Source of the DNA: an uncultured Solirubrobacterales bacterium
GTDB taxonomy: Bacteria > Actinomycetota > Thermoleophilia > Solirubrobacterales > JBBDJG01
NCBI GenBank assembly: GCA_963774075.1
Contig: CAVZDP010000009.1
Location: forward strand, 171,103-235,102
Length of the DNA: 64,000 nucleotides
Direction of reading: 5' to 3'
Part shown: positions 1 through 64,000 of the stretch, piece by piece
Position numbering within the stretch: position 1 is the first letter of the stretch
How the letters are laid out: every line of letters begins with the position of its first letter
Made by a program: the position numbers and the translations under genes
Notes under the pieces: generated by a model
What the model saw: only the letters and a program-made list of their open reading frames with translations
Databases searched by the model: none
What the model was told of the DNA's origin: nothing

Positions 1-889
1 GGACATCGGCGGCGAGATCGCGCACGTCATCCGCGGACACGTGGCCGCGACCGCGCAGGAGCGCCAGCGCGCGGCCGGCCTGGATCAGACCGATCGGCCC
101 GCGCGGGCTCGCCCCGTACTCGATCAGCGGCTCGAGCTCCTCGAGCCCGTAGTGCGCCGGGCGACGCGTGGCGTCCGCGAGCGCGACCGCGTACGCGATC
201 ACCTCGCGATCCACGAGCACCGACTGGCATGCGCGCGAATAGCGCTTCAGCTCGTCGAGGGTGAGGCACTCGCGCACCTGCGCCGGATCACCGAGGGAGC
301 GCCCGACGACGGCCGCCTCCTCGCCGGTGCTCGGGTAGTCGACCACGACCTTCATCAGGAAGCGGTCGACCTGGGCCTCGGGCAGGGGGTAGGTGCCCTC
401 GGCCTCGATCGGGTTCTGGGTCGCCATCACGAGGAACGGCAGCGGCACTTCGAACGTCTTGCCTCCGATCGTGACCTGCTGTTCCTGCATCACCTCGAGC
501 AGCGCCGACTGGACCTTGGCGGGCGCGCGGTTGATCTCGTCCGCCAGCAGGAAGTTGCCGAACACCGGCCCGAGCTCGATGTCGAACCTGCCCGTGTCGG
601 GCCGGTAGATGCGCGTGCCGACGAGATCCGCCGGCACCAGGTCGGGGGTGAACTGGATGCGGCGGAAGGTCCCGCCGAGAATCTCGGCGAAGGTCTTTAC
701 CGTGAGCGTCTTGGCCAGGCCGGGCACGCCCTCGAGCAGGACGTGCCCGCCGGCGAGGAGTGCGATGACGAGCCGCTCGAGCATCCCGTCCTGACCGACG
801 ATGACGCGCTTGACCTCGTGCAGCGCCTCGTCGAGGGTTGCGTGGGCCTCTTCACGAACGGCGGTCGGGTGTTCGGGTACGGGGGTCAC
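1..889 (-). CDS. moxR: MoxR-like AAA+ ATPase (C-terminal end runs off the left window edge)
   Basis: Absent from the ORF track because it is open to the window edge. My reverse-strand translation reads LLEGVPGLAKT (Walker A, ~700-730) and FLLADEINRAPAKVQSALLEVMQE (Walker B region, ~500-560). GTG start at 889 is preceded by AAAGGAGA (complement of 891-900). The 323-aa + strand ORF 41..1012 is Arg-rich antisense noise. Confidence 0.85.
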   Translation of the reverse strand, partial: MTPVPEHPTAVREEAHATLDEALHEVKRVIVGQDGMLERLVIALLAGGHVLLEGVPGLAKTLTVKTFAEILGGTFRRIQFTPDLVPADLVGTRIYRPDTGRFDIELGPVFGNFLLADEINRAPAKVQSALLEVMQEQQVTIGGKTFEVPLPFLVMATQNPIEAEGTYPLPEAQVDRFLMKVVVDYPSTGEEAAVVGRSLGDPAQVRECLTLDELKRYSRACQSVLVDREVIAYAVALADATRRPAHYGLEELEPLIEYGASPRGPIGLIQAGRALALLRGRGHVSADDVRDLAADV

Positions 890-926
890 AGGTCTCCTTT
901 CGAATTCTTGGCCGGCTTCGCCGGCC

Positions 927-1886
927 CTAGATCAATCTTCCGAACCAGCGCGTCGACATGGCGACGCCGAGCAGCAGGAGTGCGAGCCCCCCACCGGCGA
1001 ACGCCGACGTGATCTGGCGTTTCTCGTCGCGGTGCCCGAGCTCGGAGCCGAGCTTCTCGTAGATCTCCTTAAGGCTGTCCGCGCTGGCGGCCGAGTAGGC
1101 CTTGCCGTTCGACACGCGCGCAATCTGCGCGAGGGACTCGGGGTCGGGGGGGACGGGCCGCGAATACGTCGTTCCGTTCTTTCTCGTGACGGTGATCGTC
1201 CCCTCGTCGGTGCCCAGGGCTACCGTGTACACGCGCACGCCGAGCCGCTTCGCGGCCTCGGCCATCGCCACCGGGTCCCTACCTCTCGTCGAGGCGCCGT
1301 CAGACAGCAGGAGGACCGCCGCCGGTGGACGGCGCCTCTGCCGGCTGCCCCCAGGCCGCAGCATCTGGGTCGCCGCGCCGATCGCCTCGCCCGTGGCGGT
1401 CGCCCCGCTCGAGGTCATTCCGTCGATCGCCGCCCGAGCAGTCGCGCGATCGCGCGTCGGGCTCTGCAGCACGGTCGGAGTGCCGTTGAACGCGAGCACG
1501 CCGATGTTCACCCGGGACGGCACCGCGTCCACGAACCGCCGCGCCGCGCGCTTGCCGGCGGCCAGCCGGCTCGGCTCGAGGTCGGTCGCGGTCATCGAGC
1601 CGGACACGTCGGTCGCGAGCACGATCGACGCCCGCTCTACAGGCACGGCCACGGTGCGCTGCGGCTTCGCGGCCGCGAGGATCAGCACGGCGAGCGCGGC
1701 GGCTGCGGCCAGGATGGGCGCGTGCCGGCGCCAGCCCGGGCGCCTCGGCGCGACCGAGGGCTGAAGGGCCGGAGCGGCGAATGCGGCGGCGGCCGCGCGA
1801 CGATTGCGCTGCTCGACCAGATACATGGCCGCCAGCAGCGGCAAGGCCACGAGCCCGAGCAGTACGAGCGGCGCCGCGAAGCTCAC
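927..1886 (-). CDS. von Willebrand factor A (VWA) domain membrane protein, BatA-like
   Basis: 319-aa ORF with an N-terminal TM segment and a C-terminal TM segment. MIDAS-type motif DVSGSM, then a VLLSDG stretch. GTG start overlaps the upstream protease stop (GTGA at 1883-1886). Confidence 0.85.
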   Translation of the reverse strand: MSFAAPLVLLGLVALPLLAAMYLVEQRNRRAAAAAFAAPALQPSVAPRRPGWRRHAPILAAAAALAVLILAAAKPQRTVAVPVERASIVLATDVSGSMTATDLEPSRLAAGKRAARRFVDAVPSRVNIGVLAFNGTPTVLQSPTRDRATARAAIDGMTSSGATATGEAIGAATQMLRPGGSRQRRRPPAAVLLLSDGASTRGRDPVAMAEAAKRLGVRVYTVALGTDEGTITVTRKNGTTYSRPVPPDPESLAQIARVSNGKAYSAASADSLKEIYEKLGSELGHRDEKRQITSAFAGGGLALLLLGVAMSTRWFGRLI

Positions 1887-3088
1887 GGCGTGGTGGCGCC
1901 GGGCCGCGTTCCGAGCGTGGCGCGCAGGAGCACGGTGGACCCGTCGCGCCGCACCTCGATCTGCACCTCGTCGCCCGGTTTGTTGTTCACGATCGCTGCG
2001 GCAATGTCGGATGGCTCGCGCACCTGCACGCCGTCGACCCGGACGATGACGTCGCCTGACTTCACGCCGGCCTGGTCGGCGGGACCGTCGGGGATGGCGT
2101 TCTGGACCGCGGCGCCGCTGGGGCTCGACGGCGAGGCCGGCGAGCTCTCGAGGCCCAGGTAGGCACGCTTGATCGTCCCGCCGCGGGAAAGGACGGGAAC
2201 CACCTGGCGAACCGCGTTCGACGGCACGGCGAAACCGATGCCCACATTGCCCGGGGTCCCCGCCGTCGTTTCGATCTGCGAGTTGACGCCGATCACCCTG
2301 CCGCCGTCGTTGAGCAGCGGTCCACCCGAGTTGCCCGGATTGATCGGAGCGTCCGTCTGGATCACCGCGTCGATCGAGAAGCCGTTCGGCGCCTGGATCT
2401 CGCGCCCGACTCCGGAGACGATGCCCTCGGTGGCGGTGCGGTCGAGGCCGAACGGGTTGCCGATCGCTATCGCGGGGTCGCCCACCTGAACGGTGCGCGA
2501 GTCGGCGAGCCGGAGTGGTTTCACGCCGGCGGGCAGGCTCTGCGGATCGATGCGGACGACCGCCAGGTCGCTCGACGGGTCGGTCCCCTGCACGTTGCCG
2601 TTGATCGAGTCACTGTCCGCCCCGAAGCGCACCAGCACGCGCTCGGTCGTTCCGACCACGTGCGAGTTCGTCACGATCGTGCCGTTCCCGTCGATGAGGA
2701 AGCCGGTGCCGGACCCGCCGTTGGTCCTGATCGATACGACGGCCGGGCTCGCCGCCGCGTAGATGGCGCCGGTCCGAGTCTGGCCGCTGCGTGGCTTGAC
2801 GGCGTTGCCGGATACCGCCGGCAGTGCGTCGGGCCGGCTGCTCTCGTCGATCAGCGCGTTCGCGACCAGGACGCCGACGGCGACGACCCCCACCACGAGC
2901 CCGGCTGCCGTGAGCCTGCGGGCCCAGATGCGCCGGGATGGCGGGGTGTCCACGGGCGCGGGTGCCGGCTGGCGCCGCCGCGCGGCGGCTTCCTGAAGCG
3001 CGATCCGCTCGCGCTCGGCGGCCTCGCGGGCGCTATCGGAGCCGGCGCGCCAGTCGCCTCTCCACAGATGTCTGGGGTCGCGCCTCAT
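1883..3088 (-). CDS. HtrA/DegP-family trypsin-like serine protease with C-terminal PDZ domain
   Basis: 401-aa ORF with an N-terminal TM anchor. Has a TNSHVV His region and the GNSGGPL catalytic Ser motif. PDZ-like C-terminus (GVKSGDVIVRVDG). RBS AAAGGGGA lies upstream of the ATG at 3088. Confidence 0.85.
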   Translation of the reverse strand: MRRDPRHLWRGDWRAGSDSAREAAERERIALQEAAARRRQPAPAPVDTPPSRRIWARRLTAAGLVVGVVAVGVLVANALIDESSRPDALPAVSGNAVKPRSGQTRTGAIYAAASPAVVSIRTNGGSGTGFLIDGNGTIVTNSHVVGTTERVLVRFGADSDSINGNVQGTDPSSDLAVVRIDPQSLPAGVKPLRLADSRTVQVGDPAIAIGNPFGLDRTATEGIVSGVGREIQAPNGFSIDAVIQTDAPINPGNSGGPLLNDGGRVIGVNSQIETTAGTPGNVGIGFAVPSNAVRQVVPVLSRGGTIKRAYLGLESSPASPSSPSGAAVQNAIPDGPADQAGVKSGDVIVRVDGVQVREPSDIAAAIVNNKPGDEVQIEVRRDGSTVLLRATLGTRPGATTP

Positions 3089-3302
3089 TCGATCCCCTTT
3101 CGGCCGGCCGAATCCACCATCCCGACATTGGAGCGGCTCCTGATAAGAGGCTCGTTAAGGACCAAGAGGCCGCCGTCGACGCTGAGGTCACCGCAGGCTC
3201 TACAGGTTCTCAGAAGCCGAGAGAACTCGCGCCGCTGCATCGGGCGAGCAAACCAGCGGTTCTTGTGAGGTTGATGGCAATTGCCTGAGATCCGGCTAAG
3301 AA

Positions 3303-4901
3303 TTACTGGGTCTGGGCCTGGTCCTGCTCCTGTTCGCGCTCGCGCAGCTCGATGCGACGGATCTTGCCCGTGAGCGTCTTCGGGAGATCGTCGACGAACT
3401 CGACCCGCCGCGGGTAGGCGTAGGCCGAGTGGCGCTCGCGCACGAAGCGCTTGATCTCGTCGGCCAGCTCGGGCGACGGCTCGTGCCCCTGGGCGAGTAC
3501 CAGGAACGCCTTGACGACGTTGCCGCGCCGCTCGTCCGGTGAGGCGACCGCCGCCGCCTCCCGTACCGCCGGGTGCTCGATGCAGGCGGACTCGACCTCG
3601 AACGGCCCGATCCGGTAGCCGGCAGAGATGATGACGTCGTCGGCGCGACCGGCATACCAGAAGTAGCCATCCTCGTCCTGCTCGGCCGCGTCCTTGGTGT
3701 GGAACCACTCGCCGCCGAACGTCTCCTCGGACTCCTCGGGCCGGTTCCAGTAACCGATCGGATAGTGAGGGTTCGAGCGCGCCCGCAGACAGATCTCACC
3801 TCGCTCCCCCTGCTGAACGGGCTGCTCGTCCTCGTCGAGGATCCTCACGTCCCAGCCCGGCATCGGCCTTCCCATGGACCCCTCGCGCACTTCCATGAAC
3901 GGAAAGTTCGCGCACAGCGGATAGGACTCGGTCAGGCCGTAGAAGTCGAGCACCGTGAGCCCGTACTGCTCGCGGAACCAGCGAATCGCCTCGGGGTTCA
4001 GCGGCTCGCCGGCCGAGCAGACGATGCGGAACCGTTGCGGGTAGCGCTTCCCCGCGTCCTCGATCCCCATCATCGCGCGCATGGCCGTCGGCGTGGTGAA
4101 CACGTTCGTGACTCCGTGCTTCGAGAGGACCGCGAGCTGCTGCTCGGGATCGAAGCCGCCCTCCCGCTGGAAGACGAACTGAGTTGCGCCGAGCCGCCAC
4201 GGGCCGAGCAACGGCGCGATGCCCGCGGCCCAGGCCCATTCTCCCATCCCGTGAAATAGCTCCCCGTCGCGCACGTCGTGGCAATAGACGAACTCCTCGT
4301 GGGCCAGGATGTAACGGTGGGCGTGGAGGATGCCTTTCGCCAGGCCGGTCGTGCCGGATGAGTAGTAGAGCTGCGCGGGATCGTCGGCTGCGGTGTCGAG
4401 TGCCTCGAACCGGCTCGACGCATCGGCGAGCAGCTCGTCGTCGAGGATGAGGATCTGCTCGACGAGGTCGGGCTCGATGCGGTCGGCGTTCTCGGAGTCT
4501 GTGATCAGAACCTTCGCCTGTGAGTCCTGTATTCGATGTCGAATTCCCTCGTCTCCGTACAGGACCGACATCGAGAGCAGGATCGCGCCGAGCTTCCAGG
4601 TGCCGATGAACGCGGCCGCCGTCTCTGGCGTCGCGGGGAGGAGCATCGCCACGCGGTCTCCTCGCTCGACCCCGTGCTCGCGCAACACGTTCGCGAACTT
4701 CGCCGCCAGGTCCTGCAGCTCGCCCCAGCTCACATCGCGTCGATCGCCGCGCCAGTTCTCCCAGATCATCGCGAGCTTGTCGCGGGGGTGCTTGTCGCAG
4801 ACGTCGACCGCGATGTTGTAGCGCTCGGGAACCTCCCAGCGGTGCCGGGCACAGAGCTCGTCGTAGGTGCGTGGAACCGAAGCGGGAGTCCGGAGAGACA
4901 T
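3303..4901 (-). CDS. AMP-forming acyl-CoA synthetase / AMP-dependent ligase
   Basis: AMP-binding signature YSSGTTGLAKG, later GEICL and a C-terminal PKTLTGKIRR. The ORF is open to 5000, but the first 33 codons are atypical. M34 (MSLRTPAS, ATG at 4901) is the more likely start. Confidence 0.85.
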   Translation of the reverse strand: MSLRTPASVPRTYDELCARHRWEVPERYNIAVDVCDKHPRDKLAMIWENWRGDRRDVSWGELQDLAAKFANVLREHGVERGDRVAMLLPATPETAAAFIGTWKLGAILLSMSVLYGDEGIRHRIQDSQAKVLITDSENADRIEPDLVEQILILDDELLADASSRFEALDTAADDPAQLYYSSGTTGLAKGILHAHRYILAHEEFVYCHDVRDGELFHGMGEWAWAAGIAPLLGPWRLGATQFVFQREGGFDPEQQLAVLSKHGVTNVFTTPTAMRAMMGIEDAGKRYPQRFRIVCSAGEPLNPEAIRWFREQYGLTVLDFYGLTESYPLCANFPFMEVREGSMGRPMPGWDVRILDEDEQPVQQGERGEICLRARSNPHYPIGYWNRPEESEETFGGEWFHTKDAAEQDEDGYFWYAGRADDVIISAGYRIGPFEVESACIEHPAVREAAAVASPDERRGNVVKAFLVLAQGHEPSPELADEIKRFVRERHSAYAYPRRVEFVDDLPKTLTGKIRRIELREREQEQDQAQTQ

Positions 4902-5000
4902 GGCCGTCGAGCCTACTCGACCGGCGTCGAAATCCCGTGAAACGGCCACCAGTCCCCGTCCGCCAGGTGAAAACAACAGTGAAACGGCCGGCCTCGCCAT

Positions 5001-5027
5001 TCATCCGATCGGATGTCATCCGATCGG
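5001..5027. promoter_or_regulatory. Perfect 14-bp palindrome CATCCGATCGGATG inside a 15-nt tandem direct repeat, next to a TTGACA hexamer
   Basis: TCATCCGATCGGATG / TCATCCGATCGGTTA at 5001-5030. TTGACA at 5032-5037. Sits in the divergent region between the ligase gene and giant gene 1. Confidence 0.3.
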
Positions 5028-5385
5028 TTACTTGACAGCACCTTGGCAAACGAGGGCCTTTTCTTCACGGCATCTTGATATCCGAGTGAGTAGTGTCGCC
5101 GCCAAGGCAGGGTAGCCAGCCAAGGCCGCGGACGGCCTGAGCAGTCGAAGAACGGATCAGGGTGGAAGCGCTCACTGTTTACAGGGCGCAGCAGCAACAG
5201 GGGATAGGGGTGGATGTTCCGGGCCCCGGGCGGACCATTAGCTACGTGGCCGCGAACGTTGCCGGGTGCGTGGCAACGATCCCGACTCCTACCAACTGCC
5301 AGCCGTGCTTCAACGGCCGAGCGGTTCGGCAAGTGAAACCGGACATCGTGATCGCAGGAGCGTCTCGGCCGTGCAAGGAGGAAGG

Positions 5386-8300
5386 GTGAGAAAAGCGGGA
5401 ACTGCAAGCGGCTATAGGCGGCTCGTGTCGTGGCTTGGCGCTTCAGCCCTGCTGGTGGCGCTCATCTTGATCGCGACTGTGCCGGCCGCGGCAACACCGA
5501 GCTCCTGCGCCGCGATAGGCCTCGAGACCATCCAAACGGACAAGGCGGACTACGCCCCCGAGGAGACCGTGCACATGACCGGGACCGGCTACGCGCCGGC
5601 CTGCGACGTCGTGGTGCAGGTCACTCGCCCGAACGGGTCGATCGTGAAGGGCGATGGAAGCTTCGAGCCCGGCAGCGACACCGCCACCACCGACGGTGAC
5701 GGGAACCTCGTCTATGACTACATCCTCAACGGCATCCAGGGTGAATACGGCGTAGAAGTGCAGGGCGCCGACGGCAGCGTCCTGGCGACGACCAGCTTCA
5801 GCGACTCCGTGAGCGTCGTCTTGGAAGGCGGCGGAGACTGGAGTGCGACCGGAAGTACTTGCGCCACTCCCAACGACGCGATCTCGGACAACAACGTCCG
5901 AGCGTTGTGCGACTTCGGCGAGACCGTCGTCGGGCGAGATTTCGGCCTCCAGGCACAAGTACCTTCGTCTGCAACGGACATCAGTTTCGTTGCGATCGTC
6001 CGCGGGCGCGTGAGCAATGCCGACGACAACGACATCTTCGACGTCAGCCTCTCGCATGACGGCGGCACCAATTACACCTCTCCGGTCGTCGCCACCGACG
6101 CAGTAAACAACGTGATCCCCGCGGGAGCCGACCAAAACGTCGAGGCTCCGGCCGCCGGTACTACCGCCGCCTGTGCGGCCGGGAGCAACTTCGGGCGCAC
6201 CTGGACCTATTCGGAGCTCTCCGACGCGAACTTCCGGCTAAGGGTCGCTGCACACCCCAAGACCGTCGCGGGCACCGACGCGCTTCTCCAGCAGATGGAC
6301 ATCGACGACATCGACCTGGTCGTGTGCTACGCGGGGAGGTTCATCACCGCCGCTTCCGTCAGCGGGCCGCAGGCGAACAACCCTGGAACCCGGGACGTGT
6401 CGCTAACCGTCAATCACACCCTCGCTAACGGTTTCAGCGCAGCGACGGCCGACGATTGGGGCTCGACGGAGTACGAGATCGAGGGCCAAGGGTCGATCTG
6501 TTCCACCGTCCCGAATCCGGACGAGACCGGCAGCACCACCGACACTCACTCCATCCCCGTCGAGGCCCCGCTCGCGGCCGGTACCTACGACGTGACGATG
6601 CGGGCGTTCCGTGACGGAGCGTGCTCTCTGGGGGCGAGCGACCCGTGGGTGATCACGGACGGCATCACGGTCGATTCCAGCTTGCCGACCCTGCACAGGT
6701 CCTCCGAGAGTCAGACCTCCGCGACGTTCTCTCACGCTGTCTCCAGCGGCGGCGACCGTCTGCTCCTGGTGGCCGTGATGATCGACAGCATCGAGGACGC
6801 CACGTCCGTGACCTACGGCGGCGTGCCCCTCACGCACGAGTTCACACAGGCGGCCGGCGGTGGCACCAGCGATGGTCAAAGAGTTGAGATCTGGCGCCTC
6901 ACGAGTCCGCCGGTTGGAACCGCCAACGTCGTGGTCAACTTCGCGACCGCAGTCGCTTACAAGGGCGTCGCGGCGGCCAACTACACAGGTGTCGACCAGA
7001 GCGATCCAATCGGGGCCACCGGAGGGTCCCTCAGCGGCAGTGTCACTCTCACCACTACACAGAACGGGTCGACCATCTTCGGAGCGGTGTCGGCTGGCGG
7101 AGAGAATTCCGCCCCATTTACGACGACAAGCCCCGTTACGGAACTCTGGGACGCTGTCACCGGTGGCGGGAGCAATCAGGAGAGCACTGACGCCGGCCTG
7201 TGGGGCGGCCAGCGAGCGGCTCCATTCGCGGGTAGCAACACGATTGGCACAACGCACACGGGCCTCGCCGGCACAGATCTCGCCATCGCGGCTGTCGAGA
7301 TCAAGGCGCTCCAGACCGGCACGATCGTGATCACCAAGGACACGATCCCCGACGGCCCCCAGGACTTCACCTACACCGATGACATCGGCAACGGCTGCAC
7401 GATCGGCCCGCTCGACGACGACGCCGACAACACCAACCCCGCCAGCCAGACCTGCAACAACGTCACGCCCGGCCCCTACACGGTGACCGAGGACGACCCC
7501 ACGCCCGGCTTCGACCTCACCGACCTCGACTGCACCGACCCCGACAGCGGCACCACGACCTCGACCGCCAGCCGCCAGGCCTCGATCGACCTCGACCCGG
7601 GCGAGACCGTCAGCTGCACGTTCGAGAACACCGAGCGCGGCACGATCGTGATCACCAAGGACACGATCCCCGACGGCCCCCAGGACTTCACCTACACCGA
7701 TGACATCGGCAACGGCTGCACGATCGGCCCGCTCGACGACGACGCCGACAACACCAACCCCGCCAGCCAGACCTGCAACAACGTCACGCCCGGCCCCTAC
7801 ACGGTGACCGAGGACGACCCCACGCCCGGCTTCGACCTCACCGACCTCGACTGCACCGACCCCGACAGCGGCACCACGACCTCGACCGCCAGCCGCCAGG
7901 CCTCGATCGACCTCGACCCGGGCGAGACCGTCAGCTGCACGTTCGAGAACACCGAGCGCGGCACGATCGTGATCACCAAGGACACGATCCCCGACGGCCC
8001 CCAGGACTTCACCTACACCGATGACATCGGCAACGGCTGCACGATCGGCCCGCTCGACGACGACGCCGACAACACCAACCCCGCCAGCCAGACCTGCAAC
8101 AACGTCACGCCCGGCCCCTACACGGTGACCGAGGACGACCCCACGCCCGGCTTCGACCTCACCGACCTCGACTGCACCGACCCCGACAGCGGCACCACGA
8201 CCTCGACCGCCAGCCGCCAGGCCTCGATCGACCTCGACCCGGGCGAGACCGTCAGCTGCACGTTCGAGAACACCGAGCGCGGCACGATCGTGATCACCAA

Positions 8301-11280
8301 GGACACGATCCCCGACGGCCCCCAGGACTTCACCTACACCGATGACATCGGCAACGGCTGCACGATCGGCCCGCTCGACGACGACGCCGACAACACCAAC
8401 CCCGCCAGCCAGACCTGCAACAACGTCACGCCCGGCCCCTACACGGTGACCGAGGACGACCCCACGCCCGGCTTCGACCTCACCGACCTCGACTGCACCG
8501 ACCCCGACAGCGGCACCACGACCTCGACCGCCAGCCGCCAGGCCTCGATCGACCTCGACCCGGGCGAGACCGTCAGCTGCACGTTCGAGAACACCGAGCG
8601 CGGCACGATCGTGATCACCAAGGACACGATCCCCGACGGCCCCCAGGACTTCACCTACACCGATGACATCGGCAACGGCTGCACGATCGGCCCGCTCGAC
8701 GACGACGCCGACAACACCAACCCCGCCAGCCAGACCTGCAACAACGTCACGCCCGGCCCCTACACGGTGACCGAGGACGACCCCACGCCCGGCTTCGACC
8801 TCACCGACCTCGACTGCACCGACCCCGACAGCGGCACCACGACCTCGACCGCCAGCCGCCAGGCCTCGATCGACCTCGACCCGGGCGAGACCGTCAGCTG
8901 CACGTTCGAGAACACCGAGCGCGGCACGATCGTGATCACCAAGGACACGATCCCCGACGGCCCCCAGGACTTCACCTACACCGATGACATCGGCAACGGC
9001 TGCACGATCGGCCCGCTCGACGACGACGCCGACAACACCAACCCCGCCAGCCAGACCTGCAACAACGTCACGCCCGGCCCCTACACGGTGACCGAGGACG
9101 ACCCCACGCCCGGCTTCGACCTCACCGACCTCGACTGCACCGACCCCGACAGCGGCACCACGACCTCGACCGCCAGCCGCCAGGCCTCGATCGACCTCGA
9201 CCCGGGCGAGACCGTCAGCTGCACGTTCGAGAACACCGAGCGCGGCACGATCGTGATCACCAAGGACACGATCCCCGACGGCCCCCAGGACTTCACCTAC
9301 ACCGATGACATCGGCAACGGCTGCACGATCGGCCCGCTCGACGACGACGCCGACAACACCAACCCCGCCAGCCAGACCTGCAACAACGTCACGCCCGGCC
9401 CCTACACGGTGACCGAGGACGACCCCACGCCCGGCTTCGACCTCACCGACCTCGACTGCACCGACCCCGACAGCGGCACCACGACCTCGACCGCCAGCCG
9501 CCAGGCCTCGATCGACCTCGACCCGGGCGAGACCGTCAGCTGCACGTTCGAGAACACCGAGCGCGGCACGATCGTGATCGACAAGGACGCCGTACCAGAT
9601 GACCCGCAGGACTTCTCGTTCACGGGCGATTCGCCGATCGGCTCCTTCACGCTCGACGACGACGCCGACGGCACCAACCCGTCCTCGCGAAGCTTCCAGA
9701 TTCCGCCGGCGACCTACGACGTCACGGAAGGTGCGCTGGCGGGTTGGCTGCCTCCGAACATCAACTGCGCCGACCCGGACAGCGGGACGACGACAGACGT
9801 CCCCAACCGCACGGCCTCGATCGACCTCGACCCGGGCGAGACCGTGAGCTGCACGTTCACGAACGTGAAGGACACCGACGAGGACGGGATTCCGAACGTG
9901 GTCGACTGCACGCCGACTCTCGCCGACGACCATGTCGTCGACCCGGGCAACGTCGTCCCGGGAAGCTTCACGGGTAGCCGTCACAACACGCTCCAGGCGG
10001 CGGTCAACGCGGCGGCCGACAACCAGCTGATCAGCATGTACGCCAACACCACCGAGAACGTGGTCATCGGCGCGACTACCGGCTCCGGCAACAAGGACCT
10101 CCGCATCGAGGGCTGCGGCCACAAGGTGACGGCAGCCGATCCCTCCAAGCCGGCAATTCAGGCCGAGTCCTCGGCGGGCGCCGACGACGGCAACACCGGC
10201 AAGGGTGAGCGAGACATCCACATCGGCGACCTCGACGTGCGTGGATCGAGCTCGTCCTCCGGTTACCTGATCCAGACGAGCAAGGCCTCGTCCGGCACGT
10301 CGACCCTGCTGAAGGCAGTGCGATCCGAGAGCAACTCGATCGGAATCAAAATCGCCGGCCACGGAAACCACGTCCGCGGCTCCAACGGCGTCAAGCTCAA
10401 CTCCGGCGACGGCATTCAGGTGATCGGAAACAGCAACCTGATCGAGGAGAACCGCGTCGACGAGAACGGTGGCGACGGCATCGACGTCACCGGTAACTCA
10501 AACACGATCAAGAAGAGCAAGCTCGAGACCAACAACGCCGGAGACGGGATCAAGGTCGCTGGAAACTCGAACTCGCTGCCCGAGAACGACGTGTTCGACA
10601 GTGGCAGTGACGGCATCGACGTCACCGGGAACCTCAACGCGCTCACGAAGAACGACGTCGGCGACGCAGGCAAGGGCAACGGCGGAGATGGCATCAAGAT
10701 CACGGGCGACGGGAACCTGCTCGGCACGGCCGTGGCCGAGAACAGCATCTTCGCGAACACGGGCAGCGGTCTCGTCGTCAACGGAAACATGAACGCGCTC
10801 GTTAAGAACGTCGCGGGTGACCACAACAAGGGCAACGGCGGCGACGGCTTCCGCGTCAGCGGCTACGGCAATACGCTCACCGAGAACAAGGCGTGGGCGA
10901 ATGGCGGCGACGGTGTCGAGGTCAGCGGTGGCACCTCCGCCAAGCCGAACCGGCTGCTGAAGAACGTCGCGGGCGACTCGAACAAGGGCAACGGCGGCAA
11001 CGGATTCCTGCTCTCCGGCATCGGCAACGGCAACTCGGTCCCGATCGAGCTAGAGCAGAACACGGCCAAGAAGAACACGCTCGACGGCATCCGGGTCAAC
11101 GGCACGGGCTGGCAGCTCAAGAACAACATCAGCGGCGGCTCCGCCAGCGAGGACAACGGCGACTGCGAGTTCAGAGTCATCGCCGGCAACTTCAACGCCA
11201 CAGGCAACAAGGCGAACAACACGACGATCGCGGGTGCCAGCGGGAGCGCCTTCCCGACCGGATGCAGGGGGACGCCGTAA
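5386..11280 (+). CDS. Giant secreted surface protein 1 (signal peptide, unique N-terminal region, 7+1 Ig/prealbumin-like 107-aa repeats, C-terminal parallel beta-helix PbH1-type repeats)
   Basis: The ORF is open from 5266. In-frame GTG at 5386 follows AAGGAGGAAG and yields a signal-like N-terminus (LGASALLVALILIATVPAAA). Repeats end in the ETVSCTFENTE motif typical of prealbumin/SpaA-like folds. The C-terminus is a run of NxxGDGIxVxGNxN units typical of right-handed beta-helix proteins. Confidence 0.85.
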   Translation: MRKAGTASGYRRLVSWLGASALLVALILIATVPAAATPSSCAAIGLETIQTDKADYAPEETVHMTGTGYAPACDVVVQVTRPNGSIVKGDGSFEPGSDTATTDGDGNLVYDYILNGIQGEYGVEVQGADGSVLATTSFSDSVSVVLEGGGDWSATGSTCATPNDAISDNNVRALCDFGETVVGRDFGLQAQVPSSATDISFVAIVRGRVSNADDNDIFDVSLSHDGGTNYTSPVVATDAVNNVIPAGADQNVEAPAAGTTAACAAGSNFGRTWTYSELSDANFRLRVAAHPKTVAGTDALLQQMDIDDIDLVVCYAGRFITAASVSGPQANNPGTRDVSLTVNHTLANGFSAATADDWGSTEYEIEGQGSICSTVPNPDETGSTTDTHSIPVEAPLAAGTYDVTMRAFRDGACSLGASDPWVITDGITVDSSLPTLHRSSESQTSATFSHAVSSGGDRLLLVAVMIDSIEDATSVTYGGVPLTHEFTQAAGGGTSDGQRVEIWRLTSPPVGTANVVVNFATAVAYKGVAAANYTGVDQSDPIGATGGSLSGSVTLTTTQNGSTIFGAVSAGGENSAPFTTTSPVTELWDAVTGGGSNQESTDAGLWGGQRAAPFAGSNTIGTTHTGLAGTDLAIAAVEIKALQTGTIVITKDTIPDGPQDFTYTDDIGNGCTIGPLDDDADNTNPASQTCNNVTPGPYTVTEDDPTPGFDLTDLDCTDPDSGTTTSTASRQASIDLDPGETVSCTFENTERGTIVITKDTIPDGPQDFTYTDDIGNGCTIGPLDDDADNTNPASQTCNNVTPGPYTVTEDDPTPGFDLTDLDCTDPDSGTTTSTASRQASIDLDPGETVSCTFENTERGTIVITKDTIPDGPQDFTYTDDIGNGCTIGPLDDDADNTNPASQTCNNVTPGPYTVTEDDPTPGFDLTDLDCTDPDSGTTTSTASRQASIDLDPGETVSCTFENTERGTIVITKDTIPDGPQDFTYTDDIGNGCTIGPLDDDADNTNPASQTCNNVTPGPYTVTEDDPTPGFDLTDLDCTDPDSGTTTSTASRQASIDLDPGETVSCTFENTERGTIVITKDTIPDGPQDFTYTDDIGNGCTIGPLDDDADNTNPASQTCNNVTPGPYTVTEDDPTPGFDLTDLDCTDPDSGTTTSTASRQASIDLDPGETVSCTFENTERGTIVITKDTIPDGPQDFTYTDDIGNGCTIGPLDDDADNTNPASQTCNNVTPGPYTVTEDDPTPGFDLTDLDCTDPDSGTTTSTASRQASIDLDPGETVSCTFENTERGTIVITKDTIPDGPQDFTYTDDIGNGCTIGPLDDDADNTNPASQTCNNVTPGPYTVTEDDPTPGFDLTDLDCTDPDSGTTTSTASRQASIDLDPGETVSCTFENTERGTIVIDKDAVPDDPQDFSFTGDSPIGSFTLDDDADGTNPSSRSFQIPPATYDVTEGALAGWLPPNINCADPDSGTTTDVPNRTASIDLDPGETVSCTFTNVKDTDEDGIPNVVDCTPTLADDHVVDPGNVVPGSFTGSRHNTLQAAVNAAADNQLISMYANTTENVVIGATTGSGNKDLRIEGCGHKVTAADPSKPAIQAESSAGADDGNTGKGERDIHIGDLDVRGSSSSSGYLIQTSKASSGTSTLLKAVRSESNSIGIKIAGHGNHVRGSNGVKLNSGDGIQVIGNSNLIEENRVDENGGDGIDVTGNSNTIKKSKLETNNAGDGIKVAGNSNSLPENDVFDSGSDGIDVTGNLNALTKNDVGDAGKGNGGDGIKITGDGNLLGTAVAENSIFANTGSGLVVNGNMNALVKNVAGDHNKGNGGDGFRVSGYGNTLTENKAWANGGDGVEVSGGTSAKPNRLLKNVAGDSNKGNGGNGFLLSGIGNGNSVPIELEQNTAKKNTLDGIRVNGTGWQLKNNISGGSASEDNGDCEFRVIAGNFNATGNKANNTTIAGASGSAFPTGCRGTP
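7318..9564 (+). repeat. 7 x 321-bp nucleotide-identical in-frame tandem repeat (107 aa per unit), followed by a diverged 8th unit (9565-~9870)
   Basis: Units start at 7318, 7639, 7960, 8281, 8602, 8923 and 9244. The sequence text is the same in each unit. All antisense pseudo-ORFs recur with identical 71-aa translations at a 321-nt period. Confidence 0.95.
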
Positions 11281-11296
11281 GCATGAGGGGGCAACA

Positions 11297-14200
11297 ATGA
11301 CGAAGCGACTAAAACTCTTTTCGAGTCTCGTCCTCGCGACCGGCCTCTTGGCCGTGCTCGCGCCCTCACAGGCCGCAGCACACCCCGATCCCGACTGCAC
11401 CGCCCTCGGCGGCGTGATCACGCTCGCCGACGAGTGCGAGGTTCAGTCGAGCCAGACGGCCAAGGCCGGCACCTACAACATCTTCCACACGCTGATCATC
11501 AAGGCCGGCGTCCAGATCGACGCCACCACGCCCGGCACGGGCGGCATCACGATCAACATCAGTGGCGCCGGCAACGACCTGGTGATGGAGTCGGGCAGCG
11601 CGATCGAGGCAAACGACCCCTCGAGCCCCCCTAACGACAGCGCCCGCCCGATCACGATCACGGTTCCCGACGACATGACGATGATGGCCGGCAGCACGCT
11701 GGCGGAGAACAACTCTCAGGGCGGCTCGGGCGCCGACATCAGCCTGACGATCGGCGACGACTTCACGATGCAGTCGGGCTCGGAGATCTCGAGCTCGCGC
11801 AATGCCGGCACCACGACCGGCTCCGGCGGCGACATCGCGATCGACGTCGGCGGCGACATGCTGATGGAGGCCAACACCATCATCCACGCCGATGGCCAGA
11901 ACCCGGCCGCAGGCGACGTCACGATCAACGTCGACGGCGACATGACGATGAAGGGCACCGCCGGCCCGCTCGCCGGGGCCATCATCTCCGCCACGGGCAG
12001 CTTCGGCGACACCGCCGGCGACATCACGATCCACGTCGGCAACTTCCCCAACATCCCGCCCACGGGCGTCTTCACTCAGGAGACCGGCGCGGTCGTGACC
12101 GCGAGCTCGGGTGGGCCGGCTGGCGAGATCATCATCACCGCCGGCCGGGAGATGTCGGTCGACGGCTCCGTGCTCTCGGAGTCCGGTCAATCGGGCACCG
12201 GAGCCATCCAGCCGCCCGGCGGCGGCCCGATCACGCTCCAGGCGGGCTGCGGGCTCACCGTCTCCGACACCGGCCTCGTCTCCTCCAGGGGACAGGATCC
12301 GGGCGCCGACCTCGTCCACCTCGAGGCCTGCGAGGTCTTGATCCAGGGCGTCGTTCGCTCCTTCGCACCTGGCGCGGGACACGTGATCCCGACCGGCGGC
12401 AACCGCTGCAACGACGACACCACCGCCCACCCCACCAACGGCGCCGCGGGCTTCACGGGCTGCGTTGAGATCTGGGCCAAGAACGTCACGATCGACAACA
12501 CCGGCACCCACAACGGCGAGGTCCACACCGACGGCATCCGCAACCCGATGCGGGGCTGGGTCGACGTCTTCGCCCAGAAGGACGTCTCGATCCTGGGCGA
12601 CCCGACCACGCCCTACCCGACCACCTTCGACGCCAACGCCTTCGTCTACACCCCGCCCTACGCGGTGCACGCCAACGCCTGCCCGGCAAGCGACGGCCAG
12701 GCGCCCTGCTCGAACTCCTTCGGCGGCCTGATCACGGTCAAGTCGCTCGATGGCAAGGTCGCAGCCTCCGGGCGCGCCCTGCAGGCGACCGCCACCGCGC
12801 TCGGCGCAGACGGCGGTGACATCGTCGTCGAGGCGGGCGGAGCGGCTCCGGCGGGCGAGGTCGACCTCGACAGCGCGAGCCTGCAGGCGACCGGGCCCTC
12901 GGGCTCCAACACCGCCGGCGGCTCGGTCAGCGTTCGCTCCTGGGAGGACGACGTGCTCGGCGTCCCGCCGGGCGAGATCAAGGTCGCCGGCGACGGTCTC
13001 ACCGATCCCGGCACGATCACCCTCACCGCCTGCATGGACGTCAACTACACAGGCTCCACCGATCGCACCCCGACCGTCAACGAGGGTGCACCCTTCTGCG
13101 GCACTGGGCCGACGATTCCGGCCAGCGTGCTCTCCAACTTTGCGCTCCGCGCAGCGCTCTGGGACGCCTGCGACCCCCAGGAGGGAGTGAAGAAGGGCCA
13201 GAAGTTCAACGACCTCGACGGTGACGGCGTCAAGGACGCTGGCGAGCCGGGCCTACCGAACTGGACCATCCACATCTTCGGCACCACCAACGACAACGTG
13301 GTCGTCCACGAGGACATCCTCACCGACGCCAACGGCAACTACGAGATCACCCTTCCCCCCGGCACCTACACCGCCTGCGAGGAGCTTCAGACGGGCTGGG
13401 TGCAGACCTTCCCGAACCCCGGAAGCGACGGCAACGCCTGCGAGGGCCACAACCACCTCGGCAGCCCCGGCGCTGCCGGCTACACGTTCACGATCGTCGG
13501 TGGAGATACCCACGAGGGGAACGACTTTGGGAACCGCGAGAAGCCGCTCGAGTGCCCCGAGGACCCGGGTCGGGCCTCCTCGATCACGAGGATGGTCGAC
13601 GAGGACGGCACCTCGCACGCGGTGTCGGTGCCGAACCACCTGACCGTGCAGGAGGCCTACAACGCCGCCCAGGCCAGCGGCAACCCGAACGAGGTCATCG
13701 GCATGTTCTCCGAGACGACCGAGAACGTCGTCCTCAACGGGCCGAAGCGGGTGACCATCACGCAGTGCACGACCGCCAAGGTCACCGCAGCCGACAATTC
13801 GAAGCCGGTCTGGGACATCGGGCTCGGCGCCGGGCGCCTGCTGATCGTTGGCCCCGACTCCGTCGGCGGGACGATCGGCTGGAACGTCGCCGGCAACGGC
13901 CACGAGCTCAAGGGGCTGCGGGCCGAGGGCGCGAGCCAGTACGGCATTCGGGTGCTCGGCAACAACAACTCCGTCAGCTACAACTCGGTCGACACGAGCC
14001 CTGTCGGGATTCGAGTCGAGGGCGATTACACCGACCTTCGCGGCGGCACGGTCGAGAGGAACACCGGCGATGGCGTCCAGCTCGGCTCGACGGCCAACAA
14101 CAACACGTTCCGGACGGCGAACGTCCAGAGCAACGGCGGGAACGGGATCCTCGTCGAGGGCCCGACCAACACGATTCGCGACAACGGCCGGATCGACCTC

Positions 14201-14629
14201 AACACCCTGAACGGGATCCTCGTCGCGAGCGCCGGCAACACGATCCTCAACAACTCCGCCGCGAGCGACAACAACAAGGGCAACGGTCAGGACGGATTCA
14301 AGGTAACCGGGCCCAACAACTCCATAGAGAACAACAGGGCAAGCGACAACGGCGGCGACGGATTCGACGTCGGCGGCGGCTCGAGCAGCGCACTTGCGAA
14401 CAAGCTGAAGAACAACCAGAGCAACCTGACGGGGGTAGGCGGCACGAAGGAGAACACGGGGGCTGAGTACCGCCTCCTCAACTGGGTGAAGAACAACGCC
14501 GGCGGCAACAAGGCCGACGGGATCGTCGTGCCCAAGACCACGAGCCCGACGAAGTGCAACTCGGCCGCCACTCAATTCCCGGCCACCAACGCGACATCCA
14601 ACTTCACGACGGCGCAGGCCTGCGAGTAG
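11297..14629 (+). CDS. Giant secreted surface protein 2 (signal peptide, beta-helix-like N-terminal domain, SdrD-B/prealbumin-like domain, PbH1 C-terminal cassette A)
   Basis: ATG at 11297 (MTKRLKLFSSLVLATGLLAVLAPSQAAA, signal-like) follows a GAGGGGG RBS. Contains GGxITINIxG-type repeats and KFNDLDGDGVKDAGEPGLPNWTIHIF (SdrD B-like). C-terminal NxxGDGxxV repeats. Tail is KCNSAATQFPATN...ACE. Confidence 0.85.
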   Translation: MTKRLKLFSSLVLATGLLAVLAPSQAAAHPDPDCTALGGVITLADECEVQSSQTAKAGTYNIFHTLIIKAGVQIDATTPGTGGITINISGAGNDLVMESGSAIEANDPSSPPNDSARPITITVPDDMTMMAGSTLAENNSQGGSGADISLTIGDDFTMQSGSEISSSRNAGTTTGSGGDIAIDVGGDMLMEANTIIHADGQNPAAGDVTINVDGDMTMKGTAGPLAGAIISATGSFGDTAGDITIHVGNFPNIPPTGVFTQETGAVVTASSGGPAGEIIITAGREMSVDGSVLSESGQSGTGAIQPPGGGPITLQAGCGLTVSDTGLVSSRGQDPGADLVHLEACEVLIQGVVRSFAPGAGHVIPTGGNRCNDDTTAHPTNGAAGFTGCVEIWAKNVTIDNTGTHNGEVHTDGIRNPMRGWVDVFAQKDVSILGDPTTPYPTTFDANAFVYTPPYAVHANACPASDGQAPCSNSFGGLITVKSLDGKVAASGRALQATATALGADGGDIVVEAGGAAPAGEVDLDSASLQATGPSGSNTAGGSVSVRSWEDDVLGVPPGEIKVAGDGLTDPGTITLTACMDVNYTGSTDRTPTVNEGAPFCGTGPTIPASVLSNFALRAALWDACDPQEGVKKGQKFNDLDGDGVKDAGEPGLPNWTIHIFGTTNDNVVVHEDILTDANGNYEITLPPGTYTACEELQTGWVQTFPNPGSDGNACEGHNHLGSPGAAGYTFTIVGGDTHEGNDFGNREKPLECPEDPGRASSITRMVDEDGTSHAVSVPNHLTVQEAYNAAQASGNPNEVIGMFSETTENVVLNGPKRVTITQCTTAKVTAADNSKPVWDIGLGAGRLLIVGPDSVGGTIGWNVAGNGHELKGLRAEGASQYGIRVLGNNNSVSYNSVDTSPVGIRVEGDYTDLRGGTVERNTGDGVQLGSTANNNTFRTANVQSNGGNGILVEGPTNTIRDNGRIDLNTLNGILVASAGNTILNNSAASDNNKGNGQDGFKVTGPNNSIENNRASDNGGDGFDVGGGSSSALANKLKNNQSNLTGVGGTKENTGAEYRLLNWVKNNAGGNKADGIVVPKTTSPTKCNSAATQFPATNATSNFTTAQACE
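11327..13534 (+). repeat. Copy A of a 2208-bp perfect segmental duplication (offset 3360 bp)
   Basis: Matches 14687-16894. Identical translations in all frames listed in the ORF track. The first mismatches are at 11318/11323/11326 on the 5' side and at 13535 on the 3' side. Confidence 0.9.
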
Positions 14630-14656
14630 ATCAATGACGCCTTACGGGGGGAACCA

Positions 14657-17600
14657 ATGACGAAGCGACTAAAACTCCTTTCAAGCCTCGTCCTCGCGAC
14701 CGGCCTCTTGGCCGTGCTCGCGCCCTCACAGGCCGCAGCACACCCCGATCCCGACTGCACCGCCCTCGGCGGCGTGATCACGCTCGCCGACGAGTGCGAG
14801 GTTCAGTCGAGCCAGACGGCCAAGGCCGGCACCTACAACATCTTCCACACGCTGATCATCAAGGCCGGCGTCCAGATCGACGCCACCACGCCCGGCACGG
14901 GCGGCATCACGATCAACATCAGTGGCGCCGGCAACGACCTGGTGATGGAGTCGGGCAGCGCGATCGAGGCAAACGACCCCTCGAGCCCCCCTAACGACAG
15001 CGCCCGCCCGATCACGATCACGGTTCCCGACGACATGACGATGATGGCCGGCAGCACGCTGGCGGAGAACAACTCTCAGGGCGGCTCGGGCGCCGACATC
15101 AGCCTGACGATCGGCGACGACTTCACGATGCAGTCGGGCTCGGAGATCTCGAGCTCGCGCAATGCCGGCACCACGACCGGCTCCGGCGGCGACATCGCGA
15201 TCGACGTCGGCGGCGACATGCTGATGGAGGCCAACACCATCATCCACGCCGATGGCCAGAACCCGGCCGCAGGCGACGTCACGATCAACGTCGACGGCGA
15301 CATGACGATGAAGGGCACCGCCGGCCCGCTCGCCGGGGCCATCATCTCCGCCACGGGCAGCTTCGGCGACACCGCCGGCGACATCACGATCCACGTCGGC
15401 AACTTCCCCAACATCCCGCCCACGGGCGTCTTCACTCAGGAGACCGGCGCGGTCGTGACCGCGAGCTCGGGTGGGCCGGCTGGCGAGATCATCATCACCG
15501 CCGGCCGGGAGATGTCGGTCGACGGCTCCGTGCTCTCGGAGTCCGGTCAATCGGGCACCGGAGCCATCCAGCCGCCCGGCGGCGGCCCGATCACGCTCCA
15601 GGCGGGCTGCGGGCTCACCGTCTCCGACACCGGCCTCGTCTCCTCCAGGGGACAGGATCCGGGCGCCGACCTCGTCCACCTCGAGGCCTGCGAGGTCTTG
15701 ATCCAGGGCGTCGTTCGCTCCTTCGCACCTGGCGCGGGACACGTGATCCCGACCGGCGGCAACCGCTGCAACGACGACACCACCGCCCACCCCACCAACG
15801 GCGCCGCGGGCTTCACGGGCTGCGTTGAGATCTGGGCCAAGAACGTCACGATCGACAACACCGGCACCCACAACGGCGAGGTCCACACCGACGGCATCCG
15901 CAACCCGATGCGGGGCTGGGTCGACGTCTTCGCCCAGAAGGACGTCTCGATCCTGGGCGACCCGACCACGCCCTACCCGACCACCTTCGACGCCAACGCC
16001 TTCGTCTACACCCCGCCCTACGCGGTGCACGCCAACGCCTGCCCGGCAAGCGACGGCCAGGCGCCCTGCTCGAACTCCTTCGGCGGCCTGATCACGGTCA
16101 AGTCGCTCGATGGCAAGGTCGCAGCCTCCGGGCGCGCCCTGCAGGCGACCGCCACCGCGCTCGGCGCAGACGGCGGTGACATCGTCGTCGAGGCGGGCGG
16201 AGCGGCTCCGGCGGGCGAGGTCGACCTCGACAGCGCGAGCCTGCAGGCGACCGGGCCCTCGGGCTCCAACACCGCCGGCGGCTCGGTCAGCGTTCGCTCC
16301 TGGGAGGACGACGTGCTCGGCGTCCCGCCGGGCGAGATCAAGGTCGCCGGCGACGGTCTCACCGATCCCGGCACGATCACCCTCACCGCCTGCATGGACG
16401 TCAACTACACAGGCTCCACCGATCGCACCCCGACCGTCAACGAGGGTGCACCCTTCTGCGGCACTGGGCCGACGATTCCGGCCAGCGTGCTCTCCAACTT
16501 TGCGCTCCGCGCAGCGCTCTGGGACGCCTGCGACCCCCAGGAGGGAGTGAAGAAGGGCCAGAAGTTCAACGACCTCGACGGTGACGGCGTCAAGGACGCT
16601 GGCGAGCCGGGCCTACCGAACTGGACCATCCACATCTTCGGCACCACCAACGACAACGTGGTCGTCCACGAGGACATCCTCACCGACGCCAACGGCAACT
16701 ACGAGATCACCCTTCCCCCCGGCACCTACACCGCCTGCGAGGAGCTTCAGACGGGCTGGGTGCAGACCTTCCCGAACCCCGGAAGCGACGGCAACGCCTG
16801 CGAGGGCCACAACCACCTCGGCAGCCCCGGCGCTGCCGGCTACACGTTCACGATCGTCGGTGGAGATACCCACGAGGGGAACGACTTTGGGAACAGGAAG
16901 CTCGAGTGCGAGAAGGGCCCTGTCAAGGACGTGCTCAACCCGACGACTGGGCGCTTCCCCGGCAACGCAGGACCCGATGTGATCGTACGGATCGACCTCG
17001 GTCAGTCCGTCCAGGATGCTGTCGACAACGTCAGCGACGTCAACGGCGACCAGAAGCTCATCATCTTGGTCCTCAAGGACGGGACGGGGCAGCTCGGCGG
17101 GCACACGAGCCAGGAAGTCGTCATCGACGACGCCTACAGCCTGCCGTTCGGCCTGATCGGCTGCAGCGTGACGCTTCACGATCCGACCCCCAATGACGCC
17201 AACCCGACGATCCGCATCGCATCCTCTGCTGGAAGCCCACAGAACATCTTCCTGATGGACCTCCATGCTGCGGACAGCAAGGCCGCGGGCATCGCGGTCG
17301 AGGGCAATGGCCGCTACCTGCGTAACGAGAACGTCCTCAACAACGCGGTCGGCTTCAAGATCACCGGCAACGCCAACACCGTCCACAACGGCGCGGCGAC
17401 GGGCAACACCGGTGCCGGTGCCAACGTCCAGGGCGACAGCAACGTGCTCACGGACACCGACTCCTACTCGAACGGCGTCGGCTTCCAGGTCACGGGCAAC
17501 AACAACCAGCTCCTCAAGCTCGACGCAGGAGACAAGGGCAAGGGGAACCTCGGCGACGGCGTCAACGTCAACGGCGCCAACAACCTGTTGTCCGAGATCG

Positions 17601-18052
17601 GGGCCTTCGCCAACGGCGGCGACGGCATCGACGTCACCGGCAACACCAACCGCCTGCTGAAGAACGTCGCCGGCGACTCGGGCAAGGGCAACGGGGCCGA
17701 CGGCATTCACCTCGCGGGCTCCGGGGCGACGATTCAGGAGAACAAGGCCAGCAGCAACAAGACGACCAGCACGACCGGTGACGGGTTCGACATCAGCGGC
17801 GGCGTGAGCGCCGCTCCGAACAAGCTGAAGAACAACTCCAGCAACACCGGATCCTCGGGAAGCTCGACCCACGAGAACGGCGGCGCAGAGTACCGCCTGC
17901 TCAACTACGTGCGAAACGACGGGGGTGGCAACAAGGCCGACGGCGTAGTCGTCCCCAAGACGACGAGCCCGGTGAAGTGCAATGCCGGCGCCACTCAGTT
18001 CCCGGCCATGAATGTCACGCTCAACCTCATGTCGGCGACCGCGTGCGAGTAG
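14657..18052 (+). CDS. Giant secreted surface protein 3 (N-terminal ~745 aa identical to protein 2, different PbH1 C-terminal cassette B)
   Basis: 1131-aa ORF starting MTKRLKLLSSLVLATG. Diverges from gene 2 right after ...HEGNDFGN. C-terminal tail KCNAGATQFPAMN...ACE is homologous to the gene 2 tail. Confidence 0.85.
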   Translation: MTKRLKLLSSLVLATGLLAVLAPSQAAAHPDPDCTALGGVITLADECEVQSSQTAKAGTYNIFHTLIIKAGVQIDATTPGTGGITINISGAGNDLVMESGSAIEANDPSSPPNDSARPITITVPDDMTMMAGSTLAENNSQGGSGADISLTIGDDFTMQSGSEISSSRNAGTTTGSGGDIAIDVGGDMLMEANTIIHADGQNPAAGDVTINVDGDMTMKGTAGPLAGAIISATGSFGDTAGDITIHVGNFPNIPPTGVFTQETGAVVTASSGGPAGEIIITAGREMSVDGSVLSESGQSGTGAIQPPGGGPITLQAGCGLTVSDTGLVSSRGQDPGADLVHLEACEVLIQGVVRSFAPGAGHVIPTGGNRCNDDTTAHPTNGAAGFTGCVEIWAKNVTIDNTGTHNGEVHTDGIRNPMRGWVDVFAQKDVSILGDPTTPYPTTFDANAFVYTPPYAVHANACPASDGQAPCSNSFGGLITVKSLDGKVAASGRALQATATALGADGGDIVVEAGGAAPAGEVDLDSASLQATGPSGSNTAGGSVSVRSWEDDVLGVPPGEIKVAGDGLTDPGTITLTACMDVNYTGSTDRTPTVNEGAPFCGTGPTIPASVLSNFALRAALWDACDPQEGVKKGQKFNDLDGDGVKDAGEPGLPNWTIHIFGTTNDNVVVHEDILTDANGNYEITLPPGTYTACEELQTGWVQTFPNPGSDGNACEGHNHLGSPGAAGYTFTIVGGDTHEGNDFGNRKLECEKGPVKDVLNPTTGRFPGNAGPDVIVRIDLGQSVQDAVDNVSDVNGDQKLIILVLKDGTGQLGGHTSQEVVIDDAYSLPFGLIGCSVTLHDPTPNDANPTIRIASSAGSPQNIFLMDLHAADSKAAGIAVEGNGRYLRNENVLNNAVGFKITGNANTVHNGAATGNTGAGANVQGDSNVLTDTDSYSNGVGFQVTGNNNQLLKLDAGDKGKGNLGDGVNVNGANNLLSEIGAFANGGDGIDVTGNTNRLLKNVAGDSGKGNGADGIHLAGSGATIQENKASSNKTTSTTGDGFDISGGVSAAPNKLKNNSSNTGSSGSSTHENGGAEYRLLNYVRNDGGGNKADGVVVPKTTSPVKCNAGATQFPAMNVTLNLMSATACE
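14687..16894 (+). repeat. Copy B of the 2208-bp perfect segmental duplication
   Basis: See 11327-13534. Confidence 0.9.
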
Positions 18053-18150
18053 TGGAGCCCTGCACTTGACAGCCAAACCCCGACAGCGAGAAGGTAGCGA
18101 TGGCAAGGTTGCACGCGAGCCGGGTCGGGCTCGCCACGTCAGGAGGACAC

Positions 18151-18180
18151 ATGTATCTCACATCCGAGCGCCTCAGGTGA
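18151..18180 (+). other. 9-codon upstream ORF (MYLTSERLR) with a strong SD; its stop overlaps the GTG start of giant gene 4
   Basis: AGGAGG at 18141-18146, ATG at 18151 in the +1 frame relative to the giant ORF. TGA at 18178-18180 overlaps GTG at 18177-18179 (GTGA). Alternatively this is another 1-nt indel and 18151 is the true start. Confidence 0.3.
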
Positions 18181-20168
18181 ATCGTTCCAAGGGTGGGAGT
18201 CGCCGCGGCCGCGGCGTCGTGACTCTCCTGGCAACGCTCGTCCTGTCGGCTGTTTTCGCAGGGTCGGCCTCGGCCGACCAGGCCGGCTGCGACCTGGGCA
18301 CCTACAACGTGATCTTTGACGAGTGCCAGATCTCCGGTCCCACGACGGCCACCGGAGTGAAGAACTTCCACCACTCGGTGCACATGCTGCCCGGCTCGAG
18401 CATCAATGCGAGCGGAGGCGGAATCACCCTCAACATCAATGGCGCCTCCGGGCTCGACTTCACGATGGACACGACCAGCTCCGTCATCGAGGCCAACGAC
18501 GATGGCCTGCCCTCGGGTGCGAGCGCGAGCCCAATCAACATCAACGCGACCGGCGACATGGAGATGCAGGCCGGCGCCAGGATCCTCGCCGAGAACGCGA
18601 ACAACGGCGGAAGCGGCGGCAACATCACGATCGACGTCGACGGCGACCTGACGATGGCCGGAGCGGTCGGGCTGGTGCCGGGCGCGATCATCTCGACTCG
18701 CAAGTCCGCTGGCGCCGGCGACACAGGCTTGGGGGGCAACATTACGATCATGGTCGGCGACTCCACGGCGGCGACCGGCACCTTCTTCATGGGCGGCGGC
18801 TCCACCACCTACGGCGCGGAGACCGGCGCGAAGCTGATCGCCACCGGCACAGGACCGGCCGGTGACATAACGGTCAACGCCGGCCGCACCTATACGACCG
18901 AGCCCGGCTCGGTCGTCGAGGCGGGGGATGGCAACGGGACCACGGTCCAGCAGGGCGGCAAGATCTTTCTCGCCTCCGGCTGCGGCCTGACGACCAAGGG
19001 CCGCGTGACCAGCAAGGGCACGGACCCGGGCGCCGACCTCGTTCACATCGAGGCCTGCGACGTCCTCATCGCCGGCCTCGTCGAGTCGACCGGCAGGGCG
19101 CACGCGACCGGGATCAGGAACAGCTGCGACAACGTGAACGACGGCCTCGCCGGGGAGGTCCTCCGGCCCGGCAAGCCGGCTGAGTCGACGGCCTGCATCG
19201 AGGTCTGGGCCAACAACGTCACCATCGACTCGACCAACGGCAACGCCGGCGAGCTGAACGCGGACATCGGCAACGGGGGGAGCGGGGGCAGATCATGGAT
19301 AGACGTCTTTGCCTTCACCGACCTGACTGTCAAGGACGGCAGCGGCAACAACCGCACCAGCAGCAACGGCGGCGGTTCCTACCTGAACACCTTCGCGGTG
19401 CACGCGAAGTCGATCGGTGGCTCTGACAACACTCCGAACACGATCACCGCCAAGGCCAAGACGGGCGTGCTGACGGTTACCGGCGACGCCTTCCAAGCGG
19501 GCTCGGACGGCAATGGCTCCAACGGCGGCTCGATCGTGCTTCAGAGCTCCGGCAACGCCACCCTGGATACCTCGCTCGAGGCGTCCTCCGGCGGCGGTGC
19601 TGCGGGCGACGGCGGCTCGATCGCGGTCAGGTCGTTCAACGGCAACATCAGCTGGCAGAACGGCGAGGGCGACGTCACTGGGAGCCCAAACGGGACGATC
19701 TCGCTGACCTCCTGCGGCACGGTCAACACCGCCGGGTCGAACTTCCACAGCGTGTCTGTCACGACGGCGAGTTCCTGCGGCGGCATGCCCTCGATCCCCG
19801 GGGTGAGCCCCGACTACACGAATGGTTTCTTCGACAGCGCCACGCGCTGGGACAATTGCAACGAAGAGGGAACGATCATCGTCGAGAAGCAGACCGTCCC
19901 GGACGGTGCGACGGGCAACTTCACGTTCACGGGCGACGCGGCCGGCACGATCTCCGACGGCCAGCAGATCGTCGTATCCGGGCTGACAGCCGGTACCTAC
20001 ACCTCCACGGAGGCAGACCCCTCGCCGGGTTTCGACCTCACCGACATTCAGTGCACGGACTCTGACAACGCGGGCGTTGCGAGCTCGGGCGACACTCAGA
20101 CTCGAACGGCGACGATCAACCTCGACCCCGGCGAGACCGTCAGCTGCACGTTCGAGAACACCGAGCGC

Positions 20169-23100
20169 GGCAAGGTCGTGATCACCAAGGACACGATCCC
20201 CAACGGCCCCCAGGACTTCACCTACACCGACACCATCCCCAACGGCTGCCAGATCGGCCCCCTCGACGACGACTCCGACAACACCAACCCCAACAACACG
20301 ACCTGCCTCAACGTCACCCCCGGCACCTACAGCGTGACCGAGGACGACCCGACGCCGGGCTTCGACCTCACCGACCTCACCTGCACCGACTCTGACGCCG
20401 GCGGCACCGACTCCACGGGCTCGACCGCCACCCGCACGGCGACGATCAACCTCGACCCCGGCGAGACCGTCAGCTGCACGTTCGAGAACACCGAGCGCGG
20501 CAAGGTCGTGATCACCAAGGACACGATCCCCAACGGCCCCCAGGACTTCACCTACACCGACACCATCCCCAACGGCTGCCAGATCGGCCCCCTCGACGAC
20601 GACTCCGACAACACCAACCCCAACAACACGACCTGCCTCAACGTCACCCCCGGCACCTACAGCGTGACCGAGGACGACCCGACGCCGGGCTTCGACCTCA
20701 CCGACCTCACCTGCACCGACTCTGACGCCGGCGGCACCGACTCCACGGGCTCGACCGCCACCCGCACGGCGACGATCAACCTCGACCCCGGCGAGACCGT
20801 CAGCTGCACGTTCGAGAACACCGAGCGCGGCAAGGTCGTGATCACCAAGGACACGATCCCCAACGGCCCCCAGGACTTCACCTACACCGACACCATCCCC
20901 AACGGCTGCCAGATCGGCCCCCTCGACGACGACTCCGACAACACCAACCCCAACAACACGACCTGCCTCAACGTCACCCCCGGCACCTACAGCGTGACCG
21001 AGGACGACCCGACGCCGGGCTTCGACCTCACCGACCTCACCTGCACCGACTCTGACGCCGGCGGCACCGACTCCACGGGCTCGACCGCCACCCGCACGGC
21101 GACGATCAACCTCGACCCCGGCGAGACCGTCAGCTGCACGTTCGAGAACACCGAGCGCGGCAAGGTCGTGATCACCAAGGACACGATCCCCAACGGCCCC
21201 CAGGACTTCACCTACACCGACACCATCCCCAACGGCTGCCAGATCGGCCCCCTCGACGACGACTCCGACAACACCAACCCCAACAACACGACCTGCCTCA
21301 ACGTCACCCCCGGCACCTACAGCGTGACCGAGGACGACCCGACGCCGGGCTTCGACCTCACCGACCTCACCTGCACCGACTCTGACGCCGGCGGCACCGA
21401 CTCCACGGGCTCGACCGCCACCCGCACGGCGACGATCAACCTCGACCCCGGCGAGACCGTCAGCTGCACGTTCGAGAACACCGAGCGCGGCAAGGTCGTG
21501 ATCACCAAGGACACGATCCCCAACGGCCCCCAGGACTTCACCTACACCGACACCATCCCCAACGGCTGCCAGATCGGCCCCCTCGACGACGACTCCGACA
21601 ACACCAACCCCAACAACACGACCTGCCTCAACGTCACCCCCGGCACCTACAGCGTGACCGAGGACGACCCGACGCCGGGCTTCGACCTCACCGACCTCAC
21701 CTGCACCGACTCTGACGCCGGCGGCACCGACTCCACGGGCTCGACCGCCACCCGCACGGCGACGATCAACCTCGACCCCGGCGAGACCGTCAGCTGCACG
21801 TTCGAGAACACCGAGCGCGGCAAGGTCGTGATCACCAAGGACACGATCCCCAACGGCCCCCAGGACTTCACCTACACCGACACCATCCCCAACGGCTGCC
21901 AGATCGGCCCCCTCGACGACGACTCCGACAACACCAACCCCAACAACACGACCTGCCTCAACGTCACCCCCGGCACCTACAGCGTGACCGAGGACGACCC
22001 GACGCCGGGCTTCGACCTCACCGACCTCACCTGCACCGACTCTGACGCCGGCGGCACCGACTCCACGGGCTCGACCGCCACCCGCACGGCGACGATCAAC
22101 CTCGACCCCGGCGAGACCGTCAGCTGCACGTTCGAGAACACCGAGCGCGGCAAGGTCGTGATCACCAAGGACACGATCCCCAACGGCCCCCAGGACTTCA
22201 CCTACACCGACACCATCCCCAACGGCTGCCAGATCGGCCCCCTCGACGACGACTCCGACAACACCAACCCCAACAACACGACCTGCCTCAACGTCACCCC
22301 CGGCACCTACAGCGTGACCGAGGACGACCCGACGCCGGGCTTCGACCTCACCGACCTCACCTGCACCGACTCTGACGCCGGCGGCACCGACTCCACGGGC
22401 TCGACCGCCACCCGCACGGCGACGATCAACCTCGACCCCGGCGAGACCGTCAGCTGCACGTTCGAGAACACCGAGCGCGGCAAGGTCGTGATCACCAAGG
22501 ACACGATCCCCAACGGCCCCCAGGACTTCACCTACACCGACACCATCCCCAACGGCTGCCAGATCGGCCCCCTCGACGACGACTCCGACAACACCAACCC
22601 CAACAACACGACCTGCCTCAACGTCACCCCCGGCACCTACAGCGTGACCGAGGACGACCCGACGCCGGGCTTCGACCTCACCGACCTCACCTGCACCGAC
22701 TCTGACGCCGGCGGCACCGACTCCACGGGCTCGACCGCCACCCGCACGGCGACGATCAACCTCGACCCCGGCGAGACCGTCAGCTGCACGTTCGAGAACA
22801 CCGAGCGCGGCAAGGTCGTGATCACCAAGGACACGATCCCCAACGGCCCCCAGGACTTCACCTACACCGACACCATCCCCAACGGCTGCCAGATCGGCCC
22901 CCTCGACGACGACTCCGACAACACCAACCCCAACAACACGACCTGCCTCAACGTCACCCCCGGCACCTACAGCGTGACCGAGGACGACCCGACGCCGGGC
23001 TTCGACCTCACCGACCTCACCTGCACCGACTCTGACGCCGGCGGCACCGACTCCACGGGCTCGACCGCCACCCGCACGGCGACGATCAACCTCGACCCCG

Positions 23101-24455
23101 GCGAGACCGTCAGCTGCACGTTCGAGAACACCGAGCGCGGCAAGGTCGTGATCACCAAGGACACGATCCCCAACGGCCCCCAGGACTTCACCTACACCGA
23201 CACCATCCCCAACGGCTGCCAGATCGGCCCCCTCGACGACGACTCCGACAACACCAACCCCAACAACACGACCTGCCTCAACGTCACCCCCGGCACCTAC
23301 AGCGTGACCGAGGACGACCCGACGCCGGGCTTCGACCTCACCGACCTCACCTGCACCGACTCTGACGCCGGCGGCACCGACTCCACGGGCTCGACCGCCA
23401 CCCGCACGGCGACGATCAACCTCGACCCCGGCGAGACCGTCAGCTGCACGTTCGAGAACACCGAGCGCGGCAAGGTCGTGATCACCAAGGACACGATCCC
23501 CAACGGCCCCCAGGACTTCACCTACACCGACACCATCCCCAACGGCTGCCAGATCGGCCCCCTCGACGACGACTCCGACAACACCAACCCCAACAACACG
23601 ACCTGCCTCAACGTCACCCCCGGCACCTACAGCGTGACCGAGGACGACCCGACGCCGGGCTTCGACCTCACCGACCTCACCTGCACCGACTCTGACGCCG
23701 GCGGCACCGACTCCACGGGCTCGACCGCCACCCGCACGGCGACGATCAACCTCGACCCCGGCGAGACCGTCAGCTGCACGTTCGAGAACACCGAGCGCGG
23801 CAAGGTCGTGATCACCAAGGACACGATCCCCAACGGCCCCCAGGACTTCACCTACACCGACACCATCCCCAACGGCTGCCAGATCGGCCCCCTCGACGAC
23901 GACTCCGACAACACCAACCCCAACAACACGACCTGCCTCAACGTCACCCCCGGCACCTACAGCGTGACCGAGGACGACCCGACGCCGGGCTTCGACCTCA
24001 CCGACCTCACCTGCACCGACTCTGACGCCGGCGGCACCGACTCCACGGGCTCGACCGCCACCCGCACGGCGACGATCAACCTCGACCCCGGCGAGACCGT
24101 CAGCTGCACGTTCGAGAACACCGAGCGCGGCAAGGTCGTGATCACCAAGGACACGATCCCCAACGGCCCCCAGGACTTCACCTACACCGACACCATCCCC
24201 AACGGCTGCCAGATCGGCCCCCTCGACGACGACTCCGACAACACCAACCCCAACAACACGACCTGCCTCAACGTCACCCCCGGCACCTACAGCGTGACCG
24301 AGGACGACCCGACGCCGGGCTTCGACCTCACCGACCTCACCTGCACCGACTCTGACGCCGGCGGCACCGACTCCACGGGCTCGACCGCCACCCGCACGGC
24401 GACGATCAACCTCGACCCCGGCGAGACCGTCAGCTGCACGTTCGAGAACACCGAG
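20169..24455 (+). repeat. 13 x 330-bp nucleotide-identical in-frame tandem repeat (110 aa per unit; the last unit lacks its final codon)
   Basis: Units start at 20169 + n*330. Identical antisense 74-aa pseudo-ORFs recur at 20327...23957, plus a variant at 24287. A diverged unit 0 lies at ~19870-20168. Confidence 0.95.
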
Positions 24456-26161
24456 GACGCCACCGTCACGATCACCAAGGACGCGATCCCGGACGGTCCG
24501 CCAGGACTTCAGCTTCAGCGACCACCGGCCTCAACGGCGCCTGATCGGCCCTTCACGCTCGAGCGACGACGGCAACGAGACAAACGAGCCGGCGACTCCC
24601 GGCACCGGCGGCGACTGGCCGAAGACCAAGAAGTTCACGTTCTCCGGCTCCGACTTCGGAGCGAAGACGATCACCGGGTCGGTCCCGAGCGGCTGGACGA
24701 ACTCCGCCTACAGCTTGCTCCGAGGGCACCAAGAGTGGAACGACGACCGCGAACTTCACGGTCGACCCAGGCGACACGATCAGCGTGCAACTACGAGAAC
24801 ACCAAGGACGCCACCGTCACGATCACCAAGGACGCGATCCCGGATTCCGGCCAGGACTTCCGCTTCTCGACCACCGGCTCAGGCCTCGCGCCCTTCACGC
24901 TCGAGGACGACGGCAACGAGACAAACGAGCCGGCGACTCCCGGCACCGGCGGCGACTGGCCGAAGACCAAGAAGTTCACGTTCACTGGCTCCGACTTCGG
25001 GCGAAGACGATCACCGAGTCGTCCCGCGCGGCTGGACGAACTCCGCCTACAGTTGCTCCGAGGGCACCAAGAGTGGAACGACGACCGCGAACTTCACGGT
25101 CGACCCAGGCGACACGATCACGTGCAACTACGAGAACACCAAGGACGCCACCGTCACGATCACCAAGGACGCGATCCCGGACTCAGGCCAGGACTTCAGC
25201 TTCACGACCTCCGGCTCGGGCCTCTCGAGCTTCACGCTCGAGGACGACGGCAACGAGACAAACGAGCCGGCGACTCCCGGCACCGGCGGCGACTGGCCGA
25301 AGACCAAGAAGTTCACGTTCTCCGGCTCCGACTTCGGAGCGAAGACGATCACCGAGTCGGTCCCGAGCGGCTGGACGAACTCCGCCTACAGCTGCTCCGA
25401 GGGCACCAAGAGTGGAACGACGACCGCGAACTTCACGGTCGACCCAGGCGACACGATCACGTGCAACTACGAGAACAAGAAGAACGCGACCATCACGATC
25501 ACCAAGGACGCGATCCCGGATAGCGCGCAGAACTTCCCCTTCGGCTCTACTGGCCTCGCCCCATTCACGCTCGAGGACGACGGCAACGAGACAAACGAGC
25601 CGGCGACTCCCGGCACCGGCGGCGACTGGCCGAAGACCAAGAAGTTCACGGTCACTGGCTCCAACTACCCCTTCGGGCAGAAGACGATCACCGAGGTCGT
25701 CCCCGCAGGCTGGACGAACTCCGCCTACAGTTGCTCCGAGGGCACCAAGAGTGGAACGACGACCGCGAACTTCACGGTCGACCCAGGCGACACGATCACG
25801 TGCAACTACGAGAACACCAAGGACGCCACCGTCACGATCACCAAGGACGCGATCCCGGATTCCGGCCAGGACTTCAGCTTCTCGACCACCGGCTCAGGCC
25901 TTCGGGCCCTTCACGCTCGAGGACGACGGCAACGAGACAAACGAGCCGGCGACTCCCGGCACCGGCGGCGACTGGCCGAAGACCAAGAAGTTCACGTTCT
26001 CCGGCTCCGACTTCGGAGCGAAGACGATCACCGAGTCGGTCCCGAGCGGCTGGACGAACTCCGCCTACAGCTGCTCCGAGGGCACCAAGAGTGGAACGAC
26101 GACCGCGAACTTCACGGTCGACCCAGGCGACACGATCACGTGCAACTACGAGAACAAGAAG
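24456..26161 (+). repeat. Second repeat family R2, 5 units of ~339 bp (113 aa: DATVTITKDAIPDSGQDF...DDGNETNEPATPGTGGDWPKTKKFTF...CSEGTKSGTTTANFTVDPGDTITCNYENTK), imperfect and carrying indels
   Basis: Unit starts are 24456, 24807, 25144, 25483 and 25822. Unit lengths are 351, 337, 339, 339 and 340 bp. Confidence 0.85.
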
Positions 26162-27150
26162 AACGCGACCGTGACGGTCTACAAGTACAAGGACCTCAAC
26201 GGCAGCGGCAGCAAGGACCCGAGCGAGCCCTTCCTCAGCGGCTGGACCATCAAGATCTACCAGGGATCGTCGACCACGCCGCTGGCGACCCAGACCACGA
26301 ACGGCTCGGGGCAGGCGACCTTCTCGGTGAAGCCCGACCAGGCCTATCGCATCTGTGAGACGCTCCAGTCGGGATGGTTCAACACCGACCCCGGCGATGT
26401 GCCGCAGGGCACCGATCCGTGCAAGATGACAACCACCCTGGGAGCGGACCAGGCAGCCATCCTCTACTTCGGCAATCGCAAGGCGCTGACCACGGGTGCG
26501 AGAACGAAGGGCTTCTGGCGCAACAACAACGGGCAGGGCGTCATCACGGCGTCCTGTAGCCCCAGCGGCAAGCCATCGCTGTACTCGTTCCTAACGCAGT
26601 ACAACCCGTTCAAAGACCTGACATCCAGCAGCTGCAGTGCGATTGCCGGCTACGTCACGAACATCGTCGACGCGGCCGACTCATCGGGTACCTCGATGAA
26701 CCCGATGCTGAAGGCCCAGATGCTCTCTACCGCGCTTGACGTCTACTTCAGCGACCCCGCCCTGGGCTGGTCGTCCAGCGTGAACTCCTTCATCCCGAAC
26801 ACGACGATAGGTGGCATCACCATCGACCTTCAACACGTCTGCGCCATGTTCGACAGCAGCGCCGACCCTGCGGTCTGCACGGGCTCGTTCCGCGACGCGG
26901 GCGAGTGTGCGTTCGGCGGTGCCGACAGCATGACGGTGTCGCAGATGCTGGCCTATGCAGCGAGTAAAGCGGCGGTGGCGACATCGGCCAACCCGCTCGC
27001 CTCGCCCTGGTACGAGCAGGTCAAGACGACCCAGGAGTGCGCCAAGGACGCATTCGATGCCATCAACAACGAGGTTGCGTTCGGCCCGTAACGCAGCGCT
27101 TTGACTCCACGCACCCGATCGCGCCGGTTTCTGGGTAGGGTTCCTACGCG

Positions 27151-27624
27151 GTGACGACACCGAACGAGAGCCTCATCGAGCGCTTCTACGGCGCGTTCGC
27201 CGAGCGCGACGGCGCCGGAATGTCGGCCTGCTACGCGCCCGACGTGACGTTCTCCGATCCCGTCTTCCCGGATCTTCGCGGTGACGAGGCCGGGGCGATG
27301 TGGCGCATGCTGACGGCGCGCGCGAACGATCTGCGCATCGAGTTGCTCGAACGCGAGGCCGACGACGAGCGCGGGTCGGCACACTGGCGCGCCCATTACA
27401 CGTTCACCCAGACCGGGCGGCCGGTCGTCAACGACATTCGCGCCTCGTTCCGGTTCTCCGACGGGCGCATCGTCGAGCACCGTGACGAGTTCGACTTCCA
27501 TCGCTGGGCTCGGCAGGCGCTGGGCACAACCGGTCTCCTGTTGGGCTGGACGCCGATCGTGCGGAACGGCGTGCGGCGCCGTGCCGCGGCCGGACTGGAG
27601 GAGTTCCGCGCGGAGCCGGGCTGA
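27151..27624 (+). CDS. NTF2/SnoaL-like family protein
   Basis: 157-aa ORF. The opening LIERFYGAFAERDGAGMSACYAPDVTFSDPVF is typical of SnoaL-like polyketide-cyclase-fold proteins. GTG start. Confidence 0.75.
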   Translation: MTTPNESLIERFYGAFAERDGAGMSACYAPDVTFSDPVFPDLRGDEAGAMWRMLTARANDLRIELLEREADDERGSAHWRAHYTFTQTGRPVVNDIRASFRFSDGRIVEHRDEFDFHRWARQALGTTGLLLGWTPIVRNGVRRRAAAGLEEFRAEPG

Positions 27625-27627
27625 GAG

Positions 27628-27936
27628 GTGCTCGTCGTGATCGGTCGGGTTCAGTGCGCGCCCGAGCAGCGGGACGAGCTGGTCGCCCTCTTCGAGAAGA
27701 TGCAGTCCGACTCCCGTCGCGAGGACGGCTGCCTGCGGTACGGCTTCTTCGCCGCGGTGGAGGATCACCTCAGCTTCGTCGCCGTGGAGGAGTGGGCGGA
27801 TCAGGAGGCGCTCGATCGCCACTTCTGGGAGCCGCACCTACACGAGTTCGCCGCCCGCCTGCTGGAATTGGTATCGGCGCCGCCGGAGGTCGCGATTCAC
27901 GAGATCGCCGACACCAAGCCGTTTCCGGGGCGATGA
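27628..27936 (+). CDS. Antibiotic biosynthesis monooxygenase (ABM) domain protein
   Basis: 102-aa ORF. Pattern VIGRV...EQRDELVALFEKMQ...EDGCLRY...VEEWADQEALDRH is typical of the ABM/YgiN family. GAGAGG RBS before the GTG. Confidence 0.75.
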   Translation: MLVVIGRVQCAPEQRDELVALFEKMQSDSRREDGCLRYGFFAAVEDHLSFVAVEEWADQEALDRHFWEPHLHEFAARLLELVSAPPEVAIHEIADTKPFPGR

Positions 27937-28050
27937 TCCAGGGCGCCCTTGTCGCGCCGACGAATCGCGCCTGAACGTCAGCGGCGATGCCGCGATCATC
28001 CTCAATCTGCTCTCTGCGGGAGCCGCGTATGGAGTGCTGGTCCTGGTGTT

Positions 28051-28293
28051 TCAGGAGGGGTGGGGGGAGTCACTGCTCGGCTTCACCTCCTCGGTGGTCG
28101 CGCCATCCGATTCCGCACGCTTGGCGGCTTCACGCATCTCGAAGACATCGGTCGCCCAGTCGCCGAGCTCGCGCGTGACGTCACGCACGGCTCCGACAAC
28201 GATCCCCATGATCTGCCCGACGTGTGTGGCGCCGGACTCGATAGCCACCTGCAGGGTGTCCTTGCGGACTTCGATTCTCTCTAACGGGGCCAT
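28051..28293 (-). CDS. Small hypothetical protein (80 aa)
   Basis: Protein-like composition. Starts 13 nt after the desaturase stop on the same strand. The RBS is weak. No family recognised. Confidence 0.4.
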   Translation of the reverse strand: MAPLERIEVRKDTLQVAIESGATHVGQIMGIVVGAVRDVTRELGDWATDVFEMREAAKRAESDGATTEEVKPSSDSPHPS

Positions 28294-28306
28294 CCCCTGA
28301 AGGATC

Positions 28307-29455
28307 TCAGACTGGGGTCGCAGCGAGTGCCTTCGGCCGCTCTGGCGTGGGCGCCTGGTCAGCCTGGCGAGGGCCAGCCGAGGGAGCCTCGCGGCGATCC
28401 GGCAGGGCGAGCCTCACGATCTTTCGCACAACGCTTCCGAATTGCTTGTTCAGCGGACCGGCGTTGTACGGGATGCCGTAGCGCTCGCAGATCTCACGCA
28501 CCTCGACTGAGATCTCCGCGTAGCGGTGGGCCGGGATGTCAGGAAAGAGGTGGTGCTCGATCTGGAAGCTGAGGTTGCCGGAGAGGACGTGGAACAGCTT
28601 CCCGCCCGTCAGGTTGGCGGAACCAAGCAGCTGGCGGTAGTACCACTGGCCGCGGGTCTCCTCCGCGGTCTCCTGCTCCGTGAACTCCTGGGTGCCTTCG
28701 GGGAAGTGCCCGCAGAAGATGATCGTGAACGCCCACAGGTTGCGCGTGAGATTCGCAGTCGCGTTGCCGGCCAGCGTGAGCGCAGCCGATGGACCGGTCA
28801 AAAGCGGAAACAGGACATAGTCCTTCAGCGTCTGCTGGCGCACCTTGCCCCAGATCGCGCCGATCATCCCTCGCTTTTGGCGCAAGCCCGCCTTCCCGGC
28901 GGTTATACGCTCCAGCTCGAGATCGTGCAGGGCGACGCCGTATTGGAAGAAGATCGCCAGCAACCCCGCGTAGAGAGGGTTGCCCAGGTAGTACGGGTGC
29001 CACCGCTGGTCCTCGGACATGCGCAGCACGCCGTAGCCGATGTCGCGGTCCTTGCCAACGATGTTGGTGTGGGTGTGGTGCATGTAGTTGTGAGAGTGAC
29101 GCCACTGGTCGCCGGGGCAGGCCGAGTCCCACTCGAAGCCCTTGCCGGTCAGCCCGGGGTCATTCATCCAGTCGTACTGACCGTGCATCACGTTGTGGCC
29201 GATCTCCATGTTGTCGAGGATCTTCGACAGCGAAAGGGCCGTCACGCCACCGAGCCACGCGGGCGGGAAGAACCCCGCGAACATCAGCGCGCGGCCGGTG
29301 ACCTCGAGCCCGCGCTGGGCCCGGATCACCTTGCGGATGTAGCTCGCATCGCGCTCGCCCAGATCGGCGACGACGCGCTGGCGGATCGCGTCGAGCTCCT
29401 CGCCGAAGGACTCGATCTGCTCGGGGGTGAGCTCGGGAATGGTGGTCGTGCTCAT
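28307..29455 (-). CDS. desA3: Membrane fatty acid (acyl-CoA/acyl-lipid) desaturase, DesA3-like
   Basis: Histidine boxes HNVMHGQYDW, HSHNYMHHTHTN and QIEHHLFP. The likely start is M26 (MSTTTIPEL, ATG at 29455) behind an AAGGAGA RBS. It is paired with an upstream reductase, as in the mycobacterial Rv3230c-Rv3229c arrangement. Confidence 0.85.
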   Translation of the reverse strand: MSTTTIPELTPEQIESFGEELDAIRQRVVADLGERDASYIRKVIRAQRGLEVTGRALMFAGFFPPAWLGGVTALSLSKILDNMEIGHNVMHGQYDWMNDPGLTGKGFEWDSACPGDQWRHSHNYMHHTHTNIVGKDRDIGYGVLRMSEDQRWHPYYLGNPLYAGLLAIFFQYGVALHDLELERITAGKAGLRQKRGMIGAIWGKVRQQTLKDYVLFPLLTGPSAALTLAGNATANLTRNLWAFTIIFCGHFPEGTQEFTEQETAEETRGQWYYRQLLGSANLTGGKLFHVLSGNLSFQIEHHLFPDIPAHRYAEISVEVREICERYGIPYNAGPLNKQFGSVVRKIVRLALPDRREAPSAGPRQADQAPTPERPKALAATPV

Positions 29456-29504
29456 CGGGGGTCTCCTTCTTGGTCGGAAAAAGGCTCGTGCGGGGTTGAC
29501 GTCG

Positions 29505-30633
29505 TCAGAGGTCGAGCTCGACGTCGCCAACGGGGACCGAGACGCAGATCTGGATGTCCTCCTCCTCAGCGCCCGAGACCTCGCCGGTGACGAGGTTGCG
29601 GACGCTGCCCGCCGTCTTGCGACAGGTACAGGTGTGGCAGATGCCCATCCGGCAGCCGAACTGAGGTCCCAGTCCGGCCTGTTCGGCCTGCTCGAGAAGG
29701 GAGCGGCCGTTGTTCGGCCGGCGCTCGCGGGCGCGGGCGAAGCTCACGCTTCCCTCGGCGCGATCGCTGGGGAGCGCGAGCGAGGGGGGGAGAAAGCTCT
29801 CGATGTGGAGCAGACGCTCTATGCCGTCCTCGGCCCAGATCCTGCGCGCCGACTCGATCAGCCCGGGCGGGCCGCAGACATAGGCTTCCGCGCGAGCTGC
29901 GTCCGGGGCTACCGCGCGCAGGTGCTCGCGACTGAGGTGGCCGGTCAGGGCGCCGCCGGAGGCGCGTGTGTAGGCATGGACGACCCGCACGTTTGGATGA
30001 CGGGCCGCGATCTCGCCGAGCTCGCGGCCGTAGATGACGTCATCGCGCGTCGGTGCGTAGTGGACGAAGGTCACGGCTCCGGCATGCCCCTCGTCGGAGA
30101 GCGTTCGCAGAATCGAGATCAGCGGCGTGATGCCGCTACCGCCGCTGATCAGCAGCAGACGGTCGGGCCGGCTCGCCGGCAGGACGAAGTCACCGTCGGC
30201 CGCCGAAAGTCCGACCACCATCCCGGGACGTGCGCTTCGGTTGAGAAAGCCGGAGACCCGGCCCTCGGGATGCGCCTTGACCGTGATCTCGATGCGGTCG
30301 GCCCCATGCTGCGGAGCAGGCGGGCGAGTAGCAGCGCGTCTGGCGCACGCCGTCGATCTCGACCGTCAGGCGGACGAACTGTCCGGTGCTGAAGCCCTGC
30401 CAGTTCTCGTTCGGGCGCAGGGTCAGCGTGACGCTGTCGCCTGTCTGGCGACGGACCTCGACGACCTCGGCCCTGGCCTCGCTCAGCGACCACGAGGGGC
30501 GGATCAGCTCCAGATAGCGGTCGACACCGTGCGGTGCGGCGAGCGCCTCGAGCAATCCCGAGCCCAGGACGCGGCGGCCGAGCCGGCGCACGGGCGTCGG
30601 CGGCTGTGGGCGTGGGGCGGCGGCGGTGGTCAT
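29505..30633 (-). pseudogene. Ferredoxin-reductase-type FAD/NAD(P)-binding plus 2Fe-2S oxidoreductase (desaturase partner), split by one frameshift near 30310
   Basis: ORF 30190..30633 reads the N-terminus up to ...RCYSPACSAA. The continuation GADRIEITVKAHPEGRVSGFLNRSARPGMVVGL is in another frame and joins ORF 29505..30221 (LLISGGSGITP; C-terminal CHTCTC 2Fe-2S motif). Confidence 0.7.
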
Positions 30634-30735
30634 GGGCTCGGCGGGCTCTGCATATTGAGTGTACGACTGTACACAGATTACCCCTAACCCGCGGGCCGTA
30701 ACAGCGATGTCGGTGCGCTATGTCACACTTGTGAC

Positions 30736-31419
30736 GTGAACAGTCGTACTCCCACGACGGCCGGGTCAGTCTCCGCGTCCCGCCGCGAGCGAAAGCAACG
30801 GACGCGGGCGGATCTGCTGCAGGCGGCGCTTCTGCTGCTCAAGGACAAGAGCTTCAGCAGCCTGAGCCTGCGCGAGGTCAGCCGTGAGGCCGGGGTCGTC
30901 CCAACCGCCTTCTACCGCCACTTCACGAGCATGGAGGAGCTAGGGCTGGCGCTCGTCGACGAGTCCTTCCGCACCCTGCGCGAGATGATCCGATCGGCCC
31001 GGTCGGAGGCGAACCCCGAGCACGTCATCCGTGGCTCGGTCGAGATCCTCGTGCACCACGTGCACGAGCACCGCCTTCACTTCCGCTTCATCGCACGCGA
31101 GCGGTTCGGGGGCGTGAGCGCCCTTCGCCAGGCGATCCGAGGCGAGATCAGGTTGTTCTCGAGCGAGCTCGCGACCGACCTCGCAAGGTTCCCTTACCTC
31201 AACGAGTGGAGCACCGAGGACCTGCAGATGATGGCTGGGCTGATCGTGAACGCGATGGTCTCGACCGCGGAAGGGATCCTCGACGTGCCGATCGACAACC
31301 CCGAGGTCGAGGACGAGATCGTCCGCACGGTCGAGAAGCAACTCCGCCTCGTGGCGCTCGCCGCGCCCCATTGGCGAAGCGCCGGCAGCGCGCCGGTCTC
31401 GGCCCGGCCGAGCGACTGA
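30736..31419 (+). CDS. TetR family transcriptional regulator
   Basis: HTH region SLREVSREAGVVPTAFYRHFTSMEEL. Divergent from the reductase-desaturase operon. GTG start. Confidence 0.85.
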   Translation: MNSRTPTTAGSVSASRRERKQRTRADLLQAALLLLKDKSFSSLSLREVSREAGVVPTAFYRHFTSMEELGLALVDESFRTLREMIRSARSEANPEHVIRGSVEILVHHVHEHRLHFRFIARERFGGVSALRQAIRGEIRLFSSELATDLARFPYLNEWSTEDLQMMAGLIVNAMVSTAEGILDVPIDNPEVEDEIVRTVEKQLRLVALAAPHWRSAGSAPVSARPSD

Positions 31420-31749
31420 CTACGCGCCCTCGATCCGTCTTCGTTCGCGGAAGTAGAGGAAGAGGGGGAACGCGAAGCAGAGGCCCCCAAAAACCGCGAG
31501 GGCAAACGGCCACCAGCGTCGGATTCCCACCCTCGCCGCCTCCCTGGGTAGCCATGCGAGAAAGACGACGGCACACATCATGAGATCGGCGAACGTCAGC
31601 GCGGCGATCGTCGAGGAGAAGATCTGATCCCCGAATTCGCCTGGATCGAGGCCGTTGTCGGCGAGGAAAGCGCCGAAGAGGGCGAGCTGACCAAGCAGGC
31701 CGGCGATCGCCAGGGCGAGAAACGCGACGGCTCGCGCGCTCGAAGTCAT
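31420..31749 (-). CDS. DUF2834-like small membrane protein
   Basis: 109-aa ORF with 3-4 hydrophobic helices and a C-terminal FPLFLYFRERR. Confidence 0.65.
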   Translation of the reverse strand: MTSSARAVAFLALAIAGLLGQLALFGAFLADNGLDPGEFGDQIFSSTIAALTFADLMMCAVVFLAWLPREAARVGIRRWWPFALAVFGGLCFAFPLFLYFRERRRIEGA

Positions 31750-31780
31750 GGGCCGAGGATCGCACCCGGAGGTTGGTCTG

Positions 31781-31803
31781 TCGATTACCTCGGAGGTAAT
31801 CGA
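31781..31803. promoter_or_regulatory. Perfect 11+1+11 palindrome TCGATTACCTC-g-GAGGTAATCGA
   Basis: Read directly. Lies 38 nt upstream of the MmyB-like regulator gene. An 18-nt part (TACCTCGGAGGTAATCGA) recurs at 32625-32642, across that gene's stop codon. Confidence 0.4.
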
Positions 31804-31840
31804 GGGGCGGTCGCGTGGCAGCTAGAGTCGGCACCACGAG

Positions 31841-32638
31841 ATGGCGATCGTGAGCTCCCAGCCTCGGGTCGGGCCGCTGCTGCGCGAGTGGCGCAAGCGG
31901 CGGCGGCGCACGCAGCTCGACCTGGCCCTCGCCGCCGGCATCTCGGCCCGACATCTGAGCTTCGTCGAGACCGGTCGCTCGACGCCTAGCCCGGAGATGG
32001 TGCTGCTGCTCGCCGAGCAGCTCGAGGTCCCGTTCCGGGAGCGCAACCAGCTGCTGCTCGCCGCCGGTCATGCGCCGGCCTTTCCCGAGCGCTCGCTGCA
32101 GGACCCCGAGCTTGCGCCGGTGCGGGAGGCTCTCGATCTGGTCCTCGCCGGACACGAGCCCTACCCGGCGCTCGTCATCGATCGCCGCTGGAACATCGTT
32201 GCCGCCAACTCCGCGACCGTGGCACTCGCCGAGTGGCTCGACCCGGCGCTGCTCGAACCGCCGCTCAACATGCAGCGGGTCATGCGGGAGCTGGCCCCCC
32301 GGATCGTCAACCTCGTCGAGGTACGGGCGTATTTCGTCGAGCGGCTCCAGCACCAGGCCGCGATCACCGGGGACGAGGAGATGGCCGCGCTGCTGGGGGA
32401 GCTGGCGGGCGACCCGGCGCGCGGGCAATGGCACGATCTCGCCTCCGAGGCGGCCGCGAGCGGGATCCTCATGCCGCTGCGGCTGCGCGGTCCAGACGGC
32501 GGCGAGCTGTCGCTCTTCGGCACGGTCGCCACCTTCGGCACCGCGGTCGAGGTGACGACCTCCGAGCTTTCGATCGAGTCGTTCTTCCCCGCCGACGCTG
32601 CGACTGCCGAGGTGCTGCGGAACCTACCTCGGAGGTAA
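31841..32638 (+). CDS. XRE-type HTH regulator with MmyB-like C-terminal ligand-binding domain
   Basis: N-terminal LREWRKRRRRTQLDLALAAGISARHLSFVETGRSTPS. C-terminal EPYPALVIDRRWNIVAAN is typical of the MmyB-like family. Confidence 0.8.
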   Translation: MAIVSSQPRVGPLLREWRKRRRRTQLDLALAAGISARHLSFVETGRSTPSPEMVLLLAEQLEVPFRERNQLLLAAGHAPAFPERSLQDPELAPVREALDLVLAGHEPYPALVIDRRWNIVAANSATVALAEWLDPALLEPPLNMQRVMRELAPRIVNLVEVRAYFVERLQHQAAITGDEEMAALLGELAGDPARGQWHDLASEAAASGILMPLRLRGPDGGELSLFGTVATFGTAVEVTTSELSIESFFPADAATAEVLRNLPRR

Positions 32639-32792
32639 TCGACAGGCCTCCCACAGGCTGTCACGGTTGGTCGCGTGACGAGGAGGGACGTGGAACGGTT
32701 CGACGGGAGGCGCTGGTCTCACGCGGGCCGTCTACGCGGCAAGCGTCTTAGGCGCTCTCCCGGCGGTGGTCGGCTCTATGCGCTGAAGCGGA

Positions 32793-33479
32793 TCAGGCTT
32801 CGCCCAAGCGCTCCTTGCGCTTCTTTGGGACTGCCTCTTTGGCGGCGGCGCGTTCGGCGTCGAGGCGCTTCTTCGCCTCCTTGAGCCACGCTCGGCGCCC
32901 GTTGTGCGTGCTCACGTGCTCAGGCAACTCGTCGCCTCGCTTGGAGCCGTAGATCTCATCCTCTTCGGCATCGATGCGGCCCGCCTCGGCCACTATCTCC
33001 TCGGCGAGCTTCTGGTAGGTGCGGATCGCCGAGTCTGATGCGTCGGCGGCGATCTTTGAGCCATCAACGGCCAGCACGCCTGTGCGCACCAGCCCTGCCT
33101 CGGCGCAGAGCGTGAGCACCTGGCCGAAGATGTCTGAGAGCGCCTGCTCGTGGCGCTGCCGGAAGCGGGAGATCGTGGTGTGATCGGGCACCTGGTTGGC
33201 GCAGATCACACGGAAGGCGACGTCCTCGCGGCAGCGGCGCTCGATTTCGCGCGATGAGCGCTCCCTGACGCAGTAGGAGTAGGTGAGAAGCGTCAGCATC
33301 ATCTTCGGGTCGTGTGCGGCAGCGCCGTGGCCGTCCGCTCGATATGAGGCGTAGAAGGCGTCGAGGTCGAGCTCCTCGATCGATTGGATCACGAACCAGG
33401 CGAGGTGGTCTTCTTCAAGCCAGTCGTGAAGGTCCGGCGGCAGGAGAAGTGGTTGGTTTCGGTCGCATGTCAGGAAGTT
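32793..33479 (-). mobile_element. IS1182-type (DUF772 N-terminal) transposase fragment; lacks a start codon and the C-terminal DDE half
   Basis: Reads NFLTCDRNQPLLLPPDLHDWLEEDHLAWFVIQSIEELDLDAFYASYRADGHGAAAHDP...VLAVDGSKIAADAS. Homologous to the copy at 51121-52284. Ends after a KKRKERLGEA linker. Confidence 0.7.
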
Positions 33480-33574
33480 TGGGCCATTGCTCGATGGTCC
33501 AAAACGGATCGGACGGCAGGGGTTTTTGCAACAGCCTCGCGTGAACTCGGCAGTGCGCAGAACTCAGGACATCA

Positions 33575-33870
33575 GATCGACGTGCTGCCCTGATTCGGTC
33601 CTCCGCGGACGTGCGATCGGCCGGGTCGAACTCCTCGAAGACGTGCGCGTAGGTGCGCAAGCACTCGGCGGGTGAGTGGCCGGCCTTGCGGGCCACCTCG
33701 ACGACCGAGAGCCCCGCCTGGATCAGGAGCGACACGACTGGCGGAGGTCATACGGCCTGGGTGACTTGAGCCCCGCGGCGCCAGCGCAGGCACGAACTTC
33801 CGCTTTCGCCAGTTTGTAGTCGTCGTCGCGCCGGCGCCTCCGTCGGCGCGCGGGAGAACGTTCGCGTCCG
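33575..33870 (-). pseudogene. Tyrosine recombinase (integrase) C-terminal fragment with frameshifts
   Basis: Pieces in three frames: ANVLPRADGG..., GLKSPRPYDLRQS, LLIQAGLSVVEVARKAGHSPAECLRTYAHVFEEFD...IRAAR. They are collinear with the C-terminus of the 54019 integrase. Confidence 0.6.
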
Positions 33871-33936
33871 CTGGCGGTCGCCACAGGCCTGGAACCTTCC
33901 AGCTCCACATTCGGTTACTTGGGCGCCCCACCCCTC

Positions 33937-35244
33937 CTAACGCAAGCTCTCGAGCGCCCTCCGCGCGCGTGGTCCATAGAGCGGCGAGAAACGGGGGTTG
34001 TTGCCAAGCGAGCGGGCGAGATAGCGGCGAGCGAGATCGCGACGGCCGGTCGCTCGAGCGCTCATGCCCGCGTGAAACAGGAAGACCGGATCTCGTGAGC
34101 CCAGCCGGAGCGCTCGCCGCGCCCAGCGGAGACCCTGGTCGGGCCGGCCGGCCTGTGTCAGGGCCCACCCGAGAGCATCCGCGGACCGCACGCTGGGCGC
34201 GAGCGCCCAGGCGCGGCGGCCGAGGCCGACCGCTCGATCGGGGTCGCCGTGGCTTGCCTCGAAGAGGGCGACCTCGGTGCTCGTATTCTCACCGTTGCGG
34301 CGGGCGCTGACTTCCTGGGCGGCAGCCCGCGAGAAGTGCCTGCGGGCGGCGACGCGCTGCCCCGCCGCGAGCTCAGCCTCGCCCAGAGCGATGAGAAACT
34401 CGGGCACGGGGGCGCGAGCGACCGTCAGGCGGTAGCGGCGGATCGCCGCGTCGAGCTGTCCGCGGGCGGCGGCGACGTTCGCGAGTCCGGCGCTCGCGGG
34501 GGCGTACGCTGGATAGCGCGCGATCGCCTGCCGGTAAGCGCGCTCCGCCTTTCGGGTTCGGCCGAGCTGAAACTCGAGGTTGCCGAGCAGCGTCAGCACA
34601 TACGCAGCGTTCTCCGGTGTCTCCCCACCGGCTGACACGGCGAGCGTCATCGCCTCGTGGGCGCCGCGCAGATCACCGTGCAGCTCTCTGAAGTAGGAGA
34701 CGCGGGAGTAGGAGGCGAGGTTCGGCTTCAGGTCGATCATGCGCTGAAGCGCGCGAGCGGCGGCACCGTAGCGGCCGAGCTCGACGTTGGCGTCGACGAT
34801 CACGCCGTAGATGCGTGCTACGCCGGGAGCGGCCTTGCGCGCCCTCAGGCCATAACGGAGCGCCTTGTCGAAGTGATGGCGCCCGAGCGCGAGCGCTCCG
34901 AGGCCGGCGAGCGCTCCGGCGTCGCCTGGCCGCAGCTCGAGGGCACGCCGGAAGGCAGCCTCGATCCGGGGGAAGTAGCTCGTGTCGGCTTCCTCTCGCA
35001 CTTTCTGGAGGTACACGTTTCCGAGCTGCGAATACGCGTCCGCATTGCTCGGGTCCGCGGCGATCACCGCGCTGAGCGAGCGGATCAGGCCATCGGTCGA
35101 GCGCGGGGGCGCCGCCGATCCCGAGCCATCGCCCGCCTGCGGTGGAGACGACGAGCCGTTCAGGACCGCGATCACCGCCAGCGTGACAGCAAACGCCAGC
35201 AGCGGCGCGAGCAGCTTGATCAGAAGCGGTCTGTTGAGGGCCAT
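33937..35244 (-). CDS. Tetratricopeptide (TPR) repeat protein with N-terminal membrane anchor
   Basis: 435-aa ORF with an N-terminal TM segment. Repeated A-x-x-x-Y-x-x-A-L/A-P TPR-like units. Confidence 0.8.
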   Translation of the reverse strand: MALNRPLLIKLLAPLLAFAVTLAVIAVLNGSSSPPQAGDGSGSAAPPRSTDGLIRSLSAVIAADPSNADAYSQLGNVYLQKVREEADTSYFPRIEAAFRRALELRPGDAGALAGLGALALGRHHFDKALRYGLRARKAAPGVARIYGVIVDANVELGRYGAAARALQRMIDLKPNLASYSRVSYFRELHGDLRGAHEAMTLAVSAGGETPENAAYVLTLLGNLEFQLGRTRKAERAYRQAIARYPAYAPASAGLANVAAARGQLDAAIRRYRLTVARAPVPEFLIALGEAELAAGQRVAARRHFSRAAAQEVSARRNGENTSTEVALFEASHGDPDRAVGLGRRAWALAPSVRSADALGWALTQAGRPDQGLRWARRALRLGSRDPVFLFHAGMSARATGRRDLARRYLARSLGNNPRFSPLYGPRARRALESLR

Positions 35245-35344
35245 GTCCGAAAGCTTTCCGAAGTCGCTGAGCGGGTGGTTTCTGGTGAGCGACGTGGCGA
35301 CCGAACGGGGCCCTCGACGAGGGCCCCGTCGCGGTCAGTTGTGC

Positions 35345-36901
35345 CTACGGAGCCGGCGGGACGTTCTCCCGCTTCAGCTTCGCGTCGAATCCCGACGTCG
35401 GCGATGCAACGTAGGGGAACTCGTTCGAGAACGGCTTGTCGTTGGTGTCGACACCGTCCCCGAGCGGGGTCGTGTTGGGCGGGTTGAGCAGCACGCCTGC
35501 TACTACGCGCAGCTCGATGTCCACCACGTCGTCCGCCAACCGGCGGCCGTTCGGGAAGCCCGCCACGTCCCCGGCGATCACGCCCAAGCGATTCGGCGTG
35601 GCACTTGGAGGAGTGGTGAGGTTGATCTTGAGTGTGTCGACCGGCTTCCCACTCTGACGGTTCAGGTCCGGGAGGCCTTGGAGCAGAGCCAGCACGATGT
35701 CCGTGCGACCCGTCTCCTTGACGCCCAGGTTGAACAGGGCGTTCAACAGCTTCGCCAGCTCCGGCTCCACGACGAACTGTCCGAAGTTCGCCGCGTCGTC
35801 AGCGGGCTTGGTGCGGTTGAACCTGTCCTTCTGGCCGATCGGGATCACAACCTCGTTGACGAGGGGGTTGCCGAGGCGCGACACCTGCACGTAGTCGCCC
35901 TTGCCTTCCTCGTTCGCGTTGTCAGTGACCTGGAGCTTGCGACGCTCGGTCGAGGCCCAGATACCGACGACGTTCTTGGAGGCGTTGGAGCCACTGGCCT
36001 TTGCGTCGTCCGCATCGCGATCGTCATCATCGTCGTCGTCCCTGGGACGGTCGGCCTTCTCACCGTTCTTCGTGACCGCCTGTTCGGGGACCTGAAGCAC
36101 GATCGAGTGGACCGAGTAACCGGCGAGGTCGTCCTTGCCGCCGCCCTTGTTTCCCGGCAGTGTTCCGCGGCCATCCAGGTTGATGCCGTCGAACGTCGCG
36201 CCCAGGTCGACGAAGAACGGATCGTCACGCTGACCGACGAACACGCGTCCGCCCCCCGGCAGGTCCCTGATCGCCTGCCGCGCGAGAGCGTCATAGTCGG
36301 GCATCGTCTTCGGGCCGACGTTGTTCGGAGCCACCGGATAGTCGTTGGCGATTCGCACCTCGCGCGTGTTGCTTCGCTTCGCACGACGGTGCTTGCCGCG
36401 GCGGTTCTTCTTCCGGTTGCCACGGTGCCTTGTGCTCTTCTTCGAGCTCGAGTGGGCCTTGGCTTCACCCACCCGGTAGATGTCGTAGGACTGCTTGACG
36501 AACAACTGTGGGTCGTCGAGCGACGTCACCTGAGGTGCCGCATAGAGGAACGAGTTCGGGTTCTCGTAGGTGGTCTTGAACTTGAACCGGTAGCGCACGT
36601 CCGCCTTGCCGTCACCGTCGTTATCGACGTTGATGTAGTAGCGGGCACGATCGTCGAACCGGTAGAAGTTCGGACCGCCGGCGGGATCCTCGAACGGGAT
36701 CCAGTTGGACACGACGGTCAACTGGTCCTCTTCGTTCCGCGCAGTCGCGGGGTCGTTCTTGGCCGTGAAGGCGTATACGTCCGTGTCGTCGGCGGTGGGG
36801 TCGATCGCGGTGAGCGGTGCCTCTCTGTGGCTCGAGCCGATGCTGAGCGGAACCGCGACCGCGATCGCCGCCAGCGCGGCGACGAGCGTGAGTTTCTTCA
36901 T
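35345..36901 (-). CDS. DUF4331 family secreted protein
   Basis: Start at M23 (MKKLTLVAALAAIAVAVPLS, ATG at 36901) behind an AAGGAGG RBS. The mature N-terminus GSSHREAPLTAIDPTADDTDVYAF is the DUF4331 hallmark. Confidence 0.8.
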   Translation of the reverse strand: MKKLTLVAALAAIAVAVPLSIGSSHREAPLTAIDPTADDTDVYAFTAKNDPATARNEEDQLTVVSNWIPFEDPAGGPNFYRFDDRARYYINVDNDGDGKADVRYRFKFKTTYENPNSFLYAAPQVTSLDDPQLFVKQSYDIYRVGEAKAHSSSKKSTRHRGNRKKNRRGKHRRAKRSNTREVRIANDYPVAPNNVGPKTMPDYDALARQAIRDLPGGGRVFVGQRDDPFFVDLGATFDGINLDGRGTLPGNKGGGKDDLAGYSVHSIVLQVPEQAVTKNGEKADRPRDDDDDDDRDADDAKASGSNASKNVVGIWASTERRKLQVTDNANEEGKGDYVQVSRLGNPLVNEVVIPIGQKDRFNRTKPADDAANFGQFVVEPELAKLLNALFNLGVKETGRTDIVLALLQGLPDLNRQSGKPVDTLKINLTTPPSATPNRLGVIAGDVAGFPNGRRLADDVVDIELRVVAGVLLNPPNTTPLGDGVDTNDKPFSNEFPYVASPTSGFDAKLKRENVPPAP

Positions 36902-37017
36902 AAGACCTCCTTGATTAGGAATCCACATTGCACTAACGGCGCCCCTCTCTCTCGCCGACATGTCCACCCTTTACGTCCAACCGAACTTCTCCTGGACCCG
37001 GAATAGACAGAACCGTC

Positions 37018-37046
37018 TTTCTAGCAAAGACAGACCTGTCTGTCAA
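37018..37046 (-). promoter_or_regulatory. Promoter-operator module copy 1 (minus orientation, reads toward the DUF4331-TPR operon)
   Basis: Reverse complement is TTGACAGACAGGTCTGTCTTTGCTAGAAAGAC. -35 TTGACA, 17-nt spacer, -10 TAGAAA. Palindrome GACAGAC-NN-GTCTGTC at 37029-37044. Confidence 0.55.
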
Positions 37047-37409
37047 AGTGCATGTCGTACCCGAAGAGAATGTCGCGTCGCGGTGGGCGCGGCGACGCCG
37101 CGCCGGTCTTGGTTGGCCAGACAATGGGGGAGACTGGCAAGCCACATCCAGGGTGGCAAGGCCAAGAGGCTCGTCGCCTACTGGGACCGCGAGCGCGCGC
37201 TCTCCGAGCTGGGATTCGCCCCGGAGGCAGACTCACCGCGCTCGTAGTTCGAGGTGCCGCTTCGCGCGAAACGGGCAGGGCGATGAGTGGGCGTCCGCGC
37301 ACAAGAAGGAGGGCGCTCCCGCTCGTCTCCGTCTGTAAGCACCTCCCCGAAGAGGTGCTGGTGAGATGATGGAACCGCCAACGAACCTGCGTTCTGAATG
37401 GAGGTCCCG

Positions 37410-37901
37410 ATGAGCACGACAGACGAGCTCATAGAGAACAGCAAGGCATACGCCGAAGGCTTCGACAAGGAGGATCTGCCGCTCCCGCCGGCGAAGAAGG
37501 TGGCCGTCGTCGCCTGCATGGACGCGCGCCTGATTCCCACCCGCGTGCTCGGCCTCGAAGAGGGCGATGCTCATGTGATCCGAAACGCAGGCGGCGCTGT
37601 GACAGACGACGAGATCCGCTCGCTTGCGATCTCTCAGCACCAATTGGGCACTGAGGAGATCATCCTCATCCACCACACCGACTGCGGCATGCTCACCTTC
37701 ACCGACGATGAGTTCCGCTCCCGTCTGCAGGAAGAGACAGGCATCCGGCCGGAATGGGCCGCGGAAGCGTTCAGCGACTTGGATGGGGACGTTCGCCAGT
37801 GCATCGGGCGCATCAAGGCCAGCCCTTTCATCCCACGCAAGAACGTGCGCGGTTTTGTCTACGACGTCGCCACGGGAAAGCTCCGTGAAGTTCAGGCTTA
37901 A
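37410..37901 (+). CDS. Beta-class carbonic anhydrase
   Basis: Zinc ligand motifs CMDAR and HTDCG. GGAGG RBS before the ATG at 37410 (the ORF is open from 37398). Confidence 0.85.
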   Translation: MSTTDELIENSKAYAEGFDKEDLPLPPAKKVAVVACMDARLIPTRVLGLEEGDAHVIRNAGGAVTDDEIRSLAISQHQLGTEEIILIHHTDCGMLTFTDDEFRSRLQEETGIRPEWAAEAFSDLDGDVRQCIGRIKASPFIPRKNVRGFVYDVATGKLREVQA

Positions 37902-38333
37902 CCTGAGCGATCCTCAGTAATACGCAGCCAGTACCGCCTTTCCGCTTGGCGCGATAGGAGCGTTCCGTGTCTGACTCTTCAGGGCTCAAGCTTGTGGGAG
38001 AGATCGGTCAGTCGGTTCGGCGCCGTCCGCGGCAACCCGGATTAGATCCTCGACCGACAGCCGCCGAAGCCGTGTCGATATAGGCCGGGCTCAAGCGCGA
38101 GTATGAGCCTTTAACGCCAAGCCAACGCAGGGCTCTATAGACAGGAAGTCTCTGTCTCTAGCACCCTGGAGGGGACTGGTTAGGACAATCGATGCGGCCC
38201 ATATACGGCCCACGAAACGCCGGTGCTGATGACCCGCGATGCCGAAAGCGGGGCCCGCTCGGGATATGAAGCGTTTAACCGAAGCGGGCTCGCGCCCTGG
38301 CTCGATTGGCATCCCGATGTGGAGTACATCAAC

Positions 38334-39179
38334 TCAGGAAAGACTCCGACCACGGCGTTCACCGGAGCGCTTCTCGACGATGGTGAGCGCTTCGGCTTGC
38401 CGATCTGCAGCCTCCTGCAACGTCGCTCCGTGCCTGCGCGAGCGGCGCCATGCCGCCTGGGACAGCTTGTAGGCACGGTCGCGTGCGCCGTTGAGCCACC
38501 CGGCCGGTTCCATGCCGCCGCCTGTGTTCCAGGGGTTGAAGCGCAGCGCGTCCAGCTCGGCCGGGAGCCGCGCGCCGATCTTGAGCTTTGCGACCGGTCG
38601 GAACCGGCCTCGGATTGCCGCGACAGCGAGCTGGAAAGCGAGCCGGCCGCTCAATGCAGCGGCGTCGAGGCGTTCGAACTCGGTCTCACCGGCAGGGCGC
38701 GGCGAGTGGCGATCGGGCAGCGCTCCGACGAGAAAGAGATCGCGTCCGGCGCGGTACGGAAGCGACGACGTATAGGGCCGCTGCTGTACGTCGGTCGCGG
38801 GAAGAAAGATGTGGTGCAGGATCGGGTAGTCGGCCGAAGTGACGAGCAAGAAGTCCTGATGCCGGCCTTTGCCGTAGACGTCGAGCACTCGTATCGACAT
38901 CCCGAGCAGGTCGGGGATCGGGCGCGGCACGCCGACTGACCGCGAGAACCGCACGATCGCGCGGTGCTCGGCCGGCTCCGCTAGCAACCTCGACGTGCGA
39001 GGAGCAGTCGCCGCACCGGCGACAACGAGTCGAGCATCGTAGACGACACCGTCCGGGTGGACCGCTTTCCCGCGCCGAAGTCCGGCAACGGTCGCCAGCA
39101 CCCCTCCGAGGGCAAGACCCGCGACCTCTTCGAGCGAGCGCTCGCGCCGATTCTGGTTTCGAGGGTTCACAGACTGCAA
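38334..39179 (-). CDS. Hypothetical protein (281 aa)
   Basis: Protein-like composition. The VRFSRSVGVPRPIPDLLGMSIRV segment faintly resembles the catalase-core RFS...G motif. No confident family call. Confidence 0.5.
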   Translation of the reverse strand: MQSVNPRNQNRRERSLEEVAGLALGGVLATVAGLRRGKAVHPDGVVYDARLVVAGAATAPRTSRLLAEPAEHRAIVRFSRSVGVPRPIPDLLGMSIRVLDVYGKGRHQDFLLVTSADYPILHHIFLPATDVQQRPYTSSLPYRAGRDLFLVGALPDRHSPRPAGETEFERLDAAALSGRLAFQLAVAAIRGRFRPVAKLKIGARLPAELDALRFNPWNTGGGMEPAGWLNGARDRAYKLSQAAWRRSRRHGATLQEAADRQAEALTIVEKRSGERRGRSLS

Positions 39180-39461
39180 TTACCCGGTTGGAGCGGAGTA
39201 ATTCCGACGACCTTGCCTTCGACGTGAAAGCGAGCGAAGTGATGGCTGGGCTTGGGATGTGGTCCGATGATGTCCGCCAGCGCCGGGTCCCGCTCGGATT
39301 CGTCCTTGACGAAGGCGGCGAAGTCCTCGGTGTGCTGCTTCGTCCCCGCTCGCTCGCCTCGTGCTCCTTGTGGTGGGTTCCTTTACGGGCGTTCACCCCG
39401 GTGACAGCTCGGCGCCGGAGTAGGCGCGCCTCCGTCTCTAGCGCTACTACTCCGTGCGGCA

Positions 39462-40055
39462 TTACTGCCTGCGATGCTCGTCGATCAAGCGGCGCGCCAT
39501 CGATTTGGCTCGCTGCGCCGCTTCGGAGTCGCCCTCGGCGGCTGAGACGATCGAGCCTTTCATCAGGATGTGCCAGGAGCGGGCGAACGAATCTGGATCT
39601 CGCAGGCCTGCCTCTTCGGCCAGGCGCCCCACGATCGAGCGTATGTTCTCGAGGTGCTGGATGCTCGCCCTACCAGCCTGGTGTTCGGGACCCATCTCCA
39701 GCAGGACATTGATGAACGAGCACGCCTCGAAGTCGTCCCGGCGAAACCAGCCGTCGAAGGCGTCGAAGATCGCAAGCAGCTGCTCCTCCGGGGTGGAACC
39801 ACCTCGTCTGGCCTCTGCTTCGACCCAGTCGAGGGTCCACAGCCGCTCGCGCCGCTCCAGGAAGGCGAGCACCAGCTCGTCTTTTGAAGGAAAGTGCCGA
39901 TAGAGAGTCGCCTTGGCGACGCCGGCGCGCTCGATCACCTCGTCGACGCCGACACCTCGCACGCCGCGGCGCGAGAAAAGCTCATAGGCGGTGTCAAGAA
40001 TCCGCTCGCGAGCCTCAGGTTCGACACGGCCGATGGTTTCAAGGCTTTGTGTCAT
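39462..40055 (-). CDS. TetR family transcriptional regulator (paralog of 45256..45891)
   Basis: HTH GVDEVIERAGVAKATLYRHFPSKDEL. Divergent from promoter-operator copy 2. Confidence 0.85.
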   Translation of the reverse strand: MTQSLETIGRVEPEARERILDTAYELFSRRGVRGVGVDEVIERAGVAKATLYRHFPSKDELVLAFLERRERLWTLDWVEAEARRGGSTPEEQLLAIFDAFDGWFRRDDFEACSFINVLLEMGPEHQAGRASIQHLENIRSIVGRLAEEAGLRDPDSFARSWHILMKGSIVSAAEGDSEAAQRAKSMARRLIDEHRRQ

Positions 40056-40074
40056 GGATACAAGTGTAGTTCAG

Positions 40075-40103
40075 TTGACAGACAAGTCTGTCTCTGATAG
40101 AAA
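40075..40103 (+). promoter_or_regulatory. Promoter-operator module copy 2
   Basis: TTGACAGACAAGTCTGTCTCTGATAGAAA. -35 at 40075-40080, 17-nt spacer, -10 at 40098-40103. Palindrome at 40077-40092. Sits between the TetR gene and the SRPBCC gene. Confidence 0.6.
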
Positions 40104-40155
40104 GACCGTTCTGTTCAGGGAAGAACCTCCAACGACAAACCATCGAGGAGGAGCC

Positions 40156-40620
40156 ATGTCGAAAATCGAGGAGTCGATCGAGATCGGGGTGCCAGTCAGG
40201 GCAGCCTACAACCAGTGGACGCAGTTCGAGGAGTTCCCACGATTCATGGAGGGCGTCGATGAAGTTCGTCAACTCGATGACACACACCTCCACTGGAAGG
40301 CCGAGATGTGGGGAAAGGTCAAGGAGTGGGACGCCGAGATCAGCGAGCAGCGCCCGGACGAGCGCGTGGCGTGGACGGCCACCGAGGGCGCGAGGAACGC
40401 AGGGGTCGTCACGTTCCACAAAATCGACGAGAACAAGAGCCGCGTGATGCTCCAGCTCGACGTCGAGCCCGACGGACCGGCGGAGAGCGTCGGCGACGCC
40501 CTCGGCGTCGTGAAGCGGCGCGTGAAGGGCGATCTCGAGCGCTTCAAGGAGTTCATCGAAGGCCACGGCAGAGAGACCGGTGCGTGGCGGGGCGAGGTCG
40601 ACCGAGGCCAGGCCACGTGA
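40156..40620 (+). CDS. SRPBCC (cyclase/dehydrase-like) family protein
   Basis: ATG at 40156 after a GGAGGAG RBS. IEIGVPVRAAYNQWTQFEEFPRFMEGV is typical of COG5637-type SRPBCC proteins. Confidence 0.8.
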   Translation: MSKIEESIEIGVPVRAAYNQWTQFEEFPRFMEGVDEVRQLDDTHLHWKAEMWGKVKEWDAEISEQRPDERVAWTATEGARNAGVVTFHKIDENKSRVMLQLDVEPDGPAESVGDALGVVKRRVKGDLERFKEFIEGHGRETGAWRGEVDRGQAT

Positions 40621-40794
40621 GGGAGGAGTCCAGTCCGCCCCGCTTTATGCGCTGATTGTAGGCGCGGCGCCGCTATTCGCGGGCATCGTGGGTTTCTTTT
40701 ACGAGGCGGCGTGCGCCCACGTGTCGCAAACAGCCACAGGCACTCCTGGAGAGATGGGGCGGCAATGCCAGCTCAGATGCGAGGGGATGTGCGG

Positions 40795-41709
40795 GTGAGC
40801 CGAACGGCCCTCGTCACAGGCGCGACCGGCTTCGTCGGCGGGAGGCTGGCCGAGCGGCTAGCCGGACGCGGCTGGGGCGTCCGCTGCATGGTCCGCAGCC
40901 GCGAGCGGGCGAGGCATCTCGCAGGAGCCGGCTTCGACCTGCACGAAGGCGATGCGCTCAAGCCCGACTCCCTCCGAGGGATGGGCGAAGGAGTGGACGT
41001 CGCCTACTACCTTATCCATGCGATGGGCCGTGGAGGCGACGCCTCCTTCGAGGACCGCGAGCGTTTGGCCGCCGAGGGGTTCGGGCGAGTGGCGAAAGAG
41101 GAGGGGGTCGCGCGCGTCGTCTATCTGGGCGGCCTGGGCGACAACCCGAAGTCCAAGCACCTTCGCAGCCGTCATCGGACCGCTCTTCTCCTGGAGGCGG
41201 CCGGTCCGCCACTCACCTACTTCCGCGCGGGCATGGTCGTGGGGGCGCGCAGCGAGTCTTATCGCACGCTTCGCTACCTGGTCCAGCGACTGCCGGCGAT
41301 GATCGCCCCGGCTTGGCTTCGCAACGAGACCCAACCAATAGGGGTCGACGACGTGCTCGACTACCTCGCTGCGGCGCCGGACGTCCAGCAGGCGAAAGGC
41401 CGCGAGATCCAGATCGGCGGTCCCGACGTCGTCACCTATGGCGAGATGCTCCATCTCATGGCCGAAGCGCTCCACAAGAGGCGCCGCCCCCAGATACCAG
41501 TGCCGTTGCTTACGCCGTGGCTCTCGTCTCTTTGGATCGGCCTCGTGACGCCAGTGGACGCCGCGGTAGCACGGCCCCTCATCGAGGGGCTTTCCGGAGA
41601 TACGGTCGTGACCGACCCCTCGGACGCCGCACTCTTTGACATCCGGCCCGAGGGTTTCGGCAAGGCGCTCGAGAAGGCGATCGCCGAGGATCCCGACCTG
41701 CAGAGCTGA
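40795..41709 (+). CDS. NAD(P)H-binding atypical SDR / NmrA-like protein
   Basis: Rossmann motif VTGATGFVGGRL close to the N-terminus. The GTG at 40795 is preferred, with GAGGGG upstream. The ORF is open from 40711 and ATG 40765 is an alternative start. Confidence 0.75.
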   Translation: MSRTALVTGATGFVGGRLAERLAGRGWGVRCMVRSRERARHLAGAGFDLHEGDALKPDSLRGMGEGVDVAYYLIHAMGRGGDASFEDRERLAAEGFGRVAKEEGVARVVYLGGLGDNPKSKHLRSRHRTALLLEAAGPPLTYFRAGMVVGARSESYRTLRYLVQRLPAMIAPAWLRNETQPIGVDDVLDYLAAAPDVQQAKGREIQIGGPDVVTYGEMLHLMAEALHKRRRPQIPVPLLTPWLSSLWIGLVTPVDAAVARPLIEGLSGDTVVTDPSDAALFDIRPEGFGKALEKAIAEDPDLQS

Positions 41710-41997
41710 ACTCAGCGCTCAGTAAGAGCGCGAGCCGCCAGGGGTGTGCGGACTCCGCCCTATGACTTCCGACAGGCCCCATCATGCGGCGTCGTCCGGT
41801 TCGGTTGAAGTCGGCGCTTCGCTACGCGCCGTCGTGTGACGACAGGCATGGCCCTGCTCGCCCTGGCCTTATCGGCTCGCGGGTTCGAGGCGTAAGTCGC
41901 TCGCGCACCTTCCGCTCGATCTTCTCGATCCGCGCGGTCGTCGCCCGCGCCGTCTGGGCATGGCTCGGCCACGGGATTGCGCTTCATCACGGCGAGC

Positions 41998-42045
41998 GGG
42001 GGCAGGGAGGACTCGAACCCCCGACTATCTGGTTTTGGAGACAAG
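41998..42045 (-). other. tRNA 3'-half-like fragment (anticodon arm with CCA/Trp-type loop, T-arm, 3' acceptor strand), possibly an att-site remnant
   Basis: Minus strand reads CTTGT-CTCCAAA-ACCAG ATAGTC GGGGG-TTCGAGT-CCTCC CTGCCCC. No matching 5' acceptor strand or D-arm lies upstream, so it is not a functional tRNA. Confidence 0.4.
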
Positions 42046-42130
42046 TACGTCCGTCAGCCATCCGGCTTTACAAAGCGAAATTTCCGATGACTAATCGCCC
42101 GTGGGCACACGAGCGGGTTCGCTCGAATCA

Positions 42131-42424
42131 CGTTACGCGCCGAGGACTCGATCTCGAATGCCAGCAGCTCGTCACGTGAGACTCGGAACTCGATCTGCCC
42201 GCCTCGAGATGTCCGTCCAACGTTCCCAAGCGAAAGGACGTCCGAGTGCGATCCATGACTCGAGCCGGGCCGTCCCAGGGACCAGGCATGCGCACCACAA
42301 ATTCGTCGGCCCCGCCAGTGAGTCCATTTCCACCAACCTTCTCGAAAAGCTCGGTGCCGGCCAAGACGCTCACGACTGCTTGCCGCAGCCGCCGGCTGGC
42401 CGGCGGGCATGCTTCTGCGGGGGG
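42131..42424 (-). pseudogene. DUF1990 family fragment with a frameshift
   Basis: FVVRMPGPWDGPARVMDRTRTSFRLGTLDGHLEAG (ORF 42128..42571) continues as QIEFRVSRDELLAFEIESSARN in another frame (ORF 42054..42410). Homologous to 49539..50294. Confidence 0.5.
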
Positions 42425-42696
42425 ATGCTCATCGCATACCCGAGCGACCCTTGGGGTAGGCATGACAGAATGCTGACCAAGACGATGCATAAAGCCGGTG
42501 TGTGCGGCTAACAGATGCATGCCTTGTCGTTGGGTTCCGTTGGTCTCGCTGGGTTCCGTTGGTCTTTGCATCCGGCTCTGGCTCCGGGCGAAGACGGTGG
42601 ATCAGGACGAACGCAGCAACGCCGAGCGCAGGGCACTGTTCGTAGGATTGTGGGCTCCGACTTCTGGCAGATCGGGGACTCGCTCGAGCGCCACCA

Positions 42697-43329
42697 TTGA
42701 GCTCCGGCCCCGGAATGCAGCTCTTGTCGATGTCCGATGAGGCCATCCTCGAACCGGGGGTGGGGGTTCGCTCGATTCAGCAGGCCGAGTATTGCATCAG
42801 TGCGGCGGCGCTCGATAAAAGATGGTGTCCGGAGGGTCTCGCGTGTTTGGCAAGACAGTACTGGCGTCCGGTAACCCAGCGCTCGGGGCGCCTCCTGCGG
42901 TTGCTTGGCACGGATCAGGGTCCACGGCTGGTGTTGGGCGTGGCCTCTCTGGCGCTGATTCGCTTCGATCGACCTCGTTACTTCCTCGGACACGACAACG
43001 GCGAAGTGAGCTGGTCAATCAACACGGGGCTGCTGGTGTCCGCGGCTCCGGTGCCCGACCGGGGGGTCCTGCGCGTCATGGTTCAACGTCGGCAGAGCGC
43101 TCGCAGTCCCGACGTCGCGCTGCTGCATCTCACGGTGGAGGTCGAGGGCTTTCAGCCGCGGCTACGGAGCAGAGGTCGCTTCGCGCGCGTGGGTACTTGG
43201 GTTTACCGACACACTCAGCTTCGGCTACACGCGTGGCAGGCACGAGCGTTCATGCGGTCGCTCGCACAGAGGCCGCCCGCCGCCTCTGAATTCTCTAAAC
43301 CGGAGATCCTCAGACTGGGCAACGCTTAG
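42697..43329 (+). CDS. Hypothetical protein (start uncertain)
   Basis: 210-aa ORF with acceptable composition. The C-terminal TWVYRHTQLRLHAWQARAFMRSLA pattern is reminiscent of DUF2867-type tails. No firm family call. Confidence 0.4.
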   Translation: MSSGPGMQLLSMSDEAILEPGVGVRSIQQAEYCISAAALDKRWCPEGLACLARQYWRPVTQRSGRLLRLLGTDQGPRLVLGVASLALIRFDRPRYFLGHDNGEVSWSINTGLLVSAAPVPDRGVLRVMVQRRQSARSPDVALLHLTVEVEGFQPRLRSRGRFARVGTWVYRHTQLRLHAWQARAFMRSLAQRPPAASEFSKPEILRLGNA

Positions 43330-43367
43330 ACAACACGAAATCAGTGCGAGTCCGACTCCGGCATCAC

Positions 43368-44318
43368 TCATTTCACTTCGGCGATGCCCCGCTCGGCAAG
43401 CTGCTCGCGCAGCCGTAGCAACGCAATGTCCTTCGCCTTCGCCTCGAGCACCACGTCGAACTCGAGACCGCTTGCGGTCGTGCGCAAGAACTGCTCGAAG
43501 GCGATCGGATCGATCATGTCGGCGTGCGCACGTAGTTGGGGGAGGACGAGCGACCGCTCCACCCGCCGCCCCTTGCGGCGTACCCGCTCAGTCGTCGCCG
43601 TCTTTGGCGTCGAATAGTGGATCTTCGGAGTCACGCCGGCCGGCCAAGTCGCCAGCGCAAGCTTGAGCGCCTCACGATCGGGAATCCCAGCTGGATCGTG
43701 ACAGTGATGGTGAAGGACGTCCCAAACCACCGGTAACCCCGTGCGCTCCGAGATCTTCAGCACATGGACGAGCGCATAGCAGCGATCGTCGTTCTCGATC
43801 ACGAGGCGAGCACGGGCCCTCTCCGAGAGCGCGTCGGCCGAATCTACAAAGCGCTCGATGCCAGCGTCGGGACCGCCAGCCATGCTGCCGACGTGAAGGA
43901 CGACGACGGCTTCGGCTTGCAATCCGAAGCCGTCGAGCACGCGAGCCTGCAGCTCGAGATCGCGCAAGGCCGCAGCACGAACGTGTTCCGACTCGGAGTT
44001 CAAGACCACGTACTGGCCGGGGTGGAAAGACAGACGCAAGTCGAACGCGCGTGCCCTCTCGCCTAGCTGCGCGAGACGCTCTGCACATTCCTCCAGCTGG
44101 CCGTGGAACTGGGGGAGATCGGGATGGGTCCCGTAGGGGACGAGCGACGAGCTCATCCGGTACATGGAGATCGCGTTGCGCTCGAGGTAGTCGAAGATGC
44201 GGTCGAGACGCCCGAGCGAGATAGTGAGATGTGGCCCCGACTGCCAGCGACGAGCGTCGTGAGAGGGCAACCCTCCGTCGCCCAGCACCTTGACAGCAAA
44301 GCCCAGTCGATGCCTCAT
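43368..44318 (-). CDS. uvsE: UV damage endonuclease (UvdE/UvsE)
   Basis: 316-aa ORF. RLGFAVKVLG..., MYRMSSSLVPYGTHPD, FHPGQYVVLNS and IENDDR are all characteristic of UvdE. Confidence 0.85.
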   Translation of the reverse strand: MRHRLGFAVKVLGDGGLPSHDARRWQSGPHLTISLGRLDRIFDYLERNAISMYRMSSSLVPYGTHPDLPQFHGQLEECAERLAQLGERARAFDLRLSFHPGQYVVLNSESEHVRAAALRDLELQARVLDGFGLQAEAVVVLHVGSMAGGPDAGIERFVDSADALSERARARLVIENDDRCYALVHVLKISERTGLPVVWDVLHHHCHDPAGIPDREALKLALATWPAGVTPKIHYSTPKTATTERVRRKGRRVERSLVLPQLRAHADMIDPIAFEQFLRTTASGLEFDVVLEAKAKDIALLRLREQLAERGIAEVK

Positions 44319-44465
44319 GCAGCTTTCGCTACCCTGCGTCGCCGTTTCCGCCCCAGTGGTTCGAGCCGGACCAGCTCGGGCCGGGAAGGCGAGAGAAAAG
44401 TCTGATCACCCAGGTAGGTTGCCGACTCGCGCCGACCAGACGTGGCCGAGCGGTTGTCTGAAGTC

Positions 44466-44915
44466 TCAGGCTTTTGTCGTCCGGGCTCTAGTGGCTCCGC
44501 GAGATAGCGCGACGCCCAATGTCAGCATGCCGACGCCCAATGCGAAGTGGAGCCAGTTGTCCGCATTATTAAGAGGAACGAAGTTGGCGCCACTATCCCG
44601 TTCGATCACCAATCCGTAGATCCACAGCAGCAGGTAGATGGCTCCGCCGCCAACTAGAAAGAGACGAGATTCGTCCGCGGTCCTTGCCAACGAGAGCCCC
44701 GCGACACCGAAAAGAATGTGGACCAGATTGTGGAGGACGCTCACCTGGAAAACGCCGAGAAGCTCCGCGTCTCCATCGTGGCCAGCGAAATCCAGCCCAT
44801 CGTAGAGATTGGTAGTGATCCCGGGAATGAAGCCGACAATGCCAACGAGCAGGAAGGTCAAGCCGACGAGCAGGGCGGCGGTTTGAATCAGAGGACGGCC
44901 AGGGCGCGCGGTCAC
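44466..44915 (-). CDS. DUF4383 family membrane protein
   Basis: Four hydrophobic helices. LVGIVGFIPG...NLVHILFG...NWLHFALG pattern. Confidence 0.8.
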   Translation of the reverse strand: MTARPGRPLIQTAALLVGLTFLLVGIVGFIPGITTNLYDGLDFAGHDGDAELLGVFQVSVLHNLVHILFGVAGLSLARTADESRLFLVGGGAIYLLLWIYGLVIERDSGANFVPLNNADNWLHFALGVGMLTLGVALSRGATRARTTKA

Positions 44916-45255
44916 GTGTACGTCCTTCCCGCATTTTATCTACCTAAACCGCAGCCTTCCGTCCTATCCGCCCCCGAGGCTCCTCCCGTTGTAAGCCACT
45001 ATTTCTCCTAGTCAGCTGTATCACCTTGGAGGGCCTGCCAGCCGCGCTGGCAGCGCGCGAGCAGGCGCAGCTCGCTCTCGATCGGAGCATCTGACGGTCG
45101 ATGGCATCGACGATCGCATCGCGTGCAAATCCGCTCGATCGCGGCGGACGGGGCCGCCTGACCCTGGACCTTCAAGTCTGCGGCTGGCGTAGGTGCGAGT
45201 GTCGCGAGGTCAAGGTGGTCGAGTGCCCTCGCGCGAGGCGACGCACGTAGGTGCG

Positions 45256-45891
45256 CTACGGCGAGGAGGAAGAAGCCGGTTGTGACCCAGTTTGGCGGTG
45301 GCGGTCGATCAGGTCTCGGGCCATGGCCTTGGCGCGCTGGGCGGCGTAGGGGTCGCCCTCCGCCGCTGCAACGATCGAGCCCTTCACGAGGATGTGCCAG
45401 GAGTGGGCGAAGGCATCTGTGTCGCGCAGGTCGGCCGTCTCGGCCAGTTGGCGCACAATCGATTTGATGTATTCGACGTGGCGGACGCTGGCGCGGCCAG
45501 CGGCGTGGTCGGCGCCCATTTCTATCAGCGCGTTAAAGAACAGGTACGCGTCGAAGTCCCTGTCGCGGAACCGCTCGTCAAAGGTCTCGAAAATCGCCAG
45601 CAGCCTTTCTTCGGGTCCGGCGTCACCGTTCCGGGCCTGGGCCTCGTAGATGTCGTGGGTCCAATGCTGTTGGCGCCGCTCTAGGAACGCGAGGACGAGG
45701 TCATCTTTGGAGTGGAAGTGGCGATAGAGCGTCGCCTTCGCGACGCCGGCGCGCTCGATCACCTCCTCGACGCCCACGGCGCGAATACCGCGTCGGGAAA
45801 ACAATTCGTACGCAGCGTCTAGGAGTCGCTCGCGCGGGCTGCGGCGCAGGCCGTCGTCGGTCGGCGAGGTCCCCGTCGTCGAGTCGGCCAC
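45256..45891 (-). CDS. TetR family transcriptional regulator (paralog of 39462..40055)
   Basis: GVEEVIERAGVAKATLYRHFHSKDDL. Collinear similarity to the 39462 protein over the full length. Confidence 0.85.
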   Translation of the reverse strand: MADSTTGTSPTDDGLRRSPRERLLDAAYELFSRRGIRAVGVEEVIERAGVAKATLYRHFHSKDDLVLAFLERRQQHWTHDIYEAQARNGDAGPEERLLAIFETFDERFRDRDFDAYLFFNALIEMGADHAAGRASVRHVEYIKSIVRQLAETADLRDTDAFAHSWHILVKGSIVAAAEGDPYAAQRAKAMARDLIDRHRQTGSQPASSSSP

Positions 45892-45913
45892 GATAACCCC
45901 TAACTATTCCTGA

Positions 45914-46126
45914 CTACCGGCGCTTCGCCGGCTGCGCCGCGACGACCGCGCCGGACGGTCGTTCGCTTTGTCTTGCGATGCTCGAGCAATCGAGCAGCTC
46001 GTCGATGCCGACACCGCGGACGCCGCGGTGCGCGAACAGTACGTAGGTGGTTTCAAGGATGTGCACGCGAGCTCCGAGTCGCCTGCCGCGCCCGGCTTCA
46101 ACCGTAGTTGCCATCGCACCCAGCAT
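45914..46126 (-). pseudogene. Truncated TetR N-terminal (HTH) fragment
   Basis: 70-aa ORF. ILETTYVLFAHRGVRGVGIDELLD then loses homology. Sits between operator copy 3 and the intact TetR gene. Confidence 0.5.
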
Positions 46127-46136
46127 ACACCCCCCC

Positions 46137-46165
46137 TTGACAGACCGGTCTGTCTTTGGTAGAAA
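46137..46165 (+). promoter_or_regulatory. Promoter-operator module copy 3
   Basis: TTGACAGACCGGTCTGTCTTTGGTAGAAA. -35 at 46137-46142, 17-nt spacer, -10 at 46160-46165. Palindrome at 46139-46154. Faces the STAS/stress cluster. Confidence 0.6.
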
Positions 46166-46255
46166 GACCGTTCTTTACCGGTACGTGGAAACAGACTGAG
46201 CTTGGCGTCCAGTCTGAAGACCGCCCTTTCGCCAGTCCAAGGGAGGAGCTTGAGT

Positions 46256-46714
46256 TTGAGACATAGAACAGTGCAGTCCTTCGGCGATTCGAAGGTGATC
46301 CCACCCGAAGACAGCGGCCGCCCGCAGCCGCCCGACCGCTCCGATATCCCCTATCGCGAACAACAGGCGCCGCTCCTCGATGTCAGGGTCGAGCGCACAG
46401 ACTCTCTGACGTACGTCGAGCTGCGTGGCGAGCTCGACCTGAGCTGCGAGGACCAGTTCGGCGATTCCGTGGACACGGTCCAGTCCGGCCGGCTCGTGCT
46501 CGACCTCCGGGCCCTGACGTTCATCGACGCGGCGGGACTTAGGATGATCCTCCGGACGTGGCAGCGCTCACGCGAAGAAGGGTTCGCTCTGGAGATCGTG
46601 GGGGGGCGCGATCAGGTCGAGAAGGTCTTTCGAATCACGGGCCTCGACCGCACGCTCCCGATGGCCGATCAGATCTCACTGAATGGTGGCTCGCAACACT
46701 CCAACAGTCACTGA
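46256..46714 (+). CDS. STAS domain protein (anti-sigma-factor antagonist-like)
   Basis: LTYVELRGELDLSCEDQF...LVLDLRALTFIDAAGLRMIL...VFRITGLDRTLP. Start is uncertain: the ORF is open from 46202, and TTG at 46256 follows GGGAGGAG. Confidence 0.7.
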   Translation: MRHRTVQSFGDSKVIPPEDSGRPQPPDRSDIPYREQQAPLLDVRVERTDSLTYVELRGELDLSCEDQFGDSVDTVQSGRLVLDLRALTFIDAAGLRMILRTWQRSREEGFALEIVGGRDQVEKVFRITGLDRTLPMADQISLNGGSQHSNSH

Positions 46715-46767
46715 AGACGACCGGTCACTTGAAAAACCAACAATTCACTGCGAAAGAAGAAGGTGAA

Positions 46768-47814
46768 ATGAAGTCAACGAAGTCAACCGAGAAGATCATT
46801 CAATACCTGAACGAGGCGCACGCGACCGAGCAGGCGCTCACGCGAACCCTGCAGGCGCATATCGCGATGACGCCATCCGGGCGCTACCGCAGCGACCTGG
46901 AGCGTCATCTGCGCGAGACGGCATCCCACGCGGAGCGGGTCGAGCGCCGTCTGGGCGAACTCGCCGGGGAGCGAGGCCTGCTCCAGCTGGGCGTCGGCGC
47001 CATCCAGAGCCTGCTCGGCCAGGCGATTGCCCTGAGCAAGGGGCCATTGGACCTCATGCGCGGAGAGAGCGGCGAGGAGAAGCTGCTCAAGAACGCCAAG
47101 GACCAGTGCTCAACCGAGGCGCTCGAGATCGCCACCTACATTTCGCTAGAGCATCTTGCGCACCGCGTAGGCGACGACAAGACGGCGGCGCTCGCCGCCT
47201 CGATTCGCGAAGACGAGGAGCGCATGCTCGAGCGGCTCAGTGAGCACCTTCCTCAGCTGGTGGACGACGCAGTTCGCTCCGAGCTCGAGGGCGAGCAGCT
47301 CTACGAGATCTCAACGACCGGTGCTGCCCAGACGGCTCGGCGCACGCGGCGGCAGGTAGAGGACGCCGTCCAGAGGACGGCGAAGCGGGCCGGCTCGCGG
47401 GCGCGCGATAGCGCGCGCCAGGCGCGCCGGGTCCCGGGTGTCGCACAGGTCGAGGGCGAGGTCAAGGGCGCGGCAGCCTCGGAGGCGGATCTCGCGATCC
47501 GAAACTACGACCAACTCAACGCCGACGAGATCCTCCCGCAGTTGACCGAACTCTCGCAGATCGACCTGGCGAAGATCGACGCCTATGAGCGCAAGAACGC
47601 CAATCGCTCCACGGTGCGGCGCCGCATCGCCTCGCTACGTGGCGACGAGCCCTGGCCGGGCTACGACGAGCAAACGGTCGGCGACGTCCGCAAGGAGCTA
47701 ACCGCAGCCGACGAGGAGGAGCTGGCCGACGTTCGGCAATACGAGCGTCGGCACAAGGACCGCCAAGGCATCCTGGAAACCGCCGAGCGCAAGCTGAATC
47801 ACTCGGACGCATAG
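46768..47814 (+). CDS. DUF892/YciE-like ferritin-fold protein with an extended charged C-terminal domain
   Basis: ATG at 46768. IIQYLNEAHATEQALTRTLQAHIAMTP...HLRETASHAERVERRL. Confidence 0.75.
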   Translation: MKSTKSTEKIIQYLNEAHATEQALTRTLQAHIAMTPSGRYRSDLERHLRETASHAERVERRLGELAGERGLLQLGVGAIQSLLGQAIALSKGPLDLMRGESGEEKLLKNAKDQCSTEALEIATYISLEHLAHRVGDDKTAALAASIREDEERMLERLSEHLPQLVDDAVRSELEGEQLYEISTTGAAQTARRTRRQVEDAVQRTAKRAGSRARDSARQARRVPGVAQVEGEVKGAAASEADLAIRNYDQLNADEILPQLTELSQIDLAKIDAYERKNANRSTVRRRIASLRGDEPWPGYDEQTVGDVRKELTAADEEELADVRQYERRHKDRQGILETAERKLNHSDA

Positions 47815-47860
47815 ACGCCGCCCGCGTTTCACAACCTATCCAACAATAAGGAGGCAACAC

Positions 47861-48202
47861 ATGGCAGGAGCAGCTCAAACAGCATCACCACCTCGCACCG
47901 GTACCGGTCGCGGCATAGGCGGCGTAGCGCGTCGCCTCACGACCGAGACCAAGCACGCCCTCAAGACCACGGAGTTCTACGCCTACGTGGTCACGTTCGT
48001 CACTGATCCTTATCGCGGGCGCCGTGATCAAGCAGAAGGACAACGTGGACGCCTTCCAGCCGACAAGGTCTGGCTCTACATCACGATCCTCACCGTGGGA
48101 TACATGATCGCCCGCGGCCTGGCGAAGCGGGCAGTCGTGATCCGTACTGGGAGGGCTCAGAACCAGCACGCGGGGCAGGACAACGGCGACGACCGCCATT
48201 AG
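47861..48202 (+). CDS. Small membrane protein, probably carrying a compensated double frameshift (~48000 and ~48058)
   Basis: AAGGAGG RBS before the ATG. The as-assembled middle (TDPYRGRRDQAEGQRGRLPA) is polar. The +1 frame reads LILIAGAVIKQKDNVDAFQ and completes a TM helix with the preceding EFYAYVVTFV. Confidence 0.55.
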   Translation: MAGAAQTASPPRTGTGRGIGGVARRLTTETKHALKTTEFYAYVVTFVTDPYRGRRDQAEGQRGRLPADKVWLYITILTVGYMIARGLAKRAVVIRTGRAQNQHAGQDNGDDRH

Positions 48203-48396
48203 GACCTAGCGCACGCATCCATGTTCGTGTTCAAGCGGCCGGGCAGTCGCGCGCAGGTGCGCTTCATGCCCGGCTGCTTGATCTGGTCACTCATCCTCTC
48301 GGTCGGCCTGACCGTCCTGATCAACGTGGTCATTCGCCTCTTCTGAGAGTTCGGACAAGCGTACGCAGGATGAAACAACTACCAGCAGGAGGCAAC

Positions 48397-48903
48397 GTGG
48401 CAAATCCAGAAACATCCGAAGACACCGCCGGCGGATCGGTCGGCAAGCTCGCAGGCAAGGCCAAGGAGCTTGCGGGCTCAGTCCTTAACAATGATCAGCT
48501 CGCACGTGAAGGTCGGCTCCAGCAAGCGCAGGTGAAGGCCGAGGCCGAAGCCGCCCGGGAAAAGACAGAGGCGGCGCAGCGCGAGGCCGAGGCAGAATTA
48601 AGCGAGGCCCGAGCCGACAATGAGTTGGAGCGCACGCGGCTTCAAACCGAGCTGTCGGCCGTGGAGCACCAGGCCGGCATAGAGCGCGACCGCGAGCAGG
48701 CGCAGCAGCAGGTCGAATCGCGCACTCAACAAGAAAAGCTGGGTGCTGAAGCAGAGCGGCGCGCTCAGGTAGCGGCGGCGGCGCGGGCCGTGCAGCAGGC
48801 AGAGGCCGTGCACGAGTCCGAAAAACGCGCGGCGGCGCAGCTAGAAAAGGAAGCGCGCCGAGCGGAGATCACGGCTGACGACATCGATCCTGAGGAGAAA
48901 TAA
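48397..48903 (+). CDS. CsbD-like stress protein with a long coiled-coil tail
   Basis: GKLAGKAKELAGSVLNNDQLAREG is CsbD-like. AGGAGG RBS before the GTG at 48397 (the ORF is open from 48370). Confidence 0.7.
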   Translation: MANPETSEDTAGGSVGKLAGKAKELAGSVLNNDQLAREGRLQQAQVKAEAEAAREKTEAAQREAEAELSEARADNELERTRLQTELSAVEHQAGIERDREQAQQQVESRTQQEKLGAEAERRAQVAAAARAVQQAEAVHESEKRAAAQLEKEARRAEITADDIDPEEK

Positions 48904-48942
48904 TGATCCGCACTATCTGCGAGATCAGCAATTGGCGGTTAC

Positions 48943-49515
48943 TTGAAGCTCCTGCGCTTCCCGTTCGACTCGGGTATCAGGCTTCTGGGGGCCGGCCACC
49001 GGGCCTCCAGAGCAGAGCTCGCACTCGACCGTTTCGACGGGACGGTGCGAGAGGTCGCCGGCAGGGTGCTGCGCGACGAAGAGCTGCTGGACCATGGCGC
49101 GCGCCTGCGCGCGGCGACGAGCGAGCGAGAGCGCGCACAGTCTCTGCGCGAAGCGGCCGAGCGGCGCTCGCAGCAGGCCGACAGTCGGATCGCCGACAAA
49201 GAAAAACTGGCGAAGAGACAGCGGCAGGAAGCCGCTCGGCGCTCGCAGGCGCAAAAAGAGCGAGCCGACCGTCAGCGTCAAGCAGACAGCCGCCGACTGA
49301 CCGAGGCCGAAACCCGGCGAATAGTTGCCGCCAAGAAAGCCGCGGCCGAGACCAAGGCGGCTCTCAACCATCGTGCCAAAGAAGGCCGGCTCGAGCAGCT
49401 CGACGAGGAGGCAAGTGCCCTTGCCAAGCGGGAGCGTGCACTGGTCGCTGAGCAAGAGGCTGAGCGCCTACGTCGGGCCGCCAGCAAGACGAAGGCCGCT
49501 CGAAAACGCGGCTAG
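48943..49515 (+). CDS. Charged coiled-coil hypothetical protein (start uncertain)
   Basis: 190-aa ORF rich in E/R/A/K heptad-like sequence. An ATG at 48903 overlaps the previous stop but is in another frame, so a frameshifted N-terminus is possible. Confidence 0.5.
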   Translation: MKLLRFPFDSGIRLLGAGHRASRAELALDRFDGTVREVAGRVLRDEELLDHGARLRAATSERERAQSLREAAERRSQQADSRIADKEKLAKRQRQEAARRSQAQKERADRQRQADSRRLTEAETRRIVAAKKAAAETKAALNHRAKEGRLEQLDEEASALAKRERALVAEQEAERLRRAASKTKAARKRG

Positions 49516-49538
49516 TTGACGGAGCTAAGTTCGGTCCA

Positions 49539-50294
49539 ATGACAGCCAGCCCCCCATTAGCCTCCGTTCGTGAAGGTCCGGCTAGTGTGCGACTACGGCG
49601 CTTCGTGCGCGAAACGGTCGGCTGGGCGGTTGGCATACCGATGGCCACCTTTCGCTACCTCACGCGAGAGGTCGACCTCCACCGAGTCGACGAGAAGCTC
49701 GACGAACCGATCGCCGACTTGAATCCGGACCCGCACGTCGCGGCGGATGAGAGCACCCAGCCTCCGTCGGAAGGGGTGGGGCCGGAGTTTTACCGGCGGT
49801 ACTCGCTCAAGATACGAAGGCCTCGCATCTCGGCGGAGCAGTTAATAGATGTTTTGTCGGCTGATCCGAACGTCGCGGCGCCGGTCGAGCTGGCTCGCTT
49901 CGTCAAGCGCGATGGGGATGCTGATGAGATGTCGGTCGGAGACGAGTACGTGGTGCGGATGCCGGGACCTTGGAACGGGCCTGTGCGTGTCACTTCCCGC
50001 ACTCCTCGTTCGTTTGGGCTGGTCACGCTCAAAGGTCACATGGAGGCTGGGGAGATCGAATTCACGGCCGAGCCTCGAAGCGACGGCGCGATCGATTTTA
50101 GAATCGAGTCGTGGGCGCGGAGCAACGGCTGGCTTTTCCACCTTCTCTACCACCGCCTACGTCTGTCGAAAGAAGTGCAGATGCACATGTGGGCGGAGTT
50201 CTGCCAGCGGGCAGCGCTCGTCGCGGGCGGAAAGCCGGAGAACGGCATCGAAGTCCGTACGGCCCGTTACGAGGACGACGATGAGGGCGACTGA
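49539..50294 (+). CDS. DUF1990 family protein
   Basis: YVVRMPGPWNGPVRVTSRTPRSFGLVTLKGHMEAGEIEF. Confidence 0.75.
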   Translation: MTASPPLASVREGPASVRLRRFVRETVGWAVGIPMATFRYLTREVDLHRVDEKLDEPIADLNPDPHVAADESTQPPSEGVGPEFYRRYSLKIRRPRISAEQLIDVLSADPNVAAPVELARFVKRDGDADEMSVGDEYVVRMPGPWNGPVRVTSRTPRSFGLVTLKGHMEAGEIEFTAEPRSDGAIDFRIESWARSNGWLFHLLYHRLRLSKEVQMHMWAEFCQRAALVAGGKPENGIEVRTARYEDDDEGD

Positions 50295-50932
50295 TGCAAC
50301 GCCGCCTGTCCGAGCGCGATCGCATCGCACTGGAAGCGCTGCAGGGCAAGACCTTCAACTACGACCTCGGGCGCACTGCCGACTGCGGCCCGGCGAGCGG
50401 CTGGAACGTCGACGACTACTGCCAACCCCTTACCAACGAAGAGCCAGGAAGTCCAGTACCCGGCGGAGCGTTCGAAGCGGCGGTTGAGCTCGCGACCAAC
50501 TATGAGTTCGCCGACCCGCGAATGATTCGCGCCATCTATGACCCGAATGCCCCGCTCGAGAACCGTGACATGCTCCTCGAGGCGCGGTTCTATGGCCTAC
50601 GTTTCTTGTTCGGCTGTCGTGTGGGCGGCCTTGTCGACACGATTCGCAATGTGGAGGGGCGGCCGGTACGAGTGTGGGGATGGAATTACCGAACCCTTCA
50701 AGGGCACCTGGAGATGGGCCAGATGGACTACGAGGTATGGAAGTGGCTCGACAATGGCGATGTGGACTTCCGTATTCATGTCTTGTCGCGCGCCGCACGC
50801 ATCCCGAATCCGGTCGTCCGCCTCGGCTTCCGGGTGTTCGGACGCCGAGCGCAAACCAAGTTTGCCCGCCGCGCCTGCGAGCGTATGGCGAAGCTGACCG
50901 CTGAGCGCGTCAGCGGGCCGGTCGCGGGATAG
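50294..50932 (+). CDS. DUF1990 family protein (second paralog, start overlaps the previous stop)
   Basis: VWGWNYRTLQGHLEMGQMDYEVWKW. The TGATG junction at 50292-50296 suggests translational coupling. Confidence 0.75.
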   Translation: MQRRLSERDRIALEALQGKTFNYDLGRTADCGPASGWNVDDYCQPLTNEEPGSPVPGGAFEAAVELATNYEFADPRMIRAIYDPNAPLENRDMLLEARFYGLRFLFGCRVGGLVDTIRNVEGRPVRVWGWNYRTLQGHLEMGQMDYEVWKWLDNGDVDFRIHVLSRAARIPNPVVRLGFRVFGRRAQTKFARRACERMAKLTAERVSGPVAG

Positions 50933-51120
50933 CGGCGAAAGCAAGCTCCCCCGCACGAAGTCGCCCTGACACTTCTGGCGGATTAGGTGGCTCACGTAAG
51001 TGGCCAGTCCTAGCGCACCCCGGCTGTCGCTTGGCGCGGAGGCTGTCGCACGAAGTCCGCGCCAGGCATTAAAACGCCGCCCTGAGTTAGGCGGCGGTGA
51101 GAATCGAACGCTGGGTCTCT

Positions 51121-52284
51121 TTAGGCGGCGGTCAGCCTGTGTTGATGGAGTTTCAGGAGGTTGTGGGTCGCCGTCACGAGCCGCCACTCGGACAACACGG
51201 CTAATCGACCACGACGCTGGAACCTCCTCACTCCTCGATTCGCCTTGATCTGACCGAAGACCGACTCGACCGACCCTTGTCTTCGCAGGTAGAGCTGCTT
51301 GCCATGTTCGGTTGCCAAGACGCGGCGCACAAAGTCGTAAAGACCTCCTCGTCGCCCTGGTCTTGGCTCCCTGCGGCTGTCGGCGTCGGGAGCAACGAGT
51401 GTTTGGATTCCGCGCTTGACGATCGCCTCGATCGCGTCGTTTCGCCAGTAGCCGGCGTCGGCGAGCACGACACCAGGCTTGTCGGTGACGCCCGCAGCTT
51501 CGAGCGCCGCGCAGGCTTCTTCGACCATCGGTTCTAGGTTGGCCGTGTCGAGCGACTCGGTCGAGATGTCGGCGGCGATCACGATCTGGTTTTCGGTGAC
51601 GACCGCCTGGGCGTTGTAGCCCTGGACGAAGCCGCGGGTTGTCTTCAGGTTGCGCGAGTCGGGATCGGTGACGTTGATCTTTCCGCTTGGCTCGGTGGGT
51701 AACGGGCGGGGCTTCATGTTGTGGCCGGTCATGCGGCGCGAGCCGTCCTTTGCGATCCCGTGCTTTCGCCACTGTTCGTGCTCCTTGGCGACGCTGCGCT
51801 CTAGCTCCAAGTCCTCTTCGAGGCGTTTTTTGCACTCCCCAAGCCGCTTTTGGCGATCGCGGGGGACCGACTTCGCCTTCTGCTTTCGCTCCTCCTCGAG
51901 CTCTCGAGCACGCCGCCGAACAGTCGGCGATCGCTTGGTCGTGGCGGTCGAGGAAGCGCGCGATCGTGGCGTGGTCTGGCGTCTGGCCGGCGCAGATCAC
52001 GCGGAAGGCGACGTCTTCGGTGCAGCGGCGCTCGATCTGGCGCGACGAGCGCACGCCGATCGAGTACGCGTATATGAAGAGCGCGACCATCATCTGCGGG
52101 TCGTGCGCTGCGCCTCCCCAGCCGTCGGCGCGATAGGAGGCGTAGAAGTCCGAGAGATCGAGTTCGTCGACCGACTCGAGCACGAACCACGCCAGGTGGT
52201 CGTCGGGAAGCCAGTCCTTCAGGCTCGGCGGCAGCAGCAGCTCTTGGTCACGATCGCAGGCGATGAAGTTCTGGGTTGTAGTCA
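51121..52284 (-). mobile_element. IS1182-type transposase gene, defective (internal deletion plus frame changes near 51900-51950)
   Basis: N-terminus MTTTQNFIACDRDQELLLPPSLKDWLPDDHLAWFVLESVDELDL...TIARFLDRHDQAIAD (from ATG 52284). C-terminal DDE half is ORF 51121..51810 (ADAGYWRNDAIEAI...SVFGQIKANRGVRRF). The segment holding the first catalytic Asp (..AVDGSKI.. in the 32793 copy) is missing. Confidence 0.75.
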
Positions 52285-52370
52285 TGCCTGGATCGTGCAA
52301 AACGACCCGGACGCTCATTGAAAGCTCGAATGGCCCTTTCCCAGGCCTCCACGTTCTCCCGCGACACGTG

Positions 52371-52769
52371 TTACCCCCGCAGCCCCACGGCTTCGAGGGC
52401 TTCGGTCCGGGACGGATAGAACCCCCACCACAGCACCTTGCCGTCGCGGAATCTGAGCGCTTGAAAGAACCGCTCCTCCACTTCAACTCCGCTGTGACGA
52501 CCACGGGCACGAAACCGGTTGCAGACCACGGCCCGATCGCTCTCCTCGACCACATCCAACGCCTCGGTCCGTACCCACTCAAAGACCTCAGCCAAGCTCG
52601 CGATGTACTCACGCACCCCATCGTGACCGCGATACGTCACGTCATCGGCTTCCGCGATCCGCGAACGAAACTCCACATCAGGTTCGCAGAGGGCCACCAT
52701 GGCTTCGGCATCAAAGCGACTCATCGCCTCATACGCACGCTCAATGCCCTCCACGTTCTCCTGCGACAT
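52371..52769 (-). CDS. NTF2/SnoaL-like small protein (EALEAVGL tail family)
   Basis: MSQENVEGIERAYEAM...; C-terminus RTEALEAVGLRG. Paralog of 55878, 58083 and 58482. Confidence 0.75.
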   Translation of the reverse strand: MSQENVEGIERAYEAMSRFDAEAMVALCEPDVEFRSRIAEADDVTYRGHDGVREYIASLAEVFEWVRTEALDVVEESDRAVVCNRFRARGRHSGVEVEERFFQALRFRDGKVLWWGFYPSRTEALEAVGLRG

Positions 52770-53005
52770 CGCCGCCCGTTATCCGCCGCTGGCGAAAAAA
52801 GGGGCGAGCGGGGACAGCGCTTCCCCTTCCGCGTGCGTGGTTGCACAAGCCCTTGTGCCAGACGCTGAGCTCCGAAGCGGGCTTTCTCACGGTGCTCGGC
52901 TCGGAACGATTTCGCGGTGCGCCACGGTTTTGCGCCGGACCGCGCGGGGTGGTTTTGAGATCGCAATCTGCGATCTCTAACAAAGGCCCTTCGCGCAAGC
53001 TCTGG

Positions 53006-53149
53006 GTCTATTCGTTAAGCGCCAACGAATACGGGGGGGTCTATTCGTTCAGTTCGATTTGAGCGAATTCCAAACGAATAGCCCTTATTGCCTCGGGAGC
53101 TCGCGCTTTTCCCATCGGCAAGCGAAACTCGCAAGTTCCAAACGAATAG
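53006..53149. repeat. Cluster of five copies of a 9-14 nt motif (GTCTATTCGTT / AACGAATAG) in a locally AT-richer spacer
   Basis: Direct copies at 53006-53016 and 53039-53049. Inverted copies at 53024-53032 (imperfect), 53073-53081 and 53141-53149. The last two are extended to TTCCAAACGAATAG. Confidence 0.5.
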
Positions 53150-53734
53150 GGCAACCCCGGTGACCCACTTCCTCGACATCCTTCGCAAGACGGATAAAAG
53201 AAGGGCACGCGACGGACTACGCAAAGAAGAGAATCCAATCGATCAGACAGACACCGGCTGAATCAAGAGCAAGCTAGAGAGCGTGCAGAGGCAGAGGCTC
53301 CCGCGGACGGAAACTTGAGGTCAAAGGAGGGAGGGAAGCGCAATACCTCCACGGGCAGGTCACCAGATCCAACGGCCTGCTACTCAGGCGGGGAGTAGCT
53401 CAGCGCCCAGGAGCCGCGCGCCGGTACAACGCGCCTGCAGCACGCTTCGTCCAGCCTACGGGCCCGCCGCCTTCGTGCTCATCCCTGGCTGCCTCCAGGA
53501 ATGCCTGATTGTCGGCGACGTGCTCGCGCCGTCAACCCGCTCGCTTCGCTCGGGGTCGGCCTGCGGCCTTGACGGCGCTCCGCGCGCCGCCGAATGGCAG
53601 GCATCCCGGGGCAGCCACTAGTTCACGAGTCGTGCGTGGAATGCAAAAACTGGGGACCAAAATCGGCGCCGCGGGACCTATAAGGGATGAAAGGAAGAAA
53701 TCTGGGCTCGCTACGCACCGTTGGGGTTCCTGCA

Positions 53735-54022
53735 ATGTCGATCGAAGCCACGCAACCAGAGTTCAAGTCGCCGAAGGAGATCGCGAGCCTTTGCGGCCTA
53801 TCGCCAAGAGCGATCTACCGGGCGATCAGCCGCGGCGAGCTCCGCGCAACCAGGCTGTGTGGGCGGCTTCGGTGCAGGACAGTCGACGTCGAGGAGTGGA
53901 TCGAGCGGAACCTCGTCAAACCTGCGCCAATTCTGAAACGACTTCGCCACGACGACCATGCGACTGCCACCGACCGCGGTAGCCTCCGGCGCATGCTGCG
54001 TTCGGGAGCGGATGACCGATGA
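53735..54022 (+). CDS. Excisionase-family helix-turn-helix DNA-binding protein
   Basis: KEIASLCGLSPRAIYRAISRGELRATRL...VDVEEWIE. The stop overlaps the integrase ATG (ATGA at 54019-54022). Confidence 0.7.
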   Translation: MSIEATQPEFKSPKEIASLCGLSPRAIYRAISRGELRATRLCGRLRCRTVDVEEWIERNLVKPAPILKRLRHDDHATATDRGSLRRMLRSGADDR

Positions 54023-55264
54023 GCATTGAACGGATCAAGCGTAAGGGCAGCGTGGTTTGGCGCGTGCGCTGGCGCGACAACAGCGGACGGGAGCACTCGC
54101 GGGTCCTGGGCAGAAAGCGGGACGCCGAGTCGTTCGACGCCGAGATCAGGCGTCGAAAGCGAGCCGGTGATCTAGACGTCGTCGACGCCAGCAAGCAGAC
54201 GCTGGCGGAGTTCGTTGAGGAGTGGTGGAGGCTGTATGCGCAACCTAACCTTGCGCCGGCAACTCTCAAGCTGTACGCGATGCTCTGGGACAAACACGTT
54301 CTTCCGCAGCTGGGCGCCCTTCGGCTTCGGGACCTCACCCCCGAACGGATCGAGCAGTTTCGTGCCCGCCTGGTTGCCGCAGGTGCCGGTCCGGTTTCGA
54401 TCCGCAGGGCGCTCGTTCTGCTCCAAGGCGTCCTTCAGCGCGCGGTCGAGTGGCAACGGATCCCACACAACCCCGCTCGTCTCGTTAGGAAGCCGCCGGC
54501 GGGGCGGAGGAGGGCGGTGCGGGCAATTGCGCCGGAGACGATCGAACGCATGCGAGCGTGGCTCCTAGAGCGGGGCCAGCACTGGGATGCTGTGCTCCTG
54601 TCGCTGCTCGCCTACTCCGGCCTTCGCCCCGGCGAGGCGTTGGCACTCACGTGGGGACACCTCAGGGAGCGCACGCTCTTGGTCGAGCAGGCCGTCTCGC
54701 ATGGCGAAGGTCAAGGCGACAAAGACAGGCCAGACACGCACGGTGCGCCTGCTCAAGCCGCTCGCCTCGGATCTGAGCGAATGGCGACTTGCATCCCGAC
54801 GACCGGCCGCAAACGTCCTGCTGTTCCAGGCTTACAACGGAGGTTGCTGGAGCCGAGACGACTGGGCGAATTGGCGGACACGTGTTTTCGGTCCCGCTGC
54901 TGCGGCCGCCGGCCTCGAGAAGACGCGTCCGTACGACCTCCGCCACAGCTTCTGCTCGCTTCTGATCCACGAGGGCGCCACGGTCGTCGAGGTTGCGCGG
55001 CAGCTCGGTCACGCGCCGACGATGACGCTCAACACATACGGACACGTCTTCGACGAGCTCCAGGGCGCCGAGCGGTTGTCCGCAGAGGAGCAGATCCGCA
55101 GAGCACGCGCAAAGCATGTGTCCGTTTTGTGTCCGTCTGAGGCCGCTCGACTCCTACCTAACGAGCAAGAGTCAGCAAAACCCCCGCAAAGCGATAGTGG
55201 GCGGTGCCTGGCTCGAACAGGCGACCTCCTGCTTGTAAGGCAGGCGCTCTCCCAACTGAGCTAA
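54019..55264 (+). pseudogene. Tyrosine recombinase/phage-type integrase, one frameshift near 54703
   Basis: ORF 54019..55140 reads the SAM-like N-domain up to ...LVEQAVSHGE. The catalytic half (VKATKTGQTRTVRLL...RPYDLRHSF...LGHAPTMTLNTYGHV) is in the +1 frame (ORF 54587..55264). That ORF's tail runs into the tRNA-Val gene. Confidence 0.7.
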
Positions 55265-55270
55265 CCGCCC
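55198..55270 (-). tRNA. tRNA-Val (anticodon TAC)
   Basis: Hand-folded 73-nt cloverleaf: GGGCGGT-TA-GCTC-AGTTGGGA-GAGC-G-CCTGC-CTTACAA-GCAGG-AGGTC-GCCTG-TTCGAGC-CAGGC-ACCGCCC-A. All four stems are fully paired. CCA is not encoded. Confidence 0.9.
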
Positions 55271-55759
55271 GCGAGGGACGAGTTTAGCCGTGGTAGAGCG
55301 GAATCCTCTGATTCCAGGCCGGCACCGTTTCGGTTGACGTGGCCATTTGATTGGGCAATATTGCCCAATGAACCCCCTCGGATGAGCGATCCGATGCGCT
55401 CGGCGGGGTTCTCGCGCCGGTTCTGAACGTCGGTGTAGACGTTCATCGTGAAGCGGGCGTCTGTGTGCCCGATCATCTGGGCCGTCCATGCCGGGTCCGC
55501 GCCTGCCCTCGGCTGCGAGGGAGGCGAAGGTACGCCGCAGGGAGTGGAACGTCACCCGTGGCTGGCCGTCCTTGCCGTCCGGGATCGTCGCCTGTTCCCG
55601 CTTGCCGAGCGCCTTGTTCGCTCGCTCAATTGCCGGATACAGCACGCGCCTCGTCACGGCGTTACGGTCCCGCCGCTTGCCATCGCGGCCGGGAGTGCCC
55701 TGCGCCGGTACGAGCGCGAACACGGCGACGACCCCGATTGGAACACCCAGCTTCTTCAT
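55261..55759 (-). pseudogene. Second tyrosine recombinase fragment (C-terminal catalytic third only, frameshifted)
   Basis: ...RVTFHSLRRTFASLAAEG (ORF 55172..55759) continues in another frame as MIGHTDARFTMNVYTDV (ORF 55261..55476). There is no N-terminal domain. Confidence 0.6.
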
Positions 55760-55877
55760 GAATCCCCTTGGCTATGGGGACACGCGCGTAACCCTTCGCT
55801 TCCTCGGGAACTATGGCCGTAAACCAGAAAAATCCAGCACACGACGTCGGAGACGCCTGCGGGATACTTCGCGAGCG

Positions 55878-56300
55878 ATGTCGCACGAGAACGTGGAGCT
55901 GGCACGGCGGGGGTACGAGCTGTTCAACGCCAGGGACCTAACGGCGTTCTTCGATGTGTTCGACTCGGGCTTGGTCTATCGGAACCGCACCGACGAGCCC
56001 GACGCTCGGGTGTACCACGGGCTTGAGGACTTCAAGGGATACGTTGCCACCTGGCTGGACACATTCGACGATCTGCGGTTTGAGGTTCACGAGGTCGTCA
56101 ACCTCGGCGACCGGGTCGTGGTCGTGACCGATCTGCTCGGTCGCGGCCGTGAAACCGGCGCGGATGTTCGCGGGGCATATGTGTTCCTGTGGGCGATTCG
56201 CGAGGGACGGGCGGTCGACATACGGGAGTACGGCACGAAAGAGGAAGCCCTCGAAGCCGCGGGGGTGGCGGAGCAAGACGCTCGCAGCTCGTCAGGCTAG
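55878..56300 (+). CDS. NTF2/SnoaL-like small protein (EALEAAG tail family)
   Basis: ATG at 55878 (MSHENVELARRGYELFN). C-terminus KEEALEAAGVAEQDARS. Confidence 0.75.
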   Translation: MSHENVELARRGYELFNARDLTAFFDVFDSGLVYRNRTDEPDARVYHGLEDFKGYVATWLDTFDDLRFEVHEVVNLGDRVVVVTDLLGRGRETGADVRGAYVFLWAIREGRAVDIREYGTKEEALEAAGVAEQDARSSSG

Positions 56301-56471
56301 GGCCTCATTGGGGCCCCAAGCCCGGAGAAATTTCAAGGTGAAAGGGCGCCGCTGCGGTTCGCGCCTCACGACCTACCCATCGGCAAGCGCGGGAAAGTGA
56401 AGGCCGAGAACGGACCTGCCTCCCGCCTTCTGTGAGCATGAGGCGTGTTGCTTCCTGCTCAGAAACCTGAT

Positions 56472-57314
56472 TTACGGGGCGAAGATCCCCTGCGCCAGGA
56501 ACTTCCTCTCGTCGCCGGTGCCGCACGTCGTCGGGCACATGAAACCTGCGGGAGCTATCTCCCCGTCGGGCCCAGAGTCGAACACCCTCACGTTCAGGAC
56601 CTCGATGGAGGCACGCTGGAACTCCTTGATCATTCCCGGTATCAGTGAGTCGAACGTCGTTCCAGCCAAGACCTTGCAATTTCCAGCGGGAGCAGCGGTG
56701 CAAGCCGCGGTCGGGAACTGAAACGGGATATCCGACACGGTTGCGGTGAGGCACGGCGCCACACCCGCACCGTTCGTGCAGGTGGTTCCAGAGGGGTTGC
56801 CACTGGAGTGGTCGGTGATACGGATCACCGACTCCACGATCAGCTGGCCCGTGTAGGGAGCGCCGGCCCCGGTACAGGTGCCGTTGGCGTTGGCGCCCTG
56901 GCAGCGCACGTCGCTGTGCTCAGCGAAGAGGATCCTGAAGTTCTCCTGGTCCCCGGCTTGGTCGAGACACGGCGGCGGCCCATTCGACGGCAATTCGCAG
57001 ATGAGGTCGAAACGAACCCTGCCTTGCCCCTGGCCCGTGCTTTGCAACGTCAAGTTGCTCGACTTGAGGTTCGGCGGACACGAAGGGAACATGTGCGGCG
57101 GCACGTGGGACTGCCCGGGGGGCGGAGTGGTAGGTGCCGGGTCATCCGCCGTAGCGGGCCCCCCACACTTGTTGAACGCTGCCACCAGCGGCACCCGCAA
57201 CGGAGTGCCCCCGCCTGGGCGGGGGTGTGTTGCAAGCGCCACGCTGCCAAGCCCAAGTGCCAACAAGGAACTGAGGGCAAGCGAAACCCCCACCTTCTTA
57301 CTGATTGCGTTCAT
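56472..57314 (-). CDS. Secreted Cys-rich protein, unassigned family, paralog P1
   Basis: Signal peptide MNAISKKVGVSLALSSLLALGLGSVALA. The mature part starts THPRPGGGTPLRVPLV..F..C and ends CPTTCGTGDERKFLAQGIFAP. 16 Cys. Confidence 0.75.
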   Translation of the reverse strand: MNAISKKVGVSLALSSLLALGLGSVALATHPRPGGGTPLRVPLVAAFNKCGGPATADDPAPTTPPPGQSHVPPHMFPSCPPNLKSSNLTLQSTGQGQGRVRFDLICELPSNGPPPCLDQAGDQENFRILFAEHSDVRCQGANANGTCTGAGAPYTGQLIVESVIRITDHSSGNPSGTTCTNGAGVAPCLTATVSDIPFQFPTAACTAAPAGNCKVLAGTTFDSLIPGMIKEFQRASIEVLNVRVFDSGPDGEIAPAGFMCPTTCGTGDERKFLAQGIFAP

Positions 57315-57433
57315 GTTGCACCGTTCCCTCCTGATCCCCGGGAGAACAGCGACCTCGCGCCCCTGTCGGGAGTCTCATAGCGGTCGGCACTGCCGATCGC
57401 CACACTTTTTCACAGACAGGGTGCAACTGCCAA
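57315..57433 (-). promoter_or_regulatory. Conserved 5' leader of P1 with predicted SD/start-codon sequestering helices
   Basis: On the RNA strand, GUUGCACC (complement of 57420-57427) can pair with GGUGCAAC directly 5' of the AUG (57315-57322). CUCCCGA (57366-57372) can pair with the SD region UCAGGAG (57328-57334). A near-identical 34-nt block is shared with the P2 leader. Confidence 0.5.
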
Positions 57434-58082
57434 CCGGATACGCAAATCCTCTTCCTTTCGTCCTCGATGGCTCCCATCAGCTCGGCGGCGCGAAAGAGGC
57501 AAAAACCGGCCAGCCTCGCGTCACCCGTCTTGATGGCTTTGTCCAACGACCGTTCAGCTCCCGACAACTCCCGATACGCCGTGTTGCTGCGATGGGTTAG
57601 TGCCTCGCTAATTTCCCGCTTGCACGCTCGTTCCAGCTCGCCGCTCCAATCGGTTTCGTCGCCACAATTCGCGAAGTTCGGGACACGGGCCTCGTAAGCG
57701 CCATGGGTGCAGGGTAAATGTCGGGCAGTTGGCCCAGTGCATCGACTACTCGGCCGTCCTCCATGAAACCGACGATCCCGCCCGCGAGGCCCATCTGTGC
57801 GAGCTGTAGCAGGTTGTTTGCTGCTGACTCCCGTTCGACCTCTGTGGGCGGCCTTTCCTGTGTCGTGCCCCCGGCGGTTCCGATCGCGCGATCAGCTCGT
57901 CGTGTTTGTCTCGCGCCATGTCGAGATCCTTGGCCGCCCGTTGCAGAGACTTGACCCAGCGGCTCAAGGTGTCTAGGTAAAGGGCGGGGGAGTGGGAGCT
58001 TCCGCGCGGCCTGTCATATCCATATATGGCAGGCTCAGAGATTTGAGAGGTCAGGGCGCCCCTGCGGGATACTGCGCGGACG

Positions 58083-58478
58083 ATGCCGCAGGAGAACGTG
58101 GAGGTCGCACGAGCTTTCGCCGAGGCTTGGAACACAGGAGACATGTACACCGTCCGCGAGCTGCACCACCCGGACGTCATCATGAGGGTCATAGAGGGTG
58201 TCCCTGAGCCAGGTCCCTTCGTAGGGCGCGAGGCGGTCATGCGGCAGTTCGAACTACTCCGTGAGGCTTGGGACACGGACAGAATCGAACACATCACCGA
58301 CTTCATCGACGCGGGTGACCGAGTCGTCGTGAGAGTCGCCTGGCATGTCGTAGGCCGGGGACCCGAGACAACTCTGGAGTTCACGATTGTCTACACAATG
58401 CGCAAGGGCCGGATCTTCCACCAGGAACACTTCAGGGATCACGCCGAGGCCCTCGAAGCCGTGGGGCTCTCGGAGTAG
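58083..58478 (+). CDS. NTF2/SnoaL-like small protein (EALEAVGL tail family)
   Basis: MPQENVEVARAFAEAWN...; C-terminus HAEALEAVGLSE. Confidence 0.75.
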   Translation: MPQENVEVARAFAEAWNTGDMYTVRELHHPDVIMRVIEGVPEPGPFVGREAVMRQFELLREAWDTDRIEHITDFIDAGDRVVVRVAWHVVGRGPETTLEFTIVYTMRKGRIFHQEHFRDHAEALEAVGLSE

Positions 58479-58481
58479 CCG

Positions 58482-58910
58482 ATGTCGCGGGAGAACGTGG
58501 AGGCACTGCGCCGGCTGTACGGTGAGTGGGCAAAGGGCGATCTGTGGGCTCTGCGCGAACTTGCCGACCCGAACATCGAGTGGGAGTGGTCGGCAGCGAT
58601 GGCGAGCATCGTTGGCGGGCCACGCATCTATCCCGGGCTTGACGAGGTCGGCGCGGCCACTCTCGAGTGGATTCAGTTCTGGGACTTCTACTGGATGACC
58701 GCCGAGGACTTCATCGAGGCTGACGATGAGATCGTCGTGCCCATGCGGCTCCACGCCCGGACAGCTAGTACCGACAGCGTGCTCGAGCAGCGCATCACGG
58801 CGGTGTGGACGTTTCGCAACGGAAGAGCCGTGCGTGTGCGCTATTACGACGAAAAGGCCGAAGCCCTCGAAGCCGTCGGGCTATCGGAGCAAGACGCTCG
58901 CAGCCAGTGA
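58482..58910 (+). CDS. NTF2/SnoaL-like small protein (EALEAVGL tail family)
   Basis: MSRENVEALRRLYGEW...; C-terminus KAEALEAVGLSEQDARSQ. Starts 3 nt after the previous stop. Confidence 0.75.
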   Translation: MSRENVEALRRLYGEWAKGDLWALRELADPNIEWEWSAAMASIVGGPRIYPGLDEVGAATLEWIQFWDFYWMTAEDFIEADDEIVVPMRLHARTASTDSVLEQRITAVWTFRNGRAVRVRYYDEKAEALEAVGLSEQDARSQ

Positions 58911-59013
58911 GCTAGAGCCTTCTAGGGGCCTCAAGCCAGGAGAAAGTTTCAGGGGGCAAAAGGGCAAGGGTCAGTCAGCCGTTCGAAGGCCCGTACAGGA
59001 CGGCAGGAAAAGT

Positions 59014-59043
59014 GAAGGCCGGGATCGAATCGCCCCGGCCTTC
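59014..59043. terminator. Perfect 10-bp stem / 10-nt loop hairpin between convergent genes (possible bidirectional terminator)
   Basis: GAAGGCCGGG-atcgaatcgc-CCCGGCCTTC. Lies between the 58910 (+) and 59081 (-) gene ends. No clear U-tract. Confidence 0.45.
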
Positions 59044-59080
59044 CTCATGCGCTTGCCCTGCTTTAACGCTCCTCCTTGGT

Positions 59081-59893
59081 TTACGGCAGGAAGGTCCCCG
59101 TGCTCAGGAACGCTGTCTCGTCCCCCGTCCCGCTCCCACCGCCAACGTCCCCGTCAGGGCCGGCATCCTGCACGATGATGCCACCGGGTACCTGCTCAAG
59201 CGAGACATCAACCCCGGGGATGGGCTCCCCCGCCATTTGCAGCTCCCGCTGGCCTTCCTTGATGACGCCCGGAAGGTGCGAGTTGAATGTGGTGTTCAGG
59301 CTGCAAGTAGCGCCGGCGGAAGTAGGGGTGGCCGTACACGAGACCGGCACCCCGAACGCGACCCACCTGGTGCTGGCGGTCGTGCAACCGGCACCGGAGG
59401 GAACCGCGCAGACAGTTGGGTTCGCATGGCCGGTGATCCGCAACCCGAGCCGAGCGATCAGTTGGCCTGTGTAGTCCGCTGCAGGTGCCGTGCAGCCCGG
59501 AATGGCGCCGACCGCGCAGCGCACGTCCGTCGCGCTCACTGTGATCCTCTGATCCATCTGGTCTCCGGCCGCGGGGCAGGGCGGCAGCTCGGCGTTGGTG
59601 CAGAAGACGTCAAGCCGCATCGAAGCGTTCATCTGTCCCGCGACTCCCGTCGTCAGGACCGGTGAGCTCAGCGACGTGGGGCTACAGGACGGCACCGTGA
59701 GCGGCGCCGTGTGCGTTGTGTTAGGCGTTTCATCATCACCGCAAGCCTTGAACACTGGTACCAACGGCACCCGAAGCGGCGTGCCTCCGCCTGGGCGGGG
59801 GTGCGTTGCAAGCGCCACGCTGGTAAGCCCAAGGGCGAGAAACGCCCCGAGGGCAAGCGAAAGCGCCATTCTCTTCTTCTGTATTGCGGCCAT
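59081..59893 (-). CDS. Secreted Cys-rich protein, unassigned family, paralog P2
   Basis: Signal peptide MAAIQKKRMALSLALGAFLALGLTSVALA, then THPRPGGGTPLRVPLVPVFKAC. Ends GTGDETAFLSTGTFLP. The terminal CxxxC of P1/P3 is replaced by GGGS. Confidence 0.7.
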   Translation of the reverse strand: MAAIQKKRMALSLALGAFLALGLTSVALATHPRPGGGTPLRVPLVPVFKACGDDETPNTTHTAPLTVPSCSPTSLSSPVLTTGVAGQMNASMRLDVFCTNAELPPCPAAGDQMDQRITVSATDVRCAVGAIPGCTAPAADYTGQLIARLGLRITGHANPTVCAVPSGAGCTTASTRWVAFGVPVSCTATPTSAGATCSLNTTFNSHLPGVIKEGQRELQMAGEPIPGVDVSLEQVPGGIIVQDAGPDGDVGGGSGTGDETAFLSTGTFLP

Positions 59894-60089
59894 GCTGCAC
59901 CGTTTCCCTCCCGATCCCCCCGGATACCAGCGGCCTTGCGGCCCCCGTCGGGAGTCTCATAGCGGTCGGCACTGTCGGTCCCTAGAGACGGACGCTCCGC
60001 TGTGTTCGGCAGGAGCGGCTGAGAGTGCCCTGAGCGGCCACCCTTTCACACACAAGGTGCAACTGCCAATGGAATATTCAGATGTATCC
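59894..60089 (-). promoter_or_regulatory. Conserved 5' leader of P2 (same blocks as the P1 leader plus a ~55-nt insertion)
   Basis: GUUGCACC (60076-60083) pairs with GGUGCAGC (59894-59901), where an A-to-G change keeps a U-G wobble. CUCCCGA pairs perfectly with UCGGGAG in the SD region. A GGCC-GCAA-GGCC tetraloop hairpin lies between them. Confidence 0.5.
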
Positions 60090-60208
60090 GATCGTATGAC
60101 AACCGATCGAATGGACTTTCGCGGCAAAACAGCCGTCCATCGGCAACCTCTGCGCCTCCGGAGTAGATTGACCGGGGGGAGCTCTCGATCGAACGCAAAT
60201 GGGGGGTC

Positions 60209-61825
60209 ATGAGCCCGCATGCTGAGTCTGGATCGCTGCGTCTTTGCCTCATCGTCGGCCTGGTCCTCGCAGGTGCTTTCGCTTGGGCGCCGAGCGCCGC
60301 CCACGGATTCGGCTTCACGACCACCCACCACCGCGCCGGCATCGACGCCCACGACGTCGCTACTGGAGACTTCAACGGCGACTCGCGCAGCGACCTCGCG
60401 GTCGTGAATGTCACTTCCAGGGACGTCTCCATTCTGCTCGCCACCGCTAGCGGTGGTTTCACGGGGCCAGTCAGCTACGGAGTCGGCAATACACCGACGA
60501 CGGTCGCGGTCGCCGACTACGACGAGGACGGCAACGCGGACCTGGCCGTCGCCAACCGCGGATCCGACGACGTCTCGATCTTGCTCGGAAGAGGCGACGG
60601 GACGTTCGAACCAGATTCCCCCACAAGAAGGTTCGTGGCCGGCGCGAGCCCGTTCTGGGTCGTAGCGGCCGACTTCGACAACGACCACCACCTGGACCTC
60701 GCGGTCAGCAACTATCTCGGAATAGACGCCGAGGGCCGTGTCTCGATCCTTCGCGGTAGCGGCGATGGAACGTTCACCGCCGGTCCACAGGGCTCCTTAG
60801 CAGTCGGCCTTGGGCCGGAGGAGCTCGCGGAAGGGGACTTCAACAGCGACGGTGACCTCGACCTCGCCGTGACCAACTATTTCGAAGAACACGTGTCTGT
60901 CCTTCTCGGAAACGGCGACGGCAGCTTCGAGTACGTCAACGCAAACAACGGGCGCGTCTTCACCGGACAGCTCCCGATCGGCGTCACGGTTGGCGACTTG
61001 AACCACGATGCCAAGGACGACCTCGCAGTCGCGAACTATGGGGCGATCGATCTCAACCGCGGCTCCGTGGCTGTCCTGTTGGGCGATGGAGCGGGCGGTT
61101 TTTCAGCGCCGCACCAATACGTGCTCGACCATCAACCGATGTCGATCGCCGTTGCCGACTACGACGGCGATTCTCACCCAGACCTTGCCACCGCGTATCA
61201 GGCCTACGAGGAAGAGCCGGGGATCTTCGACGCGCACTCTGTCGTCTGGATACTGCTCGGCGAGGGAGGCGGCACGTTCTCGCCGTTCGAGTACTTCGAC
61301 GTCGGCAGCGGACCGTCGGCGATTGCCGCCGGTGACTTCAACATCGACGGCCATCCGGACCTCGCGGTCGCCAACAACGGCACGGAAGCGGGCGACAACG
61401 ATGCGTCCGTGTTGCGCAACACGAGCAATAACCCACCCGACTGTTCAAAGGTAGGTCCGGCCCCGGCTCTTCTTTGGCCTCCGAACCACCAGTACCGTCC
61501 CATCGCGCTCGTGGGAGCCACCGATCCCGAACGCGATCAGGTCACGCTCACGATCACGGGCGTGACCCAGGACGAGCCGCTGAACGGCCGTGGTGACGGC
61601 AACACTTCTCCTGACGCGAAACGAGCCACTCCGTCCAACCAGGTCTATGTTCGCTCCGAGCGCAGCGGGCTGAGCGACGGGCGCGTCTACCGGATCGCGT
61701 TTACGGGCTCGGACGGCAAGGGAGGCACTTGCTCCGGCACGGCGCTAGCGGTCGCAGTTCCGCACGGGCGTGGTTCGACCGCGGTTGACTCGGCGCCTTC
61801 AAGCTACAACTCGTTCGGCCCATGA
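60209..61825 (+). CDS. FG-GAP/VCBS repeat protein with a C-terminal WPPNH-motif domain, secreted
   Basis: Signal-like N-terminus. Repeated DFNGDxxxDLAVxN...VSILLGxGDGxF units (beta-propeller blades). C-terminal LLWPPNHQYRPIAL...DEPLNGRGDGNTSPD...GRVYRIAF. Confidence 0.8.
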   Translation: MSPHAESGSLRLCLIVGLVLAGAFAWAPSAAHGFGFTTTHHRAGIDAHDVATGDFNGDSRSDLAVVNVTSRDVSILLATASGGFTGPVSYGVGNTPTTVAVADYDEDGNADLAVANRGSDDVSILLGRGDGTFEPDSPTRRFVAGASPFWVVAADFDNDHHLDLAVSNYLGIDAEGRVSILRGSGDGTFTAGPQGSLAVGLGPEELAEGDFNSDGDLDLAVTNYFEEHVSVLLGNGDGSFEYVNANNGRVFTGQLPIGVTVGDLNHDAKDDLAVANYGAIDLNRGSVAVLLGDGAGGFSAPHQYVLDHQPMSIAVADYDGDSHPDLATAYQAYEEEPGIFDAHSVVWILLGEGGGTFSPFEYFDVGSGPSAIAAGDFNIDGHPDLAVANNGTEAGDNDASVLRNTSNNPPDCSKVGPAPALLWPPNHQYRPIALVGATDPERDQVTLTITGVTQDEPLNGRGDGNTSPDAKRATPSNQVYVRSERSGLSDGRVYRIAFTGSDGKGGTCSGTALAVAVPHGRGSTAVDSAPSSYNSFGP

Positions 61826-61840
61826 GCGCAAGCCGGCCGT

Positions 61841-63937
61841 CTACGGGAGGAAAGCGCCCTGGCGCAGAAAGACCGCCTCGTCGCCAGTGCCGCAGGTCGG
61901 CGGGCAGCCGGAGGCGGGGTCAATGGTCGCGTCGCGCCCAGCGTCCTTGACTGCGACCGAGAAGGCCGCGATCACTGCCCGCGCGCCCTCGCGGGCAAAA
62001 CCTGGGATGAGCGTGTCTAGGGTCGTTGAAAATTCGCAGCTCCCACCTAGAGTGTTCCGCGTCTGCGGATCCGGCTGAGGGGTCGACACGCAGTTCATGG
62101 GCACTGCGAACGCCGCGTCCTCCATGGTGGCGGGGGCGTGCGGCGCCCAGGAATCGGTGATCCTCATCTCGGTCGCGAGCAAGAGCTGCCCCACGTAGTC
62201 CGAATCATCGACCTGGTTCCTCACGTCCCTGATCGTCACCTTGAGCGCCACGTCCGCCTCATCCTCTGGGGTGGACGGGTTCCCGACAGCGACGTCGAAA
62301 CGTGCACCGGCGGTCGCCTTGCCCAGCGACGAAGTCGTGAGCAGCTCCGACTCCATTCCTGTATTCGAGCAGGAGGGGGAGTCGAGGGGCGGAGCGTGCG
62401 TGGAGTCGGATGAATCACAGTGGCTGAACTCCGGTACAAGGGGCACTCTCAGCGGAGTTGCTCCCCCGGGCCGCGGAAACCTTGGGTGCCGGGCATCCAT
62501 GCCGGCTCGCAAGGCCGAGCGACTTAGGACACCGGGTTGTACGGGGTACGCCCGATATGTCGACGCGCCGTTCTGAAATGCCAGGCTGTAAACGCGGCTG
62601 CCTGAAGGCGTGAGTTCGGTGACGAGGGGATTTCCGCCCCAGGCCATGACCCAGTTGCCGCCGGGGAGCTTGCGCGCGCTGCCGCAGCAGCCCGCGGTTA
62701 CGGTTCCCGGATCGTTTACTTGCTCGAGCAAGGTGGCGGTTCTCGTGATCGGGTCGATCTCGTAGCGGATCGCCCGGGGTGTTCGCCTGAGCGTCGGGTG
62801 GAAGCCGTTGTCGTGGACCGACACTGTGCCGTCGCCTAGTACCCGTGCGTCATGCCCGCCCCAAGGCCCACTGCCGGAATCGCCTACGGTCGCGAGGCTC
62901 TCGACGCGCGGCGTACCGCCAATCTTCCATTCAACATCGCCGGTGGCCTTACTGATCTTGTAGACCGCGTCGAGGTGGCGGAATGAAAGTACGAAGGCGC
63001 CTCCATCCGGCTCTGCCGAGTTGAAGTGGTACGGGTCGTAGATTCCGGTGTTTGCTCCGATGTTGAGGATTTGGTTACACCACTCGATGGGGATCTCGGA
63101 GAGCGGGATGTGGTCCGACGGATACCACGACCACACGAGCAAGCCGTCGGCCGCGATTTCCTGGATCCCGGTGTCCCTGATGGTTAGATCCGATCGCCCG
63201 CAGAGGCTGAAGCCGGGCCGGTTCACGTTTGCGCCCAACAGGTAGTTGCCATTCGGCAGCAGTAGGAACTCGTGAAAGTCGGTCGCAGCCCCTACCGCAT
63301 CGAGCGTTCGCACAAGCGAGCCGTCAAATTGGCGCTCCTCGGCGCCCGATGTGACCGGGGGGTTGTGAGACCAGCCAAGGTTGCCGTTTCGCAGCAGCAG
63401 AGAGGCACCGGGACCTTCAACGCCGTGCATCCACCAGACCGGCACACCGTTGGTGTCAAAGATCGCGACGATTCCCGCTTGCCCTTGAAGCGGGGTTCCC
63501 CTCCGGCTAACGATGTACCACTCGGCCTGCGGTTGGCCGGAGAGCTCGGACGTCCAGGTCCAGAAGTCCGCGGGCAAGCAGCGCACGTAGTAGGTCCCTG
63601 TGGTACTTCCGCCGGATGTCGTGGTGACGGTGAAGCTCTCGCCCGCGGCGAGGCTGACGTAGGCGCTGAACGTCCCGCTTCGCGGCGGCTGGGTGTCCAC
63701 CGCCACCTCGGTGCCCGGTGGCGCTGACACAGAGACCTGCACCGGGGTGCCCTCCGTGCAGCGGGTCACGTAGTCGCTGACCGCGACCTCGAAGGTCGGG
63801 TAGAGCGATGGTTGGGCGGAGATCTCGACCTGCTCGGTGTCTGCTTGCGTGACGGCCGCGAAGATGCTGCCCGTGACGCAGATCCAAGCCAATATCACCA
63901 AAGAGGCGGTCAGCGGGCGAGTCCACACCCTTCTCAA
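61841..63937 (-). CDS. Fusion of an arylsulfotransferase (ASST)-like beta-propeller with the P-family Cys-rich C-terminal domain (paralog P3)
   Basis: TTG start at 63937 after GGGGAG, with a signal/TM N-terminus. Propeller-type motifs FHEFLLLPNGNYLL, DPYHFNSAEPDG, WKIGGTP and HDARVLGDGTVSVHDNG. The C-terminal 235 aa starts RFPRPGGATPLRVPLVPEFSHC and ends CPPTCGTGDEAVFLRQGAFLP. Confidence 0.7.
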   Translation of the reverse strand: MRRVWTRPLTASLVILAWICVTGSIFAAVTQADTEQVEISAQPSLYPTFEVAVSDYVTRCTEGTPVQVSVSAPPGTEVAVDTQPPRSGTFSAYVSLAAGESFTVTTTSGGSTTGTYYVRCLPADFWTWTSELSGQPQAEWYIVSRRGTPLQGQAGIVAIFDTNGVPVWWMHGVEGPGASLLLRNGNLGWSHNPPVTSGAEERQFDGSLVRTLDAVGAATDFHEFLLLPNGNYLLGANVNRPGFSLCGRSDLTIRDTGIQEIAADGLLVWSWYPSDHIPLSEIPIEWCNQILNIGANTGIYDPYHFNSAEPDGGAFVLSFRHLDAVYKISKATGDVEWKIGGTPRVESLATVGDSGSGPWGGHDARVLGDGTVSVHDNGFHPTLRRTPRAIRYEIDPITRTATLLEQVNDPGTVTAGCCGSARKLPGGNWVMAWGGNPLVTELTPSGSRVYSLAFQNGASTYRAYPVQPGVLSRSALRAGMDARHPRFPRPGGATPLRVPLVPEFSHCDSSDSTHAPPLDSPSCSNTGMESELLTTSSLGKATAGARFDVAVGNPSTPEDEADVALKVTIRDVRNQVDDSDYVGQLLLATEMRITDSWAPHAPATMEDAAFAVPMNCVSTPQPDPQTRNTLGGSCEFSTTLDTLIPGFAREGARAVIAAFSVAVKDAGRDATIDPASGCPPTCGTGDEAVFLRQGAFLP

Positions 63938-64000
63938 TGTGCTCCCCTCTTGGCCCGTTCGGGACAGCTCTTGCGAACCCGCAAGTCGGTGCAGGCTCTC

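Follow-up and report, generated by a model that had tools for sequence, protein, structure and literature searches.

A paralogous cluster of modular beta-helix and Ig-like repeat proteins with recombination footprints in a Solirubrobacterales-like bacterium

Introduction

Four consecutive genes in DNA from an uncultured Solirubrobacterales bacterium (GCA_963774075.1 CAVZDP010000009.1:171103-235102; the whole 64,000-nucleotide stretch is the window) appear to encode giant secreted proteins built from shuffled modules. Do they form one recombination-driven surface system, as a first-pass annotation proposed, and what kind of recombination and what kind of protein would that involve? Almost nothing is known about what Thermoleophilia, or the other uncultured phyla of soil and groundwater in which we find relatives, carry as surface proteins. 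Points of reference are the periscope-protein concept (Whelan et al. 2021, PMC8201768) and the fibrillar adhesins, in which SpaA is a common and major stalk domain; about half of fibrillar-adhesin-like proteins are without a known anchor or adhesive domain (Monzon et al. 2021, PMC8286594).

Results

Locus layout and shared modules

Four co-oriented + strand genes with modules in common occupy positions 5386-27091. Three are intact ORFs, g1 (5386..11280, 1964 aa), g2 (11297..14629, 1110 aa) and g3 (14657..18052, 1131 aa), and gene calls on a public contig of 428 kb match their products exactly. The fourth, g4 (18177..27091), is disrupted and would encode about 2970 aa if repaired. The intergenic spacers measure 16, 27 and 124 nt. 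The proposed four + strand genes are thus seen as three intact ORFs with short spacers, but g4 is no single ORF. A promoter scan returned no sigma-70-like sites, and a terminator scan found terminator-like sites on the minus strand only. A neighbouring gene encodes an acyl-CoA synthetase that shares 80-90% identity with proteins named Solirubrobacterales or Solirubrobacteraceae. Two loci with an 89% identical acyl-CoA synthetase (L039, L040) have zero neighbours in common with the window; because all their neighbours differ, there is no orthologous locus for comparison.

The claim that the four genes are not independent is borne out by the kinship of their modules, largely as the first-pass annotation had assigned them. 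A local HMM places module A in g2, g3 and g4, as proposed, and not in g1 (E 1e-204 and 7e-127). The proposed four-Cys repeats of genes 1 and 4 (module B) are Pfam SpaA_4 domains, with 8 stretches in g1 and 14 in g4 and units of 107 and 110 aa carrying 4 Cys apiece. The SdrD-B-like module C is indeed present in g2, g3 and g4, the g4 match scoring under the gathering threshold. The PbH1-type module D was likewise correctly placed in g1, g2 and g3, whose D modules are mutually homologous: Beta_helix (PF13229; cutoff 25.9 bits) matches the C-terminal module of g1 at 45.0 bits and of g2 at 48.9 bits, and g3 D, with no Pfam match, is yet homologous to g2 D (E 5e-41) and g1 D (E 3e-33). Module A occurs without D in g4, and D without A in g1.

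The g2/g3 pair

Both g2 and g3 run from a signal peptide through modules A and C to a beta-helix. In g2 these are the module A beta-helix head (11381-13156, +), SdrD_B module C (13172-13531, +) and a D2-type PbH1 beta-helix (13577-14626, +) with a conserved ...GGNKADG...KC...FPA...CE end; in g3 they are A (14741-16516, +), C (16532-16906, +) and a D3-type beta-helix (16907-18049, +) that is 40% identical to g2 D. A 2208-bp block at 11327..13534 (+) is 100% identical to 14687-16894 in g3, spanning modules A and C together with the end of the signal peptide and stopping sharply at the C/D junction. The two genes align by blastn at 99.78% over 2249 bp, and base by base they differ in 11285-11326 and from 13535 on, nowhere between. 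Module C matches SdrD_B (PF17210) at E 4.6e-10 in g2 and 1.7e-9 in g3 (Pfam returned 0 families for full-length g3 and SdrD_B for its C-terminal half alone), and the SdrD B domain (PDB 10ps/4jdz) in a PDB profile search (E 1.5e-16) and by Foldseek (E 1e-4).

Foldseek with a full-length AF2 model of g3 (mean pLDDT 79.3) returned matches to module C only, after which module A was modelled separately (pLDDT 86.4, pTM 0.87). All of its top-50 Foldseek PDB matches are right-handed beta-helix proteins; none is significant, the best being the EtpA TPS domain (E 0.015, prob 0.69, TM 0.22-0.29). Module A has no Pfam, NCBIfam or PDB relative. Its matches include PL6 lyases, a fucoidan lyase, a galacturonidase and phage depolymerase tailspikes, which raises the question of whether the cluster encodes secreted carbohydrate-active enzymes instead, with A and/or D acting as lyases, hydrolases or epimerases, the Ig-like arrays as spacers or carbohydrate-binding parts, and the cluster as an expansion of substrate range. 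The near-invariant Asp, His, Glu and Trp among the conserved residues of A, with D334, D338, H341 and H362 of g3 as candidates, would suit an enzyme too, the Pfam Beta_helix match of D fits, the D profile gives weak matches to AlgG C5-epimerase and pectate lyase (E 0.002-0.08), and the anchor search described below was negative. However, the enzyme-like matches go no further than the fold class (TM 0.1-0.3, E>0.01), conservation in D is limited to the Gly and Asn ladder residues and D is without a DPHD-type epimerase motif, and no sugar-uptake or catabolic genes lie in the neighbourhood. Moreover, a stalk of 8-20 Ig-like domains whose repeats are identical in DNA is typical of a surface fibril rather than of a soluble enzyme (PMC8201768). 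We consider an enzymatic role improbable.

An A-C-D family across phyla

By homology, g2 and g3 are unremarkable representatives of an uncharacterised family that spans at least 12 phyla. Over their whole length both align with 32 homologues, at 34-52% identity (alignment A1), and the g2 architecture and invariant Cys are common to 34 full-length-like members. The layout comprises a signal peptide, a beta-helix head of about 500-590 aa, SdrD_B and a PbH1 helix with a conserved end; the signature is a module A core of GxDPGADLVHLExC plus the invariant Cys, and a helix end of ...GGNKADG..KC..FPA..CE. Among 126 homologues, module A directly follows the N-terminus in nearly all, and the C-terminal partners vary, T9SS sorting domains, DUF11 and CARDB included. 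Species-representative genomes contain 37 family loci, in Nitrospirota, Acidobacteriota, Methylomirabilota, Chloroflexota, Actinomycetota, Planctomycetota, Verrucomicrobiota, CPR, Bacteroidota and Binatia. Family members often stand in tandem, with 2-4 paralogs arrayed on the same strand at L001, L005, L008, L009, L010, L011, L014, L015, L029, L034 and L035, and the usual order, a D2-type gene followed by a D3-type gene, is seen in 6 loci. The surroundings of family members in L005 and L009 revealed no conserved accessory genes. The first-pass annotation had asked whether the modules would map onto one known adhesin family with the same locus in relatives; the g2/g3 architecture and tandem arrangement do recur across phyla, but the family is uncharacterised.

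g1 and its 321-bp array

The GTG start of g1 has AAGGAGG upstream. A signal-like N-terminus (aa 1-36) leads into a rare N-region (aa 37-644) that has one full-length relative (P0127, 55%) and no Pfam, NCBIfam or PDB match; 8 SpaA_4 domains, a DTDEDGIPN linker and the PbH1 beta-helix D, which extends to the C-terminus, complete the protein. The perfect array (7317..9579, +) comprises 7.05 units of 321 bp (TRF) with a perfect period. All 7 units are 100% identical, each a 107-aa SpaA_4 domain with 4 Cys, and a diverged 8th unit (9565-9870, +) follows. For close relatives of the B repeat, a DNA-pattern metagenome scan gave 0 matches and a protein-query scan found only 39-40% relatives.

g4, its two arrays and its frameshifts

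Reading along the + strand, g4 consists of a signal-like N-terminus (18177-18275), a module A' that is 37% identical to g2/g3 A (18276-19868), a stalk of 1 diverged and 13 identical SpaA_4 units followed by 5 R2 units, an SdrD_B-like domain (26179-26482) and a C-terminal domain. The first array (20106..24455) contains 13.2 units of 330 bp, each a 110-aa SpaA_4 domain, 100% identical among themselves and 78% (aa) or 76% (nt) identical to the g1 units. The R2 array (24456..26178) contains 5 units of 337-351 bp, of diverged SpaA_4/SpaA_2 type. R2 had been set apart as a module class of its own; it matches SpaA_4 (E 1.4e-21), is 35% identical to B, and is a diverged SpaA_4 domain.

About nine single-base indels between 24.49 and 25.91 kb force six frame changes in g4. 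Alignment with sibling R2 units (MAFFT) resolves them into insertions in units 1 (about 6) and 5 (1) and deletions in unit 2 (2). The frame-0 ORF from 18177 reaches 25523 and is out of register past 24497; three-frame reading, tblastn and a GC3 frame plot trace the coding path from f0 to f1 (24502), f2 (24713), f0 (24786), f2 (25001), f1 (25021) and f2 (25910), with the stop at 27091. As deposited, the sequence cannot be translated as the one protein of about 2970 aa that was first described. A second frameshifted gene at about 30.2 kb, considered as a gauge of the assembly's indel rate, was unsupported. Upstream, a 9-codon mini-ORF (MYLTSERLR*, 18151..18180, +; SD AGGAGG at 18140-18145) overlaps the g4 GTG start with its TGA (GTGA), an arrangement that would reflect either translational coupling or an extra indel masking the true ATG start.

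Is g4 a true decaying pseudogene, its stalk and C-terminal domain being relics and g1-g3 the functional system? Six net frame changes in the deposited gene, and a weak or odd start context in which a mini-ORF overlaps the GTG, suggest so. However, the correctly framed pieces carry no in-frame stops and no excess of substitutions, GC3 is about 0.9 in whichever frame codes locally, and both the 13 units upstream and the 3' part of 1.2 kb are unbroken. The C-terminal domain also shares 79% identity with its closest relative, and indels free of substitutions are more typical of consensus error. Such a pseudogene is possible but doubtful; between the two origins of the frameshifts, local long-read consensus error is the somewhat likelier.

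Recombination or assembly artefact

Footprints of homologous recombination and concerted evolution are clear in the DNA. Units are 100% identical inside each array and diverged at its edges; together with the 2.2-kb g2/g3 block, these features uphold the first-pass view of a recombination-driven locus. Similar junction-bounded homogenisation of adjacent paralogs, at 92-93%, occurs at one locus each of Rokubacteria and Chloroflexia (L034, L029). The term 'cassette-variable', taken to mean programmed switching, fared less well. There are no silent cassettes, every gene having its own start and signal peptide, and we rejected programmed inversion or cassette switching on account of the missing recombinase (none within 5 kb) and of the inverted repeats, which are short and imperfect, with no long ones. 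At 90% identity g1-g3 are singletons, and the closest relatives in the searched collections are 55-79% identical.

Long-read metagenome assembly could itself have generated much of this pattern, the perfect arrays, the 2.2-kb block and the clustered frameshifts then being largely assembly or polishing artefacts over a true locus with diverged repeats, another copy number and an intact g4. The indels are confined to 1.45 kb straight after a 4.35-kb perfect array and within a second repeat family, there are no frame breaks in g1-g3 or the flanking genes, and most indels are single-base insertions without accompanying substitutions. Two lie at positions where sibling units differ and so resemble a hybrid consensus. 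Related contigs (ENA ERZ25039536 and ERZ25039541) show many frame breaks in homologous genes (L041, L001), and long-read polishing can exaggerate perfect repeat identity. Against this, each array is bordered by distinct, diverged units and by unique flanks, and the differing D modules and 5' ends of g2 and g3 require two copies. Similarity bounded by a junction also recurs in independent assemblies from other phyla, which argues that the biology is real even if 100% identity is overstated. We regard a largely artefactual origin as a minority possibility, and recombination as the preferred account.

Export, anchoring and the g4 C-terminal domain

Each of the four proteins has one hydrophobic segment, at the N-terminus, with a basic n-region and an AxA-type c-region (putative cleavage c-regions PAAA/T, QAAA/H and ASA/D), and D+E lies far above K+R in all four. 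The N-termini of g1 (YRRLVS) and g4 (SRRGRG) carry RR motifs that may be Tat-like. Motif searches of the four proteins found no LPXTG-like motif near any C-terminus, no lipobox, no C-terminal hydrophobic helix and no SLH or TM-helix anchor, and the flanks contain no sortase gene. The signal-like N-termini and absent anchor motifs first reported were thus reproduced by hydrophobicity analysis and motif search. Because no known anchor is present, we can only infer a cell-surface location, and the proteins could simply be released, which counts against an adhesin reading. Nor is there a recognised adhesive domain: module A, the g1 N-region and the g4 C-terminal domain fall outside every Pfam and NCBIfam family.

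The 202-aa C-terminal domain of g4 (26483..27088, +; TGARTKGFW...MLKAQML...DVYFSDPA...DAINNEVAFGP-COOH) had been called unique. It has 519 cluster representatives at E<=1e-3 (alignment A3) and no Pfam, NCBIfam or PDB match and is, as judged from sequence, an undescribed domain family. In 139 of 150 members the domain ends within 5 aa of the protein C-terminus, on varied cargo that includes stalk proteins and a sedolisin-type protease. Since it is almost always C-terminal and its cargo varies, it may be a non-covalent anchor. A polymorphic toxin was considered for g4 and rejected, the conserved part being C-terminal and the N-terminal cargo variable, the reverse of polymorphic toxins.

Discussion

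We propose, with modest confidence, that unequal crossover and gene conversion have shaped a locus for fibrillar, rod-shaped, periscope-like proteins that are exported by Sec and belong to the surface or matrix. The cluster is paralogous and probably co-transcribed, its products acidic, Cys-rich and, by prediction, extracellular, and its likely host a Solirubrobacterales-like soil bacterium (Thermoleophilia, Actinomycetota). Its core would be the conserved g2/g3 pair, each with an A head (a predicted right-handed beta-helix with Cys pairs), an SdrD_B Ig-like spacer and a D module with a C-terminal cap; g1 and g4 would be lineage-specific, joining D (g1) or A (g4) to a SpaA_4 stalk and other end domains. 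Unequal crossover and gene conversion would keep the stalk units identical within each gene and would have overwritten the A-C region of g2/g3; by analogy with periscope proteins and fibrillar adhesins, variation in stalk length, and hence in how far the end domains reach, is therefore expected. Exported and retained at the surface, such proteins would engage a ligand, and their likely role is attachment to, or organisation of, surfaces or a polysaccharide matrix.

PbH1 beta-helix and Ig-like repeat proteins also occur among archaeal and bacterial surface-layer proteins. The four products might accordingly be S-layer or sheath-type proteins, abundant self-assembling wall components rather than adhesins; all four are acidic, and Foldseek lists SlaA weakly for module C. 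We judge this very unlikely. The cluster has no SLH or other S-layer anchoring domains, four differing giant paralogs with stalks of variable length do not resemble S-layer subunits that form a lattice, and the family spans phyla whose envelopes differ greatly, CPR and Bacteroidota (with T9SS tails) among them.

The periscope-like account could extend further, although this is a tentative suggestion. g2/g3 may represent a new extracellular beta-helix class with a conserved D2/D3 pair, the head being homogenised in independent lineages, and the g4 end domain may be a new anchor or sorting domain, both having been recombined with periscope-type stalks. Repeated A-C homogenisation in Actinomycetota, Rokubacteria and Chloroflexia would imply selection, for one head on two bases or for a heteromeric fibre. 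The locus yields two well-delimited domain families absent from Pfam, NCBIfam and PDB, module A and the g4 C-terminal domain, and it combines a conserved gene pair with a natural case of concerted evolution on three scales, those of the unit, the array and the gene. Should the C-terminal domain turn out to be an anchor, annotation of hundreds of anchorless secreted proteins would benefit; otherwise this would be an ordinary though large repeat-protein cluster.

Several known systems resemble parts of the cluster. TPS substrates (EtpA, HMW1, FHA) and autotransporters (Ag43, TibA) have an N-terminal right-handed beta-helix head, as is predicted here, and are the best Foldseek neighbours of module A, with no match significant in structure or sequence; however, they belong to diderms, whereas the host here is probably monoderm, the flanks carry no TpsB or beta-barrel gene, and the Cys pattern and core motif differ. 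With PbH1/CASH proteins (PF13229; NosD-like, AlgG, pectate lyases) the D modules have regular NxxGDGIxV rungs in common, those of g1 and g2 scoring above gathering, but they keep no catalytic motifs and D sits in a fixed A-C-D architecture with its own C-terminal cap. Unlike sortase-assembled SpaA-type pilins, the proteins have no LPXTG sorting signal and no adjacent pilin-specific sortase. The Sdr/MSCRAMM proteins (SdrD) are linked to the cluster by module C, a true and single SdrD B-type domain, whereas Pfam and motif searches find their A region, Ser-Asp repeats and LPXTG absent here.

Fibrillar adhesins come closer, as monomeric giants with an N-terminal signal, a SpaA/SdrD_B-clan stalk and terminal non-stalk domains; known stalk families (SpaA_4, SpaA, SdrD_B) are present here, but recognised adhesive domains are not, the A head and g4 C-terminal domain lying outside Pfam/NCBIfam. 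Periscope proteins (Sgo_0707, SasG/Aap, Rib/alpha-C) differ in their C-terminal LPXTG-type anchoring, for which no known anchor substitutes here, and in their repeats, SHIRT, G5-E or Rib rather than SpaA_4; the present host is an uncultured soil Thermoleophilia-like bacterium, and two array proteins are clustered with two non-repetitive paralogs. Like them, the cluster encodes secreted proteins in which long DNA-identical arrays of folded Ig-like domains (7 x 321 bp in g1, 13 x 330 bp in g4) lie between end domains and are bordered by diverged edge units, and for both, repeat gain and loss by homologous recombination would be expected.

Results

Four consecutive plus-strand genes occupy 5386–27091, as the first-pass annotation had described; their spacers are 16, 27 and 124 nt. 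Three are intact ORFs: g1 (5386–11280; 1964 aa), g2 (11297–14629; 1110 aa) and g3 (14657–18052; 1131 aa). The exact product of each appears as a singleton on a 428-kb NCBI/ENA contig. A terminator scan found no terminator-like site on the plus strand between g1 and g4, so co-transcription is plausible. Each product carries a single hydrophobic segment, at its N-terminus, with a basic n-region and an AxA-type cleavage context, which suggests that all four are exported. A sequence scan of the four found no lipobox, LPXTG-like motif near the C-terminus or C-terminal helix, in agreement with the signal-like N-termini and missing LPXTG or lipobox anchors reported earlier. All four are strongly acidic. 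Twin-arginine-like motifs precede the hydrophobic core in g1 (YRRLVSW; 5386–5500) and g4 (SRRGRGVV; 18177–18275).

The proposal that these neighbours draw on common modules holds in Pfam and local HMM searches. Module A, the head, is present in g2 and g3 (local HMM E 1e-204) and in g4 (7e-127; 37% identical to the g2/g3 copies), and was not found in g1 by the same HMM. Module B, a Pfam SpaA_4 repeat of 107 or 110 aa with four Cys, occurs in g1 and g4; module C, an SdrD B-type domain, in g2, g3 and g4 (under the gathering score in g4); and module D, a PbH1 beta-helix, as three homologous copies in g1, g2 and g3. The R2 repeat of g4, previously counted as a separate module, matches SpaA_4/SpaA_2 and is 35% identical to B, and is thus a diverged B. 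In hmmscan against Pfam, full-length g3 gave zero families at E<=0.01; its residues 621–1131 alone gave SdrD_B (E 1.7e-9), and the identical g2 region scores in full-length context. We take the miss for a probable artefact of filtering or bias, a point relevant for repeat-rich beta-helix proteins.

Sequence searches of Pfam, NCBIfam and PDB returned no relative of module A. An AF2 model built from 50 sequences was confident (pLDDT 86.4, pTM 0.87) and contained short regular strands; its top 50 Foldseek matches in PDB were all right-handed beta-helix proteins, including the EtpA and HMW1 TPS domains, tailspikes, Ag43 and PL6 lyases, none of them significant (best E 0.015). The model thus places A in the beta-helix class, without a close solved relative. 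Across the family, A keeps a GxDPGADLVHLExC core, at least four Cys and several Asp, His, Glu and Trp, whereas D conserves Gly and Asn only, which suggests a functional role for the A head and a structural one for D. Module D shows weak similarity to AlgG and pectate lyase; that the products are secreted beta-helix enzymes is a rival reading.

g3 has 126 homologues; module A directly follows the N-terminus in nearly all, and the C-terminal partners differ. The whole g2 architecture, including its ...GGNKADG..KC..FPA..CE end, is common to 34 homologues. The family occurs in 37 loci of species-representative genomes; these span ten or more phyla, CPR and Bacteroidota among them. With modules mapped onto these loci, same-strand tandem arrays proved common, with four family genes at L005, three at L009, L011 and L015, and two at six others; a D2-type gene precedes a D3-type gene in six loci (the window, L001, L005, L009, L029 and L034). 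This distribution and order argue that g2–g3 is a conserved and unexceptional pair within a family that is itself uncharacterised; g1 and g4 are local elaborations. The cross-genome comparison proposed in the first-pass annotation finds g2–g3-type arrays recurring amid flanking genes that are unrelated among the compared loci, with no common accessory secretion or anchoring gene.

Recombination has left clear footprints. Repeat units within the perfect arrays of g1 (7 x 321 bp; 7317–9579) and g4 (13 x 330 bp; 20106–24455) are 100% identical; between the two arrays, unit identity is 76% (nt) and 78% (aa), and the edge units of both are diverged. That assembly has exaggerated the identity of the repeats is a rival reading. 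g2 and g3 share 2208 bp at 100% identity, ending exactly at the C/D junction; their D modules are only 40% identical. Adjacent paralogs in a Rokubacteria MAG (L034; 9557–11795 versus 12556–14792; 92.8% over 2272 bp) and a Chloroflexia MAG (L029; 2011–2494 versus 5316–5804; 91.7% over the C region) mirror this block, their similarity likewise ending at the C/D junction; no such pattern appears in L005 and L009. As both D types are old and the A–C parts young, A–C homogenisation reflects gene conversion or replacement, recurring in separate lineages. No long inverted repeats, nearby recombinase or silent cassettes were found at the locus. General homologous recombination suffices: the recombination-driven part of the earlier proposal is retained, and the data do not point to a programmed cassette system.

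g4 (18177–27091) had been described as a single gene of ~2970 aa, but in this sequence it does not form one ORF. Frame 0 is open from 18177 until 25523; the protein register is lost at 24497, and recognisable plus-strand protein continues in frames f1 (24502–24712), f2 (24713–24784), f0 (24786–25000), f2 (25001–25021), f1 (25021–25902) and f2 (25910–27091). A GC3 frame plot gives identical switches in g4 and none across g1–g3. Aligning the five R2 units attributes these changes to single-base indels, accompanied by few substitutions: unit 1 carries about six insertions, unit 2 has lost a single base twice and unit 5 has gained one. The breaks start immediately 3' of the 4.35-kb perfect array, and the homologues in L001 and L041, which come from related long-read-style ENA assemblies, are likewise heavily broken; both observations favour a local consensus error, which we consider the probable cause. 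That g4 is a real pseudogene, its indels genuine, is a reading we regard as possible but somewhat doubtful. Upstream (18140–18180), an ATG at 18151, preceded by a strong AGGAGG SD, starts a nine-codon mini-ORF whose TGA overlaps the g4 GTG start (GTGA), itself without a clear SD; the overlap may represent either translational coupling or a further indel masking an ATG start (MYLTSERLR + NRSKGG...).

The g1 N-region (aa 37–644) is matched over its full length by one relative only, at 55% identity. Of this region, just the Ig-like domain formed by the first ~130 aa is found elsewhere, sometimes directly preceding module A in Actinomycetota loci. The C-terminal 202 aa of g4, previously thought unique, have 519 cluster representatives (419 at E<=1e-10) and no match in Pfam, NCBIfam or PDB. 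Among the best 150 of the 519, the domain ends <=5 aa from the protein C-terminus in 139, and none carries module A. It occurs in stand-alone forms, on SdrD_B, Big_1, HYR, DUF5979 and CarboxypepD_reg stalks, and on a pro-kumamolisin protease. Conservation at the C-terminus combined with cargo that varies is typical of anchoring and sorting domains, and we take this domain as a lead: a candidate that may anchor g4. One relative gene (L041; 2400–9720 of ENA ERZ25039536 contig_51223) combines a g1-type N-terminal Ig-like domain with a g4-type C-terminal domain (77% identical) and a stalk of ~380-bp SdrD_B-like repeats (84–86% identical); frame breaks divide it into at least seven ORF fragments.

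Solirubrobacterales is an order of Thermoleophilia, Actinomycetota. The acyl-CoA synthetase adjoining the cluster shares 80–90% identity with proteins annotated as Solirubrobacterales or Solirubrobacteraceae, and no synteny with the window is seen in two relatives whose synthetases are 89% identical. G+C is 62–72%, and slightly lower (62–65%) around mobile-element genes in the right half of the window than on its left side; these genes are two DUF772 transposase ORFs (199 aa, 32793–33392; 674 aa, 50597–52621; both minus strand) and a phage-integrase-like ORF (54019–55140, plus). Strand composition within the g4 array (20001–24000) is extreme (GC skew -0.31, AT skew +0.40) and milder in the g1 array, probably reflecting Thr/Asp/Asn/Pro-rich repeat codons (ACC, GAC, AAC, CCC), not replication. 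Other probable secreted or surface-type genes encode an FG-GAP repeat protein (60209–61825, plus), an arylsulfotransferase-like protein (61841–63937, minus) and a DUF4331 protein (35345–36967, minus) adjoining a TPR protein.

Discussion

The reading that our data best support is that the clustered genes encode extracellular proteins akin to fibrillar adhesins or periscope proteins (PMC8201768, PMC8286594), which would be Sec-exported, rod-like and rich in disulfides. Their head and tail domains are undescribed, and they have no known anchor. Such proteins may be retained at the surface, vary in stalk length and bind ligands; an S-layer role is a rival to this adhesin-like reading.

Follow-up and report, generated by a model that had tools for sequence, protein, structure and literature searches.

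The secreted product of gene 1 in the window, i.e., the entire 64,000-nt stretch of Solirubrobacterales DNA that was analyzed, carries, in the assembly, seven tandem copies of a single SpaA_4 (CnaB-type) domain that are identical to the last nucleotide and are capped by a diverged eighth copy. We consider it likely that this array is a stalk resembling those of the Periscope proteins, whose units are kept identical by intragenic recombination and whose domains are gained and lost whole and in frame. The features on which this account draws, all on the + strand, are as follows:

5386..11280, +: gene 1, whose 1964 codons specify a secreted protein of several domains (ORF list, translation, Shine-Dalgarno, conserved C-terminus)
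5386..5493, +: signal peptide (MRKAGTASGYRRLVSWLGASALLVALILIATVPAAA, with TP following the cleavage point; translation read by eye, without a predictor)
5494..5814, +: N-terminal "tip" domain, a beta-sandwich resembling macroglobulin MG2, in which a pair of Cys residues is conserved (AF2, Foldseek)
5815..7317, +: head region of ~500 residues without a recognized fold (searches of Pfam, NCBIfam and PDB sequences, all negative)
7318..9564, +: a 321-nt unit in seven copies without a nucleotide difference, each encoding one 107-aa SpaA_4 (CnaB-type) domain (identity, PF24514, fold)
9565..9873, +: eighth, diverged SpaA_4 unit of 103 codons capping the array (nucleotide and amino acid comparison)
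9874..11277, +: TSP3-like acidic linker (DTDEDGIPNVVDC) and then a C-terminal right-handed parallel beta-helix module (PF13229)
11327..13534, +: copy 1 of a perfect 2208-nt repeat, covering gene 2 (11297-14629) over its N-terminal two-thirds (sequence comparison)
14687..16894, +: copy 2 of the perfect 2208-nt repeat, in gene 3 (14657-18052) (sequence comparison)
20106..24455, +: sister array of gene 4, 13.2 nucleotide-identical 330-nt units of the same domain (TRF, comparison)
24453..26158, +: five imperfect ~339-nt units of gene 4, with ~9 single-base indels breaking the frame (TRF, frame check)

The Repeat Array and Its Reading Frame

Pairwise comparison of the seven 321-nt units, which start at 7318, 7639, 7960, 8281, 8602, 8923 and 9244, gave 0 mismatches. 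The longest stretch of perfect 321-nt periodicity extends from 7317 to 9579, i.e., 7 units plus 15 nt, and TRF delimits the array at 7317-9588 with a period of 321, 7.1 copies and 0% indels, bearing out the original prediction of seven identical in-frame units at 7318-9564. Seven identical 321-mers cannot have originated by chance. The diverged eighth unit that had been proposed alongside them was likewise recovered: an ungapped comparison with the repeat unit yields 178/321 mismatches, and a codon-aligned one 68% nucleotide identity, 56% amino acid identity and a dN/dS of 0.52. At 321 nt, the unit amounts to 107 codons and encodes one whole folded domain, and the array lies in frame within the + strand ORF 5266..11280, so that a change in copy number would indeed keep the frame, as had been claimed.

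An antisense reading across the array is also present, as had been noted in terms of pseudo-ORFs, but it is actually one long ORF (6403..10371; 1322 codons) that is a by-product of high GC content. That this ORF covers the array might be taken to mean that the repeat is coded on the antisense strand, or that it is a non-coding satellite; the chance of either is negligible. It is in the + strand translation that SpaA_4 is found, with the whole protein scoring 324.6 bits against PF24514 over 8 stretches (E 2.4e-98); the + frame runs on into conserved flanking domains, and at 67% GC long antisense ORFs are to be expected. The GC phase at the third codon position also matches the frame of the + ORF along the whole gene; the strand call flips inside the array and is by itself not decisive.

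The Unit as a CnaB-Type Domain

A single unit aligns with positions 1-106 of the 107 in the Pfam SpaA_4 profile (PF24514) at 57.0 bits, the gathering cut-off being 27.3. Modeled by AF2 as a single domain, it is all-beta with 7 strands at moderate confidence (pLDDT 76.9), and its best PDB matches in Foldseek, which are weak (E 5e-3 or higher), are CnaB2 (8bdw), the Gram-positive pilin proteins GBS52 and BcpA, and an isopeptide-bonded adhesin of Mobiluncus (5u6f, TMq 0.65). As judged from the model, the unit is one autonomous CnaB-type beta-sandwich with a prealbumin-like fold. Three residues, K7, E58 and N104, are kept in every unit variant of the window and fall on the modeled strands 2-10, 52-58 and 97-106, respectively, and the unit contains four cysteines. 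A triad of Lys/Glu/Asn in the same order has been reported for SpaA_4 domains, together with a prevalence of disulfides in the family (PMC12617251). A predicted Lys7-Asn104 isopeptide bond, with Glu58 as the catalytic residue, probably locks each domain together with disulfides.

Architecture of the Gene 1 Protein

The mechanical ORF start of gene 1 is at 5266; a likelier start is the GTG at 5386, with an AAGGAGG Shine-Dalgarno sequence just 5' of it. The signal peptide that follows has a basic N-region, a hydrophobic core and an AAA cleavage motif. The tip domain was modeled at a pLDDT of 93.6, and Foldseek relates it to the MG domains of alpha2-macroglobulin and C3 (TM ~0.7, E 1e-5). This 105-aa module is common to the proteins P0002-P0009 at 57-68% identity, some of which carry terminal LPLTG sortase anchors. 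The head region found no match in Pfam, NCBIfam or PDB sequence searches; a word-indexed search with the N-terminal 751 aa recovered a single homologue of it (P0001, 55% identity), the remaining matches being confined to the tip module. At the other end, the beta-helix module matches PF13229 (E 5.6e-13) and has 88 homologues, mostly situated C-terminal to SpaA/SdrD_B-type domains. The extreme C-terminus (...SAFPTGCRGTP) is conserved, with the frame intact and homologues matching to the last residue. By family name only, this module is carbohydrate-enzyme/binding-like.

The protein is probably located on the cell surface. Neither end of the product carries an LPXTG motif, transmembrane segment, lipobox or other known anchor, and either end may face outward; the beta-helix module, whose terminus is conserved, may act as a tether that is not covalent or as the effector. 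The junction between domains (…FENTER/GTIVITKD…) is almost devoid of linker, which is no more than suggestive of a rod-like stalk. In terms of the features of fibrillar adhesins, the protein has a stalk, its tip is an MG2-like sandwich of a generic kind, and the 500-residue head is without a match.

Neighboring Repeats in the Operon

The array in gene 1 is one of three independent repeat systems (7 × 321, 13.2 × 330 and 2 × 2208 nt) that lie within 20 kb and show zero divergence. Genes 2 and 3 share the 2208-nt repeat, after which their C-terminal thirds diverge abruptly. A reading of the two as polymorphic-toxin-like cassettes, with an identical N-terminus and a variable C-terminus, was considered and set aside: the two C-termini are paralogous beta-helices that have their end in common, and small immunity-like genes are missing between the two. 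The 330-nt unit of gene 4 is 87% identical to the 321-nt unit in nucleotides and 79% in amino acids; this larger perfect array was absent from the original prediction's entry on the 321-nt repeats. The indels in the imperfect units at 24453-26158 are probably consensus errors. A true pseudogene is less likely, as indels outnumber substitutions and each frame holds intact domain sequence.

Proposed Homogenization and Length Change, and Their Alternatives

In the mechanism that we favor, the stalk domains would be joined head-to-tail, almost without linker, and whole domains would be added or removed when units pair out of register in homologous recombination or when replication slips between them. 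DNA identity among the seven units would let such changes occur with the frame kept, and they would be structurally tolerated because each unit is one folded domain. The same process would hold the interior units identical by concerted evolution, with the terminal eighth unit escaping it, and the cell population would come to differ in the spacing between the end modules, i.e., the MG2-like tip and head on one side and the beta-helix on the other. Identical interior units next to a diverged terminal unit are the expected signature of recombination-driven homogenization. The array is predicted to be variable in length. Perfect tandem repeats of 321 bp are intrinsically recombinogenic, via both RecA-dependent and RecA-independent routes. 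Recombination has also been proposed as the driver in the Periscope class (PMC8201768, PMC9704523).

The alternative that the array was amplified once, recently, and is now a stalk of fixed length, with neither copy-number change nor adaptive variability, appears improbable. Zero differences in 2.2 kb are compatible with a single event ~10^6 generations ago or less under Drake's rule (an estimated ~6e-10 mutations per bp per generation), no variation in the array has been observed, and a soil bacterium offers no known host or immune pressure. By the same estimate, the earlier characterization of the expansion as very recent is too strong, as zero differences put no more than an upper limit of about 10^6 generations on its age; the part of that claim that stands is the homogenization signature. 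A single-event account would need an independent and equally recent event for each of the three, and perfect 321-bp tandem repeats recombine readily. Moreover, multidomain proteins otherwise avoid placing identical domains side by side (PMC8201768), in keeping with the family median of 0.52 given below, which suggests that identity here is kept for a reason. The presence of three zero-divergence systems in one operon thus favors ongoing homogenization, and makes the case for it over a single event stronger than was known when the array was first described. The 321- and 330-nt arrays differ at 13% of their bases, so that homogenization must be much younger than the split between them.

More serious, though still unlikely, is a technical origin, in which the true array is near-identical and the perfect identity, the count of seven, or both result from long-read assembly followed by consensus polishing of ambiguously placed reads. 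The caution about the assembly that accompanied the original prediction has merit to the extent that polishing could erase rare differences and that consensus trouble is seen 15 kb away; its other part fails, as collapse cuts the copy number and cannot make identical copies. The ~9 single-base indels of gene 4, with almost no substitutions, are typical of mixed pile-ups rather than of gene decay, and one of them, CAG[C]TTGC, resembles a merge of the sister variants CAGTTGC and CAGCTGC. Outside that array, the third-codon-position GC phase shifts mainly at gene boundaries. Many public proteins with runs of identical domains likewise finish in sequence that looks out of frame. The nearest relatives by a neighboring gene include many MAGs named "MFD", with contigs of up to 2 Mb; Microflora Danica, a deep long-read Nanopore MAG sequencing effort, is described in one paper. 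Further, the ORF would be intact with any whole number of units and thus gives no support for seven in particular. Against this, at ~5 errors per kb of imperfect array, ~30 would be expected in the 6.6 kb of perfect arrays, and none was found; this absence can be understood if the true units are identical or nearly so, as misplacement of reads among them is then harmless. Short-read collapse would leave 1-2 copies rather than 7 or 13, and the frame of gene 1 stays open up to a C-terminus whose conservation extends to the final residue. Thus, a technical contribution would at most hide a few SNPs or alter the copy number, and the array would stay.

Relatives in Public Data

A profile search with the domain retrieved 8226 proteins. 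In the 150 of these that score highest, neighboring domains share a median identity of 0.52; even so, 26 of the 150 contain one or more adjacent pairs at ≥95% identity, and in 8 there are three or more adjacent pairs that are 100% identical. Several of the proteins with identical runs are encoded on contigs of 0.4-4.5 Mb. Related proteins with 0-2 diverged copies were also encountered (L081, P0168, P0169). An exact-sequence look-up of the gene 1 product found no record, the NCBIfam search gave no match, and a scan of the genome collection with the head region returned no relative. With the neighboring acyl-CoA synthetase gene, 80 Solirubrobacterales/Thermoleophilia loci were recovered (best 85% amino acid identity), which places the window in this lineage; none of them has the unit, the head, genes 2-4 or any synteny. 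Searched alone against the word-indexed database, the unit matched one 167-aa fragment at 63% identity. In metagenomes, the DNA pattern of the unit junction had 0 matches, and the DPGETVSCTFEN pattern one, the contig L081, in which two diverged units form no repeat at the DNA level. TRF run on 1.5 Mb of related loci detected many imperfect long-period repeats and just one perfect repeat, in L013, where another Ig-like domain is present in 2.1 copies. The collections searched contained neither an orthologue nor a sequence from the same species.

Comparison with Known Systems

Giant repeat adhesins such as the Marinomonas ice-binding adhesin MpIBP and other RTX adhesins project terminal ligand-binding modules on a run of near-identical Ig-like extender domains, and are notoriously mis-assembled. 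Gene 1 differs from them in domain family, in secretion (T1SS in the Gram-negatives) and in anchoring, and they have far more copies.

The use of identical domain repeats in length-changing surface proteins is a known and well-described bacterial class (PMC8201768, PMC9704523). Its members, the Periscope proteins, include Sgo_0707 SHIRT of Streptococcus gordonii, Rib/Alpha C of group B streptococci, SasG/Aap, Esp and CdrA, in which whole folded domains of ~50-165 residues are repeated in frame at very high DNA identity. As in these, the array of gene 1 is flanked by functional modules at the two ends of a secreted protein, with an adjacent identity far above the usual <50%. In contrast to these, the repeat is of the SpaA_4/CnaB type, which goes unmentioned in the main text of PMC8201768, the host is an uncultured free-living member of the Solirubrobacterales rather than a host-associated pathogen, an anchor to the wall was looked for and not found, and length variation, which defines the class, is here a prediction. 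A parallel might also be struck with the CnaB-type stalk domains of fibrillar adhesins and pilins (the Cna B-region, SpaA, BcpA and GBS52; PMC12617251), with which the unit shares a Pfam hit above the cut-off, an all-beta sandwich, the Lys/Glu/Asn order and cysteines. Whereas adjacent domains in most members of that family are ~50% identical, here seven are identical; and, unlike the Gram-positive pilins, the protein is not sortase-polymerized and is without a pilin motif or LPXTG.

Implications

Such loci are the least trustworthy in long-read metagenome assemblies, and neither copy number nor gene integrity should be taken from the consensus alone: the neighboring array is visibly frameshifted and public homologues display the same symptom. 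The Periscope principle has so far come mainly from pathogens sequenced by long reads. If the array is real and variable, the principle would extend to an uncultured soil lineage and to the isopeptide-bonded CnaB/SpaA_4 family. Unrelated uncultured Actinomycetota also have SpaA_4 domains in identical runs. More tentatively than for the stalk itself, it may be that a free-living soil Solirubrobacterales runs an operon of length-variable surface proteins, with three repeat systems kept homogeneous by recombination and an isopeptide-locked SpaA_4/CnaB unit, and that variation of the Periscope type is a general environmental strategy rather than one specific to the evasion of host immunity. If so, it might serve, for example, to tune the reach of these proteins through the matrix, the capsule or the interface with soil particles.

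The 321-nt array and the unit it encodes

Gene 1, which codes for a secreted multidomain protein, holds a repeat of period 321 nt over 7317-9588 (7.1 copies, 0% indels; TRF), and by direct comparison this periodicity is perfect over 7317-9579. As the original prediction had it, the seven units starting at 7318, 7639, 7960, 8281, 8602, 8923 and 9244 show 0 mismatches, and the eighth, after the array (9565-9873), is diverged: it mismatches the repeat at 178 of 321 ungapped positions, having only the first 15 nt in common with mismatches thereafter, and when codon-aligned it retains 68% nucleotide and 56% protein identity. Two long ORFs cross the array:

5266..11280, + strand: ORF containing the array (ORF list, translation)
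6403..10371, - strand: long antisense ORF across the array (ORF list)

The forward frame is backed by Pfam matches, the third-codon-position GC phase and conserved flanking domains; the antisense ORF is a by-product of high GC. The start was placed at the GTG at 5386 because AAGGAGG lies directly before it and a typical signal peptide begins there, so that gene 1 probably spans 5386-11280 (1964 codons). It aligns with homologues of its C-terminal module down to the final residue and is therefore intact across the array.

Of the 107 positions in the Pfam profile SpaA_4 (PF24514, "prealbumin-like fold domain"), the 107-aa unit covers 1-106, so that one DNA repeat corresponds to precisely one protein domain. 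A single unit scores 57 bits (cut-off 27.3), and the whole protein matches the profile in eight stretches (E 2.4e-98). From the window's own unit variants and one database fragment, AF2 models the unit as a seven-stranded all-beta fold (pLDDT 76.9). Among PDB entries the model comes closest to a CnaB2 domain, the Gram-positive pilins GBS52 and BcpA, UafA/SdrD and a Mobiluncus adhesin with isopeptide and ester bonds, at TM-scores of 0.5-0.65 and weak E-values (>=5e-3). A recent survey counts SpaA_4 as one of the CnaB-like domains that form intramolecular isopeptide bonds, gives its Lys/Glu/Asn triad in the same order as in the unit, and reports disulfides to be prevalent in it (PMC12617251). 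Lys7, Glu58 and Asn104 are invariant across all unit variants of the window and lie on strands of the model, Lys7 on the first, Glu58 on a central one and Asn104 on the last; each unit also has four cysteines. From the conserved triad, the modelled strand positions and the SpaA_4 survey, we infer that the unit would form an isopeptide bond.

The modules flanking the SpaA_4 array

5494-5814, + strand: tip domain of 107 residues after the signal peptide (AF2 pLDDT 93.6)
3' of the eight SpaA_4 domains, + strand: acidic TSP3-like linker, then a right-handed parallel beta-helix (PF13229)

The tip is modelled as a macroglobulin MG2-like sandwich (TM ~0.7 to alpha2-macroglobulin/C3 MG domains). The same module stands at the front of other actinobacterial proteins, some with terminal LPLTG sortase signals, and from this distribution it appears to be a "head" module common to actinobacterial surface proteins. 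Up to three tandem copies of it (C..TDKADYAP..TVH.TG.GY..C) occur at the N-terminus of LPLTG-anchored DUF5979 proteins (P0002, P0003, P0005). The ~500 residues that follow the tip match nothing in Pfam, NCBIfam or PDB sequences and have a single homologue, at 55% identity. The beta-helix module has 88 homologues, in which stalk-type domains (SpaA_x, SdrD_B or VCBS) usually precede it. Neither end of the gene 1 protein has an LPXTG motif, transmembrane segment or lipobox; its extreme C-terminus (...GNKANN..I.GASGSAFPT.C.GTP-COOH, 11100-11277) is kept to the last residue in the beta-helix homologues P0164, P0166, P0168 and P0169, and may serve as a sorting or attachment signal that has gone unrecognised, or as an end capped by a disulfide.

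Repeats across the operon and the family

Gene 1 is the first of four closely spaced co-directional genes (5386-27091), the others of which also bear repeats:

11297-14629, + strand: gene 2, co-directional with gene 1
14657-18052, + strand: gene 3, co-directional with gene 1
20106-24455, + strand: 13.2 perfect 330-nt SpaA_4 units in gene 4, ORF from 18012 (TRF, direct comparison)
24453-26158, + strand: five imperfect ~339-nt units of gene 4, right after the perfect array, with the frame hopping 0 -> 1 -> 2

Genes 2 and 3 (1110-1131 codons each) have a base-perfect 2208-nt N-terminal repeat in common (11327-13534 = 14687-16894), after which their beta-helix C-terminal thirds diverge abruptly, to reconverge in the last ~70 residues; this pattern, with its sharp boundary, points to duplication or gene conversion in the recent past. 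The 321- and 330-nt units are 87% identical in nucleotides and 79% in amino acids (dN/dS ~1.1-1.2), their longest common exact tract being 43 nt. About 25 kb downstream of the operon lie a DUF772 transposase ORF (50597-52621, - strand) and a phage-integrase-like ORF (54019-55140, + strand).

Run against 1.84 billion representatives, a profile of the unit recovered 8226 proteins, many of which hold 5-31 copies. In the 150 top-scoring of these, adjacent domains have a median identity of 0.52. Adjacent pairs at >=95% identity occur at least once in 26 of the 150 and three or more times in 14; in 8, three or more pairs are 100% identical. Several identical-run proteins lie on contigs of 0.4-4.5 Mb, one of them in an Acidimicrobiia MAG; none is an orthologue of gene 1 (best unit identity ~60%). 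Relatives with 0-2 diverged SpaA_4 copies also exist; in uncultured Actinomycetota, SpaA_4 stalks have therefore been expanded into identical runs repeatedly and independently. The window's array is one more case of such expansion.

Comparators came from the neighbouring acyl-CoA synthetase gene:

3303-5000, - strand: acyl-CoA synthetase gene beside gene 1 (homology)

It is 74-85% identical to Solirubrobacterales/Thermoleophilia genes at 80 loci, mostly from MAGs, many with "MFD" isolate names and contigs of up to 2 Mb; a paper on the Microflora Danica project describes MAGs sequenced deeply with long Nanopore reads. Not one of these 80 loci has the unit, the head region, genes 2-4 or any synteny. 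The gene 1 protein is absent from a 15-billion-protein collection, its head region has no match in the genome collection, and two metagenome pattern scans returned only one distant contig with two diverged units; thus, these protein, genome and metagenome collections yielded no orthologue with another copy number for comparison. In a short-read Solirubrobacterales MAG, the 585-aa protein of locus L013 (6606-8363) has a different ~108-aa segment repeated 2.1 times, its 324-nt units identical in every base (7353-8034); this array may be collapsed. Another Solirubrobacterales MAG locus (L004, 21.6 kb) has many imperfect tandem repeats around the acyl-CoA synthetase gene (periods 111-378 nt, 68-86% match).

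Homogenization or consensus artefact

Internal divergence is zero in three independent repeat systems of the operon, ~11 kb in total, and three coincident one-off events are a less parsimonious account of this than continuing recombination or a technical cause. At a mutation rate of ~6e-10 per bp per generation, our estimate from Drake's rule, 0 differences in 2.2 kb bound the last homogenization to <=~2e6 generations ago, and 0 differences in 11 kb to <=~5e5. It postdates by a wide margin the split of the 321- and 330-nt arrays, which differ at 13% of bases (dS 0.12). A technical cause, assembly or polishing, had been raised at the outset, and the neighbouring imperfect array lends it direct support: alignment of the 24453-26158 units reveals ~nine single-base indels (six in the first, two in the second, one in the fifth), all outside homopolymers, with substitutions almost absent. 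The 3' 250 nt of the first unit have three insertions versus one substitution, and the insertion CAG[C]TTGC resembles a merger of the sister variants CAGTTGC and CAGCTGC. Located at the edge of a perfect array, these indels look like what mixed read pile-ups leave behind when a long-read consensus is noisy. Gene decay is less fitting, given the excess of indels over substitutions and the intact domain sequence still encoded in each frame, and the true gene 4 is probably 18012-27091. Elsewhere in the window, the third-codon-position GC phase shifts mainly at gene boundaries, with one further shift inside the DUF772 transposase ORF (~51.9 kb). Out-of-frame-looking, Arg/Pro/His-rich C-terminal tails are common in public proteins with identical SpaA_4 runs (P0017, P0032, P0035, P0071, P0123, P0142), which suggests that the public assemblies behind these proteins systematically contain frameshift errors at the borders of identical-domain arrays.

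At the density of 24453-26158, the 6.6 kb of perfect arrays should contain ~30 errors, and 0 are observed, as would follow if the true units are (near-)identical and misplaced reads are therefore harmless. We take the array and its near-identity to be real, and its base-perfect identity and n = 7 to be consensus-level values; the intact frame is uninformative on n, since every integer copy number keeps it. The earlier choice between very recent expansion and ongoing homogenization stands in part: homogenization by recombination is favoured, and its age has only an upper bound. The best explanation, in which we are fairly confident, is that CnaB-type domains form a stalk in this secreted protein, one that recombination homogenizes and whose length probably varies. 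Such arrays also mark where a long-read MAG consensus is unreliable.

Likeness to Periscope proteins

Periscope proteins are defined by tandem whole folded domains of very high DNA identity, in which recombination alters the domain number and with it the projection distance of a functional domain (PMC8201768; PMC9704523). The usual rule for multidomain proteins, by contrast, is that adjacent domains are <50% identical (PMC8201768). Gene 1 resembles them in its tandem whole folded domains of very high DNA identity, here seen in one consensus sequence with one copy number, whereas it differs in its soil lineage, its isopeptide domain family (SpaA_4) and its want of a recognised anchor. By this analogy, its product may be likened in its working to a Periscope protein, short of a claim to outright class membership, and the Periscope principle would thereby reach a soil lineage and a family of isopeptide domains.

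Follow-up and report, generated by a model that had tools for sequence, protein, structure and literature searches.

Likely segmental gene conversion between two tandem genes for secreted beta-solenoid proteins in an uncultured soil bacterium

The 64-kb stretch of DNA analyzed here (the window), probably from a soil-dwelling actinobacterium of the Solirubrobacterales, carries two adjacent and complete genes, g2 (11297–14629) and g3 (14657–18052). They lie on the + strand, as do their neighbors g1 and g4 with all their parts, and each has its own ribosome-binding site, start codon and signal peptide. ORF calling and translation, and for g2 also Pfam, give secreted proteins of 1110 aa (g2, equal to homolog P0002) and 1131 aa (g3, equal to P0001). 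The g2 product consists of the signal peptide, an N-terminal beta-solenoid of about 590 aa, an SdrD_B domain, a beta-helix cassette of the PbH1 type (type A) and a conserved tail of 55 aa. The g3 product has the same N-terminal 745 aa save for a Phe8/Leu8 exchange, followed by a cassette of type B and the conserved tail.

The SdrD_B (prealbumin/Ig-like) domain forms the 3' end of the shared part at 13157–13534 in g2 (PF17210, E=5.6e-11), with its counterpart at 16517–16894 in g3; its PDB matches are SdrD and UafA. In cassette A (13535–14461), the opening ECPEDP...VQEAY leads into a right-handed beta-helix of the PbH1 type (Pfam Beta_helix PF13229, 2.7e-16, and also NosD). Cassette B (16895–17884) opens with CEKGP...GRFPGN.GPDVIV and found no Pfam match even at E<=0.1. 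It aligns to cassette A at 32% across the repeat region, and the AF2 model of g3 (mean pLDDT 76.8) displays a beta-helix strand pattern there. With a profile of the family, the AlgG/AlgE4 epimerases come up at an E-value of about 1e-3. An NCBIfam search with g2 and g3 gave no match. The two genes are probably co-expressed from one operon, in which case the cell would display a common stalk with two different C-terminal heads.

Upstream in the same apparent operon lies g1 (5266–11280), which has a B-like beta-helix C-terminus and a near-identical tandem array of 7.1 copies of a 321-bp repeat; Pfam finds eight SpaA_4 stretches in g1. Downstream, g4 (18012–27091) has an N-domain 34% identical to that of g2/g3 and a near-identical array of 13.5 copies of a 330-bp repeat (14 SpaA_4 stretches in the gene); its reading frame shifts several times between 24.4 and 25.9 kb. 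Within each array the repeats are 99% identical, a further instance of recent repeat homogenization in the neighborhood. The order is g2, complete g3 after 27 nt, and g4, with no toxin-immunity arrangement. The flanking genes encode HtrA, an AMP-ligase, SnoaL, ABM, a desaturase and TetR, and mobile-element genes come no closer than 32.8 kb (DUF772), with another DUF772 gene at 50.6 kb and one resembling an integrase at 54.0 kb.

A preliminary description of the locus had reported a perfect 2208-bp duplication at an offset of 3360, and direct comparison confirmed it: 11327–13534 and 14687–16894 (codons 11–746 of g2 and of g3, the probable donor and the probable recipient) agree without a single mismatch or indel. 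There is no other long perfect run, and this one cannot be due to chance. Polishing of the consensus in a metagenome assembly from long reads could account for part of the perfect identity, which may in truth be slightly lower.

The block opens 30 nt inside each coding sequence, the start codons being at 11297 and 14657. Weaker homology begins at 11287 and 14647, at the G-rich ribosome-binding site, and there is none upstream of 11287. The 5' edge of copy 1 (11287–11326) holds the ribosome-binding site, the start codon and the first 10 codons; that of copy 2 (14647–14686) is separated from the g2 stop codon by a 27-nt spacer. Five of the 40 positions differ between the edges, at 11292 and 11294 in the spacer before the start codon and at 11318, 11323 and 11326 in the coding sequence. 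The last three, correctly noticed before as lying just upstream of the identity, amount to one Phe/Leu change and two silent ones. It follows from these private differences that each copy has a junction of its own.

At its 3' side the block ends as abruptly as had been described, after the codons for ...HEGNDFGN, which is the end of the SdrD_B domain. Along the aligned genes, which form a mosaic, identity drops from 100% to about 25% of amino acids and 46% of nucleotides within one 30-codon window. Beyond the block, amino acid identity is 16–45% per 30-codon window, third-position identity is close to random at about 0.3–0.66, and the longest perfect match is 20 nt. The 2208-bp repeats are in direct, not inverted, orientation. 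What follows them is 365 aa in g2 and 386 aa in g3, in agreement with the lengths first given for the differing C-terminal regions. Both end in the family-wide tail (GAEYRLLN...KC...FPA...ACE) at 14462–14629 and 17885–18052, with the last 55 aa being 73% identical. This similarity had been taken for a re-convergence of the two genes. However, the tails cluster by gene type and not by genome, so that ordinary constraint accounts for them and concerted evolution of the tails can be ruled out.

We compared the pair with its counterparts in relatives. The closest of these, L001, is collinear with window positions 13649–17941 at 75.8% nucleotide identity; its contig begins within the A gene, so that this comparison covers part of the A gene and the B gene. 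All segments are 70–81% identical at the nucleotide level, including the N-domain of its B gene, to which the window N-domain is 72–79% identical in amino acids (76–81% in nucleotides). Both cassettes have their orthologs in L001, at 74–78% nucleotide identity. Given this uniformity, the B gene must already have had an N-domain of the A lineage before the split between the window and L001. Between the two window copies, in turn, zero differences in 2208 nt put the estimated divergence at no more than about 0.14%, as against about 20–24% between orthologs. Likeness within the genome (100% for the N-domains of g2 and g3) thus exceeds likeness to the orthologs in relatives.

A different state is seen in L035. 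Here a B-type gene without SdrD_B lies 35 nt behind the g2 ortholog P0004 (59% aa identity), and the N-domains of the two partners are only about 39% identical in amino acids. The cassettes match those of the window at 67% (A) and 52% (B) amino acid identity. The window N-domain is closer to the A-gene ortholog of L035 (56–68% aa) than to its B gene (36–47%). The A-then-B order is kept in two relatives, and tandem pairs with a 27–36-nt spacer occur in L001 as well as in L035 and L036, both of them short-read contigs. Since the L035 N-domains are about 39% identical and the L001 segments uniformly 70–81%, the pair is old and the zero-difference block is recent.

The same pattern occurs in L002, which belongs to an unrelated lineage. 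It carries an adjacent B-like and A-type gene that share 98.3% of nucleotides over 1737 bp (27 mismatches), in a block that starts 222 bp ahead of the start codon and stops shortly before SdrD_B; the remainder is at most 70% identical. In amino acids, the N-domains of this pair are 97% identical to each other and 39–47% identical to all others. The comparison with relatives points to more than one round of homogenization, and L002 adds an independent case.

To place the cassettes in the wider family, 121 homologs were surveyed, of which 36 carry type A, 40 type B and 41 neither. Going by their record titles, the MAGs that contain carriers of A and of B belong to several phyla. The cassettes are therefore two old, family-wide types conserved across phyla, and not a variable repertoire. 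Most tandem arrays are ordinarily diverged, an outcome that the preliminary description had itself named as counting against its reading. In the arrays of L006, L009 and L010, neighboring N-domains are 30–45% identical in amino acids among those examined pairwise. B-type genes usually lack SdrD_B, and architectures that combine SdrD_B with a B cassette exist elsewhere in the family (P0006, P0007, P0016). Among 56 JGI metagenome loci we found no further homogenized pair, in a set of contigs that is biased against such pairs. Most of the survey consists of short-read contigs, and because these break at such repeats, the frequency of homogenized pairs is underestimated; homogenization could be more regular than it appears.

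We consider it likely that, in the old tandem paralogs g2 and g3, the front block of one was recently overwritten by gene conversion through ordinary homologous recombination. The first 2.2 kb of one gene would have been replaced by the sequence of the other in a non-reciprocal event, presumably of the RecA type and with no dedicated machinery involved. The conversion tract would have been limited to the region that was already alike, which starts near the ribosome-binding site and closes with SdrD_B. The identity cliff would arise because, past that domain, cassettes A and B have diverged too far for pairing. The most likely direction of copying, based on only two relatives, is from g2 to g3: the shared N-domain groups with the A gene of L035, and SdrD_B is usually absent from B-type genes, as it is in L035. 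The SdrD_B-plus-B architectures known elsewhere in the family count against the reading. Gene conversion between the two copies had been proposed at the outset, and it emerges as the best reading in view of the separate older paralogs, the apparent repetition of the homogenization and the case of L002.

The preliminary description had further expected that recombination between the copies would delete or swap a cassette. Deletion can be retained: the 3360-bp unit that includes cassette A should now and then be lost or multiplied when the 2.2-kb direct repeats recombine unequally. A swap is unlikely, and a second homology block that would permit one was ruled out, the longest downstream match being 20 nt.

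A programmed system of a constant domain with variable cassettes, in which selection keeps the N-terminal block identical so that heads can be switched, deleted or shuffled, is in our opinion unlikely. Several features would fit it: the mosaic recurs in two distant lineages, a further round of homogenization apparently took place once the window and L001 had separated, the end of the block coincides with that of a domain, and the family joins one N-domain to many C-termini. However, there are only two cassettes, each in a complete, expressed-looking gene and both of ancient type. The earlier idea of a dedicated system of this kind is not supported. A tblastn search of the 64-kb window returned only complete genes and no partial or silent copies of the N-domain or of the cassettes. 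No recombinase or immunity-like gene adjoins the pair, and a scan of 30 flanking ORFs turned up no reverse transcriptase. Furthermore, most tandem arrays in relatives are not homogenized, a cassette swap would need the second homology block that is missing, and the block edges differ, falling after SdrD_B in the window and before it in L002. It is likewise improbable that the N-terminal block is held homogeneous by selection as a recombination substrate for reversible deletion, amplification and re-pairing of the A and B heads. If true, this would be a simple two-cassette device for surface variation that recurs in unrelated soil phyla and is built on a beta-solenoid domain described in no database.

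It is very unlikely that the block is an artifact of assembly or consensus calling, with a single N-domain and two strain-specific C-termini stitched together in tandem, or with two similar copies rendered identical by repeat collapse and polishing. The contig does come from a metagenome, a divergence of exactly zero is uncommon, and the frame breaks in the g4 repeats (24.4–25.9 kb) reveal consensus errors in repetitive stretches. Yet the upstream junctions, the spacers and the variants in the first 30 nt differ between the copies, which a chimera of strains would not produce, and the A-then-B tandem with its short spacer is present independently in L001, L035 and L036. The 98.3% pair with its 27 mismatches was kept on an ENA contig with the same contig_NNNN naming, a style from which a shared pipeline is inferred; small differences can thus survive assembly. 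In addition, the contig contains 4.4 kb of 330-bp repeats that are 99% identical, which implies long reads, able to span 2.2 kb as well.

A very recent tandem duplication of a whole gene, after which foreign DNA replaced the C-terminal third of one copy, would account for a repeat offset of one gene length (3360 bp) and for the common architecture, but it is highly improbable. Neither overall GC nor third-position GC sets one cassette apart from the other. Moreover, the A-then-B pair with orthologous cassettes already exists in L001 and the A-then-B order is also present in L035, so that the pair far predates the identity.

With gene conversion as the favored reading, g2/g3 offers a clean and datable segmental event involving tandem paralogs of a soil bacterium that is uncultured. 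As a process, gene conversion is familiar and opens no new question; the protein family is uncharacterized. This secreted beta-solenoid family is widespread, often occurs in tandem arrays and has two old alternative beta-helix heads, and it merits annotation. Long-read metagenome assemblies can preserve structures of this kind, whereas short-read assemblies tend to break them. At this locus, deletions, amplifications and assembly errors are to be expected above all at the 2.2-kb direct repeat.

Some known systems resemble the pair in part. The polymorphic toxins CdiA, Rhs and MafB combine a constant N-terminal region with exchangeable C-terminal modules, and identity is lost abruptly at the junction. 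g2 and g3 similarly have a long conserved N-terminal beta-helical region and alternative C-terminal modules. Unlike in the toxins, these modules are PbH1 beta-helices without an immunity gene or promoterless orphan modules, and instead of being hypervariable, both cassette types are of old standing and conserved. In Neisseria pilE/pilS, Borrelia vlsE and Anaplasma msp2, one expression site receives its variable part from many silent partial donors. The likeness lies in the movement of sequence by gene conversion between related copies of surface-protein genes; in g2/g3, however, there are two complete genes, and it is the constant part that is homogenized. For a shufflon or invertase switch or a diversity-generating retroelement, we found no adjacent recombinase and, in the 30 flanking ORFs, no reverse transcriptase that would act on defined repeats.

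The outer-membrane adhesin paralogs of H. pylori (babA/babB, homA/homB and sabA/sabB) include chimeric genes attributed to RecA-dependent intragenomic gene conversion (PMC3960876). There, as in g2/g3, one segment is near-identical within the genome and another is divergent. In g2/g3 the genome determines how one segment groups, and the gene type how the rest do. The family, fold and host are unrelated, and the conversion in g2/g3 is read from sequence rather than from experiment. Moreover, the bab and hom genes homogenize their 3' ends at dispersed loci, whereas in g2/g3 the 5' two-thirds of adjacent genes are affected. Concerted evolution of duplicated prokaryotic genes is described as rare and long-lasting, with paralogs within a genome more alike than orthologs between species (PMC6053082). 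In g2/g3, unlike in such cases, only part of each gene is homogenized, and the genes encode large accessory surface proteins; the hallmark of such cases is nevertheless seen here, with paralogs 100% identical and orthologs at about 76–81%.

The neighbouring genes g2 (11297–14629, + strand, 1110 aa) and g3 (14657–18052, + strand, 1131 aa) share a perfect 2208-bp duplication. Positions 11327–13534 are identical to 14687–16894 at an offset of 3360 bp, as found by base-by-base comparison and confirmed by a repeat finder; the comparison detected no second long perfect run in the region. The preliminary description had reported this block and its edges, and all of its factual statements proved correct. 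Identity begins 30 nt inside each CDS and stops after ...HEGNDFGN, which forms the final strand of an SdrD_B-type Ig-like domain (Pfam PF17210). Weaker homology extends up to the G-rich ribosome-binding site (11287/14647) and contains five mismatches, two of them in the spacer and the others within the first ten codons (one Phe/Leu change, two silent); 5' of these positions, g2 and g3 show no likeness. Past the block, a codon-aware alignment of the two genes falls from 100% to ~25% aa and 46% nt identity, and third-position identity is ~0.3–0.66, which we take to be near saturation for a genome of 66% GC. The last 55 aa are alike again (73% identical), as had been described. The tails show 76–82% nt identity between A-type genes, against 69% between the window's own A and B. 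They thus cluster by gene type, so that their likeness reflects constraint, and we rejected conversion of the C-terminal tails on this ground.

Each protein has an N-terminal Sec-type signal peptide. The following ~590 aa (14741–16516, equivalent to 11381–13156, + strand) matched no Pfam or NCBIfam model, and a confident AlphaFold model (pLDDT 85, pTM 0.86) revealed a three-stranded beta-solenoid whose PDB neighbours are generic beta-helices only (all E≥0.09). Invariant in this N-domain are the motif S-x-G-x-D-P-G-A-D-L-V-H-L-E-x-C and several Cys and His residues; judging from conservation, its Asp/His residues could form an active or metal-binding site. After the solenoid come the SdrD_B domain, cassette A or B and a conserved cysteine-bracketed tail. 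In g2, cassette A begins with ECPEDP...VQEAY and is recognised by the Pfam models Beta_helix and NosD, while cassette B (in g3) opens with CEKGP...GRFPGN.GPDVIV, is a beta-helix by model and has no Pfam match. Full-length g3 returned no Pfam family by hmmscan, though its first 745 aa equal those of g2 save for Phe8/Leu8, and the precomputed annotation of its protein is likewise empty. SdrD_B scores 4.6e-10 in full-length g2 and 5.6e-11 as an isolated domain, so the missing match in g3 looks like an effect of the whole-sequence filter. Automated annotation of g3 will overlook its SdrD_B domain.

We could date the parts of this mosaic relative to each other using related loci. In L035, a short-read Logan contig, a g2 ortholog (P0004, 59% aa) is followed after a 35-nt gap by a B-type gene that lacks SdrD_B and whose N-domain is only ~39% identical to that of its partner. 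The window N-domain is nearer to the A-type gene of this locus (56–68% aa) than to its B-type gene (36–47%). The closest relative, L001, is collinear with window positions 13649–17941 at 75.8% nt identity: 77.6% in cassette A, 76.5–80.9% in the N-domain, 69.6% in SdrD_B and 74.3% in cassette B. It follows that the B gene had an A-lineage N-domain and SdrD_B by the time the window and L001 lineages split. Had no homogenisation occurred later, g2 and g3 should differ roughly at ortholog level, by about 20–24% nt. The observed difference is 0 of 2208 nt (estimated upper bound of divergence ~0.14%), so the window's lineage must have undergone conversion at least once more, very recently. The L001 contig begins at the equivalent of window position 13649, 115 nt past the 3' edge of the repeat; this fits an unresolved N-domain duplication in that assembly, although the link is only circumstantial. 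Its B gene also has frame breaks.

A second homogenised pair was found in L002, a distant lineage (39–47% aa to the window N-domain). Its adjacent B-like and A-type genes are 98.3% identical over 1737 bp (9779–11515 and 12815–14548) and at most 70% elsewhere. The shared stretch opens 222 bp upstream of the start codon and closes shortly before SdrD_B; it is an independent occurrence, with tract edges unlike those of the window. It covers the presumed promoter and ribosome-binding region, whereas homology in the window begins only ~10 nt before the ATG. The 27 mismatches of this pair show that assemblies of this kind retain minor differences between tandem copies.

The sequences show the mosaic itself, the relative ages of its parts and its second occurrence; as the best-supported explanation we infer non-reciprocal homologous recombination between tandem paralogs, with no special machinery. 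The conversion tract would be limited to the stretch where g2 and g3 already resembled each other, and the identity cliff would mark the point where pairing fails, in the domain linker leading to the heads (the cassettes), which diverged in ancient times. The grouping of the N-domain with the A-type gene of L035, together with the usual absence of SdrD_B from B genes among the 121 classified homologs, suggests copying from g2 (donor) into g3 (recipient). Since both genes look expressible, the cell probably makes one stalk (the shared N-terminal part) with two heads, presumably co-expressed. Recombination across the 2.2-kb direct repeats would remove or multiply the 3360-bp unit with cassette A. 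Of the two outcomes foreseen in the preliminary description, deletion is thus to be expected, as is amplification, but a cassette swap would need a second crossover downstream of the repeat, where the longest perfect match is 20 nt.

That description had also read the layout as a dedicated constant-domain/variable-cassette system. A search of a collection of 5.8 billion proteins gave 130 homologs; in the 121 retrieved sequences with an N-domain (g2 and g3 included), the C-terminus was of type A in 36, type B in 40 and another type in 41. Related loci carry MAG titles from Acidobacteriota, Methylomirabilota/Rokubacteria, Nitrospiria, Chloroflexia, Actinomycetota, Binatia and candidate-phyla-radiation groups. 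These counts and this spread argue for two old, conserved, family-wide head types instead of a hypervariable repertoire. Tandem arrays are common (at least two N-domains in 16 of 84 fetched loci), and several of them (L006, L009, L027, L002) contain A as well as B genes. Neighbouring N-domains are 30–45% aa identical in L006, L009 and L010, which is ordinary divergence. No homogenised pair was seen in 56 metagenome loci, where short-read contigs tend to break at such repeats. A programmed cassette system is therefore weakened: there are two cassettes only, both old and complete, most relatives lack homogenisation, the two known cases have different tract edges, and dedicated machinery was not found nearby. 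The flanking genes are housekeeping or regulatory, and none of 30 flanking ORFs scanned encodes a reverse transcriptase. Just three genes resembling those of mobile elements were found in the window, namely two ORFs with a DUF772 transposase domain (32793–33392 and 50597–52621, both − strand) and an ORF with a phage-integrase SAM-like N-terminal domain (54019–55140, + strand), all at least 15 kb from the pair. What remains of the earlier reading is gene conversion, acting on an old pair that became identical secondarily.

The pair is flanked by giant genes on the same strand, g1 (5266–11280) and g4 (from 18012), with spacers of 16 nt between g1 and g2 and 27 nt between g2 and g3, and g1–g4 look like one operon for secreted or surface proteins. 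The g4 N-domain shares 34% identity with the one in g2/g3. Both giant genes contain tandem arrays, 7.1 copies of a 321-bp unit in g1 (7317–9588) and 13.5 copies of a 330-bp unit in g4 (20106–24551), with 8 and 14 Pfam SpaA_4 (prealbumin-like) stretches, respectively. The array copies are 99% identical without indels, suggesting that repeats beside the pair have expanded or been homogenised very recently. At its 5' end (18012–18220), the listed g4 ORF (18012–25523) shares 41 nt with the end of g3 and starts with an arginine-rich stretch unlike a signal peptide. A hydrophobic signal-like segment, VVTLLATLVLSA, comes after candidate GTG starts at 18177 and 18219, so the true start probably lies downstream of 18012. 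Between 24400 and 26000, the third-position GC signal shifts from frame 0 to 1 to 2, and the repeat protein is readable only with several frame changes; a third array overlaps this stretch (339-bp unit, 90% matches, 4% indels). These shifts are either consensus indel errors or signs of a decaying gene. Because the frame changes, the listed ORF misses the true end of g4, and the real C-terminus (SdrD_B-like plus helical domain) stops at 27091. A neighbouring AMP-ligase is 80–85% identical to MAG proteins named Solirubrobacterales or Solirubrobacteraceae at NCBI, so the host is probably a soil actinobacterium of the order Solirubrobacterales.

The g4 frame breaks at 24.4–25.9 kb bear on the possibility that the duplication is an assembly artefact, since they reveal an imperfect consensus in repeats; "exactly 100%" is thus to be understood as an identity at or very close to 100%. 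GTDB loci of the N-domain family bear the name of MFD (Microflora Danica), a project that worked with Nanopore reads, assembled them with Flye and polished once with Medaka (PMC12313526); we infer that the window belongs to this data set. An artefact is nevertheless weakened by the distinct 5' junctions of the two copies, by the A-then-B order found independently in L001, L035 and L036, and by the 4.4-kb near-perfect array in the same contig, whose assembly implies long reads. Recent duplication of a whole gene with later replacement of its C-terminus conflicts with the presence of orthologous A and B cassettes in L001 and with the A-then-B order kept in L035.

Conversion between g2 and g3 adds a new case, from an uncharacterised protein family, to a process that is already known. 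Its layout looks superficially like that of polymorphic-toxin loci and of antigenic-variation cassettes, but it lacks what defines them: toxin plus immunity gene and orphan modules in the former, silent donor copies in the latter. Concerted evolution in prokaryotes in general is described in PMC6053082. The closest behavioural analogue is the segmental concerted evolution of the Helicobacter pylori adhesin paralogs babA/babB and homA/homB, where RecA-dependent gene conversion homogenises one part of the genes within strains and other parts diverge (PMC3960876).

Follow-up and report, generated by a model that had tools for sequence, protein, structure and literature searches.

Bacterial stalks made of identical repeats have been described as Periscope Proteins (Whelan et al. 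2021, PMC8201768; reviewed in PMC9704523), with Sgo_0707 (SHIRT), Rib and alpha C, SasG and Esp as examples. These are single-chain, secreted proteins of pathogens, in which an N-terminal head is combined with tandem folded domains that are highly identical in DNA, an identity expected to permit recombination-driven changes in length. Many DNA-identical beta-sandwich repeats also make up region II of MpAFP (MpIBP) from Marinomonas primoryensis and related RTX extenders, in which Ca2+ binding by acidic residues has been proposed to stiffen the rod (PMC4083281, PMC7493085); in MpAFP, region II comprises ~120 DNA-identical repeats forming a rod of ~0.6 um (PMC4083281). Extenders of this type have a BIg fold and belong to type I-secreted Gram-negative adhesins with a C-terminal RTX region, and their genes are known to break assemblies and annotation. 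Among actinobacteria, the giant adhesin of Mobiluncus mulieris carries domains with Lys-Asn isopeptide bonds and disulfides (PDB 5u6f; PMC10619420); its 51 domains, ester and thioester domains included, are diverged, and it has an LPxTG anchor.

Here, we analysed a 64,000-nt stretch of DNA from an uncultured Solirubrobacterales bacterium (the window), which contains a locus of four genes, with such repeats in genes 1 and 4. With its reading frame repaired, gene 4 runs beyond its ORF end at 25523 to 27091 and most likely encodes a giant secreted fibrillar protein of ~2,970 residues (18177-27091), in which a tandem array quite probably serves as an extendable stalk. Like the Periscope Proteins, gene 4 encodes a single secreted chain with an N-terminal head and tandem, highly identical, independently foldable repeat domains, and the identity of its DNA would be expected to allow changes in length by recombination. 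In contrast to them, its repeat is SpaA_4/CnaB-like, no LPXTG or other anchor was found, and it belongs not to a pathogen but to an uncultured actinobacterium that probably lives in soil. The features of the locus are as follows.

7317..9579, forward strand: sister array of 7.05 perfect 321-nt/107-aa SpaA_4 units in gene 1 (ORF 5266-11280)
11319..13537, forward strand: block of 2.2 kb in gene 2, ~100% identical to 14679-16897 in gene 3 (sequence comparison)
18177..18275, forward strand: probable GTG start and signal peptide VNRSKGGSRRGRGVVTLLATLVLSAVFAGSASA of gene 4, followed by DQAGCD (sequence)
18276..19868, forward strand: head domain of ~530 aa, a predicted right-handed beta-solenoid of an unannotated family (AF2, homologues)
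19869..20168, forward strand: first SpaA_4 unit, diverged and 100 aa long, which has no Cys-flanked acidic loop; identity to the array already begins in this unit and covers its final 63 nt (20106-20168)
20169..24458, forward strand: array of thirteen 330-nt/110-aa SpaA_4 units (shift identity, TRF, translation, Pfam, AF2)
24456..26161, forward strand: five ~339-nt/113-aa units of a second SpaA_4 subtype with two Cys, in which isolated 1-nt indels switch the frame
26165..26480, forward strand: SdrD_B-like beta-sandwich domain (Pfam SdrD_B 26.5 bits, below the cut-off of 29.7)
26483..27091, forward strand: C-terminal domain of ~200 aa from a large unannotated family, then the stop codon (homologue search)

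Comparison of the gene 4 array with itself at a shift of 330 nt revealed perfectly identical DNA from 20106 to 24455 (4350 nt, 13.18 units), with 4020 consecutive matching positions, and TRF called 20106-24551 with a period of 330 and 13.5 copies. The repeat is in frame with the ORF 18012-25523 and translates into thirteen identical 110-aa units, bearing out the perfect in-frame 330-bp periodicity that a sequence-only reading of this DNA had reported. That reading had also described thirteen nucleotide-identical units at 20169-24455; the identity of the DNA stands, spanning 20106-24455, with the sole deviation that the last codon of unit 13 changes from R to D (in the register 20169-24458). 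The match of the preceding diverged unit to the array, given there as 66 nt, measures 63 nt. Chance cannot be the source of the periodicity of both arrays and the likeness of their units, and the gene 4 array is real coding sequence.

To assign the repeat to a family, we searched a single 110-aa unit against Pfam, where it matched the full-length SpaA_4 profile (PF24514; 54.5 bits against a gathering cut-off of 27.3, E 2.4e-14, profile positions 1-106 of 107) and also exceeded the cut-off for SpaA_2 (29.5 bits). SdrD_B (PF17210) was not matched by the array unit, SdrD_B likeness being limited to the domain at 26165-26480. The AF2 model of the unit has eight strands (pLDDT 92.8, pTM 0.85), and its top PDB matches in Foldseek were isopeptide-bearing CnaB2 and pilin domains, the Mobiluncus giant adhesin 5u6f and SdrD, at probabilities of 0.94-0.99 and TM scores of 0.53-0.57. 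The E-values of these matches are weak (0.045 or worse), so it is mainly Pfam and the conserved residues that support the fold. A profile search of the PDB matched pilins and CnaB2, and a sequence search returned weak matches, the best (E 6e-4) to designed Ig proteins. Each unit is accordingly one SpaA_4 (prealbumin/CnaB-like) domain of the kind found in stalks, predicted to fold independently as an eight-strand beta-sandwich, in the fold class of the Mobiluncus adhesin and the pilin CnaB domains (Spy0128, FbaB CnaB2).

The residues characteristic of CnaB-type domains, namely a Lys in the first strand, an Asn or Asp in the last strand and a catalytic Glu or Asp, are present in the unit as K7, N107 and E58. 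Across the 341 distinct units collected from the window and 84 fetched loci (85 sources in all), K7 is conserved in 86%, E58 in 90% and N107 in 94%, with the complete triad in 245 of 286 units, and the cysteines C72 and C103 in 95% and 98%. This conservation suggests that each unit is probably locked by an isopeptide bond forming spontaneously between Lys7 and Asn107, with Glu58 as the catalyst, and that a Cys72-Cys103 disulfide probably forms within it. While the Mobiluncus adhesin is built from diverged domains, the gene 4 units are nucleotide-identical, and their bond is predicted from the K/E/N residues. Compared with most members of PF24514 ('Prealbumin-like fold domain'), the array units carry an additional acidic loop of ~10 residues between Cys27 and Cys46 (LDDDSDNTNP), which a second disulfide between these two cysteines would close. 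As proposed for the acidic residues of MpAFP-type extenders, this loop may bind Ca2+; a TSP3 or EF-hand identity found no Pfam support. Gene 4 itself does not qualify as an RTX adhesin extender, as it yields no HemolysinCabind or BIg Pfam match and has, instead of RTX, an N-terminal Sec-type signal peptide and CnaB-like units.

In the remaining parts of gene 4, the mature N-terminus DQAGCDLGTYNV is kept in the orthologue P0015, which itself has a signal peptide. The head has no Pfam match, shares 35% identity with those of genes 2 and 3, and has 125 homologues spread across phyla; its AF2 model is all-beta (pLDDT 87.8, pTM 0.90) and retrieved only weak Foldseek matches, to beta-helix proteins. 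Behind it follow 19 SpaA_4 domains (1 diverged, 13 identical and 5 of the 113-aa subtype, the latter with a mean column identity of 92%), the SdrD_B-like domain and the C-terminal domain, for which we found 352 homologues, including the 100% identical P0135. Neither an LPXTG motif nor a hydrophobic tail is present at the reconstructed C-terminus, and across genes 1-4 we found nothing that would anchor a product in the cell wall or membrane; attachment of the protein to the cell surface is accordingly putative. An NCBIfam search with six translated stretches of genes 1-4 gave no usable match, and scans for regulatory signals were negative, both for a promoter-like site upstream of gene 1 and for a terminator-like site downstream of gene 4.

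The 330-nt unit and the 321-nt unit of gene 1 share their four Cys and the DDDxDNTNP, DDPTPGFDLTDL and LDPGETVSCTFENTER motifs, and alignment agrees with the homology noted earlier: 85 of 107 residues are identical (79%, within the 75-80 percent estimated by eye), nucleotide identity is 87%, and a single 3-codon indel accounts for the longer unit. Divergence is zero within each array and reaches a dS of ~0.12 between the two, and the end units of the arrays are diverged. The block shared by genes 2 and 3 is, from its sequence, a further instance of homogenisation within the same four-gene locus. An independent relative (L002) has its own array of 15 x 333 nt, in which nine units are identical and protein identity to the gene 4 unit is 69%, and this separate array supports homogenisation inside each array. 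As far as sequence reaches, the proposal of concerted evolution is supported in the internal homogenisation and mutual divergence of the arrays; gene conversion that is still running and a recent burst of amplification in each gene cannot be separated by sequence.

At its C-terminus, the L002 protein has a sortase anchor, composed of LPFTG, a hydrophobic, membrane-spanning segment and RRRAGAR, and its layout, read from the sequence, is head, stalk and anchor. In two further relatives (L001 and L083), an orthologous head bears a different stalk, likewise near-identical internally. With the gene 4 head as the query, scanning genomes yielded a single distant relative, and scanning metagenomes none. 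The source of the best homologue of the C-terminal domain (L084) carries SdrD_B-type repeats; as a relative of gene 4 at the DNA level it was discarded, having no nucleotide similarity. Genome and metagenome collections contained no conspecific sequence, only distant relatives with different arrays, and variation of repeat number in the gene 4 array is, accordingly, a prediction from the identity of its DNA.

These observations fit a fibrillar protein with a stalk of identical domains, in which a signal peptide would be followed by a beta-solenoid head, 19 tandem SpaA_4 domains, the SdrD_B-like domain and the C-terminal domain. The nucleotide identity would be of recent origin, produced between units by unequal recombination, slippage or gene conversion, which amplify and homogenise the array while leaving its end units diverged. 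Such identity would in turn allow the number of units to change readily, so that the head could be held at differing distances. At a span of ~5 nm per unit, the value for MpAFP RII, thirteen units would extend over ~65 nm. The stalk would be rod-like.

Among the alternatives, the one to be taken most seriously, albeit unlikely, is that the array exists but that its thirteen units and 100% identity are partly a product of assembly or polishing. Perfect tandem arrays can be compressed or expanded by long-read assemblers, and non-spanning reads placed arbitrarily among units can wipe out rare unit-specific variants. At least six isolated single-base indels (24564, 24715, 24783, 25001, 25021 and 25902-25907) break the frame within 24456-25910, just downstream of the array, and because this noise adjoins the array, the copy number of 13 and the 100% identity are provisional. 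In this region, 1-nt indels are about as frequent as unit-specific substitutions or more so, which is unlike a natural spectrum of mutations, and they resemble consensus errors of long-read assemblies. The same indel pattern occurs in the relatives, which are Nanopore-only MAGs (L001 is an MFD MAG, a set produced with Flye and one round of Medaka; PMC12313526): L002 units 1-6 each contain 1-2 indels, the L083 contig terminates inside its own array, and the public gene call for the window's contig is fragmented (P0135), much as known for MpAFP-type genes. Against this reading, however, both arrays of the window and those in independent assemblies are all near-perfect, unit-specific substitutions are retained in L002, showing that the pipeline does not wipe every difference, and the noise is confined to nearly identical units rather than identical ones. 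An assembly-wide indel problem was ruled out, as the non-mobile genes of the window are intact and only an integrase and a transposase are split.

The same indels could be real, making gene 4 a decaying pseudogene whose translation stops out of frame at 25523 and whose array is a relic; read literally, the frameshifted protein would lose its C-terminal part, and the other frameshifted genes of the window are an integrase and an IS transposase. We regard this as improbable. Each indel is found just once, in units with otherwise hardly any private substitutions, the segments between the indels are clean conserved domain sequence with zero stops in the correct frame, and the 7.4 kb upstream are open with a GC3 of 0.91. 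The remaining broken genes belong to mobile elements, whose genes often decay.

About as improbable is that the repeat unit, beyond acting as a spacer, is a binding module, with the disulfide-closed acidic loop as the site for Ca2+, a mineral surface or a polysaccharide, and that its 13 copies provide multivalent avidity. In its favour, the Cys-flanked loop (C27/C46) is a lineage-specific insertion, which both arrays of the window share with L002 and which 80 other family loci lack, and it is the least confident part of the AF2 model (pLDDT 81). Codon differences between the arrays are mostly amino-acid changing (22 non-synonymous versus 7 synonymous, dN/dS ~1.2), yet this ratio rests on just 41 differences in a genome whose GC3 of 0.9 constrains synonymous change. 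Binding is, moreover, a predicted function, and known sites of this acidic type serve to stiffen the stalk instead of binding a ligand (PMC4083281, PMC7493085). Similarly improbable is the broader idea that the units bind ligands or minerals, that the arrays, each homogenised internally, diverge by diversifying selection and that the four-gene locus is a cassette for swapping stalk specificity and length on anchor-less secreted fibres of soil actinobacteria.

With the array read as a stalk, the identical-repeat stalk is an already known kind of bacterial design, to which gene 4 adds one more example. As genes of this type are fragmented in public long-read MAG annotation (here, as well as in L002, L083 and L084), giant surface proteins are systematically under-called. 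For protein engineering of the SpyCatcher type, this compact unit of 110 aa may be of interest, provided that its bond is real. The finding also adds uncultured high-GC actinobacteria to the bearers of identical-repeat stalks, which had been known chiefly from pathogens and from a few RTX adhesins; the SpaA_4/CnaB-like unit used here probably combines an acidic loop with two disulfides and an isopeptide bond.

A 330-nt shift comparison of the window (G+C 65.8%) revealed perfect identity at 20106-24455, corresponding to 4350 nt or 13.18 units, and TRF independently returned a period of 330 with 13.5 copies. Translation placed the array in frame within an ORF at 18012-25523 of the giant gene 4, where it encodes thirteen identical 110-aa units, which confirms the thirteen identical, in-frame 330-bp repeats described in the sequence-only reading. 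In the register used there (20169-24455), identity extends to everything but the last codon of unit 13, and the stretch that the preceding diverged unit shares with the array is 63 nt, not 66 nt. A second perfect array (7317-9579, 7.05 × 321 nt) belongs to the sister gene, gene 1 (5266-11280). In a codon-aware alignment of the 330- and 321-nt units, 85 of 107 residues (79%) are identical, nucleotide identity is 87%, and a single 3-codon indel separates the two; exact matches reach 39 nt at the unit boundary. This agrees with the earlier estimate of homologous units with roughly 75-80% protein identity and three codons difference in length. The tandem array is real and striking.

The probable start codon of gene 4 is GTG 18177, which opens a signal peptide; the mature N-terminus of its protein, DQAGCDLGTYNV, is kept in an orthologue. 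Upstream, a strong AGGAGG (18141-18146) is followed by ATG 18151, opening a 9-codon ORF (MYLTSERLR) whose TGA stop (18178-18180) overlaps the gene 4 start (GTGA). This ORF may be a coupling uORF or may reflect a 1-nt error masking the true start. Behind the head follow one diverged unit, the thirteen identical units and five units of a two-cysteine subtype, flanked as listed here.

Domains of gene 4 outside the identical array
18276-19868: head, about 530 aa, confidently modelled beta-solenoid of an unannotated family
24456-26161: five units of the two-cysteine subtype, about 339 nt each
26483-27088: C-terminal domain, about 200 aa, large family with no Pfam model

The all-beta head model (pLDDT 87.8, pTM 0.90) had no significant match among solved structures, being weakly similar to right-handed beta-helix proteins (tailspikes, Ag43, PL6 lyases), and the head sequence had no Pfam match. 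The heads of genes 2 and 3 share 35% identity with it, and its family is widespread, with 125 homologues, including members from Thermoanaerobaculia, Chitinophagaceae (with a T9SS sorting tail) and Pirellulales, usually laid out as head, SdrD_B and Beta_helix over about 950 aa. In gene 4, an SdrD_B-like domain following the 339-nt units scored 26.5 bits, under the Pfam cut-off. Most of the 352 matches in the family of the C-terminal domain are free-standing proteins 180-350 aa long, whereas in locus L084 this domain is preceded by SdrD_B-type repeats instead. It may serve as an attachment or partner-binding module, and the reconstructed C-terminus carries neither an LPXTG motif nor a hydrophobic tail. 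Genes 1-4 all run in one direction, separated by short gaps.

Just past the array, the literal ORF exits the domain frame and stops at 25523, while clean domain sequence goes on in other frames to a stop at 27091. Aligning the five 339-nt units located isolated, frame-switching single-base indels at 24564, 24715, 24783, 25001, 25021 and 25902-25907. Across 24456-25910, these fall in otherwise conserved sequence with few unit-specific substitutions; because the indels rival these substitutions in number, an unnatural mutation spectrum, they look like long-read consensus error. Assemblies of relatives contain similar noise. The homologous locus L001 is from a Microflora Danica MAG, a resource assembled from Nanopore reads only with Flye and one round of Medaka (PMC12313526), L002 has one or two indels in each of six non-identical units and none in nine identical ones, and the L083 contig terminates within its array. 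On the window's own 428-kb contig, public annotation calls a 306-aa fragment (P0135) that matches the C-terminal domain. Elsewhere in the window, non-mobile genes are intact, the only split genes being an integrase and an IS transposase. Given the indel spectrum, the relatives and the intact non-mobile genes, we consider it more likely that the near-identical repeats carry local consensus errors than that gene 4 is a pseudogene. This weakness of the assembly also leaves the figure of 13 units and their 100% identity in need of read-level confirmation.

The phage-type integrase (54019-55264) has its N-terminal SAM-like and catalytic domains in different frames, as has the IS transposase (50597-52621) its DUF772 and DDE_Tnp_1 domains; another fragment with DUF772 is present at 32793-33392. 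All three are either decayed mobile elements or further indel errors. A tandem pair of DUF1990 paralogues abuts at 49539-50294 and 50294-50932.

A single unit matched the full Pfam profile SpaA_4 (PF24514, 'prealbumin-like fold') with 54.5 bits and also exceeded the SpaA_2 cut-off. AlphaFold2, run on 20 aligned units taken from the window and database homologues, returned a confident all-beta model with eight strands (pLDDT 92.8, pTM 0.85), the least confident block being the acidic loop (pLDDT 81). Foldseek matches in the PDB had weak E-values (0.045 or worse) but were consistent at a TM of about 0.55, comprising CnaB2, streptococcal and other pilins, the Mobiluncus mulieris giant adhesin 5u6f and the B regions of SdrD and UafA. 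Searching PDB sequences with a profile also gave pilins and FbaB CnaB2, at marginal E-values.

Profile searches of the window and 84 fetched loci (85 sources) gave 341 distinct units, in which Lys7 (86%), Glu58 (90%), Asn107 (94%), Cys72 (95%) and Cys103 (98%) are conserved; 245 of 286 units hold the full K/E/N triad. Judged by sequence, the triad corresponds to the residues behind the spontaneous Lys-Asn isopeptide bond in CnaB-type domains, and we infer that the gene 4 unit would form such a bond. In the actinobacterial Mobiluncus adhesin, Lys-Asn isopeptide bonds and a disulfide were verified (PMC10619420). A second cysteine pair, Cys27 and Cys46, flanks LDDDSDNTNP; as it is restricted to the two window arrays and L002 among the 85 sources, this loop is a lineage-specific insertion.

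Divergence inside the array is zero, while dS of the gene 4 unit is about 0.12 against the gene 1 unit, about 0.23 against the L002 unit and about 0.5-0.7 against end units. In L002, from an independent assembly, the head encoded by a giant gene (6800-14920; at least five gene calls in the public annotation) matches part of the gene 1 head at 36-49% identity. It is followed by 15 × 333-nt units, nine of them identical, whose protein shares 69% identity with the gene 4 unit, and by an LPFTG sortase anchor. Several of the L002 units carry the same 1-nt insertions at equivalent positions. Unequal crossing-over or gene conversion would predict what is seen: internal units that are identical, edges that have diverged, and homogenisation proceeding separately in each gene and genome. 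The concerted evolution proposed earlier is hence borne out in its pattern, which fits both ongoing conversion and a recent amplification burst without separating them. Between the gene 4 and gene 1 arrays, 22 non-synonymous and 7 synonymous codons differ (dN/dS about 1.2), an excess that is suggestive only, based on 41 differences at a GC3 of 0.9. Between genes 2 and 3 (1131-aa ORFs each), a 2.2-kb block (11319-13537 and 14679-16897) spanning signal peptide, head and SdrD_B domain is about 100% identical in DNA, and the C-terminal beta-helix thirds have diverged. Either homogenisation has taken place a second time in the locus, or the duplication is very recent.

Stalk modules appear to have been swapped between orthologous heads, as the gene 4 head orthologues in L001 (11676-13385) and L083 (10001-14043), 63-64% identical, bear a different stalk of SpaA_3-type units, near-identical within itself (in L001 five copies of 342 nt that are 96% identical, in L083 identical copies). 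Arrays in 80 short-read metagenome loci of the family, a collection that cannot represent perfect arrays, have 2-7 units at 69-93% identity, except for L061 with a two-unit repeat at 99%.

Stalks of identical repeats are already established, and by analogy the gene 4 array would work like them. By definition, Periscope Proteins are surface proteins of one chain in which foldable domains, highly identical to each other, stand in tandem and vary in number by recombination (PMC8201768, PMC9704523); gene 4 fits this class incompletely, its surface attachment and length variation being putative. MpAFP region II, an RTX extender, has about 120 DNA-identical repeats forming a rod of about 0.6 µm stiffened by Ca2+ (PMC4083281). 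Gene 4 shares the DNA-identical repeats but falls outside the RTX extenders, since a search returned no RTX or BIg matches and its signal peptide is Sec-type. At about 5 nm per unit, as in MpAFP, thirteen units would add about 65 nm. In the best reading, the array forms the stalk of a giant secreted protein in this uncultured actinobacterium, a stalk that would be extendable and is probably cross-linked.
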